Shown here: in pieces, positions 1 through 64,000 of the stretch
Layout of the letters: every line of letters starts with the position of its first letter
Numbering within the stretch: the stretch's first letter is position 1
Source of the DNA: Candidatus Moraniibacteriota bacterium
Lineage (GTDB): Bacteria > Patescibacteriota > Minisyncoccia > Moranbacterales > UBA1568
Assembly: GCA_049287005.1 (NCBI GenBank)
Contig: JBAQEZ010000003.1
Location: 265,745 to 329,744 of the forward strand
DNA: 64,000 bases
Reading direction: 5' to 3'
Made by a program: the position numbers and the translations under genes
Notes under the pieces: generated by a model
The model's database searches: none
Told to the model about the DNA's origin: nothing
What the model saw: only the letters and a program-made list of their open reading frames with translations

Positions 1-573
1 CTCGAATATCTGGATGAATTGGAGCTGCCCTATACGATCAACACGCGTTTGGTGCGCGGACTCGATTATTATACGAAGACCGTGTTTGAAATCTGGTCCA
101 GCGACAAGGATGGGAAAAAATATTCGCTGGGCGGCGGCGGACGCTATGACCGCCTGATCCAAATGTTGGGCGGGGAAGCGACTCCGGCTATCGGTTTCGC
201 GCTGGGACTCGATCGCATCATCCTGGAGATGAAGCGGACCCAGGTCAAGCCGTATCAGGAGCCGAAAGCGCGGGTATTCTTGGCTCAGCTCGGTGATATG
301 GCTAAGAAAAAGAGTTTGAAATTATTTTCCGAGCTGGAAAGGAACAGTATCCTGATCGCGGAAAGTTTCGGCCGGGGGAGCCTGAAGTCACAGATGCGTG
401 TCGCCAATCGTTTGGGCGCGGAAGTGACTATCATTATCGGACAGAAAGAAGCGCTGGATGACACGGCTATCGTCAAAGATATGGTATCGGGCACGCAGGA
501 GACCGTGACGCACGCAAGGCTGGCGGACGCTGTGAAAAAGATTCTCAAAACCAATCAGGAACTGAAAGTATAG
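1..573 (+). CDS. hisS: histidyl-tRNA synthetase, C-terminal part (5' end lies outside the window)
   Basis: The translation has the class-II motif-3-like GGGRYDRL and a HisRS-type anticodon-binding C-terminus. The reading frame is open from base 1. Confidence 0.75.
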
Positions 574-703
574 GAAGGCTGGCCCGTGACTTGAATATTT
601 CCGCGAAAGGGTATAAGCTTTTAATCTGAGGTATCCGGCTGAGCGAGCGCTCATTTATTACTGTTTTTCCCTAAGTGGAAATGAGGAAAGGAGGTTGTTT
701 GTT

Positions 704-952
704 ATGATTCAAGTAAGAAAAAAAGAAAAGGAAACAGCTGAAAGTCTTATTCGGCGTTTTTCACGGCGCGTCCAACAAAGTGGCGTGCTCAGACAAGTCC
801 GCAAGATACGTTTTCATCAGCCGGAACAAAGCCGCGTGAAACGACGCGATGAAGCCTTGTATAAAGTGAAAATTCGCAAAGAAATCAGCCGTCTCAAGAA
901 ATTGGGAAAATTTGATGAGGATGCGCTCCGCGATATCAAGAAAAAGATGTAG
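704..952 (+). CDS. rpsU: 30S ribosomal protein S21
   Basis: MIQVRKKEKE...RRFSRRVQQSGVLRQVRK is a typical S21. AAGGAGG sits 9 nt upstream of the ATG at 704. The ORF track extends it to a TTG at 695. Confidence 0.8.
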   Translation: MIQVRKKEKETAESLIRRFSRRVQQSGVLRQVRKIRFHQPEQSRVKRRDEALYKVKIRKEISRLKKLGKFDEDALRDIKKKM

Positions 953-1067
953 AAATCTTGCCGTACGAAAAACCGTCCCTGCACTCGCCTGTTGGCGGAT
1001 GGGACGGTTTTTGTTTTGAGAAGAAACTTGCTATGATACAGAGGATAATTCGATTGTATAAAAGAGT

Positions 1068-1520
1068 ATGACGTTGTACGAAACTATCGGAGCGCATTTG
1101 AAAGAAGCGATGAAAGCGGGAGACGCGTCGCGTCGGGATACTTTGCGTCTGCTGCAAAGCGCTATGAAGAATGTGGCTATCGAGAAGCGTAAAGCCGCGG
1201 CGGAACTTTCTGACGCGGAGATCGAGGCTGTCCTGCGCCGTCTCGTTAAGCAGCGGAAAGACAGCGTCGAACAGTTTCGTACCGGCCATCGGGAAGATCT
1301 CGCCGTGAAGGAAGAGGCGGAACTGACTCTCTTGGCCGCGTATCTGCCTCAGGCGATGCCGGAGGAAGAACTCACGGCGCTTATCGAATCGGCTCTCAAG
1401 GAGTCTGGTATAACTGCCAAAGCTCAGATGGGTCAGGCGATGGGAGCAGTGATGAAGGCAGTCGCTGGACGCGCTTCAGGTGATGATGTACGGAGGATAG
1501 TCGAATCTTTGCTTTCATAA
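1068..1520 (+). CDS. GatB/YqeY domain protein
   Basis: The N-terminus ETIGAHLKEAMKAGDASRRDTLRLLQSAMKN and the overall helical architecture match YqeY-like proteins. Confidence 0.7.
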   Translation: MTLYETIGAHLKEAMKAGDASRRDTLRLLQSAMKNVAIEKRKAAAELSDAEIEAVLRRLVKQRKDSVEQFRTGHREDLAVKEEAELTLLAAYLPQAMPEEELTALIESALKESGITAKAQMGQAMGAVMKAVAGRASGDDVRRIVESLLS

Positions 1521-1523
1521 GAT

Positions 1524-1644
1524 AAAGCTTGCGAATTTGGCGCATTTCTTTGTTATAAGCTCCGATATTCGGCACGGTATTATGAAATACCGCTTACTCC
1601 GTTTCTCACTTGCGCCTCGAACCGCACTCAGATTCGCAAGCTTT
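1524..1644 (+). repeat. Structured intergenic element, copy A: a 13-bp perfect closing stem around a conserved core
   Basis: The stem AAAGCTTGCGAAT (1524-1536) pairs with ATTCGCAAGCTTT (1632-1644). The core contains GC(G/A)CATTTCTTTGTT, the internal hairpin GGTAT-tatgaa-ATACC, GCTTACTCCG and TTGCGCCTCGAAC. A second copy lies at 29053-29175. Confidence 0.6.
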
Positions 1645-1656
1645 ATATAATTCAAA

Positions 1657-2124
1657 TTGAATATGCATGTTGTCGTAGAATACACAGGAGAAGTCAAAAC
1701 TCCCTTCCGAGAGGATTTTTTTCAGAAGATTGCTTTGCGAACGCTTGAGGAATGTCGGTTTTCTTTTTTGGAGGGGAAGGAAATCAGCTTGAATGTCGTC
1801 GCTCTCTCACCGGAGAAAATCCAGGCGCTCAACGCCAAGTATCGCGGGAAAGATGGGGTGACGGATGTCTTGTCCTTCGGCGAGTATGGCGACAGGGAAT
1901 CTCTCGAACGGGGAGAGGAAGAAGAAATATTTTTGGGAGAGATCTTCGTTTGCCCGGCCTTTATCGAAACCGCAGCCAAAGAAGACGAGGTAACCTTCGA
2001 GCGTGAAATGGCGTATATTTTTTCACATGGCGTTTTGCATTTGGTGGGATATGATCACGAGGAAGAGATGTTCGCGATCCAAGAGGCGGTGACAGATGTT
2101 TTTACCGGAGAAAAAAGAGTATAA
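1657..2124 (+). CDS. ybeY: rRNA maturation endoribonuclease YbeY
   Basis: HGVLHLVGYDHEEE is the metal-binding H-x3-H-x5-H motif of YbeY. Confidence 0.85.
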   Translation: MNMHVVVEYTGEVKTPFREDFFQKIALRTLEECRFSFLEGKEISLNVVALSPEKIQALNAKYRGKDGVTDVLSFGEYGDRESLERGEEEEIFLGEIFVCPAFIETAAKEDEVTFEREMAYIFSHGVLHLVGYDHEEEMFAIQEAVTDVFTGEKRV

Positions 2125-2140
2125 TACGGATATAATCTAG

Positions 2141-2515
2141 ATGGTTTTCATTATGAACCGATTTTCTCGAAGTCTTTATTATGCGGTCAAGGGGATTTTT
2201 TTCGCGATACGCAATGAGAGAAATTTTCAGATTGAGATATGTGCAGGAATGGCGGTAGTCGTACTGATGATTGTCTTCCCTTTGTCTTCGTCTGAACGGT
2301 CACTTGTTGTTTTGTCCGTCTCTTTGGTATTGACTTTGGAACTGGCGAATACGGCGTTGGAACGAGTGATGGATATTTTGAAGCCGCGCGTTCATCCGTA
2401 TGCGCGGGTCATCAAGGACGTGATGGCTGGGGCGGTGCTTCTCGCTTCTCTTTCTGCGATTGCGATTGGAATAGTGATTTTTTCCCCCTATATTCTGACA
2501 TCCCTGCATCTGTGA
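2141..2515 (+). CDS. dgkA: prokaryotic diacylglycerol/undecaprenol kinase family protein
   Basis: About 120 aa with three transmembrane segments and an ELANTALERVMD motif that resembles the DgkA active region. Confidence 0.65.
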   Translation: MVFIMNRFSRSLYYAVKGIFFAIRNERNFQIEICAGMAVVVLMIVFPLSSSERSLVVLSVSLVLTLELANTALERVMDILKPRVHPYARVIKDVMAGAVLLASLSAIAIGIVIFSPYILTSLHL

Positions 2516-2528
2516 TCAGCTGAGTCCT

Positions 2529-2556
2529 TTGCGTTTGAAAACTTTCGGGGTATAAT
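2529..2556 (+). promoter_or_regulatory. Possible sigma70-type promoter upstream of ftsA (TTGCGT-16-TATAAT)
   Basis: TATAAT at 2551-2556 with TTGCGT 16 nt upstream. Confidence 0.3.
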
Positions 2557-2621
2557 GCAGAGTGAAGGAGCTCTGTTTTGGAGAGCTTGAATGTTTGATT
2601 TTGACTTTTTTCATTTATAAT

Positions 2622-3884
2622 ATGTCACGAGGCCATTATTATGTCGGTTTGGATATCGGCTCTGCAGAAATTCGGGCAGTGATCGCTCAAGAGATTTCTG
2701 CCGAGGAACCGTTGCGCGTTATCGGCGTCGGCATAGCCCCCTCTTTCGGTATGCGGCGCGGAGTGGTAGTGGATACGGATAGCGTGGCCAAGGCATGTAA
2801 CAGCGCCTTGGAACAAGCCGAACGTATGGCCGGGCACCCGGCGGAGAGTTTGGTGGCGAGCGTCAGCGGAACAGAAATTATCTGCCAGGACGCCTTAGGC
2901 GTGATTGCGGTCGGTCGAGCTGATGGAGAAGTCGTCGAAGATGATGTGGCGCGTGTTCTGGAAGAAGTGCAGGCGCGACTGAGTATGCCGCTCAATCGTG
3001 AGATCATTCATGTCATTCCTAAAGATTATCGTCTGGATGACCAGAAAAATATCAAAAATCCCATCGGTATGCGCGGAGTGCGGCTTGAGATGAACGCGCT
3101 CGTGGTGAGCGGGAGCACGGCACACCTGAAGAATATTTCTCGCAGCCTTGAACAGGCCGGAACGAGCGCGGAGAGTTTCGTGGTAGAGCCGCTGGCTTGT
3201 GCTGAGGCGGTGTTGTCTACCAAACAAAAGGAGCTGGGGACGGTGCTCATCAATATAGGTGGCAGTACCACGACGCTGGCCGTGTTTGAAGATGGAGATT
3301 TGCTGCACCTGGCTGTCTTGCCGGTGGGGAGCGGACACATTACCAACGATATCGCGATCGGACTCCGGACGTCGATCGAAGTGGCGGAAGCGGTCAAACT
3401 GCAATTCGGCAGCGCGATGCCTGAAGACATCAGCAAAAAAGAAGAGATCGATTTGAGCGTTTTTGATTCCCAGGAGGACGTCCTGGTATCACGTCGGCAC
3501 GTCGCAGAGATTATTGAAGCGCGCTTGGAAGAAATCTTTTCTTTCGCAAATGCGGAATTGAAAAATATCGGGCGCGAAGGGCTCTTGCCTGGTGGCGCGG
3601 TCTTGTCCGGCGGAGGAGCCCTCCTTCCTGGCGCGACCGATTTGGCCAAACAAGTGCTGCGGCTGCCCGTTCAAATCGGGTATCCGAAACCGCTTGGTGG
3701 CATCCTCGATCAAGTGGATACTCCGCAGTTTGCGACCGCTGTCGGATTGCTGCTTCTGGCGCAAGCGAACCATTCTCACAAAAGCTCTTTTTCTTCTTCA
3801 AACAAAATGATGAGCGCTCTTCCGGAAAGCGTGTATGATATAATAAGGAAGGTAAAGCGCTGGTCAAAACAATTCCTCCCATAA
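2622..3884 (+). CDS. ftsA: cell division protein FtsA
   Basis: YVGLDIGSAEIRAVIA is the actin-fold phosphate-1 motif, and the protein is FtsA-like along its length. The ATG at 2622 is preferred over the upstream ORF-track start. Confidence 0.9.
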   Translation: MSRGHYYVGLDIGSAEIRAVIAQEISAEEPLRVIGVGIAPSFGMRRGVVVDTDSVAKACNSALEQAERMAGHPAESLVASVSGTEIICQDALGVIAVGRADGEVVEDDVARVLEEVQARLSMPLNREIIHVIPKDYRLDDQKNIKNPIGMRGVRLEMNALVVSGSTAHLKNISRSLEQAGTSAESFVVEPLACAEAVLSTKQKELGTVLINIGGSTTTLAVFEDGDLLHLAVLPVGSGHITNDIAIGLRTSIEVAEAVKLQFGSAMPEDISKKEEIDLSVFDSQEDVLVSRRHVAEIIEARLEEIFSFANAELKNIGREGLLPGGAVLSGGGALLPGATDLAKQVLRLPVQIGYPKPLGGILDQVDTPQFATAVGLLLLAQANHSHKSSFSSSNKMMSALPESVYDIIRKVKRWSKQFLP

Positions 3885-3922
3885 GCGTTATCACAAAAAA
3901 TACATAAACAATAGAAGTTCTT

Positions 3923-3952
3923 CTCGGAAAACAGCGTTTTCCTGAGTTTTTT
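3923..3952 (+). terminator. Rho-independent terminator after ftsA
   Basis: The hairpin CTCGGAAAAC-agcg-GTTTTCCtGAG is followed by TTTTTT. Confidence 0.5.
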
Positions 3953-4098
3953 CGCTACCTTGACACCTTTTCTCGCGTTATGATAGAGTAATGAATCAGA
4001 AACTTTTCTGTCGGAAGGGGTTCCTGGAAAGCGGGAAAGGGAAGGTGTGGCATGGCGACTACTGATTATTTAACCAACTTTTTTTAAAGGGGACACAT

Positions 4099-5352
4099 AT
4101 GGCAGAGATCAAACCCGATATCGAAACGTTTGCGAAAATCAAGGTTGTGGGCGTTGGGGGTTCTGGAGGCAATGGTATTACGCGGATGATCGATGCCAAG
4201 ATTAAGGGCGTAGAATTTGTAGCGATCAATACGGATGCGCAGGCGCTCCATAATTCGAAGGCTCAGGAAAAAATCCATATCGGGAAGAATCTGACCAAAG
4301 GACTGGGTGCCGGTATGAATCCGGAAATCGGACGTCAAGCTGCTGAAGAGAATCGCGACGAAATCCAGGAAGTGCTGAAAGGCGCGGATATGGTATTCGT
4401 CACCTGCGGTTTGGGCGGTGGTACCGGATCCGGCGCGGCTCCGATCGTTGCGGAAACTGCCAAAGAATTGGGAGCGCTGACTGTCGGCGTCGTGACAAAA
4501 CCGTTTGCTTTTGAAGGATCGCAACGCCGTGCGATTGCCGAAGAAGCTCTCGCCAATTTGAAAGACCGTGTCGATACGCTGATTACGATCCCGAACGATA
4601 AACTGCTTTCCATCATTGACCGCAAGACAACACTCGTCAACGCGTTCCGTATCGTCGACGATGTGCTGCGCCAGGGCGTGCAGGGTATTTCCGATCTGAT
4701 TACCAAGCCGGGTATCGTGAATGTCGACTTCGCCGATGTGCGAGCTATTATGGAAGACAGCGGCAGTGCCCTCATGGGTATCGGTATCGCTTCCGGCGAC
4801 AATCGCGCGGTGGAAGCCGCCAAAGCAGCTATCAACAGCCCTCTCTTGGAACTTTCTATCGATGGTGCCAAAGGCGTGCTGTTCAATATTTCTGGTTCCA
4901 GCGATCTGACCATGCTGGAAATCAATGAGGCTGCCAGTATCATTACCGAAAATATCGATCCGAATGCCAAGGTTATTTTCGGGGCGGTGACGGATGATCA
5001 GATCCGCAAGGGCGAGATCCAAATTACGGTGGTTGCGACCGGTTTCGATGTGGCGCGTGTCAATGAACCCACGCTTGGACTGATTACCAATCGTTCCGTA
5101 TCTTCGGCACCCTCTTCTCAATCTCAGCCACGGTATGCGTCTCAGACGGAAGAAGACCGCGCGGAGGATGAAAAAAAAGAGGAACATGAAGATGAAATCC
5201 GTTTCTCCAGCCGGAAAGTCGAACAACCGGTGATGATCATCGAGGAAAAGATTCAGCCACGGAGTATCGCTCCACGCAACGAATCCAAAGAGTTGGTGGA
5301 AGAAGAAGATCTTGAGATTCCCGCGTTCATTCGCCGCAAGATGAAGAAATAA
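4099..5352 (+). CDS. ftsZ: cell division GTPase FtsZ
   Basis: [14 protein letters not shown] is the tubulin signature. There is an acidic C-terminal tail and a conserved C-terminal peptide ([11 protein letters not shown]). Confidence 0.95.
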
Positions 5353-5500
5353 TCGTATCCTTTCTTCGTTCAAGCCACAGAAGAGGCGAAAGGAGCATAG
5401 GCTCCTTTTTCTTTTTTTCATCAGTTTGCTATAGTAGGAGCATCTTGAGCCCCGGCTTTCCCAAAAAGCTCATGAAGCTAAAAGCTAAAAAGCTATTCAT

Positions 5501-5947
5501 ATGCGTTGCCCCTTCTGCAATTTTGAAGACACGAAGGTAGTGGATTCGCGCGATACCCAGGAGGGTCGGGCTATCCGTCGCCGGCGTGAATGCGAGAAAT
5601 GTCAAGCCCGCTTCAGTACGTACGAGGAAGTGGAGATTTTTCATTTGCTGATTGTCAAGAAAGATGGACGCAAGGAAGAGTATGATCGAACCAAAATCGA
5701 ACACGGATTGGAGCGTGCCTTCGTGAAGCGTCCGGCAGCCGAAGAGCGTATCGAGAAAATCATGGGAGAAATAGAATACGCGTTGCATGAAAAGCAGGCG
5801 AGTGAAATTTCCAGCCGGGAAATCGGCACTCTCATCATGCAGAAATTGAAAGAAACCGATGAGGTGGCGTATATCCGTTTTGCGAGCGTCTACAAATCTT
5901 TCGGCAGCGCCAAGAGTTTTCTCAAGGCGTTGGAAACATTGGAGTAA
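5501..5947 (+). CDS. nrdR: transcriptional repressor NrdR
   Basis: MRCPFCNFEDTKVVDSRD...CEKCQARFSTYE is the NrdR zinc ribbon, followed by an ATP-cone. Confidence 0.9.
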   Translation: MRCPFCNFEDTKVVDSRDTQEGRAIRRRRECEKCQARFSTYEEVEIFHLLIVKKDGRKEEYDRTKIEHGLERAFVKRPAAEERIEKIMGEIEYALHEKQASEISSREIGTLIMQKLKETDEVAYIRFASVYKSFGSAKSFLKALETLE

Positions 5948-5956
5948 GAAATTTCT

Positions 5957-6178
5957 ATGTCAAAGATTTTCGTGAAGGTCATTCCGAAGGCGATGAAGAA
6001 TATGGTGGAGTGTATCGCGGAAGGGGAATACCGCGTACGGCTGACCAAGGCTCCGACTGACAATGAGGCGAATGAACAGCTGATGAAGATACTCGGCAAG
6101 CATTTCGGTATCGCACCGAGTCTGATACGTATTGTCTCGGGCGCCAATAGTCGGAAAAAAATTATCGAGTTGCCATAG
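5957..6178 (+). CDS. DUF167/YggU-family small protein
   Basis: About 73 aa; the IFVKVIPKA...VRLTKAP pattern is typical of UPF0235. Confidence 0.55.
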   Translation: MSKIFVKVIPKAMKNMVECIAEGEYRVRLTKAPTDNEANEQLMKILGKHFGIAPSLIRIVSGANSRKKIIELP

Positions 6179-6183
6179 GAGTT

Positions 6184-7665
6184 ATGCGCAAAGATCAGAT
6201 TCTGCTTGCGGCATGCCTGGGATATATCGGAGGAGTCTTCGCGGGCTCTTTTTTTGTTTTGCCGTGGTGGACTTTGTTGTTTGCGGTCTTCTTGCTGCTC
6301 GCCGTTGTGATAGCGTTTCCGCACAGCACGATATTCGCTTGCTTCCTTCCTCTTGGGTTATTCGCTTGTGGTACGTTTTTGGCCACTGCCGCTACGGATC
6401 ATTTTCGCTCGGGCGCGCTGTATCCGGGAGCGGTATCCGGTATGGCACGCGTGGTGGATGATCCGGAAGAAAAGAGTTTTTACCGGCAGGTTATCGTAGC
6501 GTTGGAGTCGTGCGTGAGCGAGCCGTGTCCGTCGGAGAAAATCCTTTGGCAGGCGCCGCGGACGGCAGCTATCGCCGCCGGAGCACGCGTCGCATTTTCC
6601 TGTTCGCTTGCATTGCCGGAGAATTTTGATCCGGCATTCGATTACCGCATGTTTCTGGCCAAGGATAATGTCGCTTACGTCTGTTCGAAAGCAGTGCAGG
6701 CGGATGTGTTGCCGGAAGATACGCGGGCGCGTTTGACGCGCCTCTTTTTCCTGCCGAAACGGGCATTCGAAACGGCGCTGAGCAAGAGTCTACCGCAGCC
6801 GGAAGCGGGATTGGCGGCGGGGCTTTTGATCGGCGGCGGCAATCGTCTGCCAGAAACGGTGCAAGCGGGATTCGTCACGGCGGGGCTTTCTCATATTGTC
6901 GCTATTTCCGGATACAACATCGCTCTCATCGCCCAAGGATTCGTGTTCCTCGGTATCGGTATCGGACTGTGGCGGAGACAAGCGCTCTGGTTCGCTATAG
7001 GAGGCGTCGCATTGTTTGTTTTTCTGGTCGGCGCTCCGGCATCGGCAGTCCGAGCCGGAGTGATGGGGGCGTGCGCCTTTGCGGCGCTTTTTTTCGGTAG
7101 GTTGTCACGAAGCATCAATATGCTGGTGCTCGCCGGAGCCGTGATGCTCTTTTTCCAACCGCTCCTCCTCCGTTATGATATCGGGTTTCAGCTTTCTTTT
7201 CTGGCGACACTGGCTATCATCGTCGCGGCACCATATGTGAACCGACTCGTGTCCAAAGAATTCTTCGGCAAGAGTTTCGTTGAAGCAGCGCTGATCACTT
7301 TTGCGGTGGAGCTTTTTGTTGTGCCATTGATTGCCTATCAATTTCATATTTTTTCTTCTTTTGCGCTTGTCATGAATATTCTTCTGCTCCCGCTGGTGCC
7401 GTATGCGATGGCGGCAGCGTTTATATCTGCGCTCGGATTTTTTCTTTTGCCAGGACTGCATATGCTGCCAGCCGGTATCGCTTATGGTTTTCTGCGCACG
7501 ATCACGTACGCCGTCGAACGATTGAATGCTGTTCCGAGTGCGAAATTCGAGGTGTCCATTCATCCTTGGGGGATTTTCCTCTGGTATACGCTTTTGTTCT
7601 TTGTTATTCTGATGACGCGAAGATATTCTATCCGGAAATATGTCCAAACAGAAAATATATCGTAG
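6184..7665 (+). CDS. comEC: ComEC/Rec2 competence channel, membrane (DUF4131 + competence) part
   Basis: A polytopic membrane protein carrying GLSHIVAISGYNIALIA, the core motif of the ComEC competence domain. Confidence 0.8.
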   Translation: MRKDQILLAACLGYIGGVFAGSFFVLPWWTLLFAVFLLLAVVIAFPHSTIFACFLPLGLFACGTFLATAATDHFRSGALYPGAVSGMARVVDDPEEKSFYRQVIVALESCVSEPCPSEKILWQAPRTAAIAAGARVAFSCSLALPENFDPAFDYRMFLAKDNVAYVCSKAVQADVLPEDTRARLTRLFFLPKRAFETALSKSLPQPEAGLAAGLLIGGGNRLPETVQAGFVTAGLSHIVAISGYNIALIAQGFVFLGIGIGLWRRQALWFAIGGVALFVFLVGAPASAVRAGVMGACAFAALFFGRLSRSINMLVLAGAVMLFFQPLLLRYDIGFQLSFLATLAIIVAAPYVNRLVSKEFFGKSFVEAALITFAVELFVVPLIAYQFHIFSSFALVMNILLLPLVPYAMAAAFISALGFFLLPGLHMLPAGIAYGFLRTITYAVERLNAVPSAKFEVSIHPWGIFLWYTLLFFVILMTRRYSIRKYVQTENIS

Positions 7666-8488
7666 GCTCCTAGTTCTTATTTTTTGCGCGGGCCTTTTTG
7701 CTGCGGGTATTTCGTGGCTGGAGGCTTATCAAAAAATAACCACCGTCACATTTCTCGCTGTCGGAGAAGGGGACGCCATACTCATCTCTCAGGGATCGAA
7801 TCAGATTCTCATCGACGGGGGACGGACAGGAAAGGACTTGCTTTCACGACTGGGAAGACGGATGCTATTCTGGGATCGGACGGTAGAAATTGTCATCGCG
7901 ACGCACCCCGACGCTGATCATATCGGCGGTTTTACCGATTTGCTTGTGGCGTATCATGTGGATAAATTTCTGTACACCGGGGCGGAGAGCAAAACGGAAA
8001 CATACGCGTTGTTGCAGAAAGCGCTGGCGGCACAATATACCGATATGCTCAAGATATTCCGTGGAGGTACGGTACGGTTGCCTGGCGGCGGAGACCTTTC
8101 TATCGAATATCCGCTCACGCCATTGCCTCAAGAGACGGCAGAGGCTAACACGGGGAGTATCGTGGCACGTTTCACCTATGGGGCGACGCAGATGTTGTTT
8201 ACGGGGGATTTACCGAGTGAGGAAACAGTGCTTCCGGACACGGCGCCGGTCGCTATTTTGAAGGTCGCGCATCACGGGTCTCGCTATTCGACTAGTGCGG
8301 CCTTTTTGGATCTCGTGAAACCGCAGGAAGCCGTCATTTCCGTGGGGAAGAATATGTACGGTCATCCGACCCTGGATGTTATAGAGCGTCTTTTGGAACA
8401 TCATGTACGGATCCACCGCACGGATACGGAGGGTGATATATCGTATCGGTGCACGGAAGAACTTGGAAAATGTGTTTTTGTGCAGTAA
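7640..8488 (+). CDS. comEC: ComEC C-terminal metallo-beta-lactamase domain, encoded as a separate, overlapping ORF in another frame
   Basis: One N-terminal TM helix is followed by FLAVGEGDAILI...HPDADHIGG, an MBL fold. It overlaps the upstream ORF by 26 nt. Confidence 0.75.
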   Translation: MSKQKIYRRLLVLIFCAGLFAAGISWLEAYQKITTVTFLAVGEGDAILISQGSNQILIDGGRTGKDLLSRLGRRMLFWDRTVEIVIATHPDADHIGGFTDLLVAYHVDKFLYTGAESKTETYALLQKALAAQYTDMLKIFRGGTVRLPGGGDLSIEYPLTPLPQETAEANTGSIVARFTYGATQMLFTGDLPSEETVLPDTAPVAILKVAHHGSRYSTSAAFLDLVKPQEAVISVGKNMYGHPTLDVIERLLEHHVRIHRTDTEGDISYRCTEELGKCVFVQ

Positions 8489-8644
8489 CAGCAAAAATTC
8501 TTTTGGTCGGCGAACGAGTCTCTGATTGCTCAAAACAATAAAAACTACCCTTACTCGGTGAGGCTGAGATTGATGAGAATTGCCAGGATTGTTTTTTTGT
8601 GTCATGCTTCTATAAAGCAGAATAATTGGTTTAGAAGCAATATT

Positions 8645-9250
8645 ATGGCGGCGCATCCGAAGAAAGAACGCTCATTCGTGATCATCAAGCCGGACGGCGT
8701 GCAGCGTGCCCTCATTGGCAGCATTATCGATCGTTTCGAGCGGACGGGATTGAAATTCATCGCCATGAAACTCATCGTGCCGAAGGCGGAGCAGTGCTGG
8801 GCGCATTATAACAAAGATGAAGCCTGGTTCTTGAAAAAAGGGACGCGTGTCCTTGAGGATCGTCAGGCACAAGGGCTGCCGGTGGAAAAAGAAGCGATTG
8901 AATATGGAAGAGATATCATCGGTCAGCTTGCTGATTTTATGACCTCTGGACCGGTACTGGCTTTTGTTGTCGAAGGAAATCAGTCAGTCGCTATTGTGAA
9001 GAAGCTTGTGGGAGGGACTGAGCCGACGACTTCCGATGTGGGAACGATCCGCGGTGATTTCACTGTCGATTCCTACACGCTTTCCAGCTTGGACAATCGT
9101 GCGGTACGCAATCTCGTGCATTGTTCGGATAGTCCGGAAGAAGCGGAGCGGGAGATTCCCATCTGGTTTGAGAAAAATGAACTGATTGGTTATCGCCTTG
9201 TCGGGGAGCAGATCCTCTACGATGTGAACCTCGACGGTATCTTGGAATAG
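8645..9250 (+). CDS. ndk: nucleoside diphosphate kinase
   Basis: ERSFVIIKPDGVQRALIGSIIDRFERTGLKFIAMK is the NDK N-terminal signature. The ATG at 8645 is preferred. Confidence 0.9.
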   Translation: MAAHPKKERSFVIIKPDGVQRALIGSIIDRFERTGLKFIAMKLIVPKAEQCWAHYNKDEAWFLKKGTRVLEDRQAQGLPVEKEAIEYGRDIIGQLADFMTSGPVLAFVVEGNQSVAIVKKLVGGTEPTTSDVGTIRGDFTVDSYTLSSLDNRAVRNLVHCSDSPEEAEREIPIWFEKNELIGYRLVGEQILYDVNLDGILE

Positions 9251-9286
9251 ACTTTTTCGCCTGAAAGCAGCTTCTTTTCTTGGGGG

Positions 9287-9315
9287 TTGCTTTTTTGATG
9301 TTTTTGTAGTATAAT
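9287..9315 (+). promoter_or_regulatory. sigma70-like promoter (TTGCTT-17-TATAAT)
   Basis: TTGCTT at 9287-9292, a 17-nt spacer, then TATAAT at 9310-9315. It would drive a transcript through 9322-9740 and possibly the tRNA-Pro. Confidence 0.4.
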
Positions 9316-9416
9316 GAGGTATTGGGAGCAGAACAGTGTTTCTAATGACAGCATGGTTCTTTGGTGCCCTGAGCAGGAAGACAGGGCGATTTTAGTGAAA
9401 AACAGGAGGAAAAAAA

Positions 9417-9623
9417 ATGGCGTGCAGCCATAATAAGCTCTGCCCGCATCGTGCCAGTCATAGCAAGTGTCGGAATGATGTTGCAAACGGTATCTGTAAA
9501 CCCCCGTCTGCCGTGAGGGTTGAGCTGCACTTGTCGCTCAGGGGCGTTGATGCCGAAGAGTTCAACAAGTTTCTCAGTCGTAATGGTGGCAAGATACCGG
9601 TGGCGGGTTTTTCCGGAAAATAA
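9417..9623 (+). CDS. hypothetical small Cys-rich protein (68 aa); it could instead be part of a noncoding leader
   Basis: AGGAGG lies 9 nt upstream of the ATG and the protein has four Cys in its first 27 residues. No family was recognised. Confidence 0.25.
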   Translation: MACSHNKLCPHRASHSKCRNDVANGICKPPSAVRVELHLSLRGVDAEEFNKFLSRNGGKIPVAGFSGK

Positions 9624-9743
9624 ATTTTCCGGCAAATAACAAGGAGACATCTCACAGGAGGCGACCAAGTATCATCTGGCCGCCTTTAAAATTTCCCCAA
9701 AAGTATGGTAGAGTGAGATGGTGCTTTTTGATATAAAGAATAG

Positions 9744-9814
9744 CGGGCTGTAGTATATCGGCAGTACGCGTGCATGGGGTGCACGTAGGCCGGGTTCGAT
9801 TCCCGGCAGCCCGA
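9744..9814 (+). tRNA. tRNA-Pro (anticodon GGG)
   Basis: Folded by hand: a 7-bp acceptor CGGGCTG/CAGCCCG with the bacterial tRNA-Pro-type C1-G72 pair; D stem GTAT/GTAC; anticodon stem CGTGC/GCACG with loop A-T-GGG-G-T (U33, G37); T arm CCGGG-TTCGATT-CCCGG; discriminator A; CCA not encoded. Confidence 0.75.
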
Positions 9815-10000
9815 CTGTGAGTATTTTGATAGAATAAGGCTGGGGGGCGCAAAATGAACTGCTTCACTTTGTGCGAGCGTTTCCGTGAGACGTCTCGGCT
9901 CATGGATTAAAAACGCTCTGGAACTTGTAGTCGGAGTCCGATTCTCCGCGCCCCGACAATGAAGATAAAGTAAACTTTTTTTGGTAGCTTATCTGATAAA

Positions 10001-10033
10001 AAAAAGAACCCCGCTTGAGGCGGGGTTTGTTTG
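10001..10033. terminator. Bidirectional rho-independent terminator
   Basis: The hairpin CCCCGC-ttga-GCGGGG is flanked by an A-run upstream and TTTGTTTG downstream. It can terminate the tRNA transcript on the plus strand and rpmB on the minus strand. Confidence 0.5.
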
Positions 10034-10048
10034 TAATCAAGTCTTTCT

Positions 10049-10225
10049 TTACGCTGTGGCCTTGGCGAGCGTGCGCAGAGCGCGAGTAGAAACACGCAGC
10101 TTCATGCCGCCGATGCGCTTGGTCTGCAGGTTGATCTTGAATTTGCGACGGGTAGCGATGTTGGAATGGCTGCGGGCATTGCCTGAGGCTGTTCCTCGTC
10201 CGGTGAGTTGGCACATTCGACTCAT
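10049..10225 (-). CDS. rpmB: 50S ribosomal protein L28 (58 aa; too short for the ORF track)
   Basis: The minus-strand translation [58 protein letters not shown] matches the L28 consensus (MSR.C..TGK....GN..SHA.N.T.R.F.PNL). Confidence 0.8.
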
Positions 10226-10330
10226 ACTGGTGTTCTTGAGATATTACTGAGAGTAAGGTATCATACGTTCATGCTTTTGGCAATAGTCGCCAAAACGCTC
10301 AGAAGCTAATGAAGCTAAAAGCTCGTTATT

Positions 10331-11053
10331 ATGGCAAGTGAAATAGTCCTCATCGGGTTTTATCTGCTGACGCTGGTGTATTCCGTGATGATTCACGAAG
10401 TGGCGCACGGCATGATGGCTCTCTATCTGGGGGATATGACGGCGAAATATGCCGATCGCTTGAATCTCAATCCGCTCAAGCACATCGATCCCTTCGGTTC
10501 GGTGATTCTACCGGTGCTCTTGTTCATCAGCACGGGCTTTGCTTTTGGCTGGGCGAAACCCGTTCCCTATAACCCGTACAATCTCCGCAACCAGAAATGG
10601 GGACCAACGCTGGTGGCGCTGGCCGGACCGGGGATGAACCTGCTTCTGGCTCTTTCAGCTGCTCTCGTCGCGAAGACTCTACCGCTTATTCAGCCCGTTA
10701 AAATAGATATTCTGAATCGTTTCTATGAGGTGATCGGTGGCAATGGAAATTTTCTTGACCGTTTTGCTCTTTTGGTAGAGGCGCTCTCGGGGTCATTGCC
10801 AGGCATCTTTTATGGATTGTTGCTCCTCGTGATTTTTTGGAATGTCGTTTTGGCTTGTTTCAATCTTTTGCCCGTACCGCCTTTGGACGGCTCAAAATTA
10901 CTCTATGCGCTGGTGCCGCTGCGCGAACGAACCGTTTTTCTTTTGGAGCAATATGGGCTTTTCTTGCTCATTTTCGTTATCTTCTTCTTCTCTACGCCCA
11001 TCAGTATTTTCATCGGTTCTGTGCTGAGAATCTTTTTCGATATTACTCGCTAG
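10331..11053 (+). CDS. site-2 protease family (M50) zinc metalloprotease
   Basis: HEVAHG is an HExxH motif in a TM helix, and NLLPVPPLDG is the M50 signature. The protein is polytopic. Confidence 0.75.
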   Translation: MASEIVLIGFYLLTLVYSVMIHEVAHGMMALYLGDMTAKYADRLNLNPLKHIDPFGSVILPVLLFISTGFAFGWAKPVPYNPYNLRNQKWGPTLVALAGPGMNLLLALSAALVAKTLPLIQPVKIDILNRFYEVIGGNGNFLDRFALLVEALSGSLPGIFYGLLLLVIFWNVVLACFNLLPVPPLDGSKLLYALVPLRERTVFLLEQYGLFLLIFVIFFFSTPISIFIGSVLRIFFDITR

Positions 11054-11190
11054 GAAACGGAATACAGATCATAGCGGGTCGGGGTTGACAAGTATAAAGC
11101 TTTTCGATACTATAGACAGTACGAAAAGCCAGAGGCTTTTTTGTTTATCTTCCGTTTAATTTATATTTGGATATTTAATTTTTCACTCCT

Positions 11191-11607
11191 GTGGCCACGA
11201 TCAACCAGCTCATAAAACATCCCCGCACCTCCGCTTCCAAGAAGTCGAAGTCTCCTGCGATGACGTATTCCATCAACAGCGTCAAAAACCGAAACACATT
11301 TCATGACAGTCCGTTCAAGCGCGGTGTCTGTATCAAGGTATCTACCACGACTCCCAAGAAACCGAACTCGGCTCTCCGGAAAATCGCCCGTGTGCGTTTG
11401 ACGAACGGTATGGAAGTTACTGCCTATATCCCGGGCGAAGGGCACAACCTTCAGGAACATTCCATTGTGATGATTCGCGGTGGTCGCGTGAAGGATCTGC
11501 CAGGGGTGCGGTATCACATCGTGCGCGGTATTTTCGATGCCGCCGGAGTGAATCGCAAGCAGAGCCGATCGAAATACGGCGCCAAGAAGGAAAAGAAAAA
11601 AGACTAA
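11191..11607 (+). CDS. rpsL: 30S ribosomal protein S12 (GTG start)
   Basis: ATINQLIK...[10 protein letters not shown]...[17 protein letters not shown]. Confidence 0.95.
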
Positions 11608-11608
11608 T

Positions 11609-11706
11609 TTTAGCTTGTAGCTTCTCTAGCTGCTTAGCTTCTTAGGGAAGAGGTTTGCGTAAGAGAAAGCTAATGAAGCTAAAAAGCTAATAAGCTAATG
11701 AAGCTG
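11609..11706. repeat. 'AAGCTAA'-family intergenic element: an inverted block plus a direct block that can form an imperfect long hairpin
   Basis: TTAGCTTGTAGCTTCtctAGCTgcTTAGCTTCTTAG (11609-11646) faces AAGCTAATGAAGCTAAAAAGCTAATAAGCTAATGAAGCTG (11667-11706). Confidence 0.55.
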
Positions 11707-11713
11707 TTGAGAT

Positions 11714-12181
11714 ATGCCACGAAGAAAACGACAATTTACACGCGAATGGAAACCGGATGCTTTGTATAGCAATCCGCTGGTTGGTCATTTCGTGGGTATG
11801 ATTATGTGGAATGGCAAGAAAAGCGTGGCTGAGAAAATCATCTACGATTCTTTTGATATTATTCACGAGCGTACCAAGAAGGGCGGATTGAATACTTTCG
11901 AACAAGCGATCAAGAACGTCTCGCCGCTTTTGCAATTGAAATCTCGGCGCGTCGGTGGTGCCAACTATCAGGTGCCGGTTCCGGTTTCCGGCGAACGCCG
12001 TCAGGTGCTCGCTATGCGCTGGATCCGTGATGCCTGCCGCAAGCGCAAGGGCAAGGGTATGGCGGAAAAACTGGCCGATGAGCTCTTGGATGCTTCGAAC
12101 AAAATTGGTACGGCCATGAAAAAGCGTGATGAAACACACCGTATGGCTGAAGCCAACAAGGCTTTCGCACATTTTGCCTAG
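11714..12181 (+). CDS. rpsG: 30S ribosomal protein S7
   Basis: MPRRKRQFTREWKPDALYSNPLV... Confidence 0.95.
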   Translation: MPRRKRQFTREWKPDALYSNPLVGHFVGMIMWNGKKSVAEKIIYDSFDIIHERTKKGGLNTFEQAIKNVSPLLQLKSRRVGGANYQVPVPVSGERRQVLAMRWIRDACRKRKGKGMAEKLADELLDASNKIGTAMKKRDETHRMAEANKAFAHFA

Positions 12182-12205
12182 CGGGTGATGTATGATTTAA
12201 GAATA

Positions 12206-12236
12206 AAAGATCGCTTGGCGATCTTTATCTTTCTCA
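12206..12236 (+). terminator. Terminator-like hairpin directly after rpsG, inside the str operon
   Basis: AAAGATCGC-ttgg-GCGATCTTT followed by ATCTTTCTC. Confidence 0.4.
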
Positions 12237-12268
12237 GAATCTTTGGTTTTCACCAAAAAAATAGTTTT

Positions 12269-12547
12269 ATGGCACATAAGACGGCTGAAGAATTGAAGTG
12301 TGCTTTACAAAAAGCAAGGGAAAGAGTGCTGGTGAGGAGACAGTACTTTCATTACAAGCATCCGGAGTTGTTCTATACGATTGTCGATTTAGTGATTATT
12401 GAAGAAACGGATGGTGTAGGGGTGCTGTATCGGGCTGATTATGAATCGTTGAAAGGGATTGGTTTTCTCAGACCGATCGAGAGCTTCTTGGATGAGGTAG
12501 AGATTGCAGGGGAAAAAATGAAGCGGTTTTCGTTAGTAGAAATTTGA
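12269..12547 (+). CDS. hypothetical protein (92 aa) inserted between rpsG and fusA
   Basis: A clean ORF from the ATG at 12269, placed after the hairpin. No family was recognised. Its GC looks lower than its neighbours. The ORF track extends it to 12185. Confidence 0.4.
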   Translation: MAHKTAEELKCALQKARERVLVRRQYFHYKHPELFYTIVDLVIIEETDGVGVLYRADYESLKGIGFLRPIESFLDEVEIAGEKMKRFSLVEI

Positions 12548-12589
12548 AGGCATTATTCATAAATCTAAAATCTTAAATCTAGCATTCTT

Positions 12590-14695
12590 ATGGCCCGAAA
12601 AACCCCGATTGAAAAATATCGTAATATCGGCATCATCGCCCATATCGACGCCGGCAAGACGACGACGACTGAGCGTATTTTGTTCTATACGGGTATCACG
12701 CACAAGATCGGCGAAGTGCATGAGGGAGCGGCTACGATGGACTGGATGGAACAGGAGCAAGAGCGCGGCATTACCATCACTTCCGCTGCGACGACCTGTT
12801 TTTGGAAGGGACATCATATCAATATCATCGATACGCCGGGACACGTGGATTTCACCGTCGAGGTAGAGCGTTCACTGCGCGTACTTGATGGCGGTGTTGT
12901 GGTGTTCGATGGCAAAGAAGGCGTCGAACCACAATCTGAAACCGTGTGGCGTCAAGCCGAGAAATACAACGTGCCTCGCATGTGTTTTATCAACAAAATC
13001 GACAAAGAAGGAGCTGTCTTTGAAGAAGCTCTCGATTCTATTGTGAACCGCCTCACTCCACACGCTGTCGCTATTCAATACCCGATGGGACTTCGCGGTG
13101 ATTTTTTTGGTTTGGTTGATTTGATGACAATGAAGTCCTTTACATTCGAAGGAGAAATGGGAGAAAAAGTAATTGAAGCGGAAATCCCAGCTGAATATCA
13201 GGACAAAGCCAAAGAATGGCGTGAAAAAATGGTAGAGAAAATTTCCGAGACAGACGATGCTTTGACTGAGAAGTATTTAAATGGTGAAGAAATTTCTGTA
13301 ACAGAATTGAAGGCCGCTCTTCGTAGAGCAACTATCAGTGTGAAACTTCACCCAGTCCTTATTGGAACAGCTCTTCGAAATAAGGGTGTGCAGCTTATGC
13401 TCGATGCTGTCGTTGATTATCTCCCATCGCCGATTGATATTCCTCCAGTCGCTTGTATCGATATGAAGACGGACAAAGAGGTGGTACGAGAAACGAGAGA
13501 TGATGAAAAATTCTCGGCGCTGGCTTTCAAGATCGCAACTGATCCGTTCGTCGGACAACTGACATTTTTCCGCGTGTATTCTGGTACCGTGAAAGCCGGA
13601 TCCTATGTGCTCAACTCCAGCAAGAATGAAAAAGAACGTATCGGACGCATTCTCCGTATGCACGCCAATCATCGCGAAGAAATTGAAGAGTTGACAGCGG
13701 GAGATATCGGAGCGCTGGTCGGCATGAAAGCGACTACCACCGGCAATACTCTCTGTGACCTGGATTTTCCAGTGATTCTCGAATCCATCACTTTTCCGGA
13801 ACCGGTTATCGATATTTCTATCGAGCCGAAGACGAAAGTCGATCAAGAGAAGATGGGTGTGGCCTTGAAGAAACTTCTGGAAGAAGATCCGACGTTCCGG
13901 GTGCATACCGACGAAGAAACCGGTCAGACAATCATGTCTGGTATGGGTGAACTCCATCTCGATATTCTTGTCGATCGGATGAAGCGCGAATTCAAGGTAG
14001 AAGTGAATGTCGGTCGTCCGCAGGTAGCCTACCGCGAAACGATTCGTGACAAAGCCGAGTCGGAAGGAAAATATATCCGTCAGTCAGGCGGTCGCGGACA
14101 GTACGGCCATTGTTGGCTGCGTGTCGAACCTCAGGAAGAGCCGGGTATGGGGTATGAGTTTTTGAACGAAGTGAAGGGCGGTGCTATTCCCCAGGAATTC
14201 ATCAAGCCGATCGACAAAGGTGTGCAGGAAGCGATGTTGACCGGCGTGTTGGCAGGCTATCCGATGGTGGATATCAAAGCGACTGTCTATGACGGCTCCT
14301 ATCATGATGTCGACTCGTCCGAAGCGGCTTTCCGTATTGCTGGTTCCATGGCGTTCAAAGAGGCCTGTCGCAAGGCGCGGCCGGTTCTTCTCGAACCGAT
14401 TATGAAAGTAGTTGTTATCACACCGGAGCAGTTTATGGGTGATATCGTAGGGGATATTTCTGCCAAGCGCGGAGTGATCAAAGAAATGAACGCTCGTGGC
14501 GAAGGAACATCCGCAGTGAAAGAAATCCATGCCGAAGTGCCGCTGTCTTCGATGTTCGGCTATGCCACCCAGATGCGTTCCATGTCCCAGGGCCGTGCCA
14601 ACTATTCGATGGAATTTGGTCATTATGCCGAAGTCCCGAACAATGTGGCAACGGAAATTATCGGTTCCCGCACCCCGACAGGGGAGGCGAAGTAG
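12590..14695 (+). CDS. fusA: elongation factor G
   Basis: [19 protein letters not shown] is the G1 motif. It is EF-G over all 701 aa. Confidence 0.97.
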
Positions 14696-14739
14696 GGCGG
14701 AAACTACGAATGAGGAGCCGGGAATTATGCATTATGGCA

Positions 14740-14764
14740 ACCAGCCGCTGTGGCTGGTTTTATT
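14740..14764 (+). terminator. Rho-independent terminator after fusA
   Basis: CCAGCC-gctgt-GGCTGG followed by TTTTATTG. Confidence 0.6.
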
Positions 14765-14840
14765 GTGTTTGTTAAAAAATACTTTAGATAAGCCAGGAGA
14801 GGTTGTGATTTTGCCCGGATTGTGCTATAAATGAAGCATG

Positions 14841-14868
14841 CTGAATCTGTATTCAGGTGTTTTTATTT
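14841..14868 (+). terminator. Second terminator-like hairpin
   Basis: CTGAAT-ctgt-ATTCAG followed by GTGTTTTTATTT. Confidence 0.4.
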
Positions 14869-15096
14869 CCTCTCTCGCATGTATGGTATTGGGCACTGGC
14901 ATTTTCAGGAAAACAAAATTGGCAACTCAGATAAGAAAACTCCGAGCGTAAGTTTGGGGTTTTTATGAATGGGAAAAAATAAAGGAAAACAAGATGGAAA
15001 CGAATGAGGAAAAGTTTTATCAAGAAGATTTTCTAAGGATCAAGAAGATGTATTTTCTAAAATATTTGCAGCATAAAGGCAAATTTTAGCGGGATT

Positions 15097-15741
15097 ATGA
15101 TACGAATAATCAGCGGGGGTAAAAAAATTGTTTGTTCATGCACGGAAGTCGGCATCGCGATGGTGCAAATCGCGACATACATTGCTTTTTCTAGAATTTT
15201 ACGTTATTTTTTTCGGGCTGATCGCAAAGTATCCCGGACGATAAGCCAGCTCAGAAGGGGGTCGCTGATCATTTCTAATCACCAATCGATCTTGGACCCC
15301 TTCATTATTTTGGCGCATTTGCCGACTCGCTCATTCCTCAAAGCGGTGCCTATTCGTTTCCCGGTGACTCACAGCTATTATAAATATCTGCGGTTTTTGG
15401 CTTTATTTGGAGCCTACGATATCGGTGCAGACAAAAGGGAACGGATGCTGGGATTGTTTTATACCCGAGATTTATTAAAATCAGGGGAAAGCGTCATGAT
15501 TTTTCCTGAAGGCAGGATTTGTGCGGCCGGAGAGATGCTGGATTTCCAAAATGGAATCAAATTTCTTACGGATGTCTCTGCTAATGTGGTTTTTGTCAAA
15601 ATGGAAGGATTTTATCAAAAAGACTGGCTGAAATTCCAAATGTTGCGCGGAGTTATTTTCAGCGAAGTCCGATATTTTAATGGAGAACAGGAAGACCCGG
15701 AAAATATCCGGGTGTTGATGAAAAAATTATCAGCTCATTGA
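15097..15741 (+). CDS. PlsC/LPLAT-family acyltransferase (lysophospholipid acyltransferase-like)
   Basis: NHQSILD is the H-x4-D acyltransferase motif and FPEGR is the second PlsC motif. The N-terminus is hydrophobic. Confidence 0.7.
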   Translation: MIRIISGGKKIVCSCTEVGIAMVQIATYIAFSRILRYFFRADRKVSRTISQLRRGSLIISNHQSILDPFIILAHLPTRSFLKAVPIRFPVTHSYYKYLRFLALFGAYDIGADKRERMLGLFYTRDLLKSGESVMIFPEGRICAAGEMLDFQNGIKFLTDVSANVVFVKMEGFYQKDWLKFQMLRGVIFSEVRYFNGEQEDPENIRVLMKKLSAH

Positions 15742-16400
15742 TAGCTAGTATGCACATAGCTATCGCTCAGTCAAAAAATATAAGTCCCAGCTATTTTTCC
15801 AAGTCTGAATTGGATGAATTGGAAAAATTGGCGGATTATAGAAAGGCAGACTGGTTGGCCAGTCGTTTGGCTGTCAAAAAAGCTCTTCGAAGATTTTTTT
15901 CGGAAAACCAAAAAAAAATTGTATTGAATGAGATACGTATAATCAGTCGGAAATCTTCCCGACCATCTTTCGAAGTCAAAGGAAAGAAATATCTAAACAT
16001 CGCTATCAGTTTGGCACATAGCAATGGCATCGGAGTAGGTGCTGTCAGCGAGACAGAATTAATCGGTGTGGATGTCGAAAATATCAGGAAATTTTCCGAA
16101 GAGTTTAAAGCAGGTTTCCTCACCGAAAAGGAGCTCAGGTGGTTCAAGAAAGTGAAAAAGGCTGAGAATGACAGAATAGCGACACTCTTCTGGTGTATCA
16201 AAGAAGCCTACCTGAAGGCGCTCGGCAGGGGGCTTAAAAAACACCCTCGGGAATTGGAAATACGGTCGAAAAATGGTAGTATGAGGTATATTTCTATTCA
16301 AGATAAAGGAATTCTGACCAATGCAACGGTTTCTTGGTCAATAAGCGATGGATATGCTGTGGCGGCCGTAATCATTCATAATGATGAGAGCGATGAATAA
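15738..16400 (+). CDS. 4'-phosphopantetheinyl transferase (Sfp/EntD-type)
   Basis: IGVDVENI matches the G-x-D-x-E motif and WCIKEAYLKALG matches the W/F-x3-KE-A-x2-KA motif. It overlaps the upstream stop. Possible starts are the TTG at 15738 or the ATG at 15750. Confidence 0.7.
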   Translation: MIASMHIAIAQSKNISPSYFSKSELDELEKLADYRKADWLASRLAVKKALRRFFSENQKKIVLNEIRIISRKSSRPSFEVKGKKYLNIAISLAHSNGIGVGAVSETELIGVDVENIRKFSEEFKAGFLTEKELRWFKKVKKAENDRIATLFWCIKEAYLKALGRGLKKHPRELEIRSKNGSMRYISIQDKGILTNATVSWSISDGYAVAAVIIHNDESDE

Positions 16401-16668
16401 GAAAATTTTTGAAATCGTGAAGGGCGTGATTTTCGAAACCTTGCAAGTCGATACCGAAGGAGTGAGTCTGGAAGACAAGATAGAGGATATTTGCCAGGAC
16501 TCCATCCAGATTTTCAGCCTGGTGATGAATTTTGAAAAAAAATTCAACTATAGGATCAATTACGGCGACTTGATAAAAATAGAAACGGTCGGCGATATCG
16601 TCGATCTGGTTGTTCAGTTGGAGGAAAAGGGGGAGATTTCATCTGAGGAGACCAATTTTAAAGGATAA
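16393..16668 (+). CDS. acyl/peptidyl carrier protein
   Basis: About 90 aa and acidic. DSIQIFSLVMNFEKKF fits the D-S-(L/I) phosphopantetheine attachment site at the start of helix 2. Its start overlaps the PPTase stop. Confidence 0.65.
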   Translation: MNKKIFEIVKGVIFETLQVDTEGVSLEDKIEDICQDSIQIFSLVMNFEKKFNYRINYGDLIKIETVGDIVDLVVQLEEKGEISSEETNFKG

Positions 16669-16672
16669 TTAA

Positions 16673-17440
16673 ATGGACATATTGAAAGTAATACTGGTTT
16701 TTTCTCTGATATGCATCCTATCGTTTGCGGTCTTTTTTGTGATTCCATCGGGATTTTTCAAAAACTTTTCGTTTAAGTGGCATTACTATGCCTACTCTTT
16801 CTCTGGGACTCCGGAGAAGATGGACGCGCTGAATAAGGAGAGTATCGATACTTCGCGAACAACCGGAAAGCCGATAACGATCGTGATTCATGGAGCGGAG
16901 ACAACATACTATAAGGATGTGTACGGCACCGTGGTTTGGTTTAAAGAAAATGGAGTAAACGTGGTTTCTTTCGATTATGATTTTAAAGCCGCGCCGGATG
17001 TATCCGCACGAAAATTAAGCGATTTTGTCGATGAAACATTGAAAGAAACCGGCACCAGAAAAGTCAATATCATGGGCACCTGCCTGGGGGGCATACTTGC
17101 AAAGTACTATGCGGAAAATTTCGGAGGGGCGGAGCATATCGATAAGTTGATTACGGTCATTTCTCCGGCCAGACCGATTCCCGAGACTGCGATCGCCTAC
17201 CAGTATGATACATTATTCTCTTTCGATCCGGCGTCATGGAATCAGGTTCTGGCAGGGCTGCAGGATAAGAACCCCGTCAAGGATCATATGTATTTCTACT
17301 GCAAGAATGACATTACGGTGCCGGCAAAGTATCAATTTTCGAGCGTGGGAAATTTTATCGGGTTAGAATGCGAGCACTCTTTCAATAACGTGAATCCGGA
17401 AGTGCTCGAGCCAGCATTGGATTTCATCAATACTCATTAA
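16673..17440 (+). CDS. lipase_2 (LipA)-like alpha/beta hydrolase with Cys in the nucleophile position
   Basis: An N-terminal TM/signal segment is followed by ITIVIHGAE...VNIMGTCLGG. That is the lipase class-2 layout, with G-T-C-L-G in place of G-x-S-x-G. Confidence 0.5.
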   Translation: MDILKVILVFSLICILSFAVFFVIPSGFFKNFSFKWHYYAYSFSGTPEKMDALNKESIDTSRTTGKPITIVIHGAETTYYKDVYGTVVWFKENGVNVVSFDYDFKAAPDVSARKLSDFVDETLKETGTRKVNIMGTCLGGILAKYYAENFGGAEHIDKLITVISPARPIPETAIAYQYDTLFSFDPASWNQVLAGLQDKNPVKDHMYFYCKNDITVPAKYQFSSVGNFIGLECEHSFNNVNPEVLEPALDFINTH

Positions 17441-17459
17441 AATATTATTACACATCAGA

Positions 17460-18200
17460 ATGGAAAGGATACTGGAAAAAGACGAATATACTTCTCCGGT
17501 CAGCGCCGAAGCCTATAGCGATATGGTCGACAAGTACAAATCGATGGTCCATGGCGGATTTGTCGAGCGCATATTGGAACGCGCCGACGATGGGTCAAAA
17601 ATTCTGGATGTCTGCACCGGCCCCGGACAGGTGCCGATCGAATTGGTTGAGAGGGGTGATTTCGAGATTACCGGCCTGGATGTTTCGCGAGAAATGCTGA
17701 ACGTAGCGGAAAGGAACGCTGCGGCCCGGAATGTGAAAGAGAAAATACGTTTTGTTCGGGGGAGTGTCGAACAGAATGATCTGCCAAAAAACTCTTTTGA
17801 TATCGTGGCTTGCTTCAACGCCATGCATCATTTCGAAGACCCTATTTTTCTGTGGCAGAAATTGAGAGCGCTCACGAAGCCGGGAGGAAGCATTTTTCTT
17901 GAGGATCTCGTCCGTCCGTCAGGGTGGCTTATCCCTCTCTATGTCATCGTATTCGGAGGGTTCGACCGGGAAGTTAGGAAACAATATCGCGATTCTTTAT
18001 TGGCGGCTTTATCGAGAAAAGAATGGATGAATCTTTTCGCTTCCGTGAAAAAGAACGACCCAGCGATCCTGAAGACGCATTTCTTGACGCATATGAGCAT
18101 CGTCATGACCGGTTCGAGCAATGCGGTCAAAAAAAATGTGGAAATAGGCTTGGGTGGAAATTTCTTTATCAGGGCCATCAGGGAGATTTTCTACAAATAA
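17460..18200 (+). CDS. class I SAM-dependent methyltransferase
   Basis: ILDVCTGPGQVPIEL is motif I, there is an acidic residue after beta-2, and FNAMHHFEDP is the motif IV region. Confidence 0.7.
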   Translation: MERILEKDEYTSPVSAEAYSDMVDKYKSMVHGGFVERILERADDGSKILDVCTGPGQVPIELVERGDFEITGLDVSREMLNVAERNAAARNVKEKIRFVRGSVEQNDLPKNSFDIVACFNAMHHFEDPIFLWQKLRALTKPGGSIFLEDLVRPSGWLIPLYVIVFGGFDREVRKQYRDSLLAALSRKEWMNLFASVKKNDPAILKTHFLTHMSIVMTGSSNAVKKNVEIGLGGNFFIRAIREIFYK

Positions 18201-18228
18201 CGGGTATTGACACGATTTTACCGGCACT
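18196..18228 (+). promoter_or_regulatory. Shared upstream motif, copy 1 (AAATAACGGGTATTGACACGATTTTACCGGCACT), in front of the exporter genes
   Basis: Near-identical to the reverse complement of 26868-26900, which lies upstream of the ThiF-like gene. It contains TTGACA. Confidence 0.45.
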
Positions 18229-18311
18229 GCGCTTGGGGCCGAAAGGTTGCTTTCGTTTCGCTCGCTTCGTTTGGTAATAAAAATCAGGTTTCAGTTAATG
18301 CTCGTGGTTTT

Positions 18312-19517
18312 ATGAATCATTATGTCAGTCGTTTGAAGATTCTGCTTTCTTTCGCTTTGCGGGATGTCTCCAAGAGCCGGATTATTTTGGTTTTTACCAT
18401 TATGAGCCTGAGTGCCGCGTTCACGGCTGTTTTTGTTTCGGCCGGAGTTTTGGATGGTTTTCAGGCCATGTTGGAGAGAGGATCGATCGATACGGGAGGG
18501 GAGCTGACTATAAAGGCGAAAACCGGGAATGGGGGCATCGAAAATATCGATGATGTGACACGGATTCTGGGTGCTGAAAAAAATATAGCAGGGTATAGTG
18601 TCAGAAGCTATGGCGGCCTGAAAGCAAAAATGGATGGCAAGTATAAGGGGCATGGGTATGCTGCTATCGGTGTCGATCCGATGCAGGAACGGGAGGCGAC
18701 GCAGATACCGGATCGGGTGATTGCCGGCCGTTACCTGCTTCCGGGAGATACGCGCAGCGTGGTGGTCGGTATAACTATGGCGGATTCGCTCAAAGGATTG
18801 CTCTATGACAATCAGGAGGTTCATGTCGGAGATAAGATCAGATTCATCGGACCGTCGAATAATAAGGGCAGAGACTATACTATAGTGGGAATTGCCAGTA
18901 CTAAATATTTTCATCCCGATTGGAGCACCTATTTTCCTAAAAAGGAAATCGAATGGCTGGACAATACGCGTGAGGATAGCGAAATCATCGTGAAACTGAA
19001 AGATCCCGCGCAAATGGATGAAACGAAAAAAAAGTTGCAGCGCTTGTTGCCGTATGCTGAAGTTTTCAATTGGAAGGAAAGAGAAGGCTATATTTTCAAT
19101 ATAGTGACCATGGTCAATTTCATTACCAGTACGATCAGCAATCTGCTTATCATTACCACGTTTGTCATCATGAGCGTGATCATTTTCATCAACGTGCACC
19201 AGCGTCGGCGGCAGATCGCCATCCTCAAGTCCATGGGCGCCAGCAGCCGGTTCGTCGTGGCCATCTATGTCGTACAGACTTTGACGTACTCGCTGTTCTC
19301 ATTCGCGCTGGCTTATCTGACATTTCTTCTGATGCATAGTTTTTCCCTGAACCATCCGATACCGATGCAGATCGGAGATTTTCATACGGTCGTAGTGGAT
19401 AAAAGCATGGCGCAGATGTTCGGGATACTCTTCCTTGCTTCTCTCGTGGGGAGTCTTTTTCCTTCGTATATGGCCGCACGAACCCGTATCGTCGATGTTT
19501 TGCGAAATACGGTTTAG
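18312..19517 (+). CDS. ABC transporter permease, FtsX/MacB-like
   Basis: An N-terminal TM helix, a large extracytoplasmic domain and a C-terminal FtsX 3-TM domain with ILKSMGASSRFVVAIYV. The ATG at 18312 is chosen by homology to the paralog start MSHYLSRL. Confidence 0.8.
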   Translation: MNHYVSRLKILLSFALRDVSKSRIILVFTIMSLSAAFTAVFVSAGVLDGFQAMLERGSIDTGGELTIKAKTGNGGIENIDDVTRILGAEKNIAGYSVRSYGGLKAKMDGKYKGHGYAAIGVDPMQEREATQIPDRVIAGRYLLPGDTRSVVVGITMADSLKGLLYDNQEVHVGDKIRFIGPSNNKGRDYTIVGIASTKYFHPDWSTYFPKKEIEWLDNTREDSEIIVKLKDPAQMDETKKKLQRLLPYAEVFNWKEREGYIFNIVTMVNFITSTISNLLIITTFVIMSVIIFINVHQRRRQIAILKSMGASSRFVVAIYVVQTLTYSLFSFALAYLTFLLMHSFSLNHPIPMQIGDFHTVVVDKSMAQMFGILFLASLVGSLFPSYMAARTRIVDVLRNTV

Positions 19518-19539
19518 AAAAAAATAACAGTTGGTTCTT

Positions 19540-20739
19540 ATGAGTCACTATCTCAGCCGGTTGGGCATCCTTCTCTCCTTCGTATTGCGGGATGTTTCCA
19601 AAAGCCGCTTCGTTCTCATTTTTACGACCATCAGTCTGAGTACCGCTTTTACGGCCGTTTTCCTTTCGGCCGGCATCTTGGAAGGTTTCCAAGTTATGCT
19701 GAAAAGCGGCGCTATAGATACGATGGGTGAAATCGTCATTTATCCGAAAGACGGAGAGACTCACATCGAAAATATCGAATCTATCAGTCAAGAAATCAAA
19801 GATACGGAAAACGTCGAATCATTCAGTGTCAGGGATGTGGGAGAAGCTATCATAGAATATGGCGATACGAAAATCGGTCCTTATGCCACCATGGGTATGG
19901 AGGTTGCGCGAGAAGCATCCGTTACCAAATTGCCCGAGGATATCACAGAGGGAAGATTTTTGAACAACAAAGATTCAAAAAACGTGGTTTTGGGCGCGAC
20001 ACTCGCGGACGCGTTGGTCGGCCTTCAATATGACGGCAGGAGGGTCCCCATCGGTGGCAAGGTCAAGATATCCTCCGGTACCGGTCAGCAGGGAGAATAC
20101 ACTGTTGTCGGTATCCTAGATGGTAAGACATTTGCTCCCAACTGGGTTGTCTATTTCAATAAAGATGAGTTGGACAAGTTCGAACCACGGTATAAAGACA
20201 ACCAGATCGTGGTGAAGCTGAAGGATCCAACGCAGCCCGCAATAACCAAGCAGATTTTGCGGCAAAAAAAATTAGATATGCAGGTTGTGACTTGGCAGGA
20301 TGAGGCCGGATTCATAGCCAATATAGTCTCTGCGACCAAATTCGTGACCGGTTCCATCAGCGGACTTTTGATAATTGCGGTGTTCGTCATCATGAGTGTG
20401 ATTATTTTCATCAATGTCTCCCAGCGTCGGCGGCAGATCGGTATTTTGAAATCCATGGGCGCGAGCAATCGGTTTATCGTGGCCATCTATGTTTTTGAGG
20501 CTTTCACCTACGCTACCATCTCCTTCGCTTTCGGACTCTTGTTTTTCATGCTCATTCATATCCATTCGACCAGCAACCCAATGCATACTCTCATAGGTGA
20601 TTTTCATACTGAATTCAACCCTCAAGATATCGTTCCTTCGCTTATCGTGCTGGTACTGGCTTCAATGGGTGGGAGTTTTTTCCCGGCCCTTTCGGCGGCA
20701 AGAACGCGCATTGCTGATGTCGTTCGTAGCGGTGTATAA
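19540..20739 (+). CDS. ABC transporter permease, FtsX/MacB-like (paralog)
   Basis: Same architecture as the upstream permease, with ILKSMGASNRFIVAIYV. Confidence 0.8.
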   Translation: MSHYLSRLGILLSFVLRDVSKSRFVLIFTTISLSTAFTAVFLSAGILEGFQVMLKSGAIDTMGEIVIYPKDGETHIENIESISQEIKDTENVESFSVRDVGEAIIEYGDTKIGPYATMGMEVAREASVTKLPEDITEGRFLNNKDSKNVVLGATLADALVGLQYDGRRVPIGGKVKISSGTGQQGEYTVVGILDGKTFAPNWVVYFNKDELDKFEPRYKDNQIVVKLKDPTQPAITKQILRQKKLDMQVVTWQDEAGFIANIVSATKFVTGSISGLLIIAVFVIMSVIIFINVSQRRRQIGILKSMGASNRFIVAIYVFEAFTYATISFAFGLLFFMLIHIHSTSNPMHTLIGDFHTEFNPQDIVPSLIVLVLASMGGSFFPALSAARTRIADVVRSGV

Positions 20740-20753
20740 TCATAATTAAGCAT

Positions 20754-21467
20754 ATGGAAATTCTTGCCAGTTTGAAAGATGTTCACAAAGAATATCGGAT
20801 GAGCAAAGTGCTGACCATCCCGGCGCTTAATGGTGTCACTCTGGATATCTTCAAAGGCGAGTTCCTGGCGATTACCGGACATTCCGGCTCCGGAAAGAGC
20901 ACGATGCTGAATATTCTGGGGCTTCTGGACGAACCGACACGCGGCGAGATGTATTTCGCGGGACACGAAGTCCACAATTTTACGGAAAAGCAGAGAGTCG
21001 ATCTGCGTTTGAATACGATGAGTTTTGTGTTTCAGTTTTTCAATCTGATTGACAATTATACGGCGCTGGAAAATATAAAATTCCAGCTGTTCCTGCAGGG
21101 CTGTGGCGGCAGGGAGGCGAATCGTCGATCGCAAGAAATTATTGATTTTTTGGGGCTCAAGGAACGTGCTTCCTTTTTCCCGCACGAGCTTTCCGGCGGC
21201 GAACAGCAGCGAGTGGCTATCGGGCGGGCGCTCGCCAAGGACTCCCTGATCATTATGGCTGATGAACCGACGGCGCATCTGGATTCCGCGAACGGGCAGG
21301 CAACTATCCAGTTATTGCACGATATCAACAAGAAATTCAATCGGACAGTGGTTCTGGTGACGCACGAAGAAGAGGAGGCGCGTCATGCTGATCGCAACGT
21401 GATGATGAGTGACGGAAAAATCTTGGAAATCAAGATACACCAAAAGATTGAAATAAAGCCTGAGTAG
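20754..21467 (+). CDS. ABC transporter ATP-binding protein (MacB/LolD-type)
   Basis: GHSGSGKST is Walker A, LSGGEQQRVAIGRAL is the signature motif, and IIMADEPT is Walker B. Confidence 0.9.
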   Translation: MEILASLKDVHKEYRMSKVLTIPALNGVTLDIFKGEFLAITGHSGSGKSTMLNILGLLDEPTRGEMYFAGHEVHNFTEKQRVDLRLNTMSFVFQFFNLIDNYTALENIKFQLFLQGCGGREANRRSQEIIDFLGLKERASFFPHELSGGEQQRVAIGRALAKDSLIIMADEPTAHLDSANGQATIQLLHDINKKFNRTVVLVTHEEEEARHADRNVMMSDGKILEIKIHQKIEIKPE

Positions 21468-21484
21468 ATGCTATAATTGGAAGT

Positions 21485-23038
21485 ATGCAAGGCAAAAAAA
21501 TAATTCTTACCATTCTGGTACTCGCGTTTTTGGGAGGCGCGGGACTTTTTGTATTTTTGAAATTTACGACAACCGAAAACGCAAAAAATATTTCTCCGGA
21601 AAATGGTAACGGATTTGTTGTCCAGAGTGGTTCTGCCGACCCTTCTGTGGAAGTGGATGACGCAGCACTTGTTCCGAAGGAAGACATGCACCTGGCGTTT
21701 GAGATGGGCGGAAAAATCCAAAAAGTGCTGGTAACGGAAGGACAAAGCGTGAACGAGGGAGATGCCCTGGTACAACTGGATACGACACAGCTGGCTATCG
21801 TCAAACGGCAGGCAGAGGCCGGAGTGAAGCAGGCACGGGCCGGCTTGGATAGATTGATCAATGGACTAACGGTGGCAGATCTCAAAGTCTTGCAAGCTGG
21901 TAAGAAGTCCGCTGATGAGTCGGCCGATGCTTTGCATGGAGGCGTCTTGGACGCCTTGCAGGGTTCTTTCACAGCGGCGGATGACGCAATGCGCGGCAAA
22001 ACGAATGCGCTTTTTACTGATCCGGATGGCGCGGATCCACAATTGAATATCCCGGTTTCTGACAGCAGCCTCGAGTTGGCTATCGAATCGTCTCGCCTCG
22101 AATTGAATACGGATCTGGAGTCTTTCAAAAATCGTGTCAATGGCCTAGGTTCGGGTAGTGATCCGGATAAAGAAACATCTCATGCCAAAGATTTTCTCAA
22201 TGAAGTGGCTAGTTATCTGACGAATGTAGCCAAGGCAGTGGATATACTGACGACTGCAGACGGTCTTACTCAAGACGAAATCGATGCCTTGAATGTGGCG
22301 GTTTCTACTGGTCGGGGAGAAGTGGATACAGCCAAAGCCGCCCTGGCCAAGGGATTGGCAAAGTTCAGCTTAGCGAATGGGGCATTTTCAGTAGCCACGA
22401 AGGATTATAAATCGAAAACGGTCGGACCGCGGCCGGAAGATATCGCGGTTGCGACCGCGCAAGTAGATGTGGCACGCGACCAGCTGAGCCTGGTAAATGA
22501 ACAGATAGCGAAAACTATATTAATTGCACCACATGCCGGAATGGTGAGTAAGATATGGTTCAAGGAAGGAGAAATTGATCCAGCTGGCCAGCCGGTCATC
22601 TCTTTTCGTAGTTCAGAAATGAAGATCCAGGCTGACGTGCCGGAAGAGGATATTTTGAAAGTTGCTATTGGTTCAGCTGCACGCGTAAAATTCAAAGCAT
22701 TGGTGCAGACAGTTTTTTTCGGAAAAGTCGACGCTATCGAAGCTCATGAAATCAACAAAGATGGGGATGTTTATTATCGCGTAGATATCGGGTCGTCGGA
22801 CTTTAACCCGCCTTTGCGTTCAGGTATGACCGCAGACGTGTTCATTGATTCGGCAGAGCAAGATAGTGCCATCAAGATTCCCTCAAGCTATGTCAGCTGG
22901 CGCGCCGGCCGTAGTTATGTTACGGTTGTAAATGCCGGTAAACGGCAAGAGGTCGAGGTCGAAACCGGAGCGACTGACGGAGACTCCACTGAGATCAGCA
23001 GCGGACTACAGGAAGGTCAGCAGCTCCTTTCGCCCTAA
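21485..23038 (+). CDS. HlyD-family periplasmic adaptor (membrane fusion protein)
   Basis: An N-terminal TM helix; the biotin/lipoyl-like hairpin GGKIQKVLVTEGQSVNEGDALVQLDTT; a long helical segment; a C-terminal beta-barrel. Confidence 0.75.
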   Translation: MQGKKIILTILVLAFLGGAGLFVFLKFTTTENAKNISPENGNGFVVQSGSADPSVEVDDAALVPKEDMHLAFEMGGKIQKVLVTEGQSVNEGDALVQLDTTQLAIVKRQAEAGVKQARAGLDRLINGLTVADLKVLQAGKKSADESADALHGGVLDALQGSFTAADDAMRGKTNALFTDPDGADPQLNIPVSDSSLELAIESSRLELNTDLESFKNRVNGLGSGSDPDKETSHAKDFLNEVASYLTNVAKAVDILTTADGLTQDEIDALNVAVSTGRGEVDTAKAALAKGLAKFSLANGAFSVATKDYKSKTVGPRPEDIAVATAQVDVARDQLSLVNEQIAKTILIAPHAGMVSKIWFKEGEIDPAGQPVISFRSSEMKIQADVPEEDILKVAIGSAARVKFKALVQTVFFGKVDAIEAHEINKDGDVYYRVDIGSSDFNPPLRSGMTADVFIDSAEQDSAIKIPSSYVSWRAGRSYVTVVNAGKRQEVEVETGATDGDSTEISSGLQEGQQLLSP

Positions 23039-23112
23039 GAGACTTTTGAGCAGACACTGAGAACAGTAGATTATTGAAGGAGCTGTCTTTTAAATTATCT
23101 GAATCTTATCGT

Positions 23113-24201
23113 ATGTTTCATTTTTTATACGTCCATATTTTCAGAAGAATAGTTTTTTTGCTTGATCCTGAAAAAGTGCATGATGGCATAGTGATGTTTG
23201 GAAGGAATTTGGGCAAATATAGTCTCACAAGGAAGATGACCAGAAGCCTATTGAGTTATCAGAACCAGGCTCTTTCGCAAACGGTAAGAGGAATACATTT
23301 CTCTAATCCGGTCGGGCTTTCAGGTGGCTTCGACAAGAATGCTGAGCTGACTGATATTATTCCGGAGGTTGGTTTTGGCTTTATGGAAATCGGTTCGGTC
23401 ACTGGAGAAAAATGTGATGGCAATGCAAAGCCGCGGTTGTGGCGACTCAAAAAATCCAAAAGTATCCTGGTCTATTATGGTTTGAACAATGATGGTGCCG
23501 AAGCTATTGCTCAAAGGTTGCGGGGAAAAAAGTTCAGGATTCCCGTCGGTGCCAATATCGCTAAGACGAATAATCAGAATACGGTAGGGAAAGAAGCCGG
23601 CGCAGCCGATTATTTGAAAGCTTATAAAGCGATGCAGGACATAGCTGATTATTTTACGATCAATATCAGCTGTCCGAATGCCTATGGCGGCTGCCCGTTT
23701 ACGGACAAAGAGTATCTGGATCATTTATTGTCGAGACTTGCAGAAGTTCCCAAGACAAAGCCGAGCTTTATCAAGCTCTCGCCCGATCTTTCGCATGAAG
23801 AAATCGACGGTATCATCGAGGTGGCCAGAAAACACGATATCGATGGGTTCGTTTGTTCGAATCTGACCAAGAGCCGCAACAATCCGAAGATCGTAGAAAA
23901 AGATTTTTCTGAATGTGGAGGGATGAGTGGAAAAGTAGTCATAGATCTTTCCAATGATCTCGTCGAGTATATTTATCGGAAAACAGGGAAAGAGTTCGTG
24001 CTCATCGGCCTAGGCGGTATTTTTTCCGCCGAGGATGCGTATAAGAAAATCCGTCTGGGCGCAACCTTGGTGGAACTGATAACGGGCATGATTTTTGAAG
24101 GCCCTCAGGTGATCGGTGATATCAATCAGGGGCTGGTAAAATTGTTAAAAAAAGATGGCTTCAAGAATATTTCCGAGGCAATTGGTGCCGATATCAGATA
24201 A
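23113..24201 (+). CDS. pyrD: dihydroorotate dehydrogenase-like flavoenzyme (class-2-type N-terminus)
   Basis: LDPEKVHDGIV is the class-2 N-terminal region. GFGFMEIGSVT, GLNNDG and NISCPN (Cys where class 2 has the catalytic Ser) also fit. GGIFSAEDAYKKIRLGATLVEL closes the FMN site. Confidence 0.75.
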   Translation: MFHFLYVHIFRRIVFLLDPEKVHDGIVMFGRNLGKYSLTRKMTRSLLSYQNQALSQTVRGIHFSNPVGLSGGFDKNAELTDIIPEVGFGFMEIGSVTGEKCDGNAKPRLWRLKKSKSILVYYGLNNDGAEAIAQRLRGKKFRIPVGANIAKTNNQNTVGKEAGAADYLKAYKAMQDIADYFTINISCPNAYGGCPFTDKEYLDHLLSRLAEVPKTKPSFIKLSPDLSHEEIDGIIEVARKHDIDGFVCSNLTKSRNNPKIVEKDFSECGGMSGKVVIDLSNDLVEYIYRKTGKEFVLIGLGGIFSAEDAYKKIRLGATLVELITGMIFEGPQVIGDINQGLVKLLKKDGFKNISEAIGADIR

Positions 24202-24211
24202 GATACGTCTT

Positions 24212-24868
24212 ATGCAGATTGATTTTTGTCGGGCTCGCTGTGATGCTGATCAACAGGGTGCGTTCGATCTTGTTTCAGAGGAATATAAGAAGGACGGATA
24301 TATCGATGTTGACGCCCGTCCGGACATCCCTGTCTATAATTTTTTGCTGACCTCGGCAACTTTTATCGCTAAGGCTGATAAGACAATAATCGGAACGGTG
24401 ACAATCGTTGGTGATGGGGAAAAAGGCTTGCCCATGGAAAATATCTATGAGGAAGAAATCGGGGAGCTGCGTTGGTCTGGAAAAAAAATGGCGGAAATCT
24501 CGCAATTAGCAATCAAGCGCGGAACGGCTGAAAATCCGGATATGCATCAAAGAAAAATCCAGACGAGCATTCCGCTTGCCCTCTTCAGGGTCGTTTATTT
24601 TTTTGCGAAAAGCCAGGGTATCGGGAATTTCTGTATCGCCATCAATCCGAAGCATGAAACTTTTTATAAATTACTCGGCTTCGAAGACATCGGTGGATTG
24701 AAAAGCTATTCTTTTGTCAACGGTGCTCCAGCTTTGGCCAGGATGTTGGACATCACGCAGGATCCCAAAGTACTGGCAGAAAAAAGCTTTATTTTTGATG
24801 AGATAATAAAAAATCCGCTGACGGCAGGGGATTTTGAACAAGCAATCATTTTTTCGCAAGAAATCTAG
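24212..24868 (+). CDS. putative GNAT-fold N-acyltransferase (FeeM/OlsB/autoinducer-synthase-like)
   Basis: About 218 aa. The call rests on overall residue pattern and size only; it is not motif-proven. Confidence 0.35.
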   Translation: MQIDFCRARCDADQQGAFDLVSEEYKKDGYIDVDARPDIPVYNFLLTSATFIAKADKTIIGTVTIVGDGEKGLPMENIYEEEIGELRWSGKKMAEISQLAIKRGTAENPDMHQRKIQTSIPLALFRVVYFFAKSQGIGNFCIAINPKHETFYKLLGFEDIGGLKSYSFVNGAPALARMLDITQDPKVLAEKSFIFDEIIKNPLTAGDFEQAIIFSQEI

Positions 24869-25938
24869 ACATTCTTCATAATTTTCTCGATTGCTTTTCT
24901 GCCGGAAACGGCGGATGGGCCTTTGGCATAGCCCAAACGGAAAAGAGCGACTGGAGTTTCGTTTTTCAGGTTTGGAAACGTTGCGTGAAAAAAATCAGCA
25001 ATCTCATTTTGTATCCGTTGATACTTCGGAGAGAGACCTCCTCGGGATAAGCGCTGGTTGAGTATCAGACACAGCGTTCCGAAAAGCGGTTGCATAAAGA
25101 TATTTTTCGTCGTCAGATATAGCCAGATGGCTTGCATTGCTCGTCCTCCTCCGAGGTAGGTGTGTGGATGGTGATCCTTGGAGTATGTTATGAAGGCGAG
25201 CGCTCCGGATCTTTTCACGTTTTGACTAGTATGTATCACTGAACCGACCCCCATGACTTTCCAAAGAAGCTTGATCTTTTCTGCCAGATAGATGGTCGGT
25301 TTGAAAAAATGCTTTTTCAGCCCGAGTTCTAGGCTTTCTAAGGGCAAGCCGACGACGGCCTGTTCATTTTTTTCAAAGCTGACCATGCGTAGCAGGTTAT
25401 CGCGTAAAGCCTTATCTCCCCAAAGTATGTAGTCATGAATACCTATGATTCGAGAAAATTGTTTGATGATTTGTGGATCTTCAATCCAACACAGATGGGC
25501 GCCTTTCGCTTCGGCCAAGGCTTGGAGCTTATTTTTGATATCTCTGGCTATTTTTTTCGTCGAGTAAGCGCGACGGTTCGTTTTTCGCTTGGCGAGAGAA
25601 TCAAGCAGATCTGATGAATAAGGATCGTGGGTTTTTTTGAGTTCGATTTTTGCTATAGGATGAGCACTTTCAAAAAAATTGATTTCTGGCGTGTATCCCA
25701 AGTGATGCGCCTGTACGTGCATGTTTTCGATGACCGCTCCTAAGCTGACATAATCAGCGAAAAAATCGATATTGTACAAATGATTGGCAGCCGTATGTTC
25801 CACGTCATGATGCACATAAATCGCATTTTCTTCAACGGTAAAAAACCACGGCTGGGAGTTATCCGCAGACGGTGAAAGTCGACCGGCCTCGATTATTTTC
25901 TGAATATTTTCTTTCATTTTCAAAATCTCAGTCATCAC
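24865..25938 (-). CDS. tandem nitroreductase-fold flavin oxidoreductase (SagB/ThcOx-like dehydrogenase candidate)
   Basis: The N-terminal half AGRLSPSADNSQPWFF is a nitroreductase FMN motif. The second half begins RRAYSTKKI, typical of a second nitroreductase-like subdomain. Confidence 0.55.
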   Translation of the reverse strand: MMTEILKMKENIQKIIEAGRLSPSADNSQPWFFTVEENAIYVHHDVEHTAANHLYNIDFFADYVSLGAVIENMHVQAHHLGYTPEINFFESAHPIAKIELKKTHDPYSSDLLDSLAKRKTNRRAYSTKKIARDIKNKLQALAEAKGAHLCWIEDPQIIKQFSRIIGIHDYILWGDKALRDNLLRMVSFEKNEQAVVGLPLESLELGLKKHFFKPTIYLAEKIKLLWKVMGVGSVIHTSQNVKRSGALAFITYSKDHHPHTYLGGGRAMQAIWLYLTTKNIFMQPLFGTLCLILNQRLSRGGLSPKYQRIQNEIADFFHATFPNLKNETPVALFRLGYAKGPSAVSGRKAIEKIMKNV

Positions 25939-25965
25939 ATAAGGCGGGGCACCGTGAATAGTCGT

Positions 25966-26838
25966 TTAGAGACGGCCGCGAGATTTCAGGACTGAAGTCA
26001 TAATGATTCGTTTCAGGCGCTGGATCGGATTCTTGTTACCGAAAGGCACCCAGACCCTTTTGAGTTTTTTCAGGTATGGATCAAAGTGCAAGGATGCCGG
26101 TGCCGAGCGTACTTTTTCTCCGAAGATAATTTTCAGGGCTTCGCAGGAAACAAGGTTGGCGCATAAGAGGGTTCCCGTGACCAACGAGGGAGCCTTTCTT
26201 TCTTTCCAATTGACAGCATCCGGATTGAAATAAGATCTTTGAAGCAAGGTGGGAGTCAGTCCGAGACCGAAGCGTACGAGCATCTCTTCTTTTGTCTGGC
26301 TATCTTCAAGATCGAAATATTCATCGAAGCGCATTCCCTGTGGGTTGAAGACGAGCATGGAAGAACCGAAGCCGACGGGTCCGGCCGTGAGGGCGAAGAG
26401 GCCGCGCTTCTGTGACTCTCGAAACAGCATCCGCCGGGTCGCGATACTGAAGAAGTCTATTCCATCCAAAACAATATCGGTATTATCCAGAAACTCCGCG
26501 ATATTCTCATCGTGGATGCCTTTGGGAAAGGCGGTCACTTTTGCGTAGGGATTGATCGCGAGGATCATGTTTTTTATCACCTCGGTTTTCGGTTTTCCGG
26601 CAGTCTCTATCGTTGATCCGGCCTGGCGATTCATATTGCCCACTTCGAAAACATCGAGATCGGCAATATGAAAATTTCCGAATCCCAGGCGAGCGAAAGT
26701 GGTCGCATAGATCCCGCCTGCGCCTCCCAGCCCGGCTATGGCGACTGTACTCTCTCGGAGCTTCTCTTGCTGTTCGTCCGTCAGAAGGCCCTTATTCCGT
26801 GAAAAGGCTTCCTGATAAAAGCGTAATGATTCGTCCAT
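25966..26838 (-). CDS. ThiF/MoeB/HesA-family E1-like adenylyltransferase
   Basis: IAGLGGAGGIYATTFARLGFGNFHIADLDVFEVGNMNRQ is a Rossmann-type nucleotide loop plus the E1 NRQ motif. The start is placed at MDESL (26838). The ORF-track start at 26892 would run through the shared upstream motif. Confidence 0.75.
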   Translation of the reverse strand: MDESLRFYQEAFSRNKGLLTDEQQEKLRESTVAIAGLGGAGGIYATTFARLGFGNFHIADLDVFEVGNMNRQAGSTIETAGKPKTEVIKNMILAINPYAKVTAFPKGIHDENIAEFLDNTDIVLDGIDFFSIATRRMLFRESQKRGLFALTAGPVGFGSSMLVFNPQGMRFDEYFDLEDSQTKEEMLVRFGLGLTPTLLQRSYFNPDAVNWKERKAPSLVTGTLLCANLVSCEALKIIFGEKVRSAPASLHFDPYLKKLKRVWVPFGNKNPIQRLKRIIMTSVLKSRGRL

Positions 26839-26867
26839 AGCGATAAGGTTAATAGCTTTATTACCAA

Positions 26868-26900
26868 ACGAGTGCCGGTAAAATCGGGTCAATACCCGTT
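26868..26900 (-). promoter_or_regulatory. Shared upstream motif, copy 2 (reverse complement AAATAACGGGTATTGACCCGATTTTACCGGCACT)
   Basis: It matches 18196-18228 except at one position (A/C, right after TTGAC). It lies upstream of the ThiF-like gene. Confidence 0.45.
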
Positions 26901-27248
26901 ATTTTAGAATCTTGCGACTATCTGGTAGTGCGGAAAAGTATAGATAGACCGTCTTAAAAAATCATGGTATCGCAAAATCATACCAAATGCAATTTCAATG
27001 TATTGCCAAACCATTCGAATGATAAATAACGCAACTGTTTTTCAGGAAAATGCTCTTTATAGTGCTATTCCCTATGTCAAAGGTATGAGGGAAATCACTC
27101 TATATATTATACAAAATATACGTGAGAAGCGCCATCTCAGAACTTCAAGTGAGGGTTACCAATCGGCCTAAGTCTATTGTTATATTTTCTGACTTCAATT
27201 AACAATTCAGGAGACTAAAGACTAGGATGATACAGCGGGCCGAGAACC

Positions 27249-27277
27249 TTGACAGATATTTCGTCAGCTGTTATTAT
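27249..27277 (+). promoter_or_regulatory. sigma70-type promoter upstream of tuf (TTGACA-17-TATTAT)
   Basis: TTGACA at 27249-27254, a 17-nt spacer, TATTAT at 27272-27277. Confidence 0.4.
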
Positions 27278-27432
27278 TCTCAGTGATGCTTTTACCCAAG
27301 CTTTTTTCATTTTTGTTTGGAAAAACTTTGGAGCGAAAAGAACATTTTTGAGTAAAAAATAATTCGTAATTATTAGGAGAGCACGGATACTTTACGGAAC
27401 GTAAAGGCACGCGCAATCATACGATAAAAGTT

Positions 27433-28623
27433 ATGGCAGAGCAATTTGACCGCAGCAAGCCCCATGTAAACGTCGGTACAATTGGCCACGTTGACCACGG
27501 CAAAACAACCTTGACCGCCGCTATTTTGCATGTCCAGCATTTCTTGGGCATGGCGAAAGAAAAGGGTATCGACGAAATCGACAAGGCTCCAGAAGAGCGC
27601 GAGCGCGGTATCACTATCGCGACAGCTCATTGTGAGTATGAAACTGAAAAGCGTCATTACGCGCATGTTGATTGCCCTGGTCACGCTGACTATATCAAGA
27701 ACATGATTACGGGTGCCGCTCAGATGGACGGTGCTATCCTCGTGGTCTCTGCTACTGATGGTCCGATGCCGCAGACACGTGAGCATATCCTCTTGGCTCG
27801 CCAGGTAGGTGTGCCGGCTATCGTTGTTTTTTTGAACAAGGTAGACATGGTGGATGACGCGGAACTCATTGAGCTCGTGGAAGCTGAAGTGCGCGAACTC
27901 CTTTCCAAATATGAATTTGATGGCGATAAGGCGGTTATCATTCGTGGCAGCGCTTTGAAAGCTTTGGAATCGAAATCAGCTGATGATGCTGATGCCAAGC
28001 CGATTCTTGATCTCATGAAGGCTATCGATGAAAACATTCCACAGCCAGTGCGTGATCTGGACAAGCCGTTCCTCCTCCCGATCGAAGATATTTTCTCGAT
28101 TGAAGGTCGTGGTACGGTAGTGACTGGTCGTATCGAGCGCGGTATCGTGAATGTCGGTGACGAAGTGGAAATCGTCGGTCTCCGTGATACTGCCAAGACG
28201 GTGGTAACGGGTATCGAAATGTTCAACAAATCTCTGAATCGCGGTGAATGTGGTGATAATGCCGGTATCCTGATTCGTGGTATCAAGAAGGAAGATGTCG
28301 AGCGCGGTCAGGTTTTGGCCAAGCCAGGTTCCATCACTCCGCATACGGAATTTGATAGCGAAGTCTATGTGTTGTCCAAAGAAGAAGGTGGACGCCACAC
28401 TCCGTTTTTCAAAGGATACAAACCGCAGTTTTATATTCGCACCACTGACGTGACTGGCGAAGTAGAATTGCCGGAAGGCACTGAAATGGTGATGCCGGGT
28501 GACACTGTGAAGCTCAAGATCAAGCTTTTGGCACCTGTGGCCATGGAAGAAGGGATGCGCTTCGCCATTCGTGAAGGTGGCCGTACGGTCGGTGCCGGCG
28601 TCGCAACCAAGATTTTGAAATAG
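27433..28623 (+). CDS. tuf: elongation factor Tu
   Basis: [27 protein letters not shown] and NKVDMVDD are the G1, G3 and G4 motifs. Confidence 0.97.
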
Positions 28624-28725
28624 TTTTTGAGGGAATCGAGTGACGAGTCATCCGCCGGTTGGCGAATGACTCCCACGATCATTCTCTTGAAGAAGGGGAT
28701 AAACAGGTACTTATAAAACGACGCA

Positions 28726-29052
28726 ATGAAAAAGACAGAAACGACGCAGAATCTGCGTGTCAGGATTAAAATCAAGGCTTACGATCACAAGGTGATTGAT
28801 CAGTCTGCCAGGAAAATCGTCGAAACAGCCGAACGTACCGGCGCAGTGATTACCGGTCCGGTGCCGCTGCCGACAGAAATCCACAAGGTGACCGTTAATC
28901 GTTCCACGTTCGTGCACAAGAACTCTCGCGATCAGTATGAGATGCGGGTACACAAGAGATTGATCGATATCGTCAACCCGACGGCCAAAACGATCGAGAA
29001 CCTGACGAACCTGGATCTCCCCGCCGGAGTCGATGTCGAAATTAAAATGTAA
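28726..29052 (+). CDS. rpsJ: 30S ribosomal protein S10
   Basis: [28 protein letters not shown]... Confidence 0.95.
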
Positions 29053-29175
29053 GAGAATTCTTCTCTTCGGCACATTTCTTTGTTGCAACCTCTAGTGCTC
29101 GACGCTGTATTATGAAATACAGCTTACTCCGCGCTTCGGTTGCGCCTCGAACTGTACTCGAAGAGAAGAATTCTC
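29053..29175 (+). repeat. Structured intergenic element, copy B (17-bp perfect closing stem)
   Basis: GAGAATTCTTCTCTTCG (29053-29069) pairs with CGAAGAGAAGAATTCTC (29159-29175). The core shares GCACATTTCTTTGTT, TGTAT-tatgaa-ATACA, GCTTACTCCG and TTGCGCCTCGAAC with copy A. Confidence 0.6.
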
Positions 29176-29328
29176 AAAAACATTCGTTCAAGTCCCCCTT
29201 CATTTGGTAGAGTCTCCGGATGAGAAGTCAGGGATACTAAGCGAGCCAGGTTTTCCAAAAACCGCGGCTGTGTCTTAGCAGGACCAGCTTTTTATTTGTC
29301 ACAGCATTATCCAAGATATAATACAGCC

Positions 29329-29937
29329 ATGAAATTTCTCCTCGGCAAAAAACTCGGCATGACGACGCTCTTCGATGATACGAAGGGGGCCTTGAATGTG
29401 ACCCTCATTACCTGCCAGGAAAATACGGTGACGCTCAACCGGACGTTCGAAAAAGATGGCTATCTGGCCGTGCAGCTCGAAATCGAAAAGACGGGCAAGA
29501 AAACCATCCGCAAAGAATTCCGCGTCGATAAGGCGGTGACGGTAGCAGCGGATCGCGCTGGTATGGTCAAGGAACTGGAGCAGTATCCGGTGGATGGGAA
29601 AGTGAATGTTTCTCTGTTTGAGGTAGGCGAGCGTGTGAATATCGCCGGTGTGACCAAAGCCAAAGGATTTCAGGGTACGGTGAAACGCTACGGATTCGCC
29701 GGAGGCCGCAAAAGTCATGGCGGCAAGCACGATTTGCGCAAGCCAGGATCCATCGGTGCGACTTTTCCGGAACACGTTGTGAAGGGACGTCGTATGGCGG
29801 GTCGTATGGGCGGTGCAAATATGACGGCTCTCAATCTGACGGTGGTATATATCAACGAGGCCGAAGGGCTGATCGGCGTGCGCGGCGCGGTACCGGGAGT
29901 GAATGGCCGGATTGTCAAAATAATGAGCGTGAAATAA
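29329..29937 (+). CDS. rplC: 50S ribosomal protein L3
   Basis: MKFLLGKKLGMTTLFDD... Confidence 0.9.
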   Translation: MKFLLGKKLGMTTLFDDTKGALNVTLITCQENTVTLNRTFEKDGYLAVQLEIEKTGKKTIRKEFRVDKAVTVAADRAGMVKELEQYPVDGKVNVSLFEVGERVNIAGVTKAKGFQGTVKRYGFAGGRKSHGGKHDLRKPGSIGATFPEHVVKGRRMAGRMGGANMTALNLTVVYINEAEGLIGVRGAVPGVNGRIVKIMSVK

Positions 29938-29952
29938 TATTCCTCGAATACT

Positions 29953-30606
29953 ATGACCAAGGTGACTGTGAAAAATATAGCTGGGAAAGACGTGAAAGAA
30001 ATCGAACTGAAAGATTTCGTTTTCAATGTGGCTTCCAATGACACATTGCTTCACCAGATATACGTTGCACAGACCGGGAACTTGCGTAAAGCCATCGCTC
30101 ATACGAAAGATCGCGGCGAACGCAGCGGTTCAGGTATCAAGCCATGGCGTCAGAAGGGTACCGGACGTGCTCGTGCCGGTTCCGCTCAGAGTCCTTTGTG
30201 GCGCAAGGGTGGCGTGACGTTCGGTCCGACCAAAGATCGCAATTTCAGCAAAGATACGAACCAGAAGATGCGTCAGAAAGCGGTCATGATCGCTTTGAGC
30301 GAGAAACTGCGTTCCGGACAAATAATCGTTATGGATGCTTTGAATTATCCTGAAAAGAAGACGAAGTTGTTTTCGGAAACGTTACGGGCTTTCGGTATTA
30401 CCGGGAAAAGTCTGATCCTCTCCCTGACTGGCGATGAACGTGCCTGTACGGTGATGAGTCGCAATATACCCAAGGTAGAAAATACGCCGACCGAAATGCT
30501 CAACGTGGTGCAGCTGCTCAATCGTGAATATCTGATTATCACGGAGGCGGGTATCAGGAATCTCGAGGCTCGTTTTATCGCCTGGGAGAAGCAAGGGACC
30601 AAATAA
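29953..30606 (+). CDS. rplD: 50S ribosomal protein L4
   Basis: The L4 pattern, including ...RQKGTGRARAGS. Confidence 0.9.
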   Translation: MTKVTVKNIAGKDVKEIELKDFVFNVASNDTLLHQIYVAQTGNLRKAIAHTKDRGERSGSGIKPWRQKGTGRARAGSAQSPLWRKGGVTFGPTKDRNFSKDTNQKMRQKAVMIALSEKLRSGQIIVMDALNYPEKKTKLFSETLRAFGITGKSLILSLTGDERACTVMSRNIPKVENTPTEMLNVVQLLNREYLIITEAGIRNLEARFIAWEKQGTK

Positions 30607-30615
30607 TATAACCGT

Positions 30616-31011
30616 ATGGCATTATTCAAGGATACAATCGAAGAGGTAAAAGAGAAGGTTGTGAAAACAGTGTCTTCTTCGAAAGTTTCTGCCGCCAAAA
30701 AAACGCTGACGGTCAAAGAAAGCCCCCTGGCGACCAGAATCCTGTCTCGTCCGCGTGTGACGGAAAAGTCGTACGCCCTGAACGCTCTCAATCAGTATGT
30801 TTTCGTAGTGACCAAGGAGGCGACGAAACAATCAGTGAAACGAGCCGTTGAAGAAGCCTATGCCGTAGAGGTGGAGAAGGTGCGTATCGTGAAGCTCCCT
30901 GCTAAGAAGCGTATTATGGGTAAGAATATCGGTACGAAAAGCGCCATCAAGAAAGCGATTATCAGTGTGGCGAAAGGACAGACAATAGAACTCTTTAAGG
31001 GCGGCATGTAA
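30616..31011 (+). CDS. rplW: 50S ribosomal protein L23 (with N-terminal extension)
   Basis: ILSRPRVTEKSYAL...NQYVFVV. Confidence 0.85.
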   Translation: MALFKDTIEEVKEKVVKTVSSSKVSAAKKTLTVKESPLATRILSRPRVTEKSYALNALNQYVFVVTKEATKQSVKRAVEEAYAVEVEKVRIVKLPAKKRIMGKNIGTKSAIKKAIISVAKGQTIELFKGGM

Positions 31012-31015
31012 AGAT

Positions 31016-31843
31016 ATGGCAATCAAAATCTACAAAAAGAATAATGCGGGACGGCGCAATATGTCCGTGGTCAAGCCGGAGGGTGTGACTGATAGGGCTC
31101 CGGAGAAATCCCTTTTGACGCCACTACCGAAGAAAGCTGGTCGTTCAGGCGGGAAGATTTCCGTGCGTCATCAGGGTGGCGGTGCCAAGCGTCGCTATCG
31201 TATCGTTGACTTCCGTCAGGATAAATTGAATGTGCCTGGCCGGATCGCCAGTATTGAAAAAGACCCGAATCGTTCCGCTTTGATTGCCCTCGTACATTAT
31301 GTGGACGGTGAAAAACGGTATGTGTTGGCTACGAATGGTATGCGCCAAGGTCAGGAAATTATTTCCGGAGAAGTGACGCCGATCGTCAACGGCAACCGTT
31401 TGCTGCTCAAGAATATCCCTATCGGAACCACTATCTGCAACATTGAAATGAAGATCGGCAAGGGTGGACAGATCGTGAGAAGCGCCGGGACGCAGGCATC
31501 ACTCATGGCTCTCGATGGTCCGATGGCACAGATCAAATTGAGCTCGGGAGAAATCCGCTTGATCAGCAAAGAATGCTATGCTACGCTCGGACAAGTGAGC
31601 AATTTCGAACACAGCGCAGAAACGATCGGGAAAGCCGGGCGCGCTCGTCATATGAATCATCGTCCGGTAGTCCGTGGTAGCGCGATGAACCCTGTCGATC
31701 ATCCGCACGGCGGCGGTGAAGGCCGTCAGCCGATCGGCATGCATCCGAAGACTCCATGGGGGAAGCCGGCACTCGGTAAGAAGACCCGCAAGAAAAAGAA
31801 TGTCACCAACAAATACATCGTCAAGCGTCGTCAGAAGAAGTAG
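31016..31843 (+). CDS. rplB: 50S ribosomal protein L2
   Basis: VDHPHGGGEGR and the overall L2 sequence. Confidence 0.95.
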   Translation: MAIKIYKKNNAGRRNMSVVKPEGVTDRAPEKSLLTPLPKKAGRSGGKISVRHQGGGAKRRYRIVDFRQDKLNVPGRIASIEKDPNRSALIALVHYVDGEKRYVLATNGMRQGQEIISGEVTPIVNGNRLLLKNIPIGTTICNIEMKIGKGGQIVRSAGTQASLMALDGPMAQIKLSSGEIRLISKECYATLGQVSNFEHSAETIGKAGRARHMNHRPVVRGSAMNPVDHPHGGGEGRQPIGMHPKTPWGKPALGKKTRKKKNVTNKYIVKRRQKK

Positions 31844-31864
31844 TATCATAATAGAGAGAAATAT

Positions 31865-32209
31865 ATGTCACGAAGTCTCAAAAAAGGTCCATACGTCGAT
31901 CCTCGCGTGCTCAAGAAGCTCGAAGGAAAGCAACTCGGTGATCGTACTATTATCAAGACATGGTCGCGCTCATGCACTATCTCTCCGGAGATGACCGGTT
32001 TTACTTTCGGCGTGCACAATGGCAAGGATTTCATTTCTGTCTTCGTAACCGAAGAAATGGTAGGCCATAAATTGGGAGAGTTTTCCCCGACCCGCAAGTT
32101 CAGCCGTCATGGAGGAAAGATGCAGAAAGATTTGGAAACAGCGGCCAAGCAGCGTGACCTCGATGCCGCCAAAGCCGCCAAGAGTGCCACTCCAGCCGCT
32201 AAGAAATAA
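31865..32209 (+). CDS. rpsS: 30S ribosomal protein S19 (K/A-rich C-terminal extension)
   Basis: [12 protein letters not shown]...TFGVHNGK. Confidence 0.9.
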
Positions 32210-32297
32210 CACATATGAATTTGTTTTTACCAGCACTGCGTTCGGAAGTAAAAATAAATTTTAGCCTCACTCACTTCGTTTGGTAATAGATATCGTT

Positions 32298-32837
32298 ATG
32301 AAAGTACACGCTACCCTCACAAATCTCCGTATCGCTCCGCGTAAAGTGCGTCTCGTGACTCACTCTATTATCGGCGTGGATGCGCGCGAAGCCCTTCTCC
32401 AACTCTCCAAGCAGGTGAAGAAATCTTCTCAGCCGATCTATGATCTGGTGAAAAGCGCCATGGCCAATGCCACCAATAATAATGGATTGGACGAGGCGAA
32501 CCTCTATGTTTTGGAGATTCGGGTGGGAGATGGGCTGCGTTTGAAGCGGTGGCTGCCGCGCGCGTTCGGCAGAGCCACTCCTCTGCTGCATCGCGGTTCC
32601 AATGTGACGGTGATTTTGGAAGAAAAAATAGAAGGCAAGAATCGTACTGCCAAGAAACAAGCGGCAGCAATTGTGACCGTCAAGGAAGAGGAGAGCACCG
32701 AATCGCAGGCAGAAAAAAAGATCGCTCAAGGCGCGAAAAATACGGAGAAAGTTGAATCTTTCAAAGGGGGTGTAACCAGCAATAAGACAGCCAGCGGCAA
32801 GGTAATCAAAAAAGTGTTTCAGAGAAAATCGGTTTAA
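32298..32837 (+). CDS. rplV: 50S ribosomal protein L22 (long K/E-rich C-terminal extension)
   Basis: MKVHATLTNLRIAPRKVRLV. Confidence 0.85.
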   Translation: MKVHATLTNLRIAPRKVRLVTHSIIGVDAREALLQLSKQVKKSSQPIYDLVKSAMANATNNNGLDEANLYVLEIRVGDGLRLKRWLPRAFGRATPLLHRGSNVTVILEEKIEGKNRTAKKQAAAIVTVKEEESTESQAEKKIAQGAKNTEKVESFKGGVTSNKTASGKVIKKVFQRKSV

Positions 32838-32858
32838 ATAAGAAAGCAAAACATCGCT

Positions 32859-33518
32859 ATGGGCAATAAAGTCAATCCAACTGGCATCCGTCTCGGTATT
32901 ACGACCACCTGGCAGTCACGCTGGTTCGGGAATAAGAAGACGTATAGCGCGCAGCTGCGCAAAGACGTGGAAATCCGCACGCTTATCATGAGCAAGTGGA
33001 AGGCCGCGGCGATCGCCTCAGTGCAGATTGACCGTTCTGCCAATGTGGTGAAGCTGTTTATCCTGACAGCCCGTCCGGGAGTACTCATCGGCCGCGGCGG
33101 TACCGGCATCGAAGATCTGACGCGCGCTATCAAAAAACAATTTTTCGCAGGCAAGAAAGTGGATCTCAAAGTGGAAGTGCAAGAAGTGAAGAGCCCGGAA
33201 ACGAACGCCATGCTGGTTGGCCAGCAGGTAGCGGAACAATTGGAGAAACGTATGCCGTTTCGGCGCATTTTGAAAAGCATGCTGGATCAGGTGGAGGGCA
33301 ATAAGACCGTGCAGGGCGTGAAGATAGAAATTTGCGGTCGCCTGGGAGGGGCTGAAATGTCTCGGCGCGAATGGTTGTCCCGTGGAAAAATTCCTTTGCA
33401 TACGCTGCGCGCCGATATCGACTTCGCTCGGGCTGAGGCGCACACGACGTACGGTGTCATCGGAGTGAAGACATGGATTTACAAGGGTGAAAAGTTTGAA
33501 GAGAAAGAAAAAGAATAA
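32859..33518 (+). CDS. rpsC: 30S ribosomal protein S3
   Basis: MGNKVNPTGIRLGI... includes the KH domain. Confidence 0.95.
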   Translation: MGNKVNPTGIRLGITTTWQSRWFGNKKTYSAQLRKDVEIRTLIMSKWKAAAIASVQIDRSANVVKLFILTARPGVLIGRGGTGIEDLTRAIKKQFFAGKKVDLKVEVQEVKSPETNAMLVGQQVAEQLEKRMPFRRILKSMLDQVEGNKTVQGVKIEICGRLGGAEMSRREWLSRGKIPLHTLRADIDFARAEAHTTYGVIGVKTWIYKGEKFEEKEKE

Positions 33519-33530
33519 CGGAAGTATCCT

Positions 33531-33941
33531 ATGTTAATGCCAAGAAAAGTAAAACATCGCAAGATCCACCGTGGCGGTTGGTCCGGGAGTCCGGCCACGC
33601 GCGGAGATAAGGTGAGCTTCGGAGGCTACGGCTTGAAGGCTGTAGAAGAAGGGCTGGTCTCAGCTCGTCAAATCGAGGCTGCGAGACGGGCTATGACTCG
33701 CTCGATCCAGCGCGGTGGCAAGGTATGGATCCGCATTTTTCCGGATAAGCCGATGACCAAGAAAGGCGAGCAGACGCCGATGGGGAAAGGAAAGGGCAGC
33801 GTCGATCATTTTGTCGCCAAGATACGCGCCGGAAAAGTTCTCTTCGAACTCGATGGCATTTCCAAGAAAGATGCGGCTGAGGCCATGCGTTTGGCGTCCC
33901 ACAAGCTGGCGATCAAAACAAAATTCGTGGAACGACAATAA
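33531..33941 (+). CDS. rplP: 50S ribosomal protein L16
   Basis: [15 protein letters not shown]. Confidence 0.95.
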
Positions 33942-34008
33942 GAGGAGTGAAAAGTTCATAAAGTCGTAGAGTCGAAAGCCTATAAAGTTCATAAAGTTGA
34001 TCGAAGGT

Positions 34009-34212
34009 ATGAAAGCAAAAGAATGGCGGGAAAAATCAGACGGGGAGCGCGAGAAAGCGCTGCTCGAGTTAGCCGGCAAGGCTCGCAAGCTGCGGTTTGA
34101 TTTGGCGACTCGGGAAACAAAAATCCACAGCGAGTATAGAAAAATCCGGAAAGATGTCGCTCGTCTGATGACGCTCAAGCAGGAGGCGCTGCTTTCAATT
34201 AATGTAGACTAA
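34009..34212 (+). CDS. rpmC: 50S ribosomal protein L29
   Basis: [10 protein letters not shown]...EL is the L29 consensus start. Confidence 0.85.
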   Translation: MKAKEWREKSDGEREKALLELAGKARKLRFDLATRETKIHSEYRKIRKDVARLMTLKQEALLSINVD

Positions 34213-34216
34213 GCAT

Positions 34217-34480
34217 ATGAAAAAAGTGATACCGGCAATGGAAAAAGCGAACAAGGCGCCCCAGTGGAGCGGCGTGGTCGTGAGCAACAAAATGGACAAG
34301 ACGATCATCGTGGCCGTGGATACGCTCAAGACCCATCCCAAGTACCTGAAACAGTATCGTTCCACGAAGCGATACAAGGTGCATGTCGAAGAAAATAAGT
34401 ACGCCCTCGGAGAGAAAGTAGTGTTTCAAGAGTGTCGTCCGGTCAGCCGTGATAAGCGCCATAAGATTGTCGCCGCATAA
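34217..34480 (+). CDS. rpsQ: 30S ribosomal protein S17
   Basis: GVVVSNKMDKTIIVAV. Confidence 0.9.
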   Translation: MKKVIPAMEKANKAPQWSGVVVSNKMDKTIIVAVDTLKTHPKYLKQYRSTKRYKVHVEENKYALGEKVVFQECRPVSRDKRHKIVAA

Positions 34481-34495
34481 TAAGAAAAGTATTCT

Positions 34496-34867
34496 ATGAT
34501 CCAAGCAGAATCAAAATTGATGGTAGCGGACAACAGTGGCGCGAAAATGATCAAGTGCTTCAAGGTGCTTGGTGGCACGAGACGGCGCTATGCAGGACTC
34601 GGCGATATCGTGGTAGCTTCCGTGAAGTCGGCTGAACCGCGCGGCATCGTGAAAAAGGGCGAAATCGTGAAAGCGGTGATCGTCCGTCAGGTCAGATCGC
34701 ATCGTCGCAAAGACAATTCCTATATCCGTTTTGATGAGAACGCTGCCGTCATTCTCGATGCCAACAATATCGACCCGAAAGGGACACGTATTTTCGGGCC
34801 AGTAGCGCGCGAATTGCGAGAGAAAGGCTTCGCGAAGATTGTCTCGCTGGCTCCGGAAGTTTTATAA
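34496..34867 (+). CDS. rplN: 50S ribosomal protein L14
   Basis: [17 protein letters not shown]. Confidence 0.95.
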
Positions 34868-34875
34868 ATATACCT

Positions 34876-35181
34876 ATGAAGATCAAGAAAGGCGACCAAG
34901 TGGAAATAACAGCAGGGAAAGATTCCGGTAAGCGCGGAGAAGTTCTGTATGTGTTTCCGAAATTGGAAAAGATAGTGGTCAAGGGCGCGAATATCGTGAA
35001 GCGTCATATCAAGGCGCGGCGCGATGGCGAGAAAGGACAGCGTATCGAAAAAGAAGCTCCTTTCCATGTCTCCAACGTGATGCTCGTGTGTCCTCATTCC
35101 GGGAAGTTGACGCGGATCGGATACAAGATCGAGGGCGGAGAAAAAGTGCGGATCAGCAAGAAGTCGGGCAAGGTCATCTAA
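34876..35181 (+). CDS. rplX: 50S ribosomal protein L24
   Basis: MKIKKGDQVEITAGKDSGKRGEV is the KOW motif. Confidence 0.9.
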   Translation: MKIKKGDQVEITAGKDSGKRGEVLYVFPKLEKIVVKGANIVKRHIKARRDGEKGQRIEKEAPFHVSNVMLVCPHSGKLTRIGYKIEGGEKVRISKKSGKVI

Positions 35182-35210
35182 TCCAACAAGCGTGTAGCGG
35201 AAGATTTCGT

Positions 35211-35777
35211 ATGAAAATGTTACAGAAGAAACAATTGTATACTGAAAAGGTAGTGCCTGCCTTGAAGAAAGAGCTTGGCATCAAGAACCCGATGGCTGTT
35301 CCGCGTGTGGGAAAAATCGTGGTGAACATCGGTACGGGGAAAATTCTGAAAGATTCGAAACGAGTAGAAGACGCGATCGCCTCCCTGGAAGTGATTACCG
35401 GGCAAAAGGTGCTGCCGACGAAGGCGCGCAAGGCTATCGCCGGTTTCAAGACCCGAGAAGGATTGGAAATAGGCGCTCGAGTGACGCTTCACGGTAAGCG
35501 CATGTGGGATTTCTTGGATCGCCTGGTGAACGTCGCTTTGCCACGGGTACGCGATTTCCAGGGTATTCCGAAAAGCGCCATCGATCAGAGCGGCAACTGC
35601 AATATCGGCATCAAAGAGCATCTCGTGTTTCCAGAAATCATTCCTGAAAAAGTCCAGCATATTTTCAGTTTCCAAGTGAATATCGTTACGACAGCCAAGA
35701 ATAAACAGGAAGGTGAAGCATTGTTCCGTCTTCTCGGATTACCGCTCGAACAAGGTGAGGTAAGAAGGGAAAAGTAA
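35211..35777 (+). CDS. rplE: 50S ribosomal protein L5
   Basis: LGIKNPMAVPRVGKIVVNIG. The ATG at 35211 is preferred over the ORF-track start at 35088, which overlaps rplX. Confidence 0.9.
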   Translation: MKMLQKKQLYTEKVVPALKKELGIKNPMAVPRVGKIVVNIGTGKILKDSKRVEDAIASLEVITGQKVLPTKARKAIAGFKTREGLEIGARVTLHGKRMWDFLDRLVNVALPRVRDFQGIPKSAIDQSGNCNIGIKEHLVFPEIIPEKVQHIFSFQVNIVTTAKNKQEGEALFRLLGLPLEQGEVRREK

Positions 35778-35792
35778 TATATCGAAATTTAT

Positions 35793-35978
35793 ATGGCAAA
35801 GACATCTACAGCAGCAAGAGCACTCAAAACCCCGAAATTTTCAACCCGGATTGTGAATCGGTGTTGGAAGTGTGGTCGTAAACGCGGGTACCTGCGCAAA
35901 TATGATGTGTGTCGTATCTGTTTCCGTGAACTCGCCAACAGCGGCCAGATTCCCGGAGTGAAGAAGTCGTCTTGGTAA
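35793..35978 (+). CDS. rpsN: 30S ribosomal protein S14, zinc-binding type Z
   Basis: 61 aa; [23 protein letters not shown] has the four-Cys cluster. Confidence 0.9.
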
Positions 35979-36000
35979 AGCTAAAAGCTAGATAAAGAAT

Positions 36001-36408
36001 ATGTTAGATCCAATCGCAGACATGTTAACGAGAATTCGCAACGCGCAGGCTGCCGGTCACGCATCGGTTTCCATGCACGCTTCGAAGATAAAATTCGTTC
36101 TTGCTTCAATCCTGGAGCACGAGGGATTTGTCGGCCGCGTTGAGAAACAAACCGCGGAAGATGCGCATGAGAACTTGTGTATCTGGCTTAAATATACTCA
36201 AGTTTCTCCAACGAAAAAAGTCCCGGCTATCCAGGAATTGACGCGTGTCAGCAAACAGGGGTGCCGTATCTACGTCAAGAAGAGCGAAATCAAAAAGGTG
36301 AAGAACGGCTACGGTATCGCGATCGTGTCTACTTCCCAGGGGGTGATGACCGGAACGGAAGCCTATCGGCGCGGTTTGGGTGGGGAATATATCTGTCGAG
36401 TGTGGTAA
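36001..36408 (+). CDS. rpsH: 30S ribosomal protein S8
   Basis: MLDPIADMLTRIRNAQ. Confidence 0.95.
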   Translation: MLDPIADMLTRIRNAQAAGHASVSMHASKIKFVLASILEHEGFVGRVEKQTAEDAHENLCIWLKYTQVSPTKKVPAIQELTRVSKQGCRIYVKKSEIKKVKNGYGIAIVSTSQGVMTGTEAYRRGLGGEYICRVW

Positions 36409-36413
36409 AAAAT

Positions 36414-36512
36414 GAGCTTGTAGGTGGTAGCTTCTTAGCTTGTAGGAGAATATCTTTTCTCACAAAGCTAAAATCTAAGAAGCTACTAGCTACCAGCTAA
36501 TAAGCTAAAATT
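36414..36512. repeat. 'AAGCTAA'-family intergenic element (hairpin-forming) between rpsH and rplF
   Basis: GGTAGCTTCTTAG (36430-36442) pairs with CTAAGAAGCTAC (36476-36487), a 12-bp stem. It shares AGCTTGTAG and TAGCTTCTTAG blocks with 11609-11646. Confidence 0.55.
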
Positions 36513-37049
36513 ATGAGTAGAATCGGAAAAAAACCAGTGAGCATCCCCAGCGGCGTAGAGATACGGCTTGCTCTCAACGTGATCACCGTCAAAGGACCGA
36601 AAGGCACACTCGAGTTCGCTCATCCCCGTGAAGTGAAGGTGGCTGTGGCCGAGAATGAGGTGGTGGTGACGAAAGTCGGCGATACCAAGAAGGCTCAGGC
36701 TATCTGGGGAACGACCGCGAAATTGGTTGCCAACATGATCATCGGAGTAACCAGCGGGTTCCAGAAGCAGCTCGAACTGAACGGTGTCGGATTCCGTATG
36801 GCGGCGGCAGGCAAGAAACTGACCTTGGCGCTCGGTTTCTCTCATCCGGTGGAGCAGATACTGCCCCTGGACTTGGAAGCAAAAGTGGAAAATAATATTC
36901 TGACTATTTCTGGTATCGATAAGCAAAAGGTGGGCGAGATGACAGCCGTTATCAGAAAGCTCAAGCCGGTCGAGCCATACAAGGGAAAAGGTTTCCGTTA
37001 TGTAGGGGAAGTCGTCCGTCGTAAAGAGGGGAAGAAGGCCACGGCCTAA
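36513..37049 (+). CDS. rplF: 50S ribosomal protein L6
   Basis: MSRIGKKPVSIPSGVEI. Confidence 0.95.
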   Translation: MSRIGKKPVSIPSGVEIRLALNVITVKGPKGTLEFAHPREVKVAVAENEVVVTKVGDTKKAQAIWGTTAKLVANMIIGVTSGFQKQLELNGVGFRMAAAGKKLTLALGFSHPVEQILPLDLEAKVENNILTISGIDKQKVGEMTAVIRKLKPVEPYKGKGFRYVGEVVRRKEGKKATA

Positions 37050-37068
37050 TGAATTTTTGTAAACACTT

Positions 37069-37431
37069 TTGAGTATGTTAAAGCGAGAAATGAAAAAGGT
37101 GAAGCGATTTGAACGGAAGCGCCGCGTTCGTGCCAAGCTGGTTGGGACGGCGACCCGTCCTCGTCTTTCGGTATTTCGCAGTTTGAAAAATATTTCCGTG
37201 CAGGCTATCGACGATGTGGCAGGAAAGACGATCGCTCAAGCCAATCTGGCGCTCCTTGGCAAAAAGGCCAAGCATACGGTGGAGGGTGCGGCTTTGGTGG
37301 GAACGGAAATCGCGACGCAATTGATGAAACTGGATGTCAAGACGGCCGTCTTTGATCGCTCCGGGTACCGCTATCATGGCAAGGTCAAAGCGCTGGCTGA
37401 AGCGGCGCGTGCCGGCGGACTGGAGTTTTAA
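37069..37431 (+). CDS. rplR: 50S ribosomal protein L18
   Basis: RKRRVRAKL...PRLSVFRS. Confidence 0.9.
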   Translation: MSMLKREMKKVKRFERKRRVRAKLVGTATRPRLSVFRSLKNISVQAIDDVAGKTIAQANLALLGKKAKHTVEGAALVGTEIATQLMKLDVKTAVFDRSGYRYHGKVKALAEAARAGGLEF

Positions 37432-37463
37432 GTGGTGCTAATAATCGAGAATTCACGTATTTT

Positions 37464-37982
37464 ATGGTAAAGCAAGGAAAAAAAATGGGGAGACGCGAGA
37501 AACCGGAGTTTGATCAAAAGCTCCTCAATTTGGCGCGCGTGACACGTGTGGTAAAAGGAGGTCGGCGTTTCCGTTTTCGTGCGACGCTCGTTATCGGTAA
37601 TCGTAAGGGCAAGGTGGGCGTAGGCGTCGCTAAGGGTTCCGACGTGTCCGATGCCATCCAGAAAGCATTCAATGATGCCAAGAAAAATATGGTCACTATC
37701 GAACTGAACGGTTCGACTATTTCTCATGATGTCGCTGCCAAACTGGGAAGCGCGCGAGTGCTTCTGAAACCAGCTTCTGAAGGACGCGGTATTATCGCCG
37801 GTGGAGCCGTGCGCTCCGTAGTGAACCTGCTCGGTGTCAAAGATATCGTTTCCAAATCTCTCGGTGCTTCGAATCCTCTCAATGTCGCGCGCGTGACCGT
37901 GAAAGCGCTCCTGATGCTGAAACCGCCGCGAGCTCCTCGAGCCGTGAAAGAAGCAGCGGTCGTTGAAACTCCAGTAGCCTAA
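37464..37982 (+). CDS. rpsE: 30S ribosomal protein S5
   Basis: RVTRVVKGGRRFRFRATLVIGN. Confidence 0.95.
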   Translation: MVKQGKKMGRREKPEFDQKLLNLARVTRVVKGGRRFRFRATLVIGNRKGKVGVGVAKGSDVSDAIQKAFNDAKKNMVTIELNGSTISHDVAAKLGSARVLLKPASEGRGIIAGGAVRSVVNLLGVKDIVSKSLGASNPLNVARVTVKALLMLKPPRAPRAVKEAAVVETPVA

Positions 37983-38006
37983 TGTGATCTCGTAAGCGAT
38001 AAATAT

Positions 38007-38432
38007 ATGCAAATTCATCAACTCACTGTTGCGAAGAAGAAATTACGCAAGCGCATCGGGCGTGGTGGCAAGCGTGGAACGACGGCTGGACGCGGAAGCA
38101 ATGGTCAGAAATCACGTTCAGGCGCATCGGTTGATCCTTTGTTCGAAGGTGGCCGTTCGACGTTCTTGGAACGTTTGAAAAAAGTCCGTGGCTTCAAATC
38201 GATTCATCCGAAGAAATGCGTTATCAAGCTTTCTGCTCTTGAGGGCGCCTACGCGGATGGCGAGATCGTTACCCTGGCTACTCTGATGGAGAAAAAACTG
38301 GCTCCGAAAGCAGCGCTGGCTCGCGGTGTCAAGATTGTGGCCACCGGGGAGCTGACGAAAAAACTGACGTTAGGAAAAGATGTGGCTGCTTCAGAGAAGG
38401 CGCAAGCTTCCTTCCAGACCATTGCTGAGTAA
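38007..38432 (+). CDS. rplO: 50S ribosomal protein L15 (directly follows rpsE; no L30 gene)
   Basis: LRKRIGRGGKRGTTAGRG. Confidence 0.9.
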   Translation: MQIHQLTVAKKKLRKRIGRGGKRGTTAGRGSNGQKSRSGASVDPLFEGGRSTFLERLKKVRGFKSIHPKKCVIKLSALEGAYADGEIVTLATLMEKKLAPKAALARGVKIVATGELTKKLTLGKDVAASEKAQASFQTIAE

Positions 38433-38462
38433 TAAGCAGACAGACTTCGAGAGAAATTTTAA

Positions 38463-39749
38463 GTGATTTTTTCTGTCATGCGTGAAACCTTGCTGAATAT
38501 TTTTCGCATAAAAGACCTCCGGAATAAGATCTTGTTTATTCTCGGCTTGCTGGTCATTTATCGGATGGCTGCCAATATCCCTCTTCCCGGAGTGGATGTT
38601 TTGGCGCTGAAACGGCTTTTTGAGCAGAATGCTTTCCTGGGACTGCTCAACGTTTTTTCTGGCGGAGGGCTTTCCAACATTTCGATCGTACTTTTGGGTG
38701 TCGCGCCATATATCACGGCCTCTATCATCATGCAGCTTTTGACGACCATCGTTCCCAGTCTGGAGCGGCTGTACAAGGAAGAGGGGGAAATAGGCCGACA
38801 AAAGTTCAATATGTGGACGCGCTGGATTACGCTACCTTTGGCCGCGCTGCAGTCTTTCAGCATGCTTTCACTGCTGCGCTCACAGAATATTTTGGGGGAT
38901 ATTACGCCGTTCAGTATGGCAGTGATTATTGTCAGCGCCACTGCCGGAACCATCTTTCTGATGTGGCTCGGCGAACTGATTACGGAAAAGGGTCTCGGCA
39001 ATGGAGTTTCGATCATTATTTTCGCCGGCATCGTATCCAGTTTGCCGACGGGTATCTCGCGCTTTGTCGCTACGTGGGATCCTTCACAGGTTTTCACGTA
39101 TTTCTTGTTCATTGCGGTAGCGGCGGTGACGGTGGCCGGAGTGATTTTTGTCAATGAGGGGCAGCGGACGATACCGGTAGCGTATGCCAAGCGCGTGCGT
39201 GGCGCGCAGGTGTACGGCGGCACCGCAACGCACTTGCCTTTGCGGGTCAATCAAGCGGGTGTCATCCCGATTATTTTTGCGGTATCGCTTATCCTGATTC
39301 CGACGATGGTAGCCAATTTTATGACGCAAAACAGCCATGCGAAAATCGCGGACATCGCTCTCAATGTCAGTGCCTGGTTGCAGAACCAATGGGTGTATGG
39401 ATCGCTCTATTTCTTTTTGGTTGTGGTGTTCACCTATTTTTATACGGCAGTCGTTTTCGACCCGGTGAAGATTGCGGAAAATCTCCAAAAACAAGGCGGC
39501 TATGTTCCGGGTATCCGTCCTGGCAATACGACGGCGGAATACCTGTATCACATCATCAATCGTATTACGCTGGCCGGCGCCTTTTTCTTGGGTTCCATCG
39601 CCGTGCTCCCTCTCATTATCCAGGGGATGACGGGCATCAAGGCTTTTTCTATCGGGGGCGTGAGCATCTTGATCGTCGTATCGGTTGTGCTGGAAACAGT
39701 GAAGCATGTGCAGAGTCAGCTGACGATGCGCAGTTACGAGTCCTTTTAG
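38463..39749 (+). CDS. secY: preprotein translocase SecY
   Basis: A 10-TM protein with the SecY N-terminal pattern. GTG start at 38463 (an alternative ATG lies at 38478). Confidence 0.9.
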   Translation: MIFSVMRETLLNIFRIKDLRNKILFILGLLVIYRMAANIPLPGVDVLALKRLFEQNAFLGLLNVFSGGGLSNISIVLLGVAPYITASIIMQLLTTIVPSLERLYKEEGEIGRQKFNMWTRWITLPLAALQSFSMLSLLRSQNILGDITPFSMAVIIVSATAGTIFLMWLGELITEKGLGNGVSIIIFAGIVSSLPTGISRFVATWDPSQVFTYFLFIAVAAVTVAGVIFVNEGQRTIPVAYAKRVRGAQVYGGTATHLPLRVNQAGVIPIIFAVSLILIPTMVANFMTQNSHAKIADIALNVSAWLQNQWVYGSLYFFLVVVFTYFYTAVVFDPVKIAENLQKQGGYVPGIRPGNTTAEYLYHIINRITLAGAFFLGSIAVLPLIIQGMTGIKAFSIGGVSILIVVSVVLETVKHVQSQLTMRSYESF

Positions 39750-39853
39750 AAGAATGCGGATGATGGGCTCGCGTCGTTCATGTGTGCATTTTTTACTATT
39801 GAGTTTTGGAAAATTCCTACCTATCCGGTAGATGAGACGGGGAAATTAAAAAA

Positions 39854-40531
39854 TTGTCTTTCAATCACATGCCTCTCAAAGATACCTATATTTTGCTCGG
39901 TTCAGCCGGAAGCGGTAAAAGTACGCAAGCCGAACTTTTGAAAAGCTCTCTGCATTTGGTCCATATCGATATTGGATCGGAATTGCGTGCCGTAGCATCG
40001 CAAAATACGGCACTCGGGCAGCAGGTCAATGATATTATCAACAAGCAGCACGCTCTGATACCGGATGAGATTATTGCTTCCGTGCTTTCGGATGCTCTCC
40101 ACTCTGTCCCTCAGTCAGTCGGTGTTCTCATCGATGGGGCGCCGCGGCGAGAAAGTCAGATTGAGAACGTGCTTGATGTCTTGGAAGAAACAGGCAGGGA
40201 GTTGAATACGGTGATTTTTATCGACGTGCCGGAAGCAGTTTCTGTCGAGCGCATTTCCAAGCGTTATGCCTGCGAGGAATGCAAGCGAACGTATATTTTG
40301 GGAAAAAATCTCATTGATAATCATGCTCCTTGCCGGTATTGCGGGGGAACCATTTCTCAGCGACAGGATGATACGGAGGCAGGCGTGCGTAAACGGCACC
40401 AAATCTTTCGCGAAGAGACGTACCCGGTGGTACAATATTTTAAATCCACGGGGCATCTGCTGTCTGTGGATGGCAATCAAGAAACATACAAGGTCTTCAG
40501 ATTTATTTTGGAACACGTGCGTCCTGAGTAG
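39854..40531 (+). CDS. adk: adenylate kinase (zinc-lid type)
   Basis: GSAGSGKSTQAE is the P-loop. The lid carries CEECKRTY...CRYCGG. Confidence 0.9.
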   Translation: MSFNHMPLKDTYILLGSAGSGKSTQAELLKSSLHLVHIDIGSELRAVASQNTALGQQVNDIINKQHALIPDEIIASVLSDALHSVPQSVGVLIDGAPRRESQIENVLDVLEETGRELNTVIFIDVPEAVSVERISKRYACEECKRTYILGKNLIDNHAPCRYCGGTISQRQDDTEAGVRKRHQIFREETYPVVQYFKSTGHLLSVDGNQETYKVFRFILEHVRPE

Positions 40532-40550
40532 CCTATGACCGTAGTAGCCT

Positions 40551-41330
40551 ATGACAAACGATTGGATCAAAACAGACGATGAAATCGCTCGCCTGAAGGA
40601 ATCAGGAGTGCGTTTGGCATGGGTTTTGGAAACGATCATGGCTTCCGTACGTCCCGGAATGACTACCAAAGAAATAGATCGGCTGAGCGAGCGTTTGATT
40701 TTCGAACAAGGAGGGATTCCGATTTTCAAGGGGTACGGAGGTTCTGGGCGCCCGTTTCCGGCGACGCTGTGCACCTCGCTCAATGAGGAAGTCGTGCATG
40801 GTATACCGAGCAAGAAAAGAATCATCCGAGAACACGATCTTTTGAAGCTGGATATCGGGATGCGTTATGCCGGCATGGTGACCGATATGGCGCGTACCGT
40901 CAAAGTCGGAACGGTAACGCCCCAGGCAGAGAAGTTGGTAGCGGTGACCGAAGAGAGTTTGCGACGGGGGATTGCCGAGCTACGCCCGGGCGCCCGGATT
41001 TCGGCGTACGCACGAGCCGTTCAGAGTTTCGTGGAAGCCAACAATTTTTCGGTCGTGCGCGATCTCGTCGGTCATGGTGTCGGATATGAACTGCATGAAG
41101 ATCCGCAGATACCAAATTATGTCTCACCGGAGATGCATGATTTCATTCTTCAGCCAGGTATGACGCTGGCGCTGGAGCCGATGATCAATATTGGCACCTA
41201 CCGGGTGAGGGTCGCTCCGGACGACTGGACGTTTATCACGGCGGACGGCAAGTGGAGCGCTCACTTCGAAGACACGGTGGTGATCACGGACACGGGCGCG
41301 GAAGCGGTGACGAGAATTGGCATTGAGTAG
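40551..41330 (+). CDS. map: methionine aminopeptidase type I
   Basis: The MetAP pita-bread pattern: ...VHGIPS...DIGM...GHGVG... Confidence 0.9.
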   Translation: MTNDWIKTDDEIARLKESGVRLAWVLETIMASVRPGMTTKEIDRLSERLIFEQGGIPIFKGYGGSGRPFPATLCTSLNEEVVHGIPSKKRIIREHDLLKLDIGMRYAGMVTDMARTVKVGTVTPQAEKLVAVTEESLRRGIAELRPGARISAYARAVQSFVEANNFSVVRDLVGHGVGYELHEDPQIPNYVSPEMHDFILQPGMTLALEPMINIGTYRVRVAPDDWTFITADGKWSAHFEDTVVITDTGAEAVTRIGIE

Positions 41331-41420
41331 TACGTATGATGTATCACGCGCATACTACATGATTCATGATACCGTATACGCTTTTTGTTTTTAGATACAA
41401 CATATTATAGAGTTACATTG

Positions 41421-41828
41421 ATGAAGAATGAAAAAGCTAACTATCTCGGCGTAGATTGGGGCGCCACGAATATCGGGGTGGCTTTGGCGCACCAGGAAAC
41501 GGGCGTGGCGCTGCCGTATGCCACGCTTCCGAATGACAAGAATGCGCTCTCTGCTCTGGGCAAGATCATTGCCGCCGAAGCGATCGGTACCGTGATCATC
41601 GGGGTGCCTGTCTATGCCCATCAGGCAAAAGGAGAGCACCCGGGCGAAACATTCGGCAAGCTGCTGGCCGAGTCTTTTCCAGTGCGCGTCGAGTATCAGA
41701 ATGAGATGTTCACGACCAAAATGGCTCAGGCCAATCTGCTGGAGCAGGGAATCAAGCATTCCTCCAAAAACAATGATGAGGAAGCGGCACGGCTTATCTT
41801 AGAGGGATGGCTGAGCGCCCGCCGCTAA
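41421..41828 (+). CDS. ruvX: RuvX/YqgF family pre-16S rRNA nuclease (Holliday junction resolvase-like)
   Basis: NYLGVDWGATNIGVALA is the YqgF N-terminal motif. Confidence 0.8.
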   Translation: MKNEKANYLGVDWGATNIGVALAHQETGVALPYATLPNDKNALSALGKIIAAEAIGTVIIGVPVYAHQAKGEHPGETFGKLLAESFPVRVEYQNEMFTTKMAQANLLEQGIKHSSKNNDEEAARLILEGWLSARR

Positions 41829-41921
41829 GGATGTCTGCCTTACGGGTGATGGAAGGATATTTTTTGGGTTTGCCTTCATTTATGCTACAATGGAAATGTA
41901 ATTTGTGAGTTTTATGGCCGT

Positions 41922-42695
41922 ATGGAACAACCGTTTCTTTCGGTGATCATCCCTGCTTACAAGGAGGGGGAGCGCATCGGACGCAATCTGCTCGAAATAG
42001 ACAAGTATCTCAAGGGAAAAAGCTATACATACGAAATCGTTGTCATTGTTGATGGTTCTCCGGACAATACCGCGGAGGTGGCTCGCAATTATGCTTTGCA
42101 AATCCCGCACGTGCGCATTATTGAAAATACGGAGAATTACGGCAAGGGGTATGTCGTGCGACAGGGACTGCTCGCGGCAGTGGGGAAGTGGCGGCTGTTT
42201 TTGGATGCTGACGGTTCGACTTCGATCACGCACCTCGATTCTTTCGAAGCGCAGTTCGCGGCCGGGTATGACGTGATTATCGGATCGCGCAAGATCGAGG
42301 GCTCTTTTATCCAGGTGCACCAAGCCAAGTATCGCGAAATTATGGGTGAAGGGGGAAACTGGCTGATCCGCATTGTCTTGGGACTGTGGAGCTATCCGGA
42401 CACGCAATGCGGGTTCAAAATCCTGTCCGACACGGCCGCGAACGAAATCGCCAAACGGATGGTAGTCAATCGTTTCGGCTTTGATTTCGAACTCATCGTG
42501 CTGGCTCTCAAACTCGGATTCAAGATCAAACAAATGCCGGTGCGTTGGATGAATGAAGAGGGTTCCACGGTGAAACTGACTGGTCCGAACGGGTTCATTC
42601 AAGTGCTGATCGATTTGTTCAAAACGAAATGGCGTTTTCTGACCGGCGCCTATCATATCGGTGAATATACGAAAAAGAAAGTGATTATCGCCTAG
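41922..42695 (+). CDS. GT2-family glycosyltransferase (polyprenol-phosphate sugar synthase, DPM1-like)
   Basis: LSVIIPAYKE, VVIVDGSPD and LDADGS are the GT-A D-x-D region. Confidence 0.8.
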   Translation: MEQPFLSVIIPAYKEGERIGRNLLEIDKYLKGKSYTYEIVVIVDGSPDNTAEVARNYALQIPHVRIIENTENYGKGYVVRQGLLAAVGKWRLFLDADGSTSITHLDSFEAQFAAGYDVIIGSRKIEGSFIQVHQAKYREIMGEGGNWLIRIVLGLWSYPDTQCGFKILSDTAANEIAKRMVVNRFGFDFELIVLALKLGFKIKQMPVRWMNEEGSTVKLTGPNGFIQVLIDLFKTKWRFLTGAYHIGEYTKKKVIIA

Positions 42696-42737
42696 GGCAT
42701 CTCTCTATTGGTGTTCGCGTAACAAACAAAAAAATCA

Positions 42738-43769
42738 ATGTCACACGAGGAAGGAAAAAAAGAAAGGAAAGCGGTCTCGTACGAATCAGAGTTGCGCCAG
42801 GATATCGTGACGGGCGATTGGGTGGTCATCGCTACGGGACGAGCCAAGCGGCCGCATGACTTTGCGCAGTTTGAACGTGCCGTGACGGATGAGGAGCATG
42901 ACCCCTTCGCGGATCCGGAAGTCAGCGGTCAGGAGAAAGACACGCTGATTTACCGACGCGAAGATGGAGAGTGGAGCCTGCGTGTTTTTCCGAATAAATA
43001 CCCGGCATTTTCTCGTGGCAAAGCAGCGAAAGAGATCTCGGAGGGGCCATATTTTGCCATGACCGGTGTCGGTTATCATGAACTGATAGTGACGAGGGAT
43101 CCGCGCAGATCGCTGGCGCTCCTTGATGCGTGGCAGGGCGCGGAGGTATTTGATGCCTATCAAGAGCGGTACCTCGATCTCATGAACAAGAAAAGCGTCA
43201 ATTATATCCAGATTTTCCATAATCATGGCAAAGAAGCCGGAGCCTCTCTGGCTCATCCTCATTCGCAGTTGTTGGCGATCCCGGTCATTTCGCCGTACAT
43301 CAGTCTGGAACTGAATGGAGCGGAGCAATACTATAAGAGCAATAAGCACAAGGTCTACGGGGTGATGACAGAATTCGAGAGCGAAACGAAGAAACGGGTG
43401 CTGTATGAGAATGAGCATTTCATCGCTTTTTGTCCTTTTGCCTCCCGGGCGGCTTTTGAGATTTGGGTGGTGGGCAAGCGGACGAATCCGTATTTTGAAC
43501 GGATTACTGATGAGGAGAAATTCGCTCTGGCGGAAGTGATGCAAAAGGCGCTTTTCTCGATTTACCGTGGTTTGAATGATCCGCCGTATAATTTTTACAT
43601 CCATACCGCGCCGTGCGATGGGAAAGAATACCCGCATTACCAGTGGCACATCGAGATTTTGCCGCATACGGCTACCTGGGCCGGCTTCGAACTCTCTACG
43701 GGAATAGAGATCTCGACCATTCAACCGGAGGTCGCTGCACAGTATTTACGGGAGCAATTGAATCAATAA
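42738..43769 (+). CDS. galactose-1-phosphate uridylyltransferase-like HIT-family nucleotidyltransferase
   Basis: HPHSQLLAIPV is an H-x-H-x-Q motif. The protein is the size of GalT. Confidence 0.6.
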   Translation: MSHEEGKKERKAVSYESELRQDIVTGDWVVIATGRAKRPHDFAQFERAVTDEEHDPFADPEVSGQEKDTLIYRREDGEWSLRVFPNKYPAFSRGKAAKEISEGPYFAMTGVGYHELIVTRDPRRSLALLDAWQGAEVFDAYQERYLDLMNKKSVNYIQIFHNHGKEAGASLAHPHSQLLAIPVISPYISLELNGAEQYYKSNKHKVYGVMTEFESETKKRVLYENEHFIAFCPFASRAAFEIWVVGKRTNPYFERITDEEKFALAEVMQKALFSIYRGLNDPPYNFYIHTAPCDGKEYPHYQWHIEILPHTATWAGFELSTGIEISTIQPEVAAQYLREQLNQ

Positions 43770-43918
43770 GCCGCAACCGATCAGCGTATGCCCGGCAGGA
43801 GAATGTCGACTGGGCTTGAGGAAAGGGGTTGCATTGAAACAGAAGAAAAAATAACAGTAACTCATAAGCTTTCACAACTTGTCATAAGATAAAGTTGTCG
43901 AAGTTTCACTGATCGGAT

Positions 43919-44707
43919 ATGCAGAAGTTTTATGTCGTGGGGAATTTGAAAATGAACATGCTGTCACGCGAGGAAGCTTTGCAGTATCTTACCGTGCTCA
44001 GTCGCGAAGCCGGGGACAAAGAATATGAGCATGTGGTCGGAGTGCTTTGCCCATCGTTCATTTATCTGACGCAATTCGATCGTTTGCCGAAGAGCATCAA
44101 GAAGGGCGCTCAGAATCTTTTTCCGGAAAAGAGTGGCGCGTATACGGGGGAGATTTCCCCGGTCATGCTGAAGGATGACGGGGTAGAGTATGTCATTGTC
44201 GGCCATAGCGAACGGAGAAAATATGGAGGCGAGACCGATGAGATGATTCGCGAGAAAGCTCTCGCGGCACTCAAGTCCTATATGACGCCTATCGTGTGTA
44301 TCGGAGAGACGGAGACGGAGCGGCGGGCGGAAAAGACGGAGAGTGCCCTCTCGGCGCAAGTACGGACTCTTTTTTTCGGCTGTTCTAAAACGCAAGCAGA
44401 AAAAATGATCATCGCTTATGAACCGCGCTGGGCGATCGGTACTGACGCTGTGCCGACTACGGCGGAGATCTTTCGGGTTAGAGTGCTGCTTCGCAAACTG
44501 CTGACAGACATGTTCGATCTGCAGACGGCGGAGAGGATTGCGATTCTGTATGGTGGATCAGTGAAGAGTTCCTTTCTGGGATCGGTGTCGTGGGAAGCGG
44601 AGATGGATGGGGTCCTGGTCGGGCGGGAGAGTCTTTTCCCGTATGAACTGGTGAAGATGATGGGATTGTTTGAAGAGGAGGCCAAGCGCAAATTGGCAAA
44701 AATGTAA
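43919..44707 (+). CDS. tpiA: triosephosphate isomerase
   Basis: VIVGHSERR and the AYEPRWAIGT active-site region. Confidence 0.9.
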   Translation: MQKFYVVGNLKMNMLSREEALQYLTVLSREAGDKEYEHVVGVLCPSFIYLTQFDRLPKSIKKGAQNLFPEKSGAYTGEISPVMLKDDGVEYVIVGHSERRKYGGETDEMIREKALAALKSYMTPIVCIGETETERRAEKTESALSAQVRTLFFGCSKTQAEKMIIAYEPRWAIGTDAVPTTAEIFRVRVLLRKLLTDMFDLQTAERIAILYGGSVKSSFLGSVSWEAEMDGVLVGRESLFPYELVKMMGLFEEEAKRKLAKM

Positions 44708-44729
44708 TCTGCGTAGCACATCGCATCCT

Positions 44730-45605
44730 ATGTTAGTGAATGTCAAGACAATGCTCGAGGAAGCCAAGGCTGGCAAATATGCTGTAGGGGCTTTCAATAC
44801 GGTGAACCTGGAAACGACCCGCGCCATTATCGAAGCGGCCAAGGAGCTCTCTTCGCCGGTCATCGTGCAGCTGACGGAGAAGACGTTCGATTATGCCGGC
44901 GGTCGGGCGATTTTTCATTTGATCAAGAATATCGCTGAGTTTTATGCGGCTGAGATCCCGATCGGCATCCACCTTGATCACGGAAAAAGTTTCGAGGTGG
45001 TGGAACGCGCCATGGACATTGGATTCACTTCGGTGATGTATGATGGATCGCGGAAAGAATACGTCGACAATCTCATGACTACCAAGAAAATTGTTGAAAT
45101 CGCTCACGCCCGAGGCGTCGTGGTGCAGGCAGAGCTGGGCAACGTCCCGTATTTGGGGGAGATGCAGATGGAAAACATCGATTGGACGAAATATATGACT
45201 GATCCGGATCAGGCGGCGCAATTCGTGACAGAGACCGGCATCGATACGTTGGCGGTGGCTATCGGCAATGCGCATGGGTTTTTTCGCGAGCGCAGTGAAC
45301 CGGATTATGCTCGATTGGCTTCGATCGCAGAACGCGTCTCTTTGCCGCTGGTCATGCATGGAGCTTCCGATTGGCATAATGGTCGGGTGACAGAAGTGAT
45401 CAACCGCGGTATCAGCTGCTTCAATGTGGATACGGCGCTGCGGCTGGCTTTTATCGGCGGACTGCGCGAAGCCCTGCTGGCCGAGGAGGAAACCGATTTA
45501 CGGAAAGTTCTGACCAAAGCCAAAGAACATACTAAGGAAGCGGTGAAAGAAAAAATGCTCGCTTTCGGCAGCGCGGGCAAAGCGCGGATCATGAATCAAC
45601 CATAA
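44730..45605 (+). CDS. fba: class II fructose-bisphosphate aldolase
   Basis: AKAGKYAVGAFN, IHLDHGKS and the metal-binding His pattern. The ATG at 44730 is preferred. Confidence 0.85.
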   Translation: MLVNVKTMLEEAKAGKYAVGAFNTVNLETTRAIIEAAKELSSPVIVQLTEKTFDYAGGRAIFHLIKNIAEFYAAEIPIGIHLDHGKSFEVVERAMDIGFTSVMYDGSRKEYVDNLMTTKKIVEIAHARGVVVQAELGNVPYLGEMQMENIDWTKYMTDPDQAAQFVTETGIDTLAVAIGNAHGFFRERSEPDYARLASIAERVSLPLVMHGASDWHNGRVTEVINRGISCFNVDTALRLAFIGGLREALLAEEETDLRKVLTKAKEHTKEAVKEKMLAFGSAGKARIMNQP

Positions 45606-45616
45606 CAAGCAACAAT

Positions 45617-46621
45617 ATGGAAAAGATAAGAATCGCCATCAATGGTTTCGGGCGGATCGGTCGAGCAGCCTTCAAAATCGCTCTTGAAAAGCAGGATATT
45701 GAAGTGGTTGCTATCAACGATCTGACGAGCGCGGACATTCTCGCTCATCTGTTGCGCTACGATACCGCGTACGGACACTATCGAAAATCAGTAGGCGTGA
45801 GCGATGGGCAGCTGATGGTGGAAGGAAAGGCATTCCCCGTATATGCGGAACCGGATCCTAAAAAACTGCCTTGGAAGGAGCTGGCTGTCGATGTGGTGCT
45901 CGAATGCACCGGGCGTTTTACGGATCAGGTGACAGCCGGACAACATATCACGGCAGGAGCGAAGAAGGTGATTCTTTCGGCTCCAGCCAAAGGAGAAGAC
46001 GATTCCGTCCCATCCTTTTTGATGGGGGTCAATGAGCACGACTACGCGAATGAAACGGTCATTTCCAATGCTTCATGTACGACCAATTCGTTGGCACCGG
46101 TGGCGAAAATACTCAGTGACGTGTTCGGTATCGAGAAGGCGCTCATGACGACGATTCACTCATATACTGGAGATCAGAATATTCAGGATGGTCCGCATAA
46201 GGATTTGAGGCGGGCTCGAGCTGCCGCGCAGAATATCGTGCCGACCACGACAGGAGCCGCCCTCGCCGTGACGCAGGTGATTCCGCAGCTCGAGGGGCTT
46301 TTCGACGGTATTTCCGTGCGCGTACCGACGATCGTCGTGTCACTTTCGGACTGTACCTTTCTTTTGAAGCGTAAAACGACCAAAGAAGAAATCAATCAAG
46401 TGTTGAAAGATGCTGCGCATTCTGCGCCATATCGTACCGTATTGGCGGTCACGGATGAACCGTTGGTATCATCGGATTTTATTGGCAACCCGCACTCGAG
46501 CATCGTGGACTTGTCCATGACCAAGGTGGTGGATGGGGATCTGGTCAAGGTGATCGCGTGGTATGATAATGAATGGGGATATTCGAATCGTTTGGTAGAG
46601 TTGGCAGCGCTGGTCGGGTAA
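45617..46621 (+). CDS. gap: glyceraldehyde-3-phosphate dehydrogenase
   Basis: IAINGFGRIGR, and ASCTTN with the catalytic Cys. Confidence 0.95.
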   Translation: MEKIRIAINGFGRIGRAAFKIALEKQDIEVVAINDLTSADILAHLLRYDTAYGHYRKSVGVSDGQLMVEGKAFPVYAEPDPKKLPWKELAVDVVLECTGRFTDQVTAGQHITAGAKKVILSAPAKGEDDSVPSFLMGVNEHDYANETVISNASCTTNSLAPVAKILSDVFGIEKALMTTIHSYTGDQNIQDGPHKDLRRARAAAQNIVPTTTGAALAVTQVIPQLEGLFDGISVRVPTIVVSLSDCTFLLKRKTTKEEINQVLKDAAHSAPYRTVLAVTDEPLVSSDFIGNPHSSIVDLSMTKVVDGDLVKVIAWYDNEWGYSNRLVELAALVG

Positions 46622-46624
46622 ATC

Positions 46625-47752
46625 ATGTGTGAAAAGATTATGGCAAAAGCTCCGAAGGAACAGGAGGCTCTCGAAGAGAGCAGGCAACGGTTGCAAGAAA
46701 TTGCTGGGATACAGTTTGGCGGGCTTTCGGATGACGAAATTCTCCATTTTTTGGCTGAGCGCAAACGTCTTTCCGATCTCGAACGTGAGTATGAGAAAGC
46801 ACAGGAAGAGGAGGCAGAGCGTTTCAAACGAGAAAAATCAGCCGCGGCGTTGAAAGTATCGGAAAAAAAGAAAGCCGCGATTTTGAAAAAAATTGAGGTA
46901 CTCAATCAGTCTATTACTCCGGAGAAGCAGGATGATGACCTCTTGGTGCTGGTCGCAGAGCGGAGAGCGCTGGAAAAAGAATTGGCAGCAGCGGGAGGAG
47001 AAACGGTTTCCGAGACAGGCGAGGCGATGCCTGAGCCTCGCGCTCCCGCACCAGTTGCGGTTGCGGAAGAGGCACTCCCCGCAAAGGCACTGGTGCCGCC
47101 GAGAGAAACGGTACCGGAGATTGCTCCCGAAGAACCAAAAGAGACAGAGGGAGATGGTGGACAGGAAACAGGAGGAGAAACGGCGGTGGAAACGCCCCCA
47201 CAGGGATTTCAGCAAGCGGTTCGTTTTGGGAATGAGAAAATTTCGGATCATGGGATCGAAGGAGGGACGGAATTTGACCGTTATTTCAACCAGTTGCAAA
47301 GCAATGTCGGCTCTCTTGGAGAATTGCTGCAGGCGTTGCCGTTGAATGCCAAAAAGAACAAAGCCTTCATGCTGAAAGTGGCAGAGATTGATCCTGCGTA
47401 TGCCATGCATTATGCGGACAAAGAGACTCTCAAGAGAGATGAAGATTTCAATGTGCGTATCGCCGCCTTGAATAACCCGCGCAATTCCGGCAATGCCCTC
47501 TCTGAAATGTTGCCCGAAGCCAGGACGTCGAAAGTCCTCTTGGTGGCCGTGAAACAGGATTATCGCAATGTCAGGTTTATCCAGCCTGATATGGCGGACT
47601 ATGATGAGATGCTCGATATAGCGAAAAAAACGACCCTGGAGAAAGTGAAGAGTCTCAAGGAGGCAGCCGATATTACGGTGCTTGTTCCAAGATTGTTGCA
47701 GCAGGACAAGCCATTCATGCTTCAGGTGAAAGCGATGACAGATCCGCAGTGA
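46625..47752 (+). CDS. hypothetical protein: E-rich coiled-coil N-terminus plus a C-terminal repeat region (DUF4116-like?)
   Basis: A charged coiled-coil N-terminus. The C-terminus has repeated FML.V/AY-type degenerate motifs. No firm family. Confidence 0.4.
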   Translation: MCEKIMAKAPKEQEALEESRQRLQEIAGIQFGGLSDDEILHFLAERKRLSDLEREYEKAQEEEAERFKREKSAAALKVSEKKKAAILKKIEVLNQSITPEKQDDDLLVLVAERRALEKELAAAGGETVSETGEAMPEPRAPAPVAVAEEALPAKALVPPRETVPEIAPEEPKETEGDGGQETGGETAVETPPQGFQQAVRFGNEKISDHGIEGGTEFDRYFNQLQSNVGSLGELLQALPLNAKKNKAFMLKVAEIDPAYAMHYADKETLKRDEDFNVRIAALNNPRNSGNALSEMLPEARTSKVLLVAVKQDYRNVRFIQPDMADYDEMLDIAKKTTLEKVKSLKEAADITVLVPRLLQQDKPFMLQVKAMTDPQ

Positions 47753-47785
47753 GGAGCGTAGGTTTTCCATAGAGACCAGGAAAAT

Positions 47786-49381
47786 ATGTATGATGTCGTG
47801 ATAAAAAACGGAATGGTCATCGACGGCAGCGGCCGTCCGATGTATCGTGCCGATGTTGCCGTCAAAGAAGGGCGTATTGTTCTGATAGGTGATTTGGCGC
47901 ATACTCAGGCACAGAAAGTAATCGATGCGGAAGGACAGTATGTCACTCCAGGCTTCGTGGATGTCAACAACCACTCCGACACCTATTGGCAACTGTTCAC
48001 GAATCCGGGATTAGAAAGCCTTCTCTATCAGGGTGTGACCACGATTATCGGCGGGAATTCCGGATCATCGCTCGCCCCGCTCGCCCACCCGGATATTATC
48101 CGTTCTATCCAGAAATGGACTGACGTAGAGAAAATCAATTTCAATTGGCTTTCGATGAAGGATTTTTTACGGGAAGTAGAACGACGGAAACTAGCGATTA
48201 ATTTCGCTACGTTGGTGGGGCACGGAACGATTCGTCGTGGCGCTATGCGGGATAAATCACGGACAATCACGCCGGATGAGATCAACGCGATGCAGAAGAT
48301 GCTGAAAAGAGGCATGCAAGAAGGAGCGATCGGGCTTTCCACGGGGCTGATGTATACGCATGCGCGCGGTGCCAGGACACGAGAATTGTCCCTGCTCGCG
48401 AAAACGGCCATGTCTTTCGGCGGAGTGTACGCGACCTATGTACGCGATGAAGGGAAAGAGTTGGTCGCGTCGGTGGAGGAAGCGATCTCGGTAGCTCGTG
48501 ACGCTGACGTTCCTCTGCATATTTCCCATCTCAAAGCGGTAGGGAAAAGTAACTGGCATTTGATGGACGAGGTGTTCAATCTGATCGAAACGGCGGCACT
48601 CAATGATATAGCGATCAGTTTCGACGTGTATCCTTATACGACCACTGGTTCGGTCCTGTATACGCTATTGCCGGAATGGATCACCGGAGAAGGGCGCAAA
48701 ATGATGCTGGAGCGCTTGAAGGATCCCGGAGTAAGAAGTACCGCTTTGCGTGACATGGGGCAAAAGGAAATAGATTATTCACAAATTATCATTTCCTCAT
48801 CGAAGCTGAGCAAAATGATGTCGCGACGAAAAATTTCGGATATTGCGACCCTGCAAGGAAAAACCCCGGAAGAGACGGTGCTGGATCTGCTGATTGCCAG
48901 CAATGGTCAGGCCATAGTTTCTTTCGAGGCGCTTTCAGAGAAAAATGTTTTGAAAGCTATCCAGCATCCATTTTCGATCATCAGCAGTAACGGTGCCGGT
49001 TATGCGGTAACGCATGCGACGACTGGTAACTTGGTACACCCGCGCAATTTTGGCACGTTTCCGAAGGTCTTTGCTGAATACGTGCGCACGCGGCAGGCTC
49101 TCAGCTGGGAAGAAGCGGTTCATAAGATGAGCGGCAAGCCGGCTCTGAAATTTCAGCTGGAAAAAAGAGGTCTTTTACAGCAGGGATATTTCGCCGATAT
49201 CGTCATCTTCGATCCGGAGACGATTGCGGATAGAGCGACCATGGAGGATCCGTATCAATATGCGACGGGCATCTCGGCTGTGCTTGTCAACGGGTCTATC
49301 GCTCTTGAGGACGGGGAAATGTCCTCCGGGGAACGGCATGGCATGGTCTTGAGAAAAAGCAAGGGTTGGTTCGAATGGTAG
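47786..49381 (+). CDS. N-acyl-D-amino-acid deacylase family amidohydrolase
   Basis: YDVVIKNGMVIDGSGRPMYRADVAVKEGRIVLIGDL...TPGFVDVNNHSD is the D-aminoacylase N-terminal pattern. Confidence 0.8.
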   Translation: MYDVVIKNGMVIDGSGRPMYRADVAVKEGRIVLIGDLAHTQAQKVIDAEGQYVTPGFVDVNNHSDTYWQLFTNPGLESLLYQGVTTIIGGNSGSSLAPLAHPDIIRSIQKWTDVEKINFNWLSMKDFLREVERRKLAINFATLVGHGTIRRGAMRDKSRTITPDEINAMQKMLKRGMQEGAIGLSTGLMYTHARGARTRELSLLAKTAMSFGGVYATYVRDEGKELVASVEEAISVARDADVPLHISHLKAVGKSNWHLMDEVFNLIETAALNDIAISFDVYPYTTTGSVLYTLLPEWITGEGRKMMLERLKDPGVRSTALRDMGQKEIDYSQIIISSSKLSKMMSRRKISDIATLQGKTPEETVLDLLIASNGQAIVSFEALSEKNVLKAIQHPFSIISSNGAGYAVTHATTGNLVHPRNFGTFPKVFAEYVRTRQALSWEEAVHKMSGKPALKFQLEKRGLLQQGYFADIVIFDPETIADRATMEDPYQYATGISAVLVNGSIALEDGEMSSGERHGMVLRKSKGWFEW

Positions 49382-49504
49382 GACAGGAACAGGGCCGCGC
49401 ATACCCCCGCTCCTGCCGCTTCGCTCCGGAGTCCTTCTCGGGGGCTTTTTTGTTTTCAACGGCAAAAGGTGTAGAATAGAAGATATTCTTTTTCACGGGA
49501 CACT

Positions 49505-50908
49505 ATGCTGCAAGAATCTTTTTTCAAGAATAAGCGTATTACCGTATTCGGACTCGGCCTCAATATGGGCGGCGTCGGTACGGTGAGGTTTCTTGCGGAG
49601 CATGGGGCGCGTGAAATCATCGTGACGGACATCAAGTCGCGCGAGGAACTGGAACCGGCTGTCGTGAAACTGGCCAAGTACAAGAACATCACTTATATTT
49701 TTGGTCAGCATCGGCCGGAAGATTTTACGCGCGTGGATATGGTGATCAAAAACCCTGTTATTCCATGGACGAATGAATATATACAATTGGCCAAAAAAAA
49801 TCATGTACCGGTAGAGATGGACTCCAGCATCTTTTTTGCTTTGTGCAAAGCGCCGATTATCGGCGTGACAGGGACAAAGGGCAAGACAACGACAGCAAGC
49901 TTGATCGCGCACATATTAGAAAAATGTGGAAAACAGGTGGTGCGTGTCGGGATCGGTCAGATCGGAGTACTCTCCGCGCTCGAGAAAATAACGTCCGAGA
50001 GCGTCGTGGTGTTCGAGCTTTCTTCGTGGCGTCTGTCTGCGCTGGCGCATCTCAAGAAAAGCCCTCATATAGCGGTTTTTACCAATCTTTACCCTGATCA
50101 CCTCAATTATTATAAGACGATGGAAAGCTACGGAGCCGACAAGAGAAATATCTTCCTTTTTCAGAAGAAAAAGGATGTTACGCTTGCTAATGCCGAAAAT
50201 GAAGAGGTTCGTGCCTTGGTGCAAGACGCGCCGGCTTCGCTGATCTGGTTTGGGGTAAGTCAGGATATCGATGGTGACGGTGTCTGGCGAGAAGGGGAGA
50301 GGTTATTCGTCCGGCAGGGAGAAAAACAGAGCGTCCTGATGTCTCTGGAACAGGTGCCTCTCAAAGGAGAACATAATATCGGGAACGTGCTCGCCGCCGC
50401 TCTCGCCGCTCTCGCTTTTGGATTGTCTCCAGAGCAGGTGAGCGCTGGGATCAAGAGCTTTCCCGGAGTGTCTCATCGGCTTGAATTGGTAGCGGAAAAA
50501 AATGGCGTGCGGTATTACAATGATACGGCAGCAACGATTCCCGAAGCGGCGATCGCGGCACTCCGTTCTTTTGCCGAACCGGTGATCTTGATTGCCGGTG
50601 GGAGCGACAAGCGTTTGACATTCGATGCGTTAGCGAAAGAGATTCTTGACCGTTCCAAAGGGCTGATCCTGTTGAAGGGGGCAGCTACAGAAAAATTGAC
50701 CCAGGCATTGAAGGCATGTCTTCCAGAAGCGGAGAAAAATCGTCCGATCACGGTAGTGGAAAGCATGGCAAAAGCAGTAGAATTGGCTTCGCGTAGCGCT
50801 GAGCCGGGGGATATAGTGCTGCTGTCGCCAGGCGCGACCAGCTTTGGTCTCTTCCAAAACGAATTCGATCGCGGTGATCAATTCAAGAAAATAGTGGGAG
50901 AGCTATAA
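49505..50908 (+). CDS. murD: UDP-N-acetylmuramoyl-L-alanine--D-glutamate ligase
   Basis: ITVFGLGLNMGGVG is the N-terminal Rossmann region. GVTGTKGKTTTASLIAHIL is the Mur ligase P-loop. Confidence 0.85.
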   Translation: MLQESFFKNKRITVFGLGLNMGGVGTVRFLAEHGAREIIVTDIKSREELEPAVVKLAKYKNITYIFGQHRPEDFTRVDMVIKNPVIPWTNEYIQLAKKNHVPVEMDSSIFFALCKAPIIGVTGTKGKTTTASLIAHILEKCGKQVVRVGIGQIGVLSALEKITSESVVVFELSSWRLSALAHLKKSPHIAVFTNLYPDHLNYYKTMESYGADKRNIFLFQKKKDVTLANAENEEVRALVQDAPASLIWFGVSQDIDGDGVWREGERLFVRQGEKQSVLMSLEQVPLKGEHNIGNVLAAALAALAFGLSPEQVSAGIKSFPGVSHRLELVAEKNGVRYYNDTAATIPEAAIAALRSFAEPVILIAGGSDKRLTFDALAKEILDRSKGLILLKGAATEKLTQALKACLPEAEKNRPITVVESMAKAVELASRSAEPGDIVLLSPGATSFGLFQNEFDRGDQFKKIVGEL

Positions 50909-50966
50909 AGCATCGCTCAAAAATCCTGCAGAGCAGGTATCCAGAAGACTGGTCAGAGACGCCTGC

Positions 50967-50995
50967 TTGACGTTTTATTGAAACTATTCTAATAT
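50967..50995 (+). promoter_or_regulatory. sigma70-type promoter (TTGACG-17-TAATAT) for the csoR-family gene
   Basis: TTGACG at 50967-50972, a 17-nt spacer, TAATAT at 50990-50995. Confidence 0.5.
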
Positions 50996-51010
50996 ACCCC
51001 TACGGGGTAT
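50994..51010 (+). promoter_or_regulatory. CsoR-type operator: perfect inverted repeat ATACCCC-TAC-GGGGTAT overlapping the -10/+1 region
   Basis: A GC-tract palindrome of the kind bound by CsoR/RcnR-family repressors, placed so that it would occlude the promoter. Confidence 0.6.
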
Positions 51011-51028
51011 ATTTTTTATGAAAAACAT

Positions 51029-51286
51029 ATGGCACAAAAAAGAGAAGCAGAAGGAAAAAACAAAGTGCTTTCCCGTATCGCCCGTATCGAAGGACAGTTG
51101 CGCGGTGTCAAAAAAATGGTCGAAGGTGGCCAGGAGTGTTTGGATGTCATCACGCAGATTTCCGCTATCCGTGAAGCGGTCGCGATGCTCGGGGTAGCGT
51201 TACTGAAAGACGATATCACGTGCAAGTGGGATGGCAAGAAGAAAATTGATGAAGTCTATCTGAAGAGCCTGTTTAAGATGCAATAA
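51029..51286 (+). CDS. CsoR/RcnR/FrmR-family (DUF156) metal- or thiol-sensing transcriptional repressor
   Basis: VLSRIARIEGQLRGVKKMVEGGQECLDVITQISAIREAV is the family core with the conserved Cys. Asp sits where CsoR has the His ligand. Confidence 0.75.
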   Translation: MAQKREAEGKNKVLSRIARIEGQLRGVKKMVEGGQECLDVITQISAIREAVAMLGVALLKDDITCKWDGKKKIDEVYLKSLFKMQ

Positions 51287-51301
51287 TATTTTTTTCAATG
51301 C

Positions 51302-52543
51302 ATGCGTATGAATAATCCTTTCGAAAGCGCGAAAAAACAACTGCAAGCCGTACAAGAAATTGTGAAATTTGATGACAATATCATGATGCAGCTCATGAGT
51401 CCCAAGCGGGTCATCGAAGCATCGCTCCCGATCAGAATGGACGATGGCACGGTGCAGGTGTTTACCGCGTATCGGTCTCAATATAATGATGCTCGCGGCC
51501 CGTTCAAGGGCGGTATCCGTTTTCATCCTGGCGTCACCTTAGACGAAGTCAAGGCTCTTTCTGCTTGGATGACATGGAAGACGGCGGTGGTGGATATTCC
51601 TTTGGGCGGCGGCAAAGGCGGCGTCATCGTCGATCCGAAGAAACTCTCTTTGCGTGAACTCGAGGCTCTTTCGCGCGCTTATGCGCGTGCGTTCGCACCT
51701 TTTATCGGCTCAGATGTCGATATACCGGCGCCGGATGTTTCTACTGATCCGCGTATCATGGGCTGGATGCTGGATGAATACGAAGGTATGGTAGGGAGGC
51801 ATGTCCCTGGCGTCATCACCGGCAAGCCTCTCTCTATCGGCGGATCGGCGGCGCGTGGTTATGCCACGGCGCAGGGCGCGTTCTCTGTGATTGAGAAAGC
51901 GGTCAAACGTCTGGGGCTTGTCGAGGGAGCGACCGTGGCTATTCAGGGCTTCGGCAATGGTGGCGGTTTTCTGGCGCAGATTTTGGATAAAGCCGGGTAT
52001 ACGGTGGTGGCTATCGCCGATTCGAAATCGACTGTCTATCGCAACAAAGGTCTCAATGTAGCCGAAATCGATGAACATAAGCGTACGACGGGCAATCTGA
52101 AAAAATGTATCGGCTGTGAAGAGTTGTCCAGTGAAGCGATACTCTCTATCCCGGTTGACATCTTGGTGCCGGCCGCTTTGGAAAACGCTTTGCATGAAGG
52201 CAATATGCAAGATGTCAAAGCCAAGCTTATCGTTGAAGTGGCTAACGGCCCGGTCACGCCGGAGGCGGAAGCCTTCCTTTTCGACAAGGGCATTGTGGTG
52301 GTGCCGGATATCTTGGCCAATGCCGGCGGCGTCACCGTGAGTTATTTCGAGCAAGTTCAGAACGCTATGAATTATGCCTGGGCAGAACAGGACATTCTTG
52401 ATAAACTCAAAAGAACGATGGACGGAGCGTTTGACGCGGTCTGGAAAGAAATGGAGATCTACAACACGACGATGCGTATGGGAGCCTATGCTCTGGCAAT
52501 CAAGCGGGTGGCACAGGCGATGCAGGATCGCGGAAGAATTTAA
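51302..52543 (+). CDS. gdhA: glutamate dehydrogenase (Glu/Leu/Phe/Val dehydrogenase family)
   Basis: DIPLGGGKGG is the catalytic Lys-Gly-rich motif. GFGNGGGFLA is the NAD(P) site. Confidence 0.9.
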   Translation: MRMNNPFESAKKQLQAVQEIVKFDDNIMMQLMSPKRVIEASLPIRMDDGTVQVFTAYRSQYNDARGPFKGGIRFHPGVTLDEVKALSAWMTWKTAVVDIPLGGGKGGVIVDPKKLSLRELEALSRAYARAFAPFIGSDVDIPAPDVSTDPRIMGWMLDEYEGMVGRHVPGVITGKPLSIGGSAARGYATAQGAFSVIEKAVKRLGLVEGATVAIQGFGNGGGFLAQILDKAGYTVVAIADSKSTVYRNKGLNVAEIDEHKRTTGNLKKCIGCEELSSEAILSIPVDILVPAALENALHEGNMQDVKAKLIVEVANGPVTPEAEAFLFDKGIVVVPDILANAGGVTVSYFEQVQNAMNYAWAEQDILDKLKRTMDGAFDAVWKEMEIYNTTMRMGAYALAIKRVAQAMQDRGRI

Positions 52544-52631
52544 TTCATTGTTGAATGGTTGCATAGTTATCTTGCCAAAGAAAACTTTGTAAGAGGGCAA
52601 CAATGTGACAATAAAACAATATAACCAGCAC

Positions 52632-53558
52632 ATGACTATGTATGATGTAGTGATAATCGGCGGGGGGCCGGGCGGCGTAGCGGCAGGAGTCTATGCGGCT
52701 CGCAAACGAATGAAGACACTTTTTATTACGGAAAGCTTTCAGAGTCAGTCGGCAGTGTCGGCGAGTATCGAGAATTGGATCGGGACGGTGACGATTCCCG
52801 GCTGGGAATTCGCCCAAGCGCTCGAGAAACACGTGCGCGCGCAAGAAGGCATCGAAATCGTCACCGGGGCACGAGCCACCGGTGTCGCGGAACAAAGCGG
52901 CCATTATGTGGTCAGTATTGCCAATGGCAATCAATATGAAACGAAAACCATTATCATCGCGACCGGCGGACGGCACCGTCATCTCGATATTCCCGGTGAA
53001 GAAAAATGGAGTGGCAAGGGTGTCGTATACTGCTCAACCTGTGACGCGCCTTTCTTCCGCGACAAGGACGTTGTTGTGGTAGGCGGCGGGAATGCCGGAT
53101 TGGAAGCCGTGGAAGATCTGTTGCCGTACGCTTCTCATATCACGCTGATGATTCGTTCCGGTGTTCTGAAGGGCGATCCGGTAACGCAGGAAAAAATCTT
53201 GGCGTCAGAAAAAGTGAATGTCCTGTACAGCGTGCTGCCACAAGCGGTGCTCGGCGAGACAAGGGTCACGAGCCTGGCCTATAAAGACGCCGTGACAGGC
53301 GAAGCCAAAACGCTGGGAACAGAGGGCGTGTTCGTCGAAATCGGCATGGTACCGAATACGGAGTTTGTCAAAGGAGTGGTGGACTTAAATGAACGCGGGG
53401 AGATCGTGCTCGATCATCGGACCAAAGTCACTTCCAAGCCGGGCATCTTCGCGACCGGCGATGCGACCGATGCTCCTTACAAGCAGAACAATATTTCCGC
53501 CGGTGATGGTGTCGTAGCGGCACTGTCCGCGTATGAGTATCTGAGGAAACAGTCGTAA
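52632..53558 (+). CDS. trxB: thioredoxin-disulfide reductase
   Basis: YDVVIIGGGPGG is the FAD site, CSTCD is the redox C-x-x-C, and VVVGGGNAGLE is the NADPH site. Confidence 0.85.
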   Translation: MTMYDVVIIGGGPGGVAAGVYAARKRMKTLFITESFQSQSAVSASIENWIGTVTIPGWEFAQALEKHVRAQEGIEIVTGARATGVAEQSGHYVVSIANGNQYETKTIIIATGGRHRHLDIPGEEKWSGKGVVYCSTCDAPFFRDKDVVVVGGGNAGLEAVEDLLPYASHITLMIRSGVLKGDPVTQEKILASEKVNVLYSVLPQAVLGETRVTSLAYKDAVTGEAKTLGTEGVFVEIGMVPNTEFVKGVVDLNERGEIVLDHRTKVTSKPGIFATGDATDAPYKQNNISAGDGVVAALSAYEYLRKQS

Positions 53559-53673
53559 GATATTGTCGGATGTCTTTCTGACGCGTACAGGCCTTAGTCT
53601 CCGGTTCACCCTCCACGATTGGCTTGTGGCGGGTGACTCAGGGCACTTCATATGAGGATCTCAGGACGACCGG

Positions 53674-53702
53674 TTGACGAGAGAGAAAAAAAGTGCTATA
53701 AT
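53674..53702 (+). promoter_or_regulatory. Consensus sigma70 promoter (TTGACG-17-TATAAT) inside a 535-nt noncoding region
   Basis: TTGACG at 53674-53679, a 17-nt spacer, a perfect TATAAT at 53697-53702. Confidence 0.55.
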
Positions 53703-53708
53703 AAACAG

Positions 53709-54060
53709 GTAATGAAAAAAGCGGGCCGTCTCGATCAAGAATCGAGCAAGCCTCGCCAAAACGGCGGGTGTTTCCTTCGGGAGAAGCATCCGTTTTCTTT
53801 TTTCAAGAGAGGAGAGAACGACACTGTGAAGCAGGGTTCGCTGTTCTCTTGGGGAAAGAAAAGGTTCTTTGAAAATCAAAATAAAAACAAAAAACAAAAA
53901 ACTTTGTTTTCCCAAAAACAAGGCAAATTCCTTTGCCTTCACCTCTTCTCAAGAGGTCAGATAAGTCGTTCCGATAGAATATATCGGCACGACTTTTTCG
54001 TTCTTTCGGCATTTGCCCGGATATTGATTTAAAGCTTATTCTGGGCTATACTCACCCATA
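53709..54060 (+). ncRNA. Candidate noncoding RNA(s) or long structured leader upstream of murA
   Basis: No credible ORF. Several strong hairpins: GAGAACgac...CGCTGTTCTC, AAGGCAAA-ttcc-TTTGCCTT, CCTCTT-ctc-AAGAGG, and GTCGTtccgatagaatatatcggcACGAC followed by TTTTTCGTTC. There is also a poly-A/T-rich stretch. Confidence 0.3.
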
Positions 54061-54093
54061 TGCTCGGTAATTATGTAAAGCTTCATCCTCTCT

Positions 54094-55359
54094 ATGGAAG
54101 TTTTTGAAATCGAAGGGGGGAAACGGCTCAAGGGCGAGATCTCGGTCAGCGGGTCCAAGAATGCGACGACGCCGATTCTGGCGGCCACGCTCCTCACCCA
54201 AGAAACCTGCGTGTTTTCCAATCTGCCTCTCATCGAGGACGTTTTTCGTATGCTGGAGATCCTGCAGAGTATGGGCGCGAAGGTGGAGTGGCGGGGCAAG
54301 CGGACAGTAGCTATCACGGCTCAGGATATCGATCCGGCCAAAATGGATGTTTCCGCAATGAAAAAAATCCGTTCGTCTATCCTGTTGCTCGGATCGCTGG
54401 CGGCGCGTTTCGAGAATTTTTCTTTCTATCACCCCGGGGGATGCGTGATCGGCGCGCGGCCGGTGGGGACGCATTTCGATGCGTTACGGAAATTGGGCGT
54501 TAATATCCGGAATAAGGAGAAAGAATATCAGATTGATGCCAGCAGGCGTCATCCGGCTTCGTTTGCGTTGCGGGAATTTTCTGTCACGGCGACGGAGAAT
54601 GCGATGATGCTGGCGGCCAGTTTGCCGGGCAAGACAATCATCAAGATCGCGGCCGCGGAACCGCACGTGGAAGATCTGGGAAAATTTCTCATCGCGATGG
54701 GCGCCAAGATCAAGGGTCTCGGAACGCATACTCTGGAAATCCAGGGCACCAAGAAATTGCGTGGCGCCACGCACTCTATCGTACCGGACGCCAATGAGGC
54801 CGCGACCTTTCTCATCCTTGGCGTGGCGACGGGGAGCGCTCTTACGGTGAAGAATGCACGCGAGCAGCACCTTGATCTCGTGTTGGAAAAGCTGCGTGAG
54901 TTCGGCGCGGATTTCATCGTGAAGAAGAATATGATCACGGTCATGCCGGCGAAAAAACTGAAAGCAGTCGCCAAGGTGGACGCTCGGACCTACCCGGGAT
55001 TGCCGACGGACGTACAGGCTCCGTTCGGCGTGCTGGCAACGCAGGCAGAAGGCGAGACGCTCATTTTTGACACTATTTTTGAAGGACGTTTCAATTATGT
55101 GTCAGAACTGGCCAAGATGGGCGCCCAAGCGACCGTGCTCAATCCGCATCAGGTCATAGTAAATGGCAAGACGCCTCTGTGCGGTACGGTCATCAAGAGT
55201 TATGACTTGCGGGCAGGGGCAGCTCTGATCATCGCGGCCTTGTGCGCGAAGGGGAAAACGATTATCGAAGATATTTACCAGGTGGATCGTGGCTATGAAC
55301 GCATCGAAGAGCGTTTGCAGAAAATTGGCGCTCGTATCAAAAGAGTTGAGAGAGCATAA
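54094..55359 (+). CDS. murA: UDP-N-acetylglucosamine 1-carboxyvinyltransferase
   Basis: The EPSP-synthase fold with the MurA N-terminal pattern KLKGEISVSGSKNATTPILAA. Confidence 0.9.
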   Translation: MEVFEIEGGKRLKGEISVSGSKNATTPILAATLLTQETCVFSNLPLIEDVFRMLEILQSMGAKVEWRGKRTVAITAQDIDPAKMDVSAMKKIRSSILLLGSLAARFENFSFYHPGGCVIGARPVGTHFDALRKLGVNIRNKEKEYQIDASRRHPASFALREFSVTATENAMMLAASLPGKTIIKIAAAEPHVEDLGKFLIAMGAKIKGLGTHTLEIQGTKKLRGATHSIVPDANEAATFLILGVATGSALTVKNAREQHLDLVLEKLREFGADFIVKKNMITVMPAKKLKAVAKVDARTYPGLPTDVQAPFGVLATQAEGETLIFDTIFEGRFNYVSELAKMGAQATVLNPHQVIVNGKTPLCGTVIKSYDLRAGAALIIAALCAKGKTIIEDIYQVDRGYERIEERLQKIGARIKRVERA

Positions 55360-55361
55360 AT

Positions 55362-56378
55362 ATGAAACCCATGTTTTTACGCAAAATTGGCATTGACCTG
55401 GGGACGACGAACACCCTCGTCTTCGTTCCGGGTCAGGGCGTGGTGATTAATGAGCCTTCCGTTGTGGCGATTTCTTTACTTGAAAATAAAGTGCTGGCTG
55501 TCGGCAACGAAGCCAAGGAGATGCTGGGGCGCACGCCGGATACGATCGTGGCCAGTCAGCCGTTGAAAGATGGAGCGATCGCCGACTATCGCGTGACGGA
55601 AGCGATGCTCAAATATTTCCTGAATCGTGTGAGCGGGCGTCTCCGTTTTTTCCGTCCGGAAGTCGTGTTGTCTATTCCGGCCGGCGTGACTTCGACGGAG
55701 CGCCGCGCGGTCATCGATGCTGCCCTCAAAGCCGGCGCCAAAACGGCTTATGTCGTGAAAGAGCCGATCCTGGCGGCGATCGGGGCGGGGATTCCGATTC
55801 ACGCCGCCCAGGGCAACATGATTATCAATATCGGTGGAGGAACATCGGAAATCGCCATCATTTCTCTGGGAGGTATCGTCGCGGCGCATAGCGCGCGCGT
55901 CGGTGGCAACCGCATCGATCAGGCGATTTCCGATTATATCAAGCGCAAGTACAGCCTGGCCATCGGCGACCGGACCGCGGAGGAGATCAAGATCAAGATC
56001 GGATCCGCGATCGCGCAAGTGAAAGAAGACCATGTCGAGGTGCGCGGGCGCGATCTGATGGGCGGCTTGCCGAAAACCATCGTCGTCTCTTCCAATGAAG
56101 TGACCGAAGCCATCCAGGATGAATTGCGCGAGATCATCAACGTCATCAAGCAGGTGCTGCAGGAAACGCCGCCGGAACTGGCGGCCGACATCATGGACAA
56201 GGGCATGGTGCTTTCCGGCGGCACGGCTCAGCTCAAGTATCTGGATCAGCTGATCTCGAAAACCATCAACGTGCCGTGCTATGTGGCGGATGATCCGGCG
56301 TTCTGCGTCGTGAAAGGCACCGGTATTGTTTTGGAAAATTTGGAAGTGTATAAGCGTAGTATTATGTTGGCTAAGTAA
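55362..56378 (+). CDS. mreB: rod shape-determining protein MreB
   Basis: IGIDLGTTNTLV is actin-fold phosphate 1. It is MreB-like throughout. Confidence 0.9.
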   Translation: MKPMFLRKIGIDLGTTNTLVFVPGQGVVINEPSVVAISLLENKVLAVGNEAKEMLGRTPDTIVASQPLKDGAIADYRVTEAMLKYFLNRVSGRLRFFRPEVVLSIPAGVTSTERRAVIDAALKAGAKTAYVVKEPILAAIGAGIPIHAAQGNMIINIGGGTSEIAIISLGGIVAAHSARVGGNRIDQAISDYIKRKYSLAIGDRTAEEIKIKIGSAIAQVKEDHVEVRGRDLMGGLPKTIVVSSNEVTEAIQDELREIINVIKQVLQETPPELAADIMDKGMVLSGGTAQLKYLDQLISKTINVPCYVADDPAFCVVKGTGIVLENLEVYKRSIMLAK

Positions 56379-56573
56379 CTTTTTTTGAGTCATCAAAATT
56401 TTCCCTTTTTCATTCTTCGTATTTCCCGAACATTTCTGACTCACTCTGTCGAACAGGGAGCTGTCCTGTCGAGACCATCCGTCACGCTCGACTGTTACCG
56501 ACACGTTCGTCACAAATGTTACCGGTAAAAACGAGGCGAAGAAAAAAGAAAATCTTTTGATTTGTATACATAG

Positions 56574-57743
56574 TTGATGTTTATGATAATTGGAATAGAC
56601 GCATCGCGGGCATTTCTCAAGCGCCGGACAGGGATTGAGGAATATGCGTATCAAACCATCAAGCATCTACGCAGTGTCATCTCTGAAACGGACACTGTTG
56701 TTTTATATGTGAGAAAAAAGATTGTTTTTCGGAGTGGACGGATACGATTTATATTTCCAGAAATAGATTTTTCTTTGCCGACGAATTGGGGCCTGAGAGG
56801 AATCTGGGCGCCGCGGTTTTGGACTCAGATCGCACTCTCTGTCGAAATGATATGGAAGCGCCCGGACGTGTTATTCGTTCCGGCTCACACGGTGCCGCTC
56901 GTCCATCCTGCCAAGACGGTCGTGACCATCCATGGTTTGGAGTATGAATTTTGTTCACAGGGCTATACCCTGTGGGAACGCCTGTATATGCGTTTCTCAA
57001 TACGCTATTCGTGCCGTGTAGCATCAACGGTCATCTGCGTTTCAGAAAATACCAAGCGTGACGTGATGTCTCTCTATGGGGTGGCAGAGGAGAAAATACG
57101 CGTGATCTATGAAGGTTTTGATGAAAAATTCAAATTACGAAGTCAGAATTTCGAATCAAATTCAAATGTGCAAATTTCGAAATCAGGCATTGAATCAAAA
57201 TTCAAAATTCAAAATTCAAAATTCCTTCTTTTCATAGGTCGGTTAGAGGAAAGGAAAAATATCGTGCGTATCATCGAGGCTTTTGAAATTTTGGAAGAAA
57301 AATATCGGACTCCTCACCAGTTGGTATTGGTAGGGAAGCCGGGATACGGCTATGAACACATCCGATTCAAAATTCAAAATTCAAAATTCAAAATTTCTAT
57401 CAAAGAGTTGGGGTATGTGACCGAAGAAGAGAAGTGGGAATTATTGAAACATGCCGATGTCTTTCTCTTTCCGACGCTGTATGAGGGTTTCGGTATTCCG
57501 GTGCTGGAAGCGCAGTCGGTCGGCGTACCGGTCGTAGCCTCGGAGACGTCTTCCTTGCCGGAGGTGGGCGGGGAGGGCGCGGTGTATGTGGACCCAAAGA
57601 GTGCGCAAAGTATCGCGGCAGGCATCCAGAGGGTGCTTTCGGACAAGGGGTTGCGAGGTGATATAATAGAAAAAGGGCTGAAGAACGTGGAGCGGTTTAG
57701 CTGGATGCAATGCGCGGACAAAATTGTTCATCTTTTAAAATAG
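56574..57743 (+). CDS. GT4-family glycosyltransferase with two in-frame (AAAATTC)n heptanucleotide repeat insertions
   Basis: The C-terminal GT-B motifs are EGFGIPVLEA and VPVVASETSSLPEV. The repeat tracts at 57195-57225 and 57365-57397 encode KFKIQNSKF-like segments. Confidence 0.75.
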   Translation: MMFMIIGIDASRAFLKRRTGIEEYAYQTIKHLRSVISETDTVVLYVRKKIVFRSGRIRFIFPEIDFSLPTNWGLRGIWAPRFWTQIALSVEMIWKRPDVLFVPAHTVPLVHPAKTVVTIHGLEYEFCSQGYTLWERLYMRFSIRYSCRVASTVICVSENTKRDVMSLYGVAEEKIRVIYEGFDEKFKLRSQNFESNSNVQISKSGIESKFKIQNSKFLLFIGRLEERKNIVRIIEAFEILEEKYRTPHQLVLVGKPGYGYEHIRFKIQNSKFKISIKELGYVTEEEKWELLKHADVFLFPTLYEGFGIPVLEAQSVGVPVVASETSSLPEVGGEGAVYVDPKSAQSIAAGIQRVLSDKGLRGDIIEKGLKNVERFSWMQCADKIVHLLK

Positions 57744-57744
57744 T

Positions 57745-58929
57745 ATGGAAACACGGCAAGATACAATCAACACCGTCAAAGACAAGAAAGTGGCGTTGGT
57801 GCACGATTTTTTGGTGGCTTATGGAGGGGCGGAACGAGTGTTTGAGGCGATGGCGGAAATGTTTCCGGAGGCGCCGATCTATACGCTTTTGTATGACAAA
57901 GAGCGCATGGGCGAACATTTTCAGGGACGCGATATCCGCGTATCGTGGCTGTCGAAGTTGCCGCGGTTTTTGAAAAAGCGCTACCGTTTCTTTCTCCCGT
58001 TCTTTCCGGTCGCGGTGGAATCGTTCGACTTGCGGGATTTCGATCTGGTACTCTCTTCTTCCGGAGCCTGGAGCAAGGGGATCGTGACGCGGCTCAACAC
58101 GAAGCATATTGCCTATCTGCATTCGCCGATGCGCTATGCCTGGGATTATCATGAGCAGTATTTGGGAGAGCTCGGTGCGCATGGGAAGAGAAAGATTTTC
58201 ACACGCATGCTCCTCTCGTATCTCCGCATGTGGGACAGGCAGGCGGCGGAACGGCCGGATGCACTCCTGGTGAATTCCCGATTCACGCAGGCGCGGGTCA
58301 AGAAATACTACCGCCGCGACAGTACTGTGGTCTATCCCGGCGCCCTGGATTTGCTGGAAAAATCGCTGAAGTTTCCATCCCAAGCAGCGGTGGAGCGCGG
58401 ACCCGCCCACATTGCTACGCAAAGTGTTTCGGGCAGGCATTTTCTCGTCGTGTCGCGCCTGACGCGTTCCAAAAAAATCGACCCGGTCATCGAGGCCTTC
58501 AATAAATTAGGCTTTCCCTTGGTGATTGTCGGTGACGGACCGGAACGCGGAGCCCTTGAGCGGATGGCGGAGAAAAATATCACCTTCAGAGGCTTTGTCG
58601 GGGACAGCGAGCTAGTCGGACTGTACCGCGGCGCCAGGGCAGTCATTTTTCCTTCGGAAGAAGATTTCGGCATGGTGGCGGCGGAAGCCCTGTCGTTCGG
58701 TACGCCGGTCGTCGCGTATGAGTATGGCGGTATCCGGGAAATCATCGCAGCGGGGAAAACGGGCGAATTGTTTCATGCCCAGACGCCGGAGATCATCGCC
58801 GAGGGCGTGCGCCGTTTTCTCCAGCATGAGGGGCAATATGATGAAGCTCTGATGAAGCAGTCCGTCGCGCATCTGACGAAAGAAAATTTCCAGAAGCGAA
58901 TGAGAGAATGTATTGAAAAATATCTGTAG
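57745..58929 (+). CDS. GT4-family glycosyltransferase
   Basis: N-terminal VALVHDFLVAYGGAERV and C-terminal EDFGMVAAEALSFGTPVVA are the GT-B/GT4 signatures. Confidence 0.8.
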   Translation: METRQDTINTVKDKKVALVHDFLVAYGGAERVFEAMAEMFPEAPIYTLLYDKERMGEHFQGRDIRVSWLSKLPRFLKKRYRFFLPFFPVAVESFDLRDFDLVLSSSGAWSKGIVTRLNTKHIAYLHSPMRYAWDYHEQYLGELGAHGKRKIFTRMLLSYLRMWDRQAAERPDALLVNSRFTQARVKKYYRRDSTVVYPGALDLLEKSLKFPSQAAVERGPAHIATQSVSGRHFLVVSRLTRSKKIDPVIEAFNKLGFPLVIVGDGPERGALERMAEKNITFRGFVGDSELVGLYRGARAVIFPSEEDFGMVAAEALSFGTPVVAYEYGGIREIIAAGKTGELFHAQTPEIIAEGVRRFLQHEGQYDEALMKQSVAHLTKENFQKRMRECIEKYL

Positions 58930-58979
58930 ATCGTTTGCGATCGGTGACACTCTGATCCGCGACTTTTATATTCTGCGCT

Positions 58980-59885
58980 ATGCACATAATAGGACATAAA
59001 AAAGAAAGAGAAAGATTAAAGACACTGGCACTGGAAAATAAGGTTTCCCAGGGCTATCTTTTTGTTGGACCGCAAAGCGTGGGCAAGAGCTTGTGTGCGC
59101 TAGAGTTCGCCATGGAACTGGTAGCCGAACCCGATTTCGAGCCGAACGAAAACAAACCGTATCCATTCGATGTGCTGGTCGTGAAGCCAGAAGAAGAAAC
59201 CAAGCGCGGTGTCACGAAACAAAAAGGTATCGGAGCGGAGGCGATGCGTGACGCGCTTGTCTTCCTCTCTCGTTTTCCTGCCAAAGGGCGCTTCCGTGTG
59301 GTGATGGTCGAAGAGGCGCACAAGCTTTCTTCGGCAGCCCAGAATGTTATTTTGAAAAACCTGGAAGAACCGAATCCGACCGCCGTGATGATTCTTATCA
59401 CCCATGATGTGGGGAGCATCCTGCCGACCGTCCTTTCGCGTGTAGAGAGAGTGCGTTTCAACTATGTTCCTCAGGAAGACATGGAAAGGGCAAGCGCGAT
59501 TGTGACGGTACAAAAAACCGGGCATCCGATCGCGCCTTTTTTCTTTTCGCTCGGCCGTCCAGGGATGATCGTGCGGGCGGCAGAGGACCCGCAACAGTTC
59601 GTTCAGGAACAGGAAAGGCTCGGGCGCCTTTTCCGGCTCTCATCGCTCACGCTTGGTGAACGGTTGCGCCTCGCGGAAGAATTGGCGAAAAATGTTCCTG
59701 AGACGATACGGCTTTTGGAGTGGTGGTTGCCAGGGCTGCATGCGCAGGCCCTGAAGGGTACGGATGCTCGTTATACGGCGCGCTTCTTCGGTTTATTGGA
59801 AGAAACGGAACGGACACTGACGTTGTTCAAGACGACGCAGAGCAACGCGCGCCTGCTCTTGGAAAAATTATTTTTTTCATTGTAA
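58980..59885 (+). CDS. holB: DNA polymerase III delta' subunit-like AAA+ clamp-loader protein
   Basis: GYLFVGPQSVGKS is the P-loop region, followed by a short helical lid. It is about 300 aa. Confidence 0.6.
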   Translation: MHIIGHKKERERLKTLALENKVSQGYLFVGPQSVGKSLCALEFAMELVAEPDFEPNENKPYPFDVLVVKPEEETKRGVTKQKGIGAEAMRDALVFLSRFPAKGRFRVVMVEEAHKLSSAAQNVILKNLEEPNPTAVMILITHDVGSILPTVLSRVERVRFNYVPQEDMERASAIVTVQKTGHPIAPFFFSLGRPGMIVRAAEDPQQFVQEQERLGRLFRLSSLTLGERLRLAEELAKNVPETIRLLEWWLPGLHAQALKGTDARYTARFFGLLEETERTLTLFKTTQSNARLLLEKLFFSL

Positions 59886-59894
59886 GTTTCTGTT

Positions 59895-60869
59895 ATGTGG
59901 TTTTCGTCCAAACAAGTTCATCTGAAACGTCAGGGAAAAGGCACGGTGCATTTTTTGCGTAAAGCCTTGCCTCAGCGTCAGGAACGACGGGTGCTGAAAC
60001 AAAAACCAGGAGGGGGTAAAGCAGTGCTGGTGCTGTGGCTCTTTTTTTTGGGAACGCTTGTGTACGTACTTTTCTTTTCGCCCTTCGTTTTCATCGAGCA
60101 TGTCCAGATAACGGGAACGCATGAGCTTTCTCGGGAAACAGCGCAGGACTTTGTGGAAGCCCAGATAACAGGAAAGTACTGGGGTATCCTTCCGAAACGG
60201 GCGTATATACTGGTGCGACCACGGGTTTTGGAAGAGTGTTTGCGTGCGGAATACCCGCTGCTCGCTGCTGTTTCTGTGGAGCGTACTTTTCCGAGTAGCA
60301 TGCGTATTCTCGTGACGGAACGAAAATATATCATCCTATTGAATGCTGCGGATGTGAGATATCTCGTTGATGAGGCTGGGGTGACGCAGGAGGGTGCACG
60401 GGCATTGTCTCCGGAGAACGCGGCTTACGTAATTACGCTGACTGACACGAGTGGCAAACCGGTGAAGAGAGGAGAGAAGGTTTTCGATCCAAGCTATGGG
60501 ATATTCGTTGCCGGAATACAGGAGATGTTTCCGGAACAGTTGGGACTGACGTTGGCTCCGTACTATACGATGGCTTCTCGCTTTGCCGAAGAGTTGCGTG
60601 CCCAAACGGATGAAGGCTGGGCGGTGTATTTCAATACGGGCATCCCCATCGAGACGTCTTTGCATACGCTCAAGCTTCTTTTCGAGAAGGAACTGCCGCA
60701 AGAAAAACGCCTGAACCTTGACTATATCGATCTGCGGGCGGAGAATCGCGTGTACTATGCTTTTCGCGATGGGGAAAGCGCCGAGACGGACCCGTCCGCT
60801 CTGGTCCCGTCTGATACGCAAAAGTCAGGTGAGGATAAGAGCGTGTCGGCAAAGAAAGAGAAGAAGTGA
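59895..60869 (+). CDS. FtsQ/DivIB-like cell division protein (POTRA domain)
   Basis: A basic N-terminus, one TM helix, then FVFIEHVQITGTHELSRE, the typical start of a POTRA domain. Confidence 0.55.
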   Translation: MWFSSKQVHLKRQGKGTVHFLRKALPQRQERRVLKQKPGGGKAVLVLWLFFLGTLVYVLFFSPFVFIEHVQITGTHELSRETAQDFVEAQITGKYWGILPKRAYILVRPRVLEECLRAEYPLLAAVSVERTFPSSMRILVTERKYIILLNAADVRYLVDEAGVTQEGARALSPENAAYVITLTDTSGKPVKRGEKVFDPSYGIFVAGIQEMFPEQLGLTLAPYYTMASRFAEELRAQTDEGWAVYFNTGIPIETSLHTLKLLFEKELPQEKRLNLDYIDLRAENRVYYAFRDGESAETDPSALVPSDTQKSGEDKSVSAKKEKK

Positions 60870-60906
60870 ACGGAGGATGCAAGCTGCAGGACAAGCGATG
60901 CCTGAT

Positions 60907-60998
60907 AAAAATCAAAAAAGATTCAAACGTTTTTAGGGAACCATTGGCAAGATTGCTTTGGTACGGTTCATCTAAAACGTTTGAATCTTTTTTGATTT
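60907..60998. repeat. 27-bp perfect inverted repeat with a 35-nt (itself partly palindromic) loop between convergent genes
   Basis: AAAAATCAAAAAAGATTCAAACGTTTTTAG (60907-60936) pairs with CTAAAACGTTTGAATCTTTTTTGATTT (60972-60998). Confidence 0.7.
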
Positions 60999-61040
60999 CT
61001 TTTTCCCTGTTTGGCTCCTTTGTCTATTATCAATTATCCC

Positions 61041-63119
61041 TCATCTCTTTTCGGGGATGTAATAAATGAAGATGGAGTCTCCGGCGCGGGTGACGGGGGT
61101 CATCTGTGTCAGCCAGTCATATGTTGGGTCCCCTGGCTTGAGATAGCGAGCAAAAGAACTTTCCTGGATAACTCCGCCTATCGAGAGGGCGTACCAGCCG
61201 GGTTCCGTGGCATTGTAGGAGTGCCATGAGATGTATTTGTTTCCGAGATAATATTGCGGATTCGCGCCGTTGAAGTAGTCGGTACGGATTTTTCCGATGT
61301 CAGGGTAAGTGTTCGCGAGAGCGCAGGTATCTCGGGGCGAATCCGTTCCTGCTCGGCAGCGATTCAGCATATCCAGGAGGGCGTACCAATCCGGTTCTGG
61401 ATCATTGAAGGAATGCCAGGGGACGTATGTGTCTCCGAGATAATAAGAGGGACTCGATCCTCCGAAGTAGTCGACGCGGATCTTATCGATAGACGGGTAT
61501 CCGGCCGCGATAGAGCAGTCATCCTCGGGAGCCGCTATCCCTGCTGCACAGCGGTTATGGGACTCGACAAAATTGCGGAGTCGTTTCAGATCCTGACCCC
61601 AGTCATAGTTAGAATCAGTGACGTATTTGTATCCATTCAGATGTCCGCCGGATGCGACATTGAAATAGGAGAGATAGTGCGGGTATGCCAGGACGGGAAT
61701 CGCCATGATGGACAAGGTTAATCCGCCGAGAAGAAACGCCAGCATTTTTTTCGTTGTCGTATCGTCAGCGTGGTGTTTGAAGCAGTCGAAGATGGTTTTG
61801 GCCACGAGCATGTAGAGAAAAGGCAGAATCGGGAAGAGATGCCGGAAGCCGATGGTCAGATTGCCGGTGATGCTCACGTAGCCGTAGAACAGGATAAAGA
61901 AGACGGAGAGGTATTGCGTGATCTTGTTCTGGAAGGAACGGGCGAAAAGATCCCAGAGAGTAGTGGCAGCAACCAATGATTTCCCAATGCGCGCCAGGGT
62001 GTAGACGGTCGTCGCGAGAAGCAGGAAGAGAAAGACCAGCGTTTCTTTGAGAACAAAAACGACGGGGAAATACGAGGCGACTGCCTGATTGGAAACAGTA
62101 CCCAGATAGTAGTAGTTATTGCCTCCGGTGACTCGGGCGAATACCATGGCTACGCCGAGGAAATATTCGCTCAAAGGTTTGAGGAAAATCGATTGGCTGG
62201 TTGTCACGACGAGCGTGTGAGCGAAGCGTGCGGGAAGATTATTCTGGGACAGGCTGTGATCGGCGAGTGTGATGAGTTTCTCACCTGGCATGTTGATCGT
62301 ATTGAAGAAATACAGCACCCAGATGAGCACGAAACAAACAAGGATAATGCTGAGGTATTTGAAGCCGTATGCGAAAATGGCGTGCCATCGGAAGACAGCG
62401 GGAGAGCGGGGGTCATCGACCGCCTTCTGTTTGGTGAACGCGTAGAGAAGAACGAAGAGACCAAAAACAGGAAAGAGCAGCACGGCGGAAAATTTGGCAA
62501 GCTCTGCGAGACCCAGAAAGATGCCTGCCACGATAACGTTCTTGAAATTCGGATGTTTCAGGAAACGGACGAAAAAATAAAACGCGAAAAAAAGAAAGGC
62601 CGCAATACCGATATCAGTGGTCACATAATGGTTATGCGCGATGATATTGGGGTCGAAGGCATAGAGTGTGACCGCCAGAAGGCCGGCCAGCGTTCCGCCG
62701 AGTTCTTTGGTCCAGAGGAAAAGAGCGATGCCCAGAATGACAGCAATCAGCGTGATAGGCAGGCGAGCCCAAAAAAGGATAGCGTCAGCATCATTGCAGC
62801 CAATTTCCGGTCGTGTGCAATTCACGAACATGTCCCCGATGGTCCATTGCTCGTTGGTTCCGGATCGCCATTCGTCTGACTGGAGAGGGAAAGAGAGATG
62901 CATCATGAGTAGCGGCAGGCCGGCGAGGTCTTTGAGCAGCGGTGGATGCTCCGGATTGAGGCGCATGTCGCCGAACCGGACATAGCTGTAGGCGGCCGGA
63001 ATATGCGCTCGTTCGTCATAAACCATCGATTCTTGGCTAGAAATCACGAGGGAGAGGATGAAATGGAAGGAGAGGATGCCGGCGACGATCAGATAAGCAC
63101 GTTTTTTCAGGAAATCCAT
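61041..63119 (-). CDS. GT-C fold membrane glycosyltransferase (PMT/ArnT-like, GT39/83 family) with a tandemly duplicated Cys-containing C-terminal domain
   Basis: The N-terminus has a DE motif in the first loop (YDERAHIPAAYSYVRFG), followed by many TM helices. The C-terminus carries two ~60-aa repeats of the form C-x10-C...YP.I.KIR.DYF.G..P.YYLG..Y..WHS.N..EP.WYAL. Confidence 0.7.
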   Translation of the reverse strand: MDFLKKRAYLIVAGILSFHFILSLVISSQESMVYDERAHIPAAYSYVRFGDMRLNPEHPPLLKDLAGLPLLMMHLSFPLQSDEWRSGTNEQWTIGDMFVNCTRPEIGCNDADAILFWARLPITLIAVILGIALFLWTKELGGTLAGLLAVTLYAFDPNIIAHNHYVTTDIGIAAFLFFAFYFFVRFLKHPNFKNVIVAGIFLGLAELAKFSAVLLFPVFGLFVLLYAFTKQKAVDDPRSPAVFRWHAIFAYGFKYLSIILVCFVLIWVLYFFNTINMPGEKLITLADHSLSQNNLPARFAHTLVVTTSQSIFLKPLSEYFLGVAMVFARVTGGNNYYYLGTVSNQAVASYFPVVFVLKETLVFLFLLLATTVYTLARIGKSLVAATTLWDLFARSFQNKITQYLSVFFILFYGYVSITGNLTIGFRHLFPILPFLYMLVAKTIFDCFKHHADDTTTKKMLAFLLGGLTLSIMAIPVLAYPHYLSYFNVASGGHLNGYKYVTDSNYDWGQDLKRLRNFVESHNRCAAGIAAPEDDCSIAAGYPSIDKIRVDYFGGSSPSYYLGDTYVPWHSFNDPEPDWYALLDMLNRCRAGTDSPRDTCALANTYPDIGKIRTDYFNGANPQYYLGNKYISWHSYNATEPGWYALSIGGVIQESSFARYLKPGDPTYDWLTQMTPVTRAGDSIFIYYIPEKR

Positions 63120-63129
63120 AGATGTTCTG

Positions 63130-64000
63130 TTATTCTGTTGTTACTTTTGGCAACACGATGACATTGAAATCTCCGCCTGCGCGATTCGGTCCATTCATAT
63201 CGATACGTTCCGTGTATGCTCTGGGATAGAGGTCTTTCAGTCGCTGCGCGAGGGTGTCGTTATAATGGAGCATGAGGAGGATACTCGGCCTTTGAATGAG
63301 GGTATCGCTCTTGATGATTTCTAAATTGGCGACGCGGCCGTAGGTGAGGAAATAGACGGGATGTGCGAACACAGGGAGATTGAAACGATCACTGTTGCCT
63401 TTTTCATCAGCGAGCATATATTTTTTCGTTTCCGGAGGAAGAGACAGAAGATAGCGTCCCATATTGGTATAGCCTTCGTTGAAAGAGTCGGCAGCAGCGG
63501 GACTCTCCGCGAAGAAAACGAAATATTTGGTGAGATTGAAAATGGCGCTGCCTCCCAGGGCAATGGCGAGGAGGGTCAGCAAAGCGATGCGCGAGCCCAT
63601 CTGTGAGCGCAGCGCCTTTTGCAGAATCCAGAATGCGGGAAAGGCCGCCATCAAAAACACCGGCATCTGCGTCCCGATAGAGCGCAGCGCGTGCGGCAAG
63701 CCTTCGTCCGTGAGAAATTCCGGGATCAGCATGATGATAAAAGAGCCGAGCAAAAAGAAGCCAGTGACCAGGCGGGTGTCCCGATCGCCACTGCGGATAC
63801 GGCGGACGAGCAGCGCGATCGTCTGCCAGAGAGTGAACAAAAAACCGGCCAGGAAGAATGTCCCGACGAAAGGATCGAGAATCGGGTAGGGTGGATAGTT
63901 GTGGCGCCAATTCTGGTCGCCGAAGAAATTGTATTGGACGAGCGAAAGAGAAACTGTTTTGGTGAGCGTGCCCAACAAGTTTCCATGATTCACTTCCGGG
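63130..64000 (-). CDS. second GT-C-like polytopic membrane protein (C-terminal part; N-terminus beyond the window)
   Basis: A polytopic membrane protein with an ArnT/PMT-like layout. The reading frame stays open to the window edge. Confidence 0.5.
   Translation of the reverse strand, partial: PEVNHGNLLGTLTKTVSLSLVQYNFFGDQNWRHNYPPYPILDPFVGTFFLAGFLFTLWQTIALLVRRIRSGDRDTRLVTGFFLLGSFIIMLIPEFLTDEGLPHALRSIGTQMPVFLMAAFPAFWILQKALRSQMGSRIALLTLLAIALGGSAIFNLTKYFVFFAESPAAADSFNEGYTNMGRYLLSLPPETKKYMLADEKGNSDRFNLPVFAHPVYFLTYGRVANLEIIKSDTLIQRPSILLMLHYNDTLAQRLKDLYPRAYTERIDMNGPNRAGGDFNVIVLPKVTTE

Follow-up and report, generated by a model that had tools for sequence, protein, structure and literature searches.

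To judge from their sequences, the two structured elements found in the 64,000-nt stretch of DNA analysed here (the window), copy A between yqeY and ybeY and copy B between rpsJ and rplC, belong, as old copies, to a non-coding, palindromic MITE family (~124 bp) found in Candidatus Moraniibacteriota. The host probably makes use of such elements, which appear to have been retained far longer than neutral DNA and to have had their stems re-paired. Our preferred interpretation, to which we assign a probability of about 0.6, is that old MITE copies have been exapted as an ERIC/Correia-like intercistronic hairpin under host-level selection.

An initial sequence-only reading had described two similar plus-strand elements within operons, and both the similarity and the operon contexts yqeY-A-ybeY and rpsJ-B-rplC were borne out (Table 1). 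The cores of A and B share 77% identity over 94 nt (BLASTN E = 2.4e-15), and four blocks are common to the two copies in identical order. These are the only two copies detected in the window by pattern and CM R1 scans; GTATTATGAAATAC occurs there exactly twice, with only 0.29 sites expected even if two mismatches are allowed. Copy A starts 3 nt past the yqeY stop (TAA 1518-1520), its end lying 17 nt short of the ybeY ATG (1663), and copy B starts immediately after the rpsJ stop (TAA 29050-29052), with rplC as the next gene. The perfect closing stems originally reported, of 13 bp in A and 17 bp in B, are correct, that of A extending to 17 bp with one T:G pair. The apical hairpins covary as described, CGGTAT/ATACCG in A corresponding to GCTGTAT/ATACAGC in B. 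Both copies fold far better than their shuffled versions (z = -4.8 for A and -7.6 for B; 0/200 shuffles as good), and so do their reverse strands (z = -4.5 and -8.5, respectively). No promoter-like or terminator-like signal was found in either copy; specifically, there is no intrinsic terminator (GC-rich stem plus U tract) at A or B, and the 3' flanks of the copies are not T-rich. The statement that no known riboswitch or ribozyme is present was upheld by comparison with Rfam 15, in which the window had no match at gathering thresholds and copy A, at E <= 10, gave just chance matches of the miRNA-precursor type, none of them to a ribozyme or riboswitch.

Table 1. Positions of copies A and B, their parts, and neighbouring features in the window
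Feature	Positions	Strand	Remarks
Copy A, whole element (~123 nt)	1523-1645	+	CM R1 score 124.6 bits
Copy A, 5' arm of closing stem P1, TAAAGCTTGCGAATTTG	1523-1539	+	12/18 positions match family arm consensus TAGGACTTnCGnnTTTG
Copy A, 3' arm of P1, CAGATTCGCAAGCTTTA	1629-1645	+	Two double substitutions relative to L067, pairing kept
Copy A, core, with GCGCATTTCTTTGTT, helices P2 and P2b, GCTTACTCCG and TTGCGCCTCGAAC	1540-1628	+	
Copy A, apical hairpin CGGTAT-TATGAA-ATACCG	1575-1592	+	
Copy B, whole element	29053-29175	+	CM R1 score 141.2 bits
Copy B, 5' arm of P1, GAGAATTCTTCTCTTCG	29053-29069	+	100% complementary to 3' arm
Copy B, 3' arm of P1, CGAAGAGAAGAATTCTC	29159-29175	+	
Copy B, core	29070-29158	+	
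Copy B, apical hairpin GCTGTAT-TATGAA-ATACAGC	29104-29123	+	
yqeY, upstream of copy A, stop abuts the copy	1068-1520	+	PF09424
ybeY, downstream of copy A	1663-2124		
rpsJ (S10), upstream of copy B, stop abuts the copy	28726-29052	+	PF00338
tuf-rpsJ spacer, empty site in the window	28624-28725	+	Relative L002 carries a copy there

The family was assembled from public genomes and metagenomes (many of the sources being MAGs or metagenome contigs) and comprises 42 distinct copies, a set enriched for conserved members because collection was by exact-match patterns. All copies with a named source come from Candidatus Moraniibacteriota, a CPR lineage. The elements measure 121 to 131 nt (151 nt in one variant), are without exception intergenic, and are found at about 20 or more distinct gene junctions; inspection of the core by eye revealed no ATG-initiated ORF. 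Two subfamilies with different centres are recognisable, plus internally deleted derivatives, and conservation of the inner ~25 nt at either end extends to both subfamilies. The copies in the window belong to subfamily sf1. The arm consensus TAGGACTTACGC..TTTGG is common to the family, whose terminal inverted repeat consensus is TAGGACTTnCGnnTTTGG / CCAAAnnCGnAAGTCCTA, the window copies carrying diverged versions of it. The closing stems can be called unrelated, as they were initially, for A versus B only; in the family as a whole, all arms descend with divergence from a single terminal inverted repeat.

The ends and flanks of the elements bear the marks of transposition. Young copies end in TAGGAC...GTCCTA, and it is exclusively in these that 5-bp direct repeats are found exactly at the element boundaries, six of them perfect (in L010, L019, L026, L040, and both copies of L030) and two with 4/5 matching positions (L036 and L047). 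The duplicated 5-mers vary (TGAAT, AGTTA, GTTTA, CCATA, TAAAG, TAAAA), and if the boundaries are shifted the flanking repeats match at three positions at most. These duplications point to a DDE-type enzyme. At the window copies no target-site repeat is recognisable (3/5 matching positions for A, 2/5 for B). Empty sites were also identified: close relatives L002, L058, L061, and L062 have an rpsJ-rplC spacer without the element, the yqeY-ybeY site is empty (TAA-CGCT-ATG) in relatives L065 and L066, and L002 has a copy of its own (L002:1-55; 40.5 bits with CM R1) at tuf-rpsJ, a site unoccupied in the window. Gains and losses of the element have thus taken place among close relatives. Among other relatives, L064 keeps the rpsJ-rplC stem with a degenerate core and L063 has an unrelated hairpin in that spacer; since relatives have lost or degraded the element there, any host function would be dispensable at rpsJ-rplC. 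The ~570 kb of loci searched contained no autonomous parent, in the form of split ends around an ORF, and no transposase adjoining any copy. Plasmid and phage collections gave no match to the element, and in IMG/VR there was no exact match to either search pattern. A viral origin was rejected, neither pattern being carried by any viral contig.

Variable stems had been taken initially as an argument against a MITE. This argument fell with the discovery of the 5-bp duplications, empty sites, subfamilies, and deletion derivatives; indeed, target-site duplications and a variable core had been named beforehand as the findings that would count against a conserved RNA motif, and both were found. Several other accounts of the ends and arms were considered and discarded. 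Insertion of the core into a pre-existing terminator hairpin is contradicted by empty sites without a hairpin in L058 (TAA-T-AGAATA-TTCG) and L065. A GAAGAG..TC remnant in L002 had suggested that one arm was an inverted copy of the target flank, but the family consensus shows both arms to be part of the element itself. The TA...TA ends had raised the possibility of a TA target duplication of the IS630/Correia type, but the duplications are of 5 bp. Finally, the 5-bp hypervariable middle of the stem cannot derive from the target, since direct duplication does not yield inverted complements.

The element folds as an unbranched rod with no junction, in which P1 and P1b form a ~24-bp helix with single-base bulges and the invariant nucleotides lie in internal loops between covarying helices. 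That pairing is kept while the sequence changes, another of the initial claims, was confirmed across the 42 distinct copies: over 39 consensus pairs, 93.4% of cells are paired compared to 79.3% in shuffles (0/500 reach the observed value), double changes being seen in 26 of the pairs, and slid-alignment controls gave only 19 to 44% paired. The middle of the 17-bp closing stem drifts freely, Watson-Crick pairing being kept by double substitutions. The sf1 arms are ~30% off consensus (the core ~12%) with a mean of only 0.9/15 mismatched P1 pairs, and the 5' arm of copy B has non-consensus bases at 8/17 positions when compared with sf1 arms, yet none of its P1 pairs is mismatched. Compensation also occurs in place, between orthologous copies.

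The constraint behind this pattern, originally placed at the RNA level, may act on either RNA or DNA. Counts in sf1 are 17 G-U pairs, 32 A-C mismatches (22 without one pair), and 35 other mismatches; G-U is not commoner than A-C, so that the wobble excess of an RNA helix is missing, and the G-U versus A-C counts gave no signal by which to assign a strand. Besides, the two strands fold alike, and the sense bias described below is confounded with GC skew. It was the wobble-pair test, along with the target-site duplications, that changed our reading. A spectrum resembling raw mutation, with no G-U excess, and equal folding of both strands would suit a purely selfish MITE devoid of host function, the hairpin of which is kept at the DNA level. 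Each of its arms could serve to correct the other, through intrastrand template switching or hairpin/cruciform mismatch repair (quasipalindrome correction); alternatively, transposition could proceed through a single-stranded intermediate that requires pairing, a proposal made for REPINs, and compensatory changes have indeed been described for mobile REPIN hairpins (PMC3116915). The target-site duplications, the empty sites, and the decay and loss at rpsJ-rplC argue in the same direction. A caution for motif searches follows from these data: compensatory stem changes alone do not tell whether one is dealing with an RNA motif or with palindromic DNA that is mobile.

Retained copies in housekeeping operons are nearly all in sense, with the 5' arm starting no more than 9 nt from the upstream stop codon. 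Of the 33 sf1 copies, 26 are accompanied by a sense ORF (78 aa or longer) that stops between -9 and +3 nt relative to the element, the genes upstream including those for S10, YqeY, IF3, L10, AtpB, SecD, SecG, MreB, MreC, PilC, KhpA, and pilins. Counted as independent sites, ~19 are in sense and 2 in antisense orientation (L018 and L046b; binomial p ~2e-4). GC skew of the element strand is positive in 31/33 sf1 copies, and above +0.04 in 28, and because of this confounding the orientation bias could reflect replication-dependent insertion. Gene direction and skew are discordant in four copies, two of which (L006 and L046a) follow the gene and two (L018 and L046b) the skew. For a selfish MITE, stop adjacency would be merely where insertion is harmless in a compact genome; the reconstructed empty site of L010 (...AAA|TAA ATG), with a spacer of zero, makes the stop codon the only harmless target there, and orientation that tracks GC skew is likewise in keeping. 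However, placement at the stop-codon end persists in spacers of 20 to 120 nt. The positive skew of nearly all copies, together with a conserved core sequence and pairing that is strictly Watson-Crick and symmetric between strands, could also be accommodated by a host function at the DNA level, i.e., an oriented, replication-polarised protein-binding or cruciform site at gene ends (BIME/REP-like, e.g., for a topoisomerase or nucleoid protein). We consider this very improbable, as a DNA site has no need to start so close (within 9 nt) to a stop codon, the orientation of L006 and L046a agrees with the gene and not with the skew, and there is no candidate binding protein.

The asymmetric core of ~85 nt changes much less between species than neighbouring third codon positions: across orthologous pairs its identity is 79 to 96%, with adjacent third codon positions saturated (31 to 57%), and in 4/8 of the pairs it changes no more than second codon positions. 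At the PilC site (L011 versus L017), the core is identical at 78/83 positions and the arms at only 16/35, yet these remain paired, with identities of 0.82 at second and 0.39 at third codon positions. The infC site (L006 versus L046a, the latter not ascertained by pattern) gave 65/82 for the core and 0.41 for third positions. Copy A and its L067 orthologue (L067:9395-9518), which was found through YbeY and not by pattern, match at 69/83 core positions with third positions at 0.42 to 0.57. Arm-to-arm correction cannot hold asymmetric loops and a core at such levels with synonymous sites saturated, and copies within a genome are not homogenised, as A and B illustrate, so gene conversion among copies is no explanation either. 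We therefore regard a purely selfish element as rather unlikely.

Small ribozymes typically have a long, variable closing stem. This resemblance, the invariant loop nucleotides flanked by covarying helices, the sense orientation, and a best orthologous pair conserved in place more strongly than second codon positions would all be compatible with the core being a new catalytic or ligand/protein-binding RNA, e.g., a mobile self-cleaving ribozyme that cuts the operon transcript between cistrons; this would be the strong form of the conserved RNA motif proposed initially. As an explanation in its own right this seems improbable to us, given the lack of any Rfam ribozyme or riboswitch match at the permissive threshold, the unbranched fold, the absence of G-U tolerance, the retention of the stem but not the core in L064, and a second internal loop that is completely different between the subfamilies.

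Under the preferred reading of exaptation, resident copies would be under host-level purifying selection and co-transcribed with the operon, the transcript folding between two cistrons as a ~60-bp rod hairpin (P1, P1b, P2, P2b, and P3). By analogy with known elements, this hairpin may act on the polycistronic mRNA, for instance by uncoupling the cistrons through double-strand-specific processing or an effect on stability. Alternatively, it might loop the insertion out so that the stop codon and the start that follows remain neighbours, Shine-Dalgarno sequences being probably unused in this genome; SD-like motifs before start codons showed no enrichment (5/62 versus 13% background). The conserved internal loops would presumably form a protein-binding or tertiary-structure module. 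A more specific version, which we advance only tentatively, is that the domesticated MITE serves as an intercistronic structured RNA whose core is a new protein-binding or self-cleaving module setting the relative expression of neighbouring cistrons (e.g., infC/rpmI, rplJ/rplL, atpB/atpE, pilC/pilin) in compact operons devoid of Shine-Dalgarno sites, the long stem of free sequence at the stop codon being part of the mechanism.

Two further suggestions were set aside. Anti-Shine-Dalgarno mimicry by the CUCC/CCUC loops is weak in an organism without SD enrichment, and mimicry of a boxA or leader-trailer helix does not fit a critical third T that is C in about half of the copies. The latter idea came from the CATTTCTT(T/C)GTTGCAA of the element, which has ATTTCTTT..GTTG(G)CAA in common with the 16S leader of L037, that leader also containing a boxB-like hairpin plus TATTTCTTTATAAAC.

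In the tiny genomes of CPR bacteria, which are not yet growable alone, few mobile elements or regulatory RNAs have been recognised. In these data, a small transposon lands repeatedly at gene ends in essential operons and then outlasts synonymous sites in conservation. If that conservation reflects host function, the family would offer a sequence-defined handle on post-transcriptional operon control in CPR bacteria and a clean case of MITE exaptation.

Among known systems, integron attC sites are imperfect palindromes directly after the gene stop, in one orientation, and are recognised by structure over sequence. The Moraniibacteriota element resembles them as a stop-adjacent imperfect palindrome in one orientation, but it ends in TAGGAC/GTCCTA and lacks R''/R' core sites (RYYYAAC/GTTRRRY), there is no integrase among the annotated neighbouring genes (part of the DNA being annotated), the neighbours are core housekeeping genes and not cassettes, and the centre is conserved while the stem varies, the opposite of attC; this identity was rejected. 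REPINs are also mobile non-coding hairpins with conserved end modules. Their proposed mode of movement is a single-strand mechanism of the Y1/HUH type that duplicates no target site, and a RAYT gene is associated with them. The family described here, in contrast, has 5-bp duplications and no associated gene was found, no RAYT-like gene being seen near any copy, so membership in REP/REPIN was discarded as well.

Two other groups of elements offer parallels. The Correia/NEMIS elements of Neisseria (MITEs of 100 to 155 bp) share the long terminal inverted repeats; transcribed together with adjacent genes, they form a long hairpin that is cut by RNase III (PMC2229807). By analogy, the P1+P1b helix would be the same kind of substrate. 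Correia elements differ in that TA is duplicated and the repeat sequence kept, whereas in the present family 5 bp are duplicated and arm divergence is compensated. The ERIC/IRU sequences of enterobacteria (127-bp imperfect palindromes) are comparable in size, rod-like imperfect palindromic structure, non-coding nature, low to moderate copy number, location in operon intergenic regions (transcribed in ERIC), and longevity. An influence of ERICs on how stable the adjoining mRNA segments are has been reported (PMC2229807). The Moraniibacteriota family belongs to a different phylum and has no sequence similarity to ERIC, from which it is further distinguished by its 5-bp duplication, its strong stop adjacency and sense bias, and a stem middle that is hypervariable but always paired.

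The two ~120-nt hairpin elements of the sequence-only reading, copies A and B, were both located in the window, with no further copies in its 64 kb. Their cores, i.e., the sequence between the arms, are 77% identical across 94 nt (BLASTN E = 2.4e-15), and the arms measure 13 to 17 bp in A and 17 bp, perfect, in B. Both copies fold far better than shuffled sequences (z = -4.8 for A and -7.6 for B), and their reverse complements fold as well (z = -4.5 and -8.5, respectively). Rfam 15 returned no similar family in the window at gathering thresholds and none for copy A at E <= 10.

Coordinates of the elements, hairpins, and leaders (in the window unless a comparison locus, L0xx, from a related genome or metagenome contig is named)
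Feature	Position	Strand	Context
Copy A	1523-1645	+	between yqeY (1068-1520) and ybeY (ATG 1663)
Copy B	29053-29175	+	directly after rpsJ stop codon, ~150 nt before rplC
Conserved leader	29183-29300	+	between copy B and rplC start
Unrelated 90-nt hairpin	36412-36501	+	rpsH-rplF spacer, 4 nt past rpsH stop codon
Long hairpin	60901-61005		between convergent genes
Long-hairpin relatives	L046, 9079-9157; L016, 840-905; L003, 3241-3300		73-78% identical
Tandem sf2 copies	L030, 708-1031	-	74 nt apart
Convergent copy pair	L046, 8175-8662		brackets rpmI in infC-rpmI-rplT operon
Stem with degenerate core	L064, 10337-10415		rpsJ-rplC position
AT-rich ~100-nt hairpin	L063, 1273-1385		rpsJ-rplC position
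16S rRNA leader	L037, 2613-3100	-	Moraniibacteriota-like contig

Scanning one genome per species with an exact pattern of the 3' blocks yielded 15 copies in 14 loci, nine labeled Moraniibacteriota and five "uncultured Bdellovibrionales." The latter are MAG records (L005, L011, L015, L017, and L018), all carrying the element; the titles of these TPA assemblies are probably a taxonomic mislabel, as gene content and element match Moraniibacteriota. A 5' pattern run independently on metagenome contigs added 39 loci, and a covariance model trained on 16 copies recovered 43 full copies, of which 42 are distinct (alignment A4). The family has two subfamilies, sf1, the window's type, and sf2, with a different centre; one variant (L033) has a 27-nt insertion, and the L064 relative, with family-type arms on a 19-bp stem and a degenerate ~40-nt core, was missed by the model. 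Copies are occasionally clustered, as in the tandem sf2 copies of L030, each with its own 5-bp duplication, and in L046, where one copy lies sense after infC and the other antisense after rpmI.

The closing stems of A and B had been described as unrelated in sequence. This was not borne out, because the arms share a family-wide consensus, TAGGACTTnCGnnTTTGG plus its complement, with positions 1-8 and 14-18 conserved and a hypervariable middle of 4-5 bp. The commonest arm, GGACTTACGC, was seen in many genomes and both subfamilies. B departs from the sf1 arm consensus at 8/17 positions and A at 5/17, every pair of the closing stem (P1) being intact in both; they are simply the family's most diverged versions. 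In consensus, the element folds as an unbranched rod comprising P1 (17 bp), inner helices P1b, P2, and P2b, and an apical hairpin, P3. Standard pairs fill 93.4% of pair cells over the 42 distinct copies, versus 79.3% in column shuffles (0/500 shuffles reached the observed value) and 19-44% in a slid-partner control. Both-sided changes affect 26 of the 39 pairs (252 cells), and sf1 arms are ~30% off their consensus, with P1 mismatches averaging only 0.9 of 15 pairs. Pairing is actively kept, and its retention while sequence changes agrees with the original observation.

That observation had been taken to argue against a MITE, an argument that fails in view of the empty sites and 5-bp target-site duplications found. 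Four relatives (L002, L058, L061, and L062) with S10 proteins 98-100% identical have neither element nor hairpin between rpsJ and rplC; conversely, the tuf-rpsJ spacer holds a copy in L002 but is empty in the window. Between yqeY and ybeY, L065 and L066 read only TAA-CGCT-ATG, and an orthologous copy is present in L067. When the boundaries are placed at 5'-TAGGAC...GTCCTA-3', perfect 5-bp direct repeats (TAAAA, AGTTA, TGAAT, CCATA, TAAAG, and GTTTA) flank six copies and 4/5 matches two more, against three at most in the boundary-shift control. The duplications occur in sf2 and in those sf1 copies with consensus-matching arms, which we take to be young copies. Reconstruction of the empty site in L010 (...TTA AAA|TAA ATG) places the insertion exactly between the last sense codon and the stop codon of mreB, which the element's own TAG now terminates. 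The family is therefore mobile. A search of ~570 kb of comparison loci turned up neither a transposase nor a split-end parent; plasmid and phage collections had no similar sequence, and IMG/VR contigs no exact match to either search pattern.

Of the 33 sf1 copies, 26 have the end of a sense ORF (78 aa or longer) at -9 to +3 nt from the element, the stop codon often being the arm's first triplet (TAG|GACTT); the following gene usually begins 3-44 nt past the 3' arm. Tiny original spacers explain this adjacency in part; in spacers of 20-120 nt, the element still lies at the stop-codon end. The sf2 copies show no such adjacency. Approximately 19 independent sense sites compare with two clear antisense copies (binomial p ~2e-4), L046b, between rpmI and rplT, and one before yebC in L018.

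Different species have the element at the pilC, infC, khpA, pilin gene, yqeY, and other junctions. Over all orthologous pairs, cores are 79-96% identical, and the upstream gene is saturated at third codon positions (31-57% identity). L011 and L017 share 78/83 core positions and 16/35 arm positions, still paired (codon position 3, 0.39; position 2, 0.82); L006 and L046a share 65/82 and 19/35 (position 3, 0.41); and copy A and L067 share 69/83 and 30/35 (position 3, 0.42-0.57), P1 there having two double changes, both compensated, and the adjoining P1b one more. The last two comparisons are free of pattern ascertainment, L046a and L067 having been found otherwise. Neutral decay cannot give such core conservation, arm-to-arm correction cannot preserve asymmetric loops, and copies in one genome are not homogenised (A is 77% identical to B); we therefore infer that resident copies are under host-level purifying selection. 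The element has probably been exapted. Selection is not universal: at rpsJ-rplC, relatives have lost the element, retain only its stem (L064), or have in its place another hairpin without clear similarity (L063).

Selection may act on RNA or on DNA. In sf1, mismatches comprise 17 G-U, 32 A-C (22 without one pair), and 35 others, a spectrum that looks like raw mutational input. As G-U is not commoner than A-C or the other mismatches and both strands fold alike, a plain one-strand RNA helix is disfavoured, and compensatory changes also occur in mobile DNA hairpins, the REPINs (PMC3116915). Stop-codon adjacency, an operon context free of promoter and terminator signals, and, at the infC site, where the skew is negative, an orientation that follows the gene speak for a transcript-level role. 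GC skew on the element strand is positive in nearly all copies, four discordant ones splitting 2/2; the window's + strand has positive skew throughout. Shine-Dalgarno-like 4-mers show no enrichment ahead of start codons (5/62; background, 13%), and anti-SD ideas carry little weight in an organism without Shine-Dalgarno use. Comparison with a real 16S leader left a boxA-like reading of CATTTCTTYGTT unsupported. In the L037 leader, a boxB-like hairpin (TTGTCCGACGCCATGTCGGACAA) precedes a boxA-like TATTTCTTTATAAAC, partly similar to the element's CATTTCTTTGTTGCAA block.

The window has other structures. The leader after copy B, shared by all relatives whether or not they have the element, reads CTCGTTCAAGTCyC...variable insert...GGGATACTAAGCGArCC, with pairings CUCGUU/AGCGAG and AGUCCC/GGGAUACU and then a terminator-like hairpin and T-run; it matches nothing in Rfam even at E <= 10 and may be an r-protein attenuator. 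The rpsH-rplF hairpin (34-nt arms, 82% complementary) fills its spacer, where L058, L059, and L064 have only 7-10 nt, and is a second lineage-specific hairpin insertion after a ribosomal-operon stop codon. The long hairpin (34-nt arms, 88% complementary; A-run before, T-run after) looks like a bidirectional terminator, and its relatives in three loci make it a second dispersed hairpin family in the phylum.

Overall, the structural observation was right, and the elements make up a new MITE family in a CPR phylum rather than a free-standing riboswitch- or ribozyme-like motif. All defining MITE features were found except an identified parent IS; attC and intrinsic terminator identities failed their tests, and no Rfam family matches. 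The kind of object is ordinary; its signature of long-term retention is unusually clean, and its hosts are organisms whose gene regulation is almost wholly uncharted. Like REPINs, the family retains its hairpin as sequence changes, but it differs from them in having duplications and no RAYT-like gene near any copy, and from Correia elements in not showing the TA duplication. In action, its closest counterparts would be the ERIC and Correia elements, which are palindromic, operon-transcribed MITEs associated with RNase III or mRNA-stability effects (PMC2229807).

Follow-up and report, generated by a model that had tools for sequence, protein, structure and literature searches.

Between the translation-factor genes fusA and tuf, one Moranbacteria (CPR) lineage carries a lineage-specific insert of about 12.5 kb, at about 14704–27248 of the window (the whole 64,000-nucleotide stretch analysed). 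The best explanation, with a probability of roughly 0.6, is the insertion of a complete cluster for biosynthesis and export of an N-acyl-amino-acid-derived (oxazolone-type) lipid. The link to oxazolones draws on NCBIfam models, gene fusions and gene order. A preliminary description of the region took its lipid tailoring, exporter and ThiF/nitroreductase pair for separate oddities and suspected an undescribed system. We read them instead as one coherent biosynthetic gene cluster, and the core trio corresponds to the acyl-oxazolone / N-acyl-dehydroamino-acid pathway, already described between 2020 and 2025 (bioRxiv 10.1101/2020.06.11.147165, PMC10404671, PMC12856293, PMC12479983).

A lineage-specific insertion at the fusA–tuf junction

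As first described, fusA and tuf are split by 13 intervening genes: between the end of fusA (14695) and the start of tuf (27433) lie 11 plus-strand and 2 minus-strand open reading frames (Pfam hits). Across ~50 diverse genomes in which both genes were found, the gap typically measures 40–200 bp and is widest, at 2.35 kb, in an Uhrbacteria MAG; the 12.7 kb seen here is a clear outlier. The host was likewise rightly taken for CPR-like, its source being named Candidatus Moraniibacteriota and its S5 gene being followed by L15, without L30.

In the four closest relatives, all Moranbacteria MAGs (L089, L090, L091 and L092; EF-G identity 97, 97, 94 and 92%), tuf directly follows fusA, with gaps of 827, 846, 205 and 143 bp. 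DNA homology to these relatives is lost at 14696–14703 and regained at 27249–27282. The break at 14703, the resumption at 27249–27282 and the relatives' short gaps together identify a lineage-specific insertion, and alignment corrects its extent from the ~12.7 kb originally proposed (14696–27432). The view of the region as an accessory island holds: the cluster is absent here from all four relatives, the opposite of the ancestral placement that the preliminary description had set against its own claim, and absent also from more distant CPR loci at the fusA–tuf site (L002–L004).

The insert lies downstream of the fusA stop codon, in what was a short spacer ahead of a pre-existing tuf promoter. 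This promoter, TTGACA-17-TATTAT at 27249–27277, fits the consensus at 11 of 12 positions and, by promoter scan, carries an upstream TG; its TTGACA box, −10 box and leader are kept in all five genomes compared. It is thus tuf's own, as had been noted, but it is older than the insertion rather than a consequence of it. Of two terminators proposed after fusA, one stands, a good intrinsic terminator called by the scan at 14739–14759; the other is only a weak AT-rich hairpin with a T-run near 14843–14870, seen by eye where the scan made no call. A possible promoter, TTGTGA-17-TATAAA, was also seen by eye at about 14803–14836.

The comparison of composition suggested earlier sets the island apart. 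Its GC content is 45% against 50% in the rest of the window (gene means 0.453 versus 0.507±0.028; Mann–Whitney p = 6e-6), and its tetranucleotide r is 0.88 against about 0.92, a modest deviation; the relatives' own GC ranges from 39% to 48%. The flanks at 14870–15096 and 26893–27432 are AT-rich as stated (35% and 36% GC) but not distinctive, given 38% in the rpsG–fusA spacer and 31–38% in the fusA–tuf spacers of relatives. Pfam and NCBIfam searches found no integrase or transposase among the 13 genes, and nothing that could explain insertion (mobility genes, a tRNA target or flanking repeats) was found; as already noted, the mechanism of acquisition is not evident. Neither non-coding end has homology to the relatives or to other clusters. 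The 31-aa open reading frame in the left end (14994–15089, with an RBS) is gene-called on a Logan contig (L122).

Table 1. Coordinates of the insert, its genes and its native flanks in the window
Feature	Position	Strand	Evidence or remark
fusA (EF-G), left native flank	12590..14695	+	All EF-G Pfam domains
Left non-coding end of insert	14704..15096	+	Terminator, possible promoter, 31-aa ORF; GC 38%
LPLAT/PlsC-family acyltransferase, 214 aa	15097..15741	+	Pfam Acyltransferase 1.9e-11
Sfp/HetI-type 4'-phosphopantetheinyl transferase (PPTase)	15750..16400	+	Pfam ACPS 3.1e-20; NCBIfam pantethn_trn above cut-off
Dedicated acyl carrier protein (ACP)	16393..16668	+	Pfam PP-binding, NCBIfam acyl carrier protein models; DSI serine motif
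Membrane-anchored α/β-hydrolase	16673..17440	+	Pfam Abhydrolase_1 and Palm_thioest (weak); hydrophobic N-terminus
Class I SAM-dependent methyltransferase	17460..18200	+	Methyltransf_25/11 and UbiE-like hits
Shared upstream element, copy 1 (34 nt + 15 nt)	18195..18281	+	111-nt spacer before exporter genes
MacB-type permease 1 (MacB_PCD + FtsX)	18312..19517	+	Pfam; 68% identical to L082 counterpart
FtsX/MacB-type permease 2, paralogue of permease 1	19540..20739	+	Pfam FtsX
Exporter ABC ATPase	20754..21467	+	Pfam ABC_tran 1.9e-30; 86% identical to L082 protein
HlyD/YknX-type membrane-fusion (adaptor) protein	21485..23038	+	Pfam HlyD_D23, HlyD_3; NCBIfam RND_mfp above cut-off
DHODH-like FMN enzyme	23113..24201	+	NCBIfam quinone-dependent DHODH models NF003652, TIGR01036 above cut-offs
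FeeM-family N-acyl amino acid synthase	24212..24868	+	Pfam FeeM 3.5e-30; PDB 2G0B FeeM 7.7e-25
FDO-type nitroreductase-superfamily flavoenzyme, putative Cα-Cβ desaturase	24865..25935	-	NCBIfam PRK07877 3e-49
ThiF/E1-like adenylating enzyme, putative ATP-dependent cyclase	25966..26838	-	NCBIfam PRK08223 348 bits (cut-off 266)
Shared upstream element, copy 2	26857..26904	-	19-66 nt upstream of ThiF start codon
Right non-coding end of insert	26905..27248	.	No convincing small ORF
Native tuf promoter + conserved 5' leader	27249..27432	+	Promoter scan; conserved in L089-L092
tuf (EF-Tu), right native flank	27433..28623	+	Pfam; 89-95% identical to EF-Tu in close relatives
rpsJ	28726-29052		Downstream of tuf

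Gene content and organisation

The insert is a predicted self-contained cluster of at least three transcription units. Unit 1 would comprise the LPLAT, PPTase, ACP, α/β-hydrolase and methyltransferase genes; unit 2 the two MacB permeases, ABC ATPase, adaptor protein, DHODH-like enzyme and FeeM; and unit 3, on the opposite strand, ThiF followed by the nitroreductase. Units 2 and 3 are preceded by the same ~50-nt element, the two copies of which form an inverted repeat (34 nt at 97% and 15 nt at 100% identity). It occurs twice in the window and never in shuffled sequence, and is probably a common promoter or operator.

Within unit 1, catalytic motifs are intact in the LPLAT (HQSILD, an HX4D motif, and FPEGR) and in the PPTase (GVDVE and WCIKEAYLKA), whose start follows NCBI's gene call for L121. 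The LPLAT most resembles the acyltransferase domain of Aas (acyl-ACP:lysophospholipid acyltransferase), with NCBIfam acyl-[ACP]--phospholipid O-acyltransferase hits, and it again adjoins PPTase, ACP and FeeM in L085, L095, L097, L100, L103–L107, L123 and L125. The α/β-hydrolase has a Cys at its nucleophile elbow (GTCLG), where weak homologues beside FeeM in L123, L124 and L125 (~22% identity) have GxSxG. A methyltransferase also joins cluster genes in L123, L125 and ERZ1426612, and stieleriacine clusters place a methyltransferase alongside synthase, ThiF and nitroreductase (PMC12479983). In the exporter, direct repeats of 71–73% identity connect the two permease genes internally, and the adaptor protein has YknX_C hits on L001 and L121.

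The statement that these genes have no translation or core function needs a qualifier, as one scores as an atypical quinone-dependent dihydroorotate dehydrogenase. Rat and human DHODH are its top PDB matches (2e-61) and its architecture is class 2, but a Cys stands where the catalytic base is expected and residues of the substrate pocket are changed. Compared with rat DHODH it reads NISCPN for NVSSPN, LVYYGL for INRYGF and SNLT for TNTT, and the altered motifs are kept in four cluster-linked orthologues. The gene is packed tightly against FeeM; a PyrD-like gene also adjoins FeeM in L082, L085, L088 and L094 and lies within the cluster in L097. The enzyme may have a role in the cluster chemistry.

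A probable oxazolone-type core

FeeM, nitroreductase and ThiF match natural gene fusions. PRK14852 is a FeeM+ThiF+nitroreductase fusion and PRK14851 and PRK07877 are ThiF+nitroreductase fusions; all match the island trio. FeeM aligns to the N-terminal part of PRK14852 (starting it instead at 24155 would make it overlap the DHODH-like gene). The nitroreductase, with its flavin motif RLSPSADNSQPW present, aligns to positions 371–719 of the PRK07877 'Rv1355c family' model and also hits PRK14851 (1.5e-44) and the Acg family (1.3e-33); Rv1355c is TrzS (PMC12856293). The ThiF-like enzyme (PRK14851 1.9e-90, PRK14852 3.1e-64) retains GLGGAGG, NMNRQ and DGID, and its D128 aligns to E. coli ThiF D127. 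Its AF2 model has a pLDDT of 95.9, and the nearest PDB folds are AclA, ThiF, PaaA, MoeB and MccB.

All three activities are known from characterised acyl-oxazolone systems. In Tyz, the N-acyltransferase with the FeeM fold is TyzA, the FDO desaturase is TyzC and the ThiF-type ATP-dependent cyclase is TyzB; tyzA and tyzCB occupy opposite strands, just as FeeM lies opposite ThiF/nitroreductase in the island (PMC10404671). OxzAB (bioRxiv 10.1101/2020.06.11.147165) and TrzAS (PMC12856293) are further characterised examples, and stieleriacine clusters offer a parallel based on genomics and knock-out (PMC12479983). The nitroreductase is a putative analogue of TyzC and the OxzB C-domain, and the ThiF-like enzyme of TyzB and the OxzB N-domain.

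From these likenesses we infer the acyl source, amino acid substrate, step order, final structure and export as follows. The PPTase would turn the dedicated ACP into its holo form, and the ACP would carry a fatty acyl group, presumably scavenged, since fatty-acid synthesis is reported to be missing from CPR bacteria; loading may involve the hydrolase and/or LPLAT. The FeeM-type synthase would pass the acyl group to an amino acid at its α-amino group, Cα-Cβ desaturation would fall to the FDO-type nitroreductase, and the ThiF-like enzyme would adenylate the carboxylate and then cyclise to an oxazolone, unless the pathway stops at the N-acyl-dehydroamino acid. Tailoring of the product, with methylation and the attachment of a second acyl group, would be the work of methyltransferase and LPLAT, and the MacB-type tripartite pump would export it or place it in the envelope.

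The proposal departs from known systems in several respects. None of the characterised oxazolone clusters has an ACP, PPTase, LPLAT or DHODH-like gene, whereas the island has all four, and TyzA and TrzA take acyl-CoA where we propose acyl-ACP. An FDO step that needs O2 sits uneasily with the anaerobic, fermentative life generally ascribed to CPR bacteria. Such a need is established for the characterised FDO desaturases (PMC10404671, PMC12856293). No FDO gene is recognisable near the related clusters L123 and L125.

Homologous clusters exist outside this site, in other genomes and at different genomic positions. A ThiF-LPLAT-PPTase-ACP-FeeM cassette recurs at more than 15 independent loci ranging from 31% to 60% GC, with or without the nitroreductase, FtsX/ABC, adaptor, hydrolase, methyltransferase and DHODH-like genes.

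Alternative explanations

A possible, though unlikely, use of the same genes is membrane-lipid salvage or aminolipid synthesis in a cell without its own lipid synthesis. The FeeM-like enzyme would serve as N-acyltransferase and LPLAT as O-acyltransferase, in the manner of OlsB/OlsA, the dedicated ACP would serve a structural (acyloxyacyl) amino-lipid or the re-acylation of scavenged lysolipids, MacB would flip the lipid, and ThiF and nitroreductase would merely alter the head group. The Aas-like LPLAT fits this, as does the cassette's most conserved block (LPLAT, PPTase, ACP, FeeM); CPR bacteria are reported to be without lipid synthesis and rich in lysolipids (bioRxiv 10.1101/465690), and a study of Patescibacteria highlighted acpP and an α/β-hydrolase 'lysophospholipase' as genes gained by horizontal transfer (PMC12455944). 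Yet NCBIfam gives no OlsA, OlsB or glycine-lipid synthase hits, and close relatives live without the cluster, so that it is no indispensable part of the membrane machinery. Oxazolone or dehydro chemistry is favoured by the recurrent linkage and fusion with ThiF and FDO, and the cassette occurs in L125, probably a respiring, non-CPR organism because its genome encodes cytochrome oxidase, where dependence on scavenged lipids is not expected. The ThiF-like and nitroreductase folds both occur in thiazole/oxazole-modified microcin (TOMM) systems as well, which counts for a RiPP or sulfur-carrier system that we nonetheless consider very improbable: either a peptide-maturation pair of the TOMM kind, in which an E1-like docking or cyclodehydratase partner works with a SagB-type dehydrogenase, or ThiS/MoaD-type activation, with the ABC transporter exporting a modified peptide. 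PaaA and MccB are among the ThiF model's structural neighbours, bacteriocins are often accompanied by MacB/HlyD exporters, and the adaptor has weak DarC and NHLP similarity. Pfam and small-ORF listings, however, contain no YcaO, ThiS, MoaD or precursor-peptide gene; the nitroreductase fits the FDO families of Rv1355c and Acg rather than SagB models; and the ThiF-like enzyme passes the PRK08223 cut-off, matches fusions that include a FeeM domain and lacks the CxxC zinc motif.

Two further explanations concern how the cluster came to lie here. It is improbable that it was ancestral at this site, or arrived by intragenomic rearrangement, and was then precisely deleted in relatives without any lateral acquisition. 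Identities to L082 counterparts (64–86%, adaptor 47%) do lie within the range of ordinary genes between the window and relatives (54–88%), mobility genes are absent, and the fusA–tuf spacer is prone to indels, holding 638 unrelated bp in L089, a GFA gene in L090 and three ORFs in Uhrbacteria L003. But MurD of L082 is just 52% identical, the island's GC is below that of the host genome, and one gain is more parsimonious than gain plus loss given the absence from four of four relatives and L002–L004. Nor does the protein database hold a close FeeM orthologue from the relatives: no homologue there exceeds 64% identity, though all four relative MAGs are NCBI assemblies. An assembly or binning artefact, with foreign DNA mis-joined into the str operon, is hardly credible. 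The source is a MAG, and Logan contigs end at 18281, where the internal inverted repeat lies. Against this, the left junction (fusA into LPLAT) lies on L121 and L122 and the right (ThiF into tuf) on L001, and a single contig, L121, extends from an M50 gene past fusA as far as the gene for the nitroreductase. Both junctions recur at 100% identity across these three sources, one of them a second NCBI assembly and the others Logan contigs, which speaks against chimerism of the contig; all probably derive from one population or sample, and their independence is one of assembler only.

Implications

Insertion of an oxazolone-type lipid cluster is the reading we favour. We found no report in the literature of an oxazolone pathway in CPR bacteria or Moranbacteria. 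Here, a CPR bacterium with a tiny genome carries an apparently complete lipid-oxazolone cluster between two translation-factor genes.

A thirteen-gene cluster separates fusA from tuf

In the str operon of this Moranbacteria genome, fusA and tuf are separated by thirteen genes, of which eleven are plus-strand and two minus-strand. ORF layout and Pfam/NCBIfam scans bear out this split, which the preliminary description had read from sequence, and its statement that no integrase or transposase is present holds for the Pfam/NCBIfam matches of all thirteen genes. The 12.7-kb gap is far outside the norm. The matches listed in a wide scan with EF-G are about 65% identical and come from many phyla; where fusA and tuf could both be located, in some 50 diverse genomes, they are mostly 40–200 bp apart and never more than 2.35 kb.

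The signals around the cluster were scanned as well. The TTGACA-17-TATTAT promoter predicted for tuf was recovered. Two terminators had been placed after fusA; one was found by scan and is strong, whereas the second is a weak hairpin visible by eye only. The flanks described as AT-rich do have a GC content of 35–36%, but they are not more AT-rich than other spacers in the genome or its relatives. The label "CPR-like" fits the source, Candidatus Moraniibacteriota, to whose MAG proteins (locus tag WAV46_02425) the FeeM and ThiF of the cluster are 100% identical, and is consistent with the passage from rpsE (S5) to rplO (L15) after 25 nt without an intervening rpmD (L30). Absence of L30 is typical of CPR bacteria. 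This str operon has also gained a DUF1653 gene between rpsG and fusA, a further small insertion specific to the lineage; the gap there is 408 bp at 39% GC, compared with 81–172 bp in four close relatives, and DUF1653 had no match in any of the fetched loci.

Coordinates of features in the window and in the fusA–tuf spacers of related loci
Feature	Sequence	Positions	Remarks
rpsL	window	11191-11607	Pfam/NCBIfam
rpsG	window	11714-12181	Pfam/NCBIfam
DUF1653 gene	window	12269-12547	92 aa
fusA	window	12590-14695	Pfam/NCBIfam
Strong terminator after fusA	window	14739-14759	scan
31-aa ORF	window	14994-15089	METNEEKFYQEDFLRIKKMYFLKYLQHKGKF; AGGA ribosome-binding site
α/β-hydrolase gene	window	16673-17440	
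Shared element, exporter-side copy	window	18195-18281	spacer before first permease gene
Shared element, ThiF-side copy	window	26857-26904	just upstream of ThiF start codon
tuf promoter	window	27249-27277	scan
tuf 5' leader	window	27282-27432	AGTGATGCTTTT.CCCAAGCTTTTTTCATTT...
tuf	window	27433-28623	after the thirteen genes; Pfam/NCBIfam
rpsJ	window	28726-29052	followed by S10/spc operons; Pfam/NCBIfam
rpsE to rplO	window	37464-38432	no rpmD
GFA-family gene	L090 (Moranbacteria relative)	12288-12635	115 aa
Unrelated sequence	L089 (Moranbacteria relative)	12115-12752	638 bp
Three ORFs	L003 (Uhrbacteria MAG)	12092-14443	methyltransferase-like, kinase-like, 122-aa ORF

The cluster is very likely a lineage-specific insertion

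Many Moranbacteria were returned when EF-G was searched against proteins, and from these we took the four closest on long contigs. Their fusA–tuf gaps are 827 bp (L089, GCA_023261645.1; EF-G 97% identical), 846 bp including one 115-aa GFA gene (L090, GCA_028688415.1; 97%), 205 bp (L091, GCA_037441965.1; 94%) and 143 bp (L092, GCA_030648835.1; 92%). The order fusA, tuf, rpsJ, rplC is kept in all four, and the synteny comparison called for by the preliminary description found the cluster missing from this site in every one of them, with homologous clusters at other sites elsewhere. By blastn, homology between window and relatives ends at 14696–14703 and restarts at 27249 (L089) or 27282 (L090–L092). 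The insertion point lies within the few dozen bases separating the fusA stop codon from the tuf promoter, and from this position tuf expression should stay intact. The terminator after fusA comes from the left end of the insert.

Alignment of the five genomes shows that the TTGACA box, -10 box and 5' leader upstream of tuf are kept in all of them, so the tuf promoter is older than the insertion. The leader, which begins directly after the -10 box, is strongly conserved across these five Moranbacteria and has no Rfam match.

Composition, which the preliminary description had asked to be compared, also sets the island apart. Its genes have a mean GC of 0.453, compared with 0.507±0.028 for other ORFs in the window (Mann-Whitney p = 6e-6), and island GC is 45.2% against 50.4%; in tetranucleotides the island deviates only modestly. 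FeeM homologues in the protein database do not exceed 64% identity, although the four relative MAGs are NCBI assemblies. Ordinary proteins of the window are 54–88% identical to those of the relatives. The most similar cluster, at locus L082, encodes proteins 64–86% identical to those of the island (adaptor only 47%), while the MurD of L082 is only 52% identical to that of the window. These identities suggest, short of proof, that the cluster may have been transferred among Moranbacteria-like CPR. We found no flanking direct repeats or att-like sites around the island, and its non-coding ends have no homology to other clusters. The nearest tRNA is 5 kb away, and an Rfam scan of the window gave tRNA-Pro only.

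The junctions recur in three further assemblies of the same population. A second NCBI assembly (L121, GCA_049304235.1) starts at the M50 gene, crosses fusA and reaches the nitroreductase gene, while two Logan contigs join fusA to the first cluster gene and ThiF to tuf. All of them match the window at 100% identity; the junctions are therefore not an artefact of one assembler. Taken with the relatives, this makes a lineage-specific insertion very likely, and acquisition of the thirteen genes was apparently recent.

The same spacer varies in other CPR relatives, holding a GFA-family gene in L090, unrelated sequence in L089 and three ORFs in a Uhrbacteria MAG. It looks like a recurrent indel hot spot in these genomes.

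Gene content and internal organization

On the plus strand the island encodes, in order, a PlsC-family acyltransferase (LPLAT) whose HX4D and FPEGR motifs are intact, an Sfp-type PPTase, an ACP, an α/β-hydrolase, a SAM-dependent methyltransferase, two permeases, an ABC ATPase, an adaptor, a DHODH-like protein and an N-acyl amino acid synthase of the FeeM family (FeeM for short). The opposite strand carries a ThiF-like gene followed by a nitroreductase-superfamily gene. The α/β-hydrolase is membrane-anchored and has GTCLG at its nucleophile elbow, Cys replacing Ser; weak homologues in three related loci (L123–L125) have G(Y/H)SEG there. It is conceivable that the Cys elbow serves thioester-forming acyl transfer, for example ACP loading. 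A 260-aa protein of locus L085 was rejected as a further homologue because the alignment is spurious (21% identity). Just upstream of the LPLAT gene is a 31-aa ORF that is called as a gene on the Logan contig L122; a nucleotide search with this region found no match in other loci.

The exporter parts are encoded together and comprise MacB_PCD/FtsX permeases, an ABC ATPase and an HlyD/YknX membrane-fusion adaptor. MacAB, YknXYZ and DevBCA exporters share this design of MacB_PCD and FtsX permeases, separate ATPase and HlyD/YknX-type adaptor. In contrast to them, the island has two permease genes that are MacB/FtsX paralogues, a LolCE-like arrangement.

An inverted repeat links the spacer before the first permease gene with the sequence just upstream of the ThiF start codon. 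Its two blocks match over 34 nt (97% identical) and 15 nt (100%), and are separated in the exporter-side copy by a 38-nt insertion. The element occurs twice in the window and never in shuffled sequence, and the Logan assemblies break exactly at it. It contains a TTGAC(A/C) box and an extended -10-like box, TGGTAATAAA. We infer that it may be a promoter/operator co-regulating the exporter/DHODH-like/FeeM unit and the ThiF/nitroreductase unit.

Related cassettes recur in other genomes

We collected further clusters from contigs carrying FeeM and ThiF homologues and from a metagenome scan with a FeeM alignment, annotating the matches by tblastn. The same genes reappear in several arrangements. 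ThiF-LPLAT-PPTase-ACP-FeeM is found in six loci (L100, L103–L107), and an order extended by exporter genes, ThiF-(nitroreductase)-LPLAT-PPTase-ACP-FtsX-ABC-FeeM, in L095 and L097. Five loci (L082–L084, L094, L088) have FtsX-ABC-adaptor-DHODH-like-FeeM with a convergent nitroreductase gene, and L123–L125 combine hydrolase, methyltransferase, FeeM, ACP, PPTase, LPLAT, ThiF and MacB/ABC genes. The loci span 31–60% GC, and L125 is unlikely to be from a CPR bacterium since it carries cytochrome oxidase genes. Recurrence of the same genes together in so many arrangements argues that lipid-tailoring, exporter and ThiF/nitroreductase parts form one system. The preliminary description had listed them as separate oddities; they are instead one recurrent cassette.

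The genomic site differs from genome to genome, and none of five such clusters lies between fusA and tuf. They adjoin rplA-rplK-nusG-secE (L082), secE-nusG-rplK (L123), GH130 and UvrB genes (L085), or RNase HII and L32 genes (ERZ1426612), or are convergent with rplD of the S10 operon (L115). FeeM-type clusters thus abut translation-gene operons repeatedly, in L082, L123, L115 and ERZ1426612. This could be chance in small genomes dense in ribosomal genes, or such clusters could favour landmarks that are strongly transcribed or conserved.

FeeM, ThiF and nitroreductase point to an acyl-oxazolone-type pathway

The FeeM product matches Pfam FeeM at 3.5e-30, and its best solved-structure match is PDB 2G0B (7.7e-25). 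Its gene is convergent with the nitroreductase gene and overlaps it by 4 nt. NCBIfam model PRK14852 (989 aa) describes a natural FeeM, ThiF and nitroreductase fusion whose segments are matched by all three island proteins, while PRK14851 and PRK07877 ("Rv1355c family") describe ThiF-nitroreductase fusions. The island ThiF matches PRK14851 at 1.9e-90, PRK08223 above its cut-off and the ThiF part of PRK14852 strongly. For the nitroreductase, PRK07877 scores 3e-49 over its C-terminal 350 positions, compared with 1.3e-33 for the Acg/FDO-B model.

GxGxxG, NxxRQ and DGID motifs are all present in the ThiF protein, whose D128 aligns with D127 of E. coli ThiF and whose confident AF2 model has an E1-like fold (pLDDT 95.9). 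The nearest PDB folds are generic E1-like neighbours, led by AclA (9EGB) and including ThiF, PaaA, MoeB and MccB; there was no OxzB or TyzB structure among these matches, and a literature search on AclA gave nothing relevant. The island therefore shows several features of oxazolone pathways: a synthase of FeeM/LuxI-like fold beside ThiF and FDO genes (FDO being a nitroreductase subgroup of Cα-Cβ desaturases), an FDO-linked ThiF with an intact ATP/Mg motif, its Asp, the presumed counterpart of TrzS D217, placed by the E. coli alignment, and, by model scores, an FDO-subgroup nitroreductase (~340–370 aa), putatively of the FDO-A type to which TyzC, OxzB and Rv1355c belong.

Such pathways have been described in three bacterial groups. 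In OxzAB of Pseudoalteromonas rubra, OxzA is an N-acyltransferase and OxzB a ThiF-nitroreductase "oxazolone synthetase" (bioRxiv 10.1101/2020.06.11.147165). TyzABC of M. tuberculosis (Rv2336, Rv2338c and Rv2337c), the acyl-tyrazolone pathway, consists of a FeeM-fold acyltransferase, TyzA, a ThiF-type ATP-dependent cyclase, TyzB, and an O2-dependent FDO desaturase, TyzC, with tyzA on the strand opposite tyzCB and the lipid transporter gene mmpL9 nearby (PMC10404671). TrzAS corresponds to Rv1356c and Rv1355c (PMC12856293). Stieleriacine (N-acyl-dehydrotyrosine) clusters of Planctomycetota join synthase, methyltransferase, ThiF and nitroreductase; they yield N-acyl dehydro-amino acids that are secreted, and oxazolones were not detected (PMC12479983). 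An N-acyl dehydro-amino acid is a plausible end point for the island pathway too.

The island resembles TyzABC in layout, sharing three separate proteins, a synthase on the strand opposite the ThiF/FDO genes and a single-domain FDO of ~350–370 aa, and it adds a methyltransferase to this split arrangement. The two differ in acyl supply, since TyzA uses acyl-CoA whereas the island encodes its own ACP and PPTase, and in content, since the tyz cluster lacks the LPLAT, hydrolase, methyltransferase, MacB pump and DHODH-like genes that the island has. Their hosts differ as well, an aerobic actinobacterium and a CPR bacterium. OxzAB and TrzAS follow the same logic of N-acyltransferase, ThiF and nitroreductase, but fuse the latter two in a two-gene operon with the acyltransferase, unlike the split genes of the thirteen-gene cluster. 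Stieleriacine clusters share synthase, methyltransferase, ThiF and nitroreductase with the island; they come from a different phylum, and their reported genes include neither an ACP of their own nor a PPTase, LPLAT, exporter or DHODH-like gene. In the eDNA "fee" cluster, FeeM/FeeL makes long-chain N-acyl amino acids in an ACP-dependent manner and is encoded alongside its own ACP, as in the island, whose FeeM matches 2G0B over residues 67–201 only. To our knowledge, the "fee" cluster has no ThiF/FDO pair. The putative relatedness to TyzABC, OxzAB and TrzAS proteins rests on NCBIfam models and fusions. On this evidence the FeeM/ThiF/nitroreductase trio probably belongs to the acyl-oxazolone / N-acyl-dehydroamino-acid pathway class.

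One ThiF homologue, P0074, is 51% identical to the island protein and comes from "uncultured bacterium CSLC2", which may be one of the soil eDNA cosmid clones recovered because they produce long-chain N-acyl amino acids; a literature search on the clone name gave unrelated papers only. Should P0074 come from such a clone, it would lend independent functional support to the link between ThiF and synthase.

A proposed N-acyl-amino-acid-derived product and its rivals

The thirteen genes would be best explained by ACP-dependent synthesis of an N-acyl-amino-acid-derived dehydro or oxazolone lipid, followed by tailoring and export. The main rival is synthesis of a structural aminolipid or re-acylation of lysolipids, with FeeM and LPLAT acting as OlsB and OlsA. 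An N-acyltransferase and LPLAT domain pair is present and conserved together. In favour of this rival, CPR bacteria are reported to depend on outside lipids and to be enriched in lysolipids (bioRxiv 10.1101/465690), and acpP and an α/β-hydrolase are reported as horizontally acquired in Patescibacteria (PMC12455944). However, OlsA, OlsB and glycine-lipid models gave no NCBIfam match at E ≤ 0.01, the cluster is dispensable in close relatives, and its linkage to ThiF/FDO genes is persistent.

Other roles for an E1-like protein fared worse. A RiPP/TOMM pathway was rejected, as there is no YcaO among the thirteen genes and a small-ORF search of both flanks gave no conserved precursor candidate; the sole small ORF with a ribosome-binding site was the 31-aa ORF upstream of LPLAT. 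A sulfur-carrier function for ThiF fails on absent partner genes. Anti-phage defence with a Cap2-like E1 finds no support either, the PADLOC matches being confined to generic similarity to E1 domains (≤ 7.6e-14) and one methyltransferase domain. We put the probability of the combined reading, an inserted cluster of the acyl-oxazolone / N-acyl-dehydroamino-acid class, at about 0.6.

A DHODH-like enzyme is linked to FeeM

The DHODH-like protein is full-length and built like class 2 PyrD, down to the LDPExxH helix domain at its N-terminus. Its scores exceed the cut-offs of NF003652 (352.9 bits; cut-off 267) and TIGR01036 (299.9; cut-off 200) and fall below those of eight other class-2 (PRK05286-series) equivalog models, and its best PDB matches are rat and human DHODH (2e-61). 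Relative to the rat enzyme, NVSSPN is changed to NISCPN, INRYGF to LVYYGL and TNTT to SNLT, and all three changes are kept in the four orthologues encoded directly upstream of FeeM. The first change places Cys where rat has the serine that we take to be the class-2 catalytic base; class 1 DHODH and DPD use Cys as catalytic residue. The second presumably loses an orotate-binding Asn. Both the presumed class-2 catalytic Ser and the canonical orotate-binding Asn/Thr set are thus absent. More distant cluster-linked orthologues, in L094 and L097, retain the Cys, yet an Asn is found shifted by one position (VVNYGL), so the lost Asn is suggestive only and a strict "not a DHODH" verdict is weakened.

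An exhaustive HMMER search returned 10,274 relatives. The Cys motif is found in 125 of the top 150 representatives, and canonical Ser/INR/NTT enzymes appear only at ~38–41% identity. The closest representative, P0256, is a PAP2-DHODH fusion (59% identity); other close relatives are fused to VKOR, the vitamin K epoxide reductase family (P0284, P0287, P0300, P0310), or to a cytidylyltransferase (P0268). This Cys-type "PyrD" family may have membrane redox or lipid roles. No other pyr genes lie in the 64-kb window, and related loci place the DHODH-like gene beside FeeM and exporter genes. Its tight linkage to FeeM is seen in five or more lineages. With 6 of ~16 distinct clusters examined containing it, the gene is an accessory part that recurs, not part of the core.

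The DHODH reaction is a Cα-Cβ desaturation of dihydroorotate, a cyclic N-carbamoyl-aspartate. Because DHODH and FDO both desaturate Cα-Cβ of an N-acylated or carbamoylated amino acid, the island could be imagined as a form of the pathway that needs no oxygen and draws on scavenged lipid, with a DHODH paralogue recruited for desaturation and an exported lipid as product. We consider this unlikely as a whole. Under such a scheme, an acyl chain from host lipid would be loaded onto the private ACP, and the DHODH-like enzyme would perform or assist desaturation of the N-acyl amino acid. It would use Cys at the base position and a more hydrophobic pocket, and pass electrons to a membrane acceptor, not O2. 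The exported lipid would serve as a signal, antimicrobial or membrane modifier between the episymbiont and its host.

Discussion

The core of the cluster is a known kind of system, described between 2020 and 2025. New are its extension by ACP, PPTase, LPLAT, hydrolase, MacB pump and DHODH-like genes, its insertion into the str operon, and its occurrence in CPR, for which we found no earlier report in the full-text literature; searches there for oxazolone or N-acyl amino acid clusters or DHODH in CPR/Patescibacteria returned none. The larger conserved cassette of ThiF, LPLAT, PPTase, ACP, FeeM and an ABC exporter occurs in many uncultured genomes and is without description in the cited pathway papers. 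At ~11.7 kb of genes, the cluster is compact enough for synthesis and expression.

Automated annotation labels a large Cys-type DHODH-like family as PyrD. Were the oxygen-independent scheme true, this family, including its VKOR- and PAP2-fused members, would be a lipid-redox family mis-annotated as PyrD. The locus also shows that the fusA–tuf link can be broken in the Moranbacteria clade, since tuf is served there by a conserved promoter of its own.

The usual view of CPR bacteria is that they are symbionts of minimal metabolism, without lipid synthesis of their own. Here one of them carries a complete thirteen-gene cluster equipped with an ACP, a PPTase, acyltransferases, redox enzymes and a pump, which points to a dedicated lipid-like product and the use of scavenged acyl chains. 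It suggests that the oxazolone/N-acyl-dehydroamino-acid pathway extends past Proteobacteria, Actinomycetota and Planctomycetota.

Follow-up and report, generated by a model that had tools for sequence, protein, structure and literature searches.

A 12.6 kb island in a Candidatus Moraniibacteriota MAG (CPR/Patescibacteria) encodes an acyl carrier protein (ACP), a FeeM-family N-acyl amino acid synthase (NAS), a ThiF-like enzyme, an NTR-superfamily flavin oxidase (FDO) and an ABC exporter, and probably directs biosynthesis of an exported lipid of the acyl-oxazolone or N-acyl-dehydro-amino-acid class, derived from an N-acyl amino acid and adapted to a CPR bacterium. An earlier note on this DNA had described an ACP-centred aminolipid module with counterparts of OlsA, OlsB and OlsG. 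Its ACP-centred character, FeeM-family NAS and adjacent lipid-type exporter are retained here and an exported, ACP-dependent N-acyl amino acid lipid is supported, but the correspondence to the three Ols enzymes is not.

Layout and boundaries of the island

Within the window (the entire 64,000-nucleotide stretch analyzed) the island sits between fusA, with its stop at 14695, and tuf, and has a GC content of 45.3% versus 50.4%. A terminator-like hairpin after fusA marks its upstream border. Plus-strand genes are densely packed from 15097 to 24868, the PPTase start overlapping the AT stop by 4 nt, and every gene listed in the earlier note was found there with nearly all domain calls upheld, so that the reported colocalization is real. 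Directly beyond 24868 are two minus-strand genes convergent with NAS and encoding FDO and the ThiF-like enzyme, the FDO and NAS stops overlapping by 4 nt as they also do in locus L002. Both genes lie outside the end coordinate proposed earlier, and the island boundary should be shifted to about 26904 to take them in. A 34-nt motif matches the window twice, where 0.03 matches would be expected, and its two copies are 97% complementary to each other; as the exporter-PyrD-NAS operon shares this motif with the ThiF-FDO operon, the two may be co-regulated. Among the window ORFs scanned there was no ketosynthase or acyl-ACP synthetase, in agreement with the earlier note, and no other pyr gene or second PlsC; the window contained no FAS gene and the cluster no adenylate-forming ligase.

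Features of the island, with window coordinates, strand and principal evidence
Feature	Coordinates	Strand	Evidence
Terminator-like hairpin	14739..14759	+	9-bp stem, 5 GC pairs, T-rich tail; after fusA
Divergent LPLAT/PlsC-like acyltransferase (AT)	15097..15741	+	PF01553 E=1.9e-11
Sfp/HetI-type 4'-phosphopantetheinyl transferase (PPTase)	15738..16400	+	PF01648 E=3e-20
Dedicated acyl carrier protein (ACP)	16381..16668	+	PF00550 and several NCBIfam ACP models; attachment Ser in DSI
N-terminally membrane-anchored minimal lipase-fold hydrolase, Cys-Asp-His triad	16673..17440	+	AF2/Foldseek and conserved residues
Class I SAM methyltransferase (UbiG/UbiE-like)	17460..18200	+	Methyltransf_25/11 E~1e-20
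34-nt motif copy 1	18195..18228	+	MT/MacB1 intergenic region
MacB/LolC-type ABC permease 1	18312..19517	+	MacB_PCD and FtsX domains; best NCBIfam match lolCE
MacB/LolE-type ABC permease 2, tandem paralog	19531..20739	+	FtsX domain; lolCE and devC matches
ABC ATPase (LolD/DevA/MacB-type)	20754..21467	+	PF00005 E=2e-30; best match LolD model, 207 bits
Membrane-fusion/periplasmic adaptor protein (MFP)	21485..23038	+	TIGR01730 136 bits, above cutoff; DevB, HlyD matches
Class-2 DHODH (PyrD) paralog, Cys for catalytic Ser	23074..24201	+	NF003652, TIGR01036
FeeM-family N-acyl amino acid synthase (NAS; OxzA/TyzA-like step)	24212..24868	+	PF21926 E=3.5e-30
NTR-superfamily flavin oxidase FDO (TyzC-like desaturase)	24865..25938	-	NCBIfam Rv1355c (TrzS) family E=3e-49
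ThiF-like adenylating cyclase (TyzB-like)	25966..26838	-	NF006077/PRK08223 348 bits (cutoff 266)
34-nt motif copy 2	26871..26904	-	directly upstream of ThiF

The NAS, ThiF-like and FDO enzymes

The NAS gene product, 218 aa in the NCBI annotation, matched FeeM (PDB 2G0B) with E=6e-25 and gave no match to PF13444, the OlsB family, at E<=0.01. What had been put forward as a candidate FeeM/OlsB-like N-acyltransferase, with the proviso that a GNAT, FeeM or OlsB fold be present, is therefore a true FeeM-family NAS, and on this point the earlier reading survives. For FDO the Rv1355c (TrzS) family was the best match, spanning model positions 371-719, followed by PRK14851 (E=1.5e-44) and the Acg family (E=1e-33). 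The ThiF-like protein additionally matched the ThiF portions of PRK14851, PRK14852 and Rv1355c; its AF2 model has a pLDDT of 95.5, and the adenylation residues (GxGxxGG, R/N, NxxRQ, K and DxxD) are invariant. In PRK14852, an NCBIfam model of a single 989-aa protein, segments 39-209, 301-585 and 615-797 correspond to the window NAS, ThiF and FDO respectively, and the PRK14851 and Rv1355c models are ThiF-FDO fusions. Among 81 loci anchored on the ThiF subfamily a ThiF-FDO fusion was observed in 14 and a separate nearby FDO in 40, and the window ThiF is 42-56% identical to the ThiFs in this set that are fused to or adjoin an FDO. ThiF-adjacent NAS proteins from other phyla matched PF21926 in every case tested, and a Massilia polaris locus with NAS, ThiF and FDO has a ThiF assigned to the NCBIfam equivalog of the window ThiF.

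Judged by HMMs and gene neighborhoods, the predicted NAS, ThiF-like and FDO proteins are the acyl-oxazolone/N-acyl-dehydro-amino-acid module that has been characterized experimentally. OxzA and OxzB give rise to tyrazolones and phenazolones (bioRxiv 10.1101/2020.06.11.147165), whilst TyzA N-acylates Tyr or Phe, the ThiF protein TyzB cyclizes the product using ATP and the FDO TyzC desaturates it (PMC10404671). Mycobacterium tuberculosis has two systems of this module, TyzACB (PMC10404671) and TrzAS, in which TrzS is Rv1355c (PMC12856293). The tyz arrangement, with tyzBC adjoining tyzA on the opposite strand and mmpL9 at the cluster flank (PMC10404671), is identical to the window in the layout of the three core genes. 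By homology to these characterized enzymes, NAS would N-acylate an amino acid, probably an aromatic one by analogy with every characterized case; the ThiF-like enzyme would adenylate this N-acyl amino acid at its carboxylate, allowing the amide oxygen to close an oxazol-5-one ring; and FDO would desaturate the C-alpha/C-beta bond. There is good reason to expect that the three enzymes produce an N-acyl oxazolone or dehydro-amino acid. The O2 dependence of TyzC-type FDOs is a point against simple transfer of the TyzC step to this organism. Clusters combining NAS, MT, ThiF and NTR genes have been tied to stieleriacines and kyonggic acids, but stieleriacine producers make open-chain dehydro-tyrosines rather than oxazolones (PMC12479983) and the product may differ between lineages.

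Acyl carrier, accessory enzymes and exporter

The PlsC-type assignment of AT made earlier is borne out by its HQSILD (HX4D) and FPEGR motifs, of which H62-x4-D67 and F136-P-E138 are invariant across five orthologs. Its best NCBIfam matches were Aas acyl-ACP:phospholipid acyltransferase domains. The earlier note had considered that AT might be an ordinary housekeeping PlsC; its score of 30.5 bits on TIGR00530, where the cutoff is 103, and its membership in a small divergent clade, with 13 representatives out of 1.84e9 at E<=1e-30, indicate that it is not canonical. AT adjoins PPTase-ACP in all CPR loci compared and is proposed to act as an ACP-linked acyl transferase. The PPTase scored above the TIGR00556 cutoff, and its length of 220 aa together with a match to the HetI model (E=1e-14) identifies it as Sfp-type, as previously described. 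Likewise, the DSI site reported for the carrier protein is conserved in orthologs (DDSIRLF, PDSIALF and KDSIALF).

On the evidence of FeeM and of gene linkage it is rather likely that this ACP, converted to its holo form by the PPTase, would be the acyl donor of NAS. Against this, characterized NAS enzymes of the pathway used acyl-CoA in vitro (PMC10404671, PMC12856293). FAS and housekeeping ACP machinery are reportedly missing from CPR genomes, and CPR membranes have been described as lysolipid-rich and built from foreign lipids (PMC7242380). Scavenged host lipids, already suggested as the acyl source, are plausible, and recurrent lipase genes in other CPR loci strengthen this proposal. The ACP may be loaded from pre-existing, scavenged lipids, the candidates being AT as a lipid-ACP transacylase and the membrane-anchored Cys-lipase, alone or with AT, through a thioester relay. 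Transfer from an oxo-ester to a thioester is thermodynamically uphill, which weighs against such loading, and we regard a loading role for AT, the lipase or both as doubtful. AT could alternatively be a tailoring O-acyltransferase. No step activating free fatty acid was identified for the cluster.

The alpha/beta hydrolase gave only weak Pfam matches, to Abhydrolase_1 and Palm_thioest, PF01674 not being among them. As its AF2 model (pLDDT 86) is nearest to minimal lipases, with Streptomyces lipase MAS1, MAJ1 and B. subtilis LipA as top Foldseek matches, the earlier description "Lipase_2-like" is correct by fold, although the nucleophile is Cys (GTCLG) and not Ser. C137, D213 and H235 are invariant in eight homologs and in L005 and L007. 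A set of 5.8e9 proteins yielded only eight clusters of it, and relatives in L089 carry Ser. The SAM methyltransferase, also noted previously, had CpaM, UbiG and UbiE as its best NCBIfam matches, all under cutoff. It probably tailors the aromatic ring, by analogy with methylated stieleriacines, and is accessory since it is missing from L005 and L007.

The flavoenzyme after the exporter genes is PyrD-like, as noted, scoring 353 bits on NF003652 (cutoff 267) and 300 bits on TIGR01036 (cutoff 200); the gene caller places its start at 23113. Relative to rat DHODH it has NISCPN for NVSSPN and SNLT for TNTT, both substitutions being invariant in four in-cluster orthologs, and its gene is immediately 5' of NAS in the window, L002, L004 and L007, where genomic surroundings differ. 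It may be a second, possibly O2-independent, pathway dehydrogenase or a genuine hitch-hiking PyrD; scores past the equivalog cutoffs for quinone-dependent DHODH count against the former, and a pathway role is possible but the less favored option.

The exporter genes recognized earlier (18312-23038) encode two permeases, an ATPase and an adaptor. The true start of permease 1 was set from its paralog and orthologs, and DNA repeats D1/D2 of permease 2 are 71-73% identical to permease 1. The ATPase also matched bacteriocin and darobactin exporters. The exporter most resembles LolCDE/DevCA, ABC systems that handle lipids, and with its adaptor it would pull the lipid from the membrane and export it.

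This gene set also bears on an ornithine-lipid-like route, in which an acyloxyacyl aminolipid would arise by FeeM/OlsB-like N-acylation, after which a 3-hydroxyacyl chain would be O-acylated in a PlsC/OlsA-like step and the molecule N-methylated in an OlsG-like one. In its favor, the cluster encodes a PlsC-family AT and a SAM methyltransferase as well as an N-acyltransferase and an ACP, and the OlsBA and GlsBA systems pair a NAS with a PlsC-type acyltransferase. However, the NAS belongs to PF21926 and not to the OlsB family, AT represents a small divergent clade, the methyltransferase is accessory and UbiG/UbiE-like, and 3-hydroxyacyl-ACP would have to come from FAS, which is absent from the window and reportedly from CPR (PMC7242380). 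The route moreover leaves out ThiF and FDO, which are co-conserved and fused elsewhere. Because NAS, ThiF and FDO form an oxazolone module, the ornithine-lipid analogy is a weak fit and such a route is improbable; an N-acyl oxazolone or N-acyl dehydro-amino acid is the best-fitting product class, not an acyloxyacyl aminolipid.

Recurrence of the gene set in other loci

At least eight further loci contain these components, with varying gene order and genomic position, so their grouping is not due to chance. The extended set is kept in shuffled order in L005, L006, L007, L008, L086, L087 and L088. CPR loci with the module include named Kaiserbacteria, Minisyncoccota and Saccharibacteria as well as Moranbacteria-type loci, and in the CPR loci other than the window the divergent PlsC-like AT, Sfp-type PPTase, ACP, membrane-anchored lipases and LolCDE/MacB-type exporter accompany it. 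In Proteobacteria, Desulfobacterota and planctomycetes the loci are limited to ThiF, FDO and, if detected, NAS; none of those examined carries AT, PPTase, ACP or a lipase. The lipases are Cys-LipA-like in the window, L005 and L007, and two TM-anchored GDSL lipases are present in L086-L088. The ACP gene is immediately 5' of NAS in L087, L088 and L006. NAS and FDO are present in L002, where ThiF, AT and ACP were not seen within 10 kb, and BLAST found no FDO in L006 or L008, both of which keep ThiF; given these variants, the product is not necessarily identical across lineages.

This distribution argues against AT, PPTase, ACP and lipase serving general phospholipid salvage or remodeling, by Aas-like re-acylation of lysolipids with scavenged fatty acids, next to NAS/ThiF/FDO and exporter genes that are neighbors by chance. 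The Aas-like matches of AT, the membrane anchoring of the lipases and the reported lysolipid-rich, foreign-derived CPR membranes (PMC7242380) are in its favor, but seven independent loci of rearranged gene order have AT-PPTase-ACP beside NAS and ThiF, L087 and L088 each have a single apparent ThiF-AT-PPT-ACP-NAS operon, and an essential system would not be expected in a lower-GC island between fusA and tuf or at changing genomic sites. Salvage as the main function therefore appears unlikely. Less likely still is that the ThiF-like enzyme, instead of or besides cyclizing, is the missing acyl activator, adenylating lipase-released fatty acid for attack by the ACP phosphopantetheine thiol in E1-like chemistry. 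ThiF enzymes do adenylate carboxylates and then hand them to thiols (PMC12596934), gene tables of L005 and L086-L088 show no AMP-binding ligase within 10 kb, ThiF directly adjoins AT-PPT-ACP in L007, L087 and L088, and it persists in L006 and L008 where FDO was not detected. The window ThiF nevertheless shares its equivalog and 42-56% identity with the ThiFs of FDO fusions and of proteobacterial NAS-ThiF-FDO clusters that have no ACP, and the characterized relatives of these ThiFs are cyclases. A RiPP-type system, with the E1-like and nitroreductase-family proteins modifying a ribosomal peptide as in azole-forming TOMM machinery for export by the adjoining ABC system, is very improbable despite the bacteriocin and darobactin exporter matches of the ATPase, as no YcaO or precursor-like ORF was seen, FDO matches the Rv1355c/Acg group and no bacteriocin-associated model, and FeeM NAS and ACP are integral and co-conserved.

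The preferred reading is an exported lipid of the N-acyl oxazolone or dehydro-amino acid class, and it suggests that these tiny, lipid-dependent CPR bacteria use fatty acids taken from elsewhere to make a lipid for export.

A low-GC insert in the str operon

The fusA and tuf genes of the str operon are separated in the window by a 12.6-kb insert. At 45.3%, compared with 50.4% elsewhere in the window, its GC content is the lowest among all 12.6-kb stretches in the 64 kb. Pfam and NCBIfam profile searches together with reading of ORFs recovered from the insert, almost item by item, the genes that an earlier note had assembled into an acyl carrier protein (ACP)-centred, ornithine-lipid-like module beside an exporter (see table). 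Two minus-strand genes had been left out of that module, one encoding a nitroreductase (NTR)-superfamily flavin oxidase (FDO) and the other a ThiF-like adenylating enzyme (ThiF). Outside the insert the window encodes streamlined housekeeping functions (ribosomal operons, glycolysis, cell division and murein genes), and no fatty acid synthesis (FAS) genes, other pyr genes or second PlsC were found among the scanned window ORFs. Pfam gave no family at E<=1e-4 for three ORFs with housekeeping neighbours (375, 126 and 287 aa). Between rpsG and fusA in the str operon lies a DUF1653 gene (120 aa, PF07866). A generic sigma-70 promoter scan of the window returned 25 sites against 21.5 expected, which is not above chance, and the fusA terminator and tuf promoter are the sole elements taken from the promoter and terminator scan here.

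Positions of features in the window and in related loci (prefix L)
Feature	Position	Strand	Remarks
DUF1653 gene	12185-12547
fusA	12590-14695
Terminator-like hairpin	14739-14759		after fusA
Insert	14835-27432		12.6 kb
PlsC-family acyltransferase (AT)	15097-15741	+	PF01553; HQSILD and FPEGR motifs
Sfp/HetI-type 4'-phosphopantetheinyl transferase (PPTase)	15738-16400	+
ACP	16381-16668	+	DSI site
Alpha/beta hydrolase	16673-17440	+
Class I SAM methyltransferase	17460-18200	+
34-nt sequence, copy 1	18195-18228	+
Two MacB/FtsX permeases, ABC ATPase, membrane-fusion protein (MFP)	18312-23038	+
Permease repeat D1	18310-18494/19538-19722
Permease repeat D2	19062-19306/20284-20528
Class-2 dihydroorotate dehydrogenase (DHODH; PyrD)	23074-24201	+
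FeeM-family N-acyl amino acid synthase (NAS)	24212-24868	+
FDO	24865-25938	-	nitroreductase superfamily; convergent with NAS
ThiF	25966-26838	-	convergent with plus-strand genes
34-nt sequence, copy 2	26871-26904	-	97% reverse complement of copy 1
tuf promoter	27249-27277		tuf's own; near-consensus
tuf	27433-28623
ORF, 375 aa	46625-47752
ORF, 126 aa	53652-54032
ORF, 287 aa	63130-63993	-
PyrD ortholog	L002:8874-9995
PyrD ortholog	L004:3124-4242
PyrD ortholog	L007:18213-19346
GDSL lipase pair	L086:10922-12515		exporter operon end
GDSL lipase pair	L087:3456-5145		exporter operon end
GDSL lipase pair	L088:3524-5189		exporter operon end

NAS and FDO converge so closely that they share 4 nt at their stop codons (24865-24868), as in the related locus L002 (10666-10669), and no space is left for terminators between the two genes. 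In L002 the cluster adjoins the rplA/rplK/nusG/secE genes, and on P0005, the contig of another relative, it adjoins the genes for RNase HII and ribosomal protein L32. The low GC content, the insertion into the str operon and the different sites occupied in relatives together suggest that the island is mobile and moves between genomic sites.

A 34-nt sequence, AAATAACGGGTATTGACNCGATTTTACCGGCACT, is present twice, and both copies are followed by CGTTTGGTAATAAA. The first copy lies upstream of the exporter-PyrD-NAS operon and the second upstream of the ThiF-FDO operon, these operons facing inward. Two matches to this motif in the 64-kb window compare with 0.03 expected by chance, and the motif was not found in the loci of other species. 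The pair may represent a shared operator/promoter; alternatively, it may form terminal inverted repeat-like ends of an 8.7-kb unit. Two ORF starts that read MTRFYRH, 18207 on the plus and 26892 on the minus strand, were rejected as artefacts of the repeated motif, the true starts being 18312 and 26838.

Core enzymes and known N-acyl amino acid pathways

The NAS, ThiF and hydrolase show 100% identity to proteins encoded on a 766,823-bp contig of a Candidatus Moraniibacteriota MAG, which places the window in the CPR/Patescibacteria. The window NAS matched PF21926 (E=3.5e-30), the only Pfam family found at E<=0.01, and its closest solved structure is FeeM (PDB 2G0B, E=6e-25); PF13444, the OlsB family, was not matched. 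All tested NAS proteins encoded beside ThiF in Betaproteobacteria, Deltaproteobacteria, Planctomycetes and CPR also belong to PF21926. The window protein shares only 27-32% identity with the NAS proteins detected in Proteobacteria. The ThiF protein scored 348 bits against the NF006077/PRK08223 equivalog (cutoff 266), matched the Rv1355c-family HMM (E=7e-21) and gave an AF2 model with a pLDDT of 95.5. Alignment showed that all adenylation residues are kept (GxGxxGG, R/N, NxxRQ, K and DxxD), with G36/G38/G41/G42, R14/N15, N68/R71/Q72, K84 and D125/D128 invariant. For FDO the best model was the Rv1355c/TrzS family, with E=3e-49 over the FDO half of that model, followed by PRK14851 (E=1.5e-44) and the Acg family (E=1.3e-33). 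PRK14851 and the Rv1355c-family model describe ThiF-nitroreductase fusions, and in PRK14852, a single 989-aa protein, NCBIfam segments 39-209, 301-585 and 615-797 match the window NAS, ThiF and FDO, respectively.

One of the closest known counterparts is TyzACB of M. tuberculosis (Rv2336-Rv2338c), which makes N-acyl tyrazolones (Grigg et al. 2023; PMC10404671) and in which, as in the window, FeeM-fold NAS, ThiF-like ATP-dependent cyclase and NTR-superfamily flavin oxidase are encoded as individual proteins. The gene layout in the window is exactly that of tyz, with tyzBC adjacent to tyzA on the opposite strand (PMC10404671), and a lipid transporter gene lies near both, mmpL9 at tyz and a MacB/Lol-type system in the window. 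TyzA, however, uses acyl-CoA, the tyz locus lacks an ACP, PPTase, PlsC-like acyltransferase, lipase, DHODH paralog and methyltransferase, and its host is a free-living or pathogenic actinobacterium with full lipid synthesis. The same chemistry and domain families are found in OxzAB of Pseudoalteromonas rubra and other Proteobacteria, in which OxzA (a NAS) and OxzB (a ThiF-nitroreductase fusion) produce N-acyl tyrazolones and phenazolones, oxazol-5-one lipids (bioRxiv 10.1101/2020.06.11.147165), and in TrzAS (Rv1356c/Rv1355c), where Rv1355c is the tryptazolone synthetase TrzS (PMC12856293). In these systems the oxazolone synthetase is a ThiF-nitroreductase fusion, whereas in the window ThiF and FDO are separate genes and acyl supply and export are added.

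Producers of stieleriacines, kyonggic acids and thalassotalic acids also carry NAS, ThiF and nitroreductase genes, and in two Stieleria stieleriacine producers a methyltransferase gene is located in the same region (PMC12479983); all four enzyme types are also present in the window. The window ThiF shares its NCBIfam equivalog with the ThiF of a NAS-ThiF-FDO locus in Massilia polaris (L041), a member of the genus of the kyonggic-acid producer. The products isolated from these producers are, however, open-chain N-acyl dehydrotyrosines rather than oxazolones, and their clusters lack an ACP, PPTase, AT and lipase.

A further parallel is the fee cluster from soil eDNA, whose FeeM is the nearest solved relative of the window NAS. 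Its products are derived from N-acyl-tyrosine by tailoring enzymes of other kinds; it contains an ACP and is not known to carry a ThiF/FDO pair. OlsB/OlsA and GlsB/GlsA, which make ornithine and glycine lipids from acyl-ACP, likewise combine an N-acyltransferase and an acyltransferase of the PlsC family. The earlier mapping of the module onto such Ols-type aminolipid enzymes did not survive the lack of PF13444 in the window NAS, while its proposal of an ACP-dependent N-acyl amino acid lipid with an exporter was retained. The ThiF/FDO pair would have no role in Ols or Gls synthesis, which in addition requires 3-hydroxyacyl-ACP. AT matches PF01553 with the HX4D and FPEG motifs, which would also suit an OlsA-type O-acyltransferase acting on a lyso-aminolipid, and belongs to a small divergent clade. 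A RiPP/TOMM system was dropped as there was no YcaO and no precursor ORF and FDO is of the Rv1355c/Acg type. The best label for the locus is a CPR-adapted acyl-oxazolone/N-acyl-dehydro-amino-acid gene cluster.

Patterns derived from one NAS protein brought up no relatives in a scan of a genome collection. When species-representative genomes were surveyed with the ThiF alignment instead, at least 80 loci were recovered, a sample biased towards Proteobacteria. A ThiF-FDO fusion is encoded by 14 of the 81 ThiF loci analysed and a separate FDO lies nearby in 40, giving 54 of 81 ThiF-clade loci with FDO fused or near; window ThiF is 42-56% identical to the ThiF proteins of such loci. The ThiF subfamily gave 1305 matches at E<=1e-20, many of the best being from CPR. 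Three loci designated CPR-type by similarity only have the orders ThiF-AT-PPTase-ACP-hydrolase-MacB-MacB-ABC-MFP-PyrD-NAS with FDO on the other strand (L007), AT-PPTase-ACP-hydrolase-ThiF-MacB-ABC-MFP-NAS preceded by FDO on the other strand (L005) and AT-PPTase-NAS-ThiF (L008). The order in a saccharibacterial locus (L006) is AT-PPTase-ACP-NAS-ThiF-MFP-MacB-ABC. In loci from Kaiserbacteria (L087) and Minisyncoccota (L088) a GDSL-GDSL-MFP-ABC-MacB-FDO operon diverges from ThiF-AT-PPTase-ACP-NAS, and a Moranbacteria-type locus (L086) has the same gene set in another arrangement, with FDO and ThiF together and AT-PPTase-ACP apart. No AT, PPTase, ACP or lipase gene was present in any surveyed proteobacterial, Desulfobacterota or planctomycete locus, and the ACP-centred acyl-supply module and exporter are therefore a lineage-specific extension of a widespread core. 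Literature searches returned nothing relevant linking oxazolones or tyrazolones, NAS, the antiSMASH class 'acyl_amino_acids' or ACP/PPTase clusters with Patescibacteria.

One further ThiF homolog, which carries the name 'Nanoarchaeota archaeon' at NCBI (L089; ENA ERZ27247124 k141_607590), has different neighbours: a pair of hydrolases homologous to that of the window but of the Ser type, together with a patatin phospholipase, a B12-radical SAM enzyme, an AMP-binding ligase and a VTT/DedA protein. NAS, FDO and ACP were not detectable in this locus, which for want of NAS and FDO was not counted as a member of the cluster type; an 82-aa ORF beside the ligase was rejected as an ACP as it lacks the phosphopantetheine-site motif. 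The locus may represent a further way of scavenging lipids in a DPANN-like genome.

Putative acyl-supply proteins, PyrD paralog and exporter

The acyltransferase shows the H-x4-D and FPEGR motifs and PlsC-type family membership ascribed to it from the sequence. Its score against the PlsC model TIGR00530 was 30.5 bits compared with a cutoff of 102.95, arguing against a housekeeping PlsC, an identity that together with the lack of a FeeM/OlsB-type fold would have undercut the aminolipid proposal; AT is not a canonical PlsC. An exhaustive search among 1.84 billion proteins returned 13 representatives at E<=1e-30 and 817 at E<=1e-3, mostly of about 200 aa. The best HMM matches of AT were acyltransferase domains of Aas, the E. 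coli acyl-ACP:2-acyl-GPE (acyl-ACP:phospholipid) acyltransferase, but unlike Aas the window protein is stand-alone, of approximately 200 aa and without a fused acyl-ACP synthetase domain. Reversible lysophospholipid acyltransferases (LPLATs) such as LPCAT exist, and by analogy these and Aas would provide a precedent for acyl exchange between lipids and a thioester carrier. The PPTase (220 aa; PF01648 E=3e-20; TIGR00556 72.5 bits, cutoff 45) matched the HetI model over residues 66-193 (E=1.3e-14), and this HetI/Sfp likeness and its length, compared with 120 aa for AcpS, agree with the Sfp type proposed previously. The carrier protein has the DSI attachment site described earlier. In L006, L087 and L088 the gene for NAS comes immediately after that for the ACP. 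The gene tables of L005 and L086-L088 list no adenylate-forming ligase within 10 kb; only L089 has one.

The family of the hydrolase is very rare, comprising just 8 clusters in a set of 5.8 billion proteins; the protein carries an N-terminal TM helix. Its AF2 model (pLDDT 86) has a minimal lipase fold, the best Foldseek matches being Streptomyces MAS1 (5H6B, E=7e-9), MAJ1 and B. subtilis LipA (1I6W, TM 0.76 normalised to target). Its description as lipase_2-like thus holds for the fold and fails for the family and triad, as Pfam did not list PF01674 and the expected Ser-Asp-His triad (A/G-x-S-x-G) is replaced by an invariant Cys137-Asp213-His235, with the nucleophile Cys in G-x-C-L-G-G. More distant relatives beside ThiF in L089 keep Ser. 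In L086, L087 and L088 the Cys-lipase is replaced by a pair of TM-anchored GDSL lipases. By the positive-inside rule, the catalytic domains of these lipases and of the window hydrolase probably face the cytoplasm. L088 also encodes a CMAS-like methyltransferase, and in L086 a Methyltransf_2 O-methyltransferase gene lies nearby.

PyrD passes the DHODH equivalog cutoffs (NF003652, 352.9 bits, cutoff 267; TIGR01036, 299.9 bits, cutoff 200) and matches DHODH structures in the PDB with E=2e-61. Compared with the rat enzyme, NVSSPN is replaced by NISCPN, placing Cys at the class-2 catalytic Ser position as in class 1, and TNTT by SNLT, with Leu rather than Thr after the orotate-binding Asn. In DHODH structures the catalytic Ser lies in the N-x-S-S-P-N loop, and Thr/Ser follows the orotate-binding Asn. 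Both substitutions are invariant in four in-cluster orthologs. PyrD lies directly upstream of NAS in four loci with differing surroundings (the window, L002, L004 and L007) and is absent from L005, L006, L008 and L086-L088. In NCBIfam the exporter is closest to LolCDE and DevCA, systems whose substrates are lipids or lipidated molecules. In the window the genes for the two MacB-type permeases are tandem paralogs with 71-73% DNA identity over two repeats (D1 and D2), and L005, L086, L087 and L088 have a single permease.

Proposed pathway and its implications

By homology to characterised enzymes, NAS would form an N-acyl amino acid, the ThiF-like enzyme would adenylate its carboxylate and close the oxazolone ring, and FDO would introduce the 2,3-double bond; the order may vary, as in Tyz. 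The acyl donor would be the cluster ACP, converted to its holo form by the PPTase. We infer that this ACP could be charged from pre-existing lipids by AT and/or the Cys-lipase through a thioester relay, with AT catalysing an Aas/LPLAT-type reaction in the direction of the thiol. Precedents for such transfers are the reversal of LPLAT reactions and the Lnt route, in which an acyl group passes from phospholipid via a Cys-thioester to an amide. The methyltransferase may modify the aromatic ring, as in methylated stieleriacines, and the Lol/MacB-type pump would export the lipid. CPR bacteria have been reported to lack complete lipid synthesis (Probst et al., PMC7242380), and FAS and ACP-using enzymes are likewise reported to be missing from them. 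The most specific version of this scheme, which we regard as rather unlikely, is a widely conserved, self-contained CPR system in which a private ACP is charged from host membrane lipids by ATP-independent transacylation through the divergent LPLAT and/or the Cys-lipase, and an N-acyl oxazolone, possibly made with the Cys-type DHODH as an O2-independent desaturase, is exported as a signal or weapon towards the host. If true, the charging of an ACP from phospholipid would be new enzymology, as would lipid desaturation by a repurposed DHODH.

Acyl-oxazolones are a recent discovery, characterised in Proteobacteria and mycolic-acid-producing Actinomycetota (M. tuberculosis, M. smegmatis and R. jostii), with related clusters in Planctomycetota. 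New here is the conservation of the same core pathway in several CPR lineages, accompanied by a private ACP, PPTase, lipases and a Lol/MacB-type exporter. Annotations such as 'MoeB/ThiF', 'nitroreductase', 'PlsC' and 'PyrD' in these genomes are likely to be misleading. The cluster raises two enzymological questions: the means by which an ACP is acylated in the absence of FAS and adenylate-forming ligases, and the job performed by a Ser-to-Cys class-2 DHODH paralog. It suggests that organisms thought to be almost without secondary metabolism and without ACP-dependent chemistry make a specialised lipid for export, and offers a concrete, testable handle on CPR-host interaction and on the processing of scavenged lipids by CPR bacteria.
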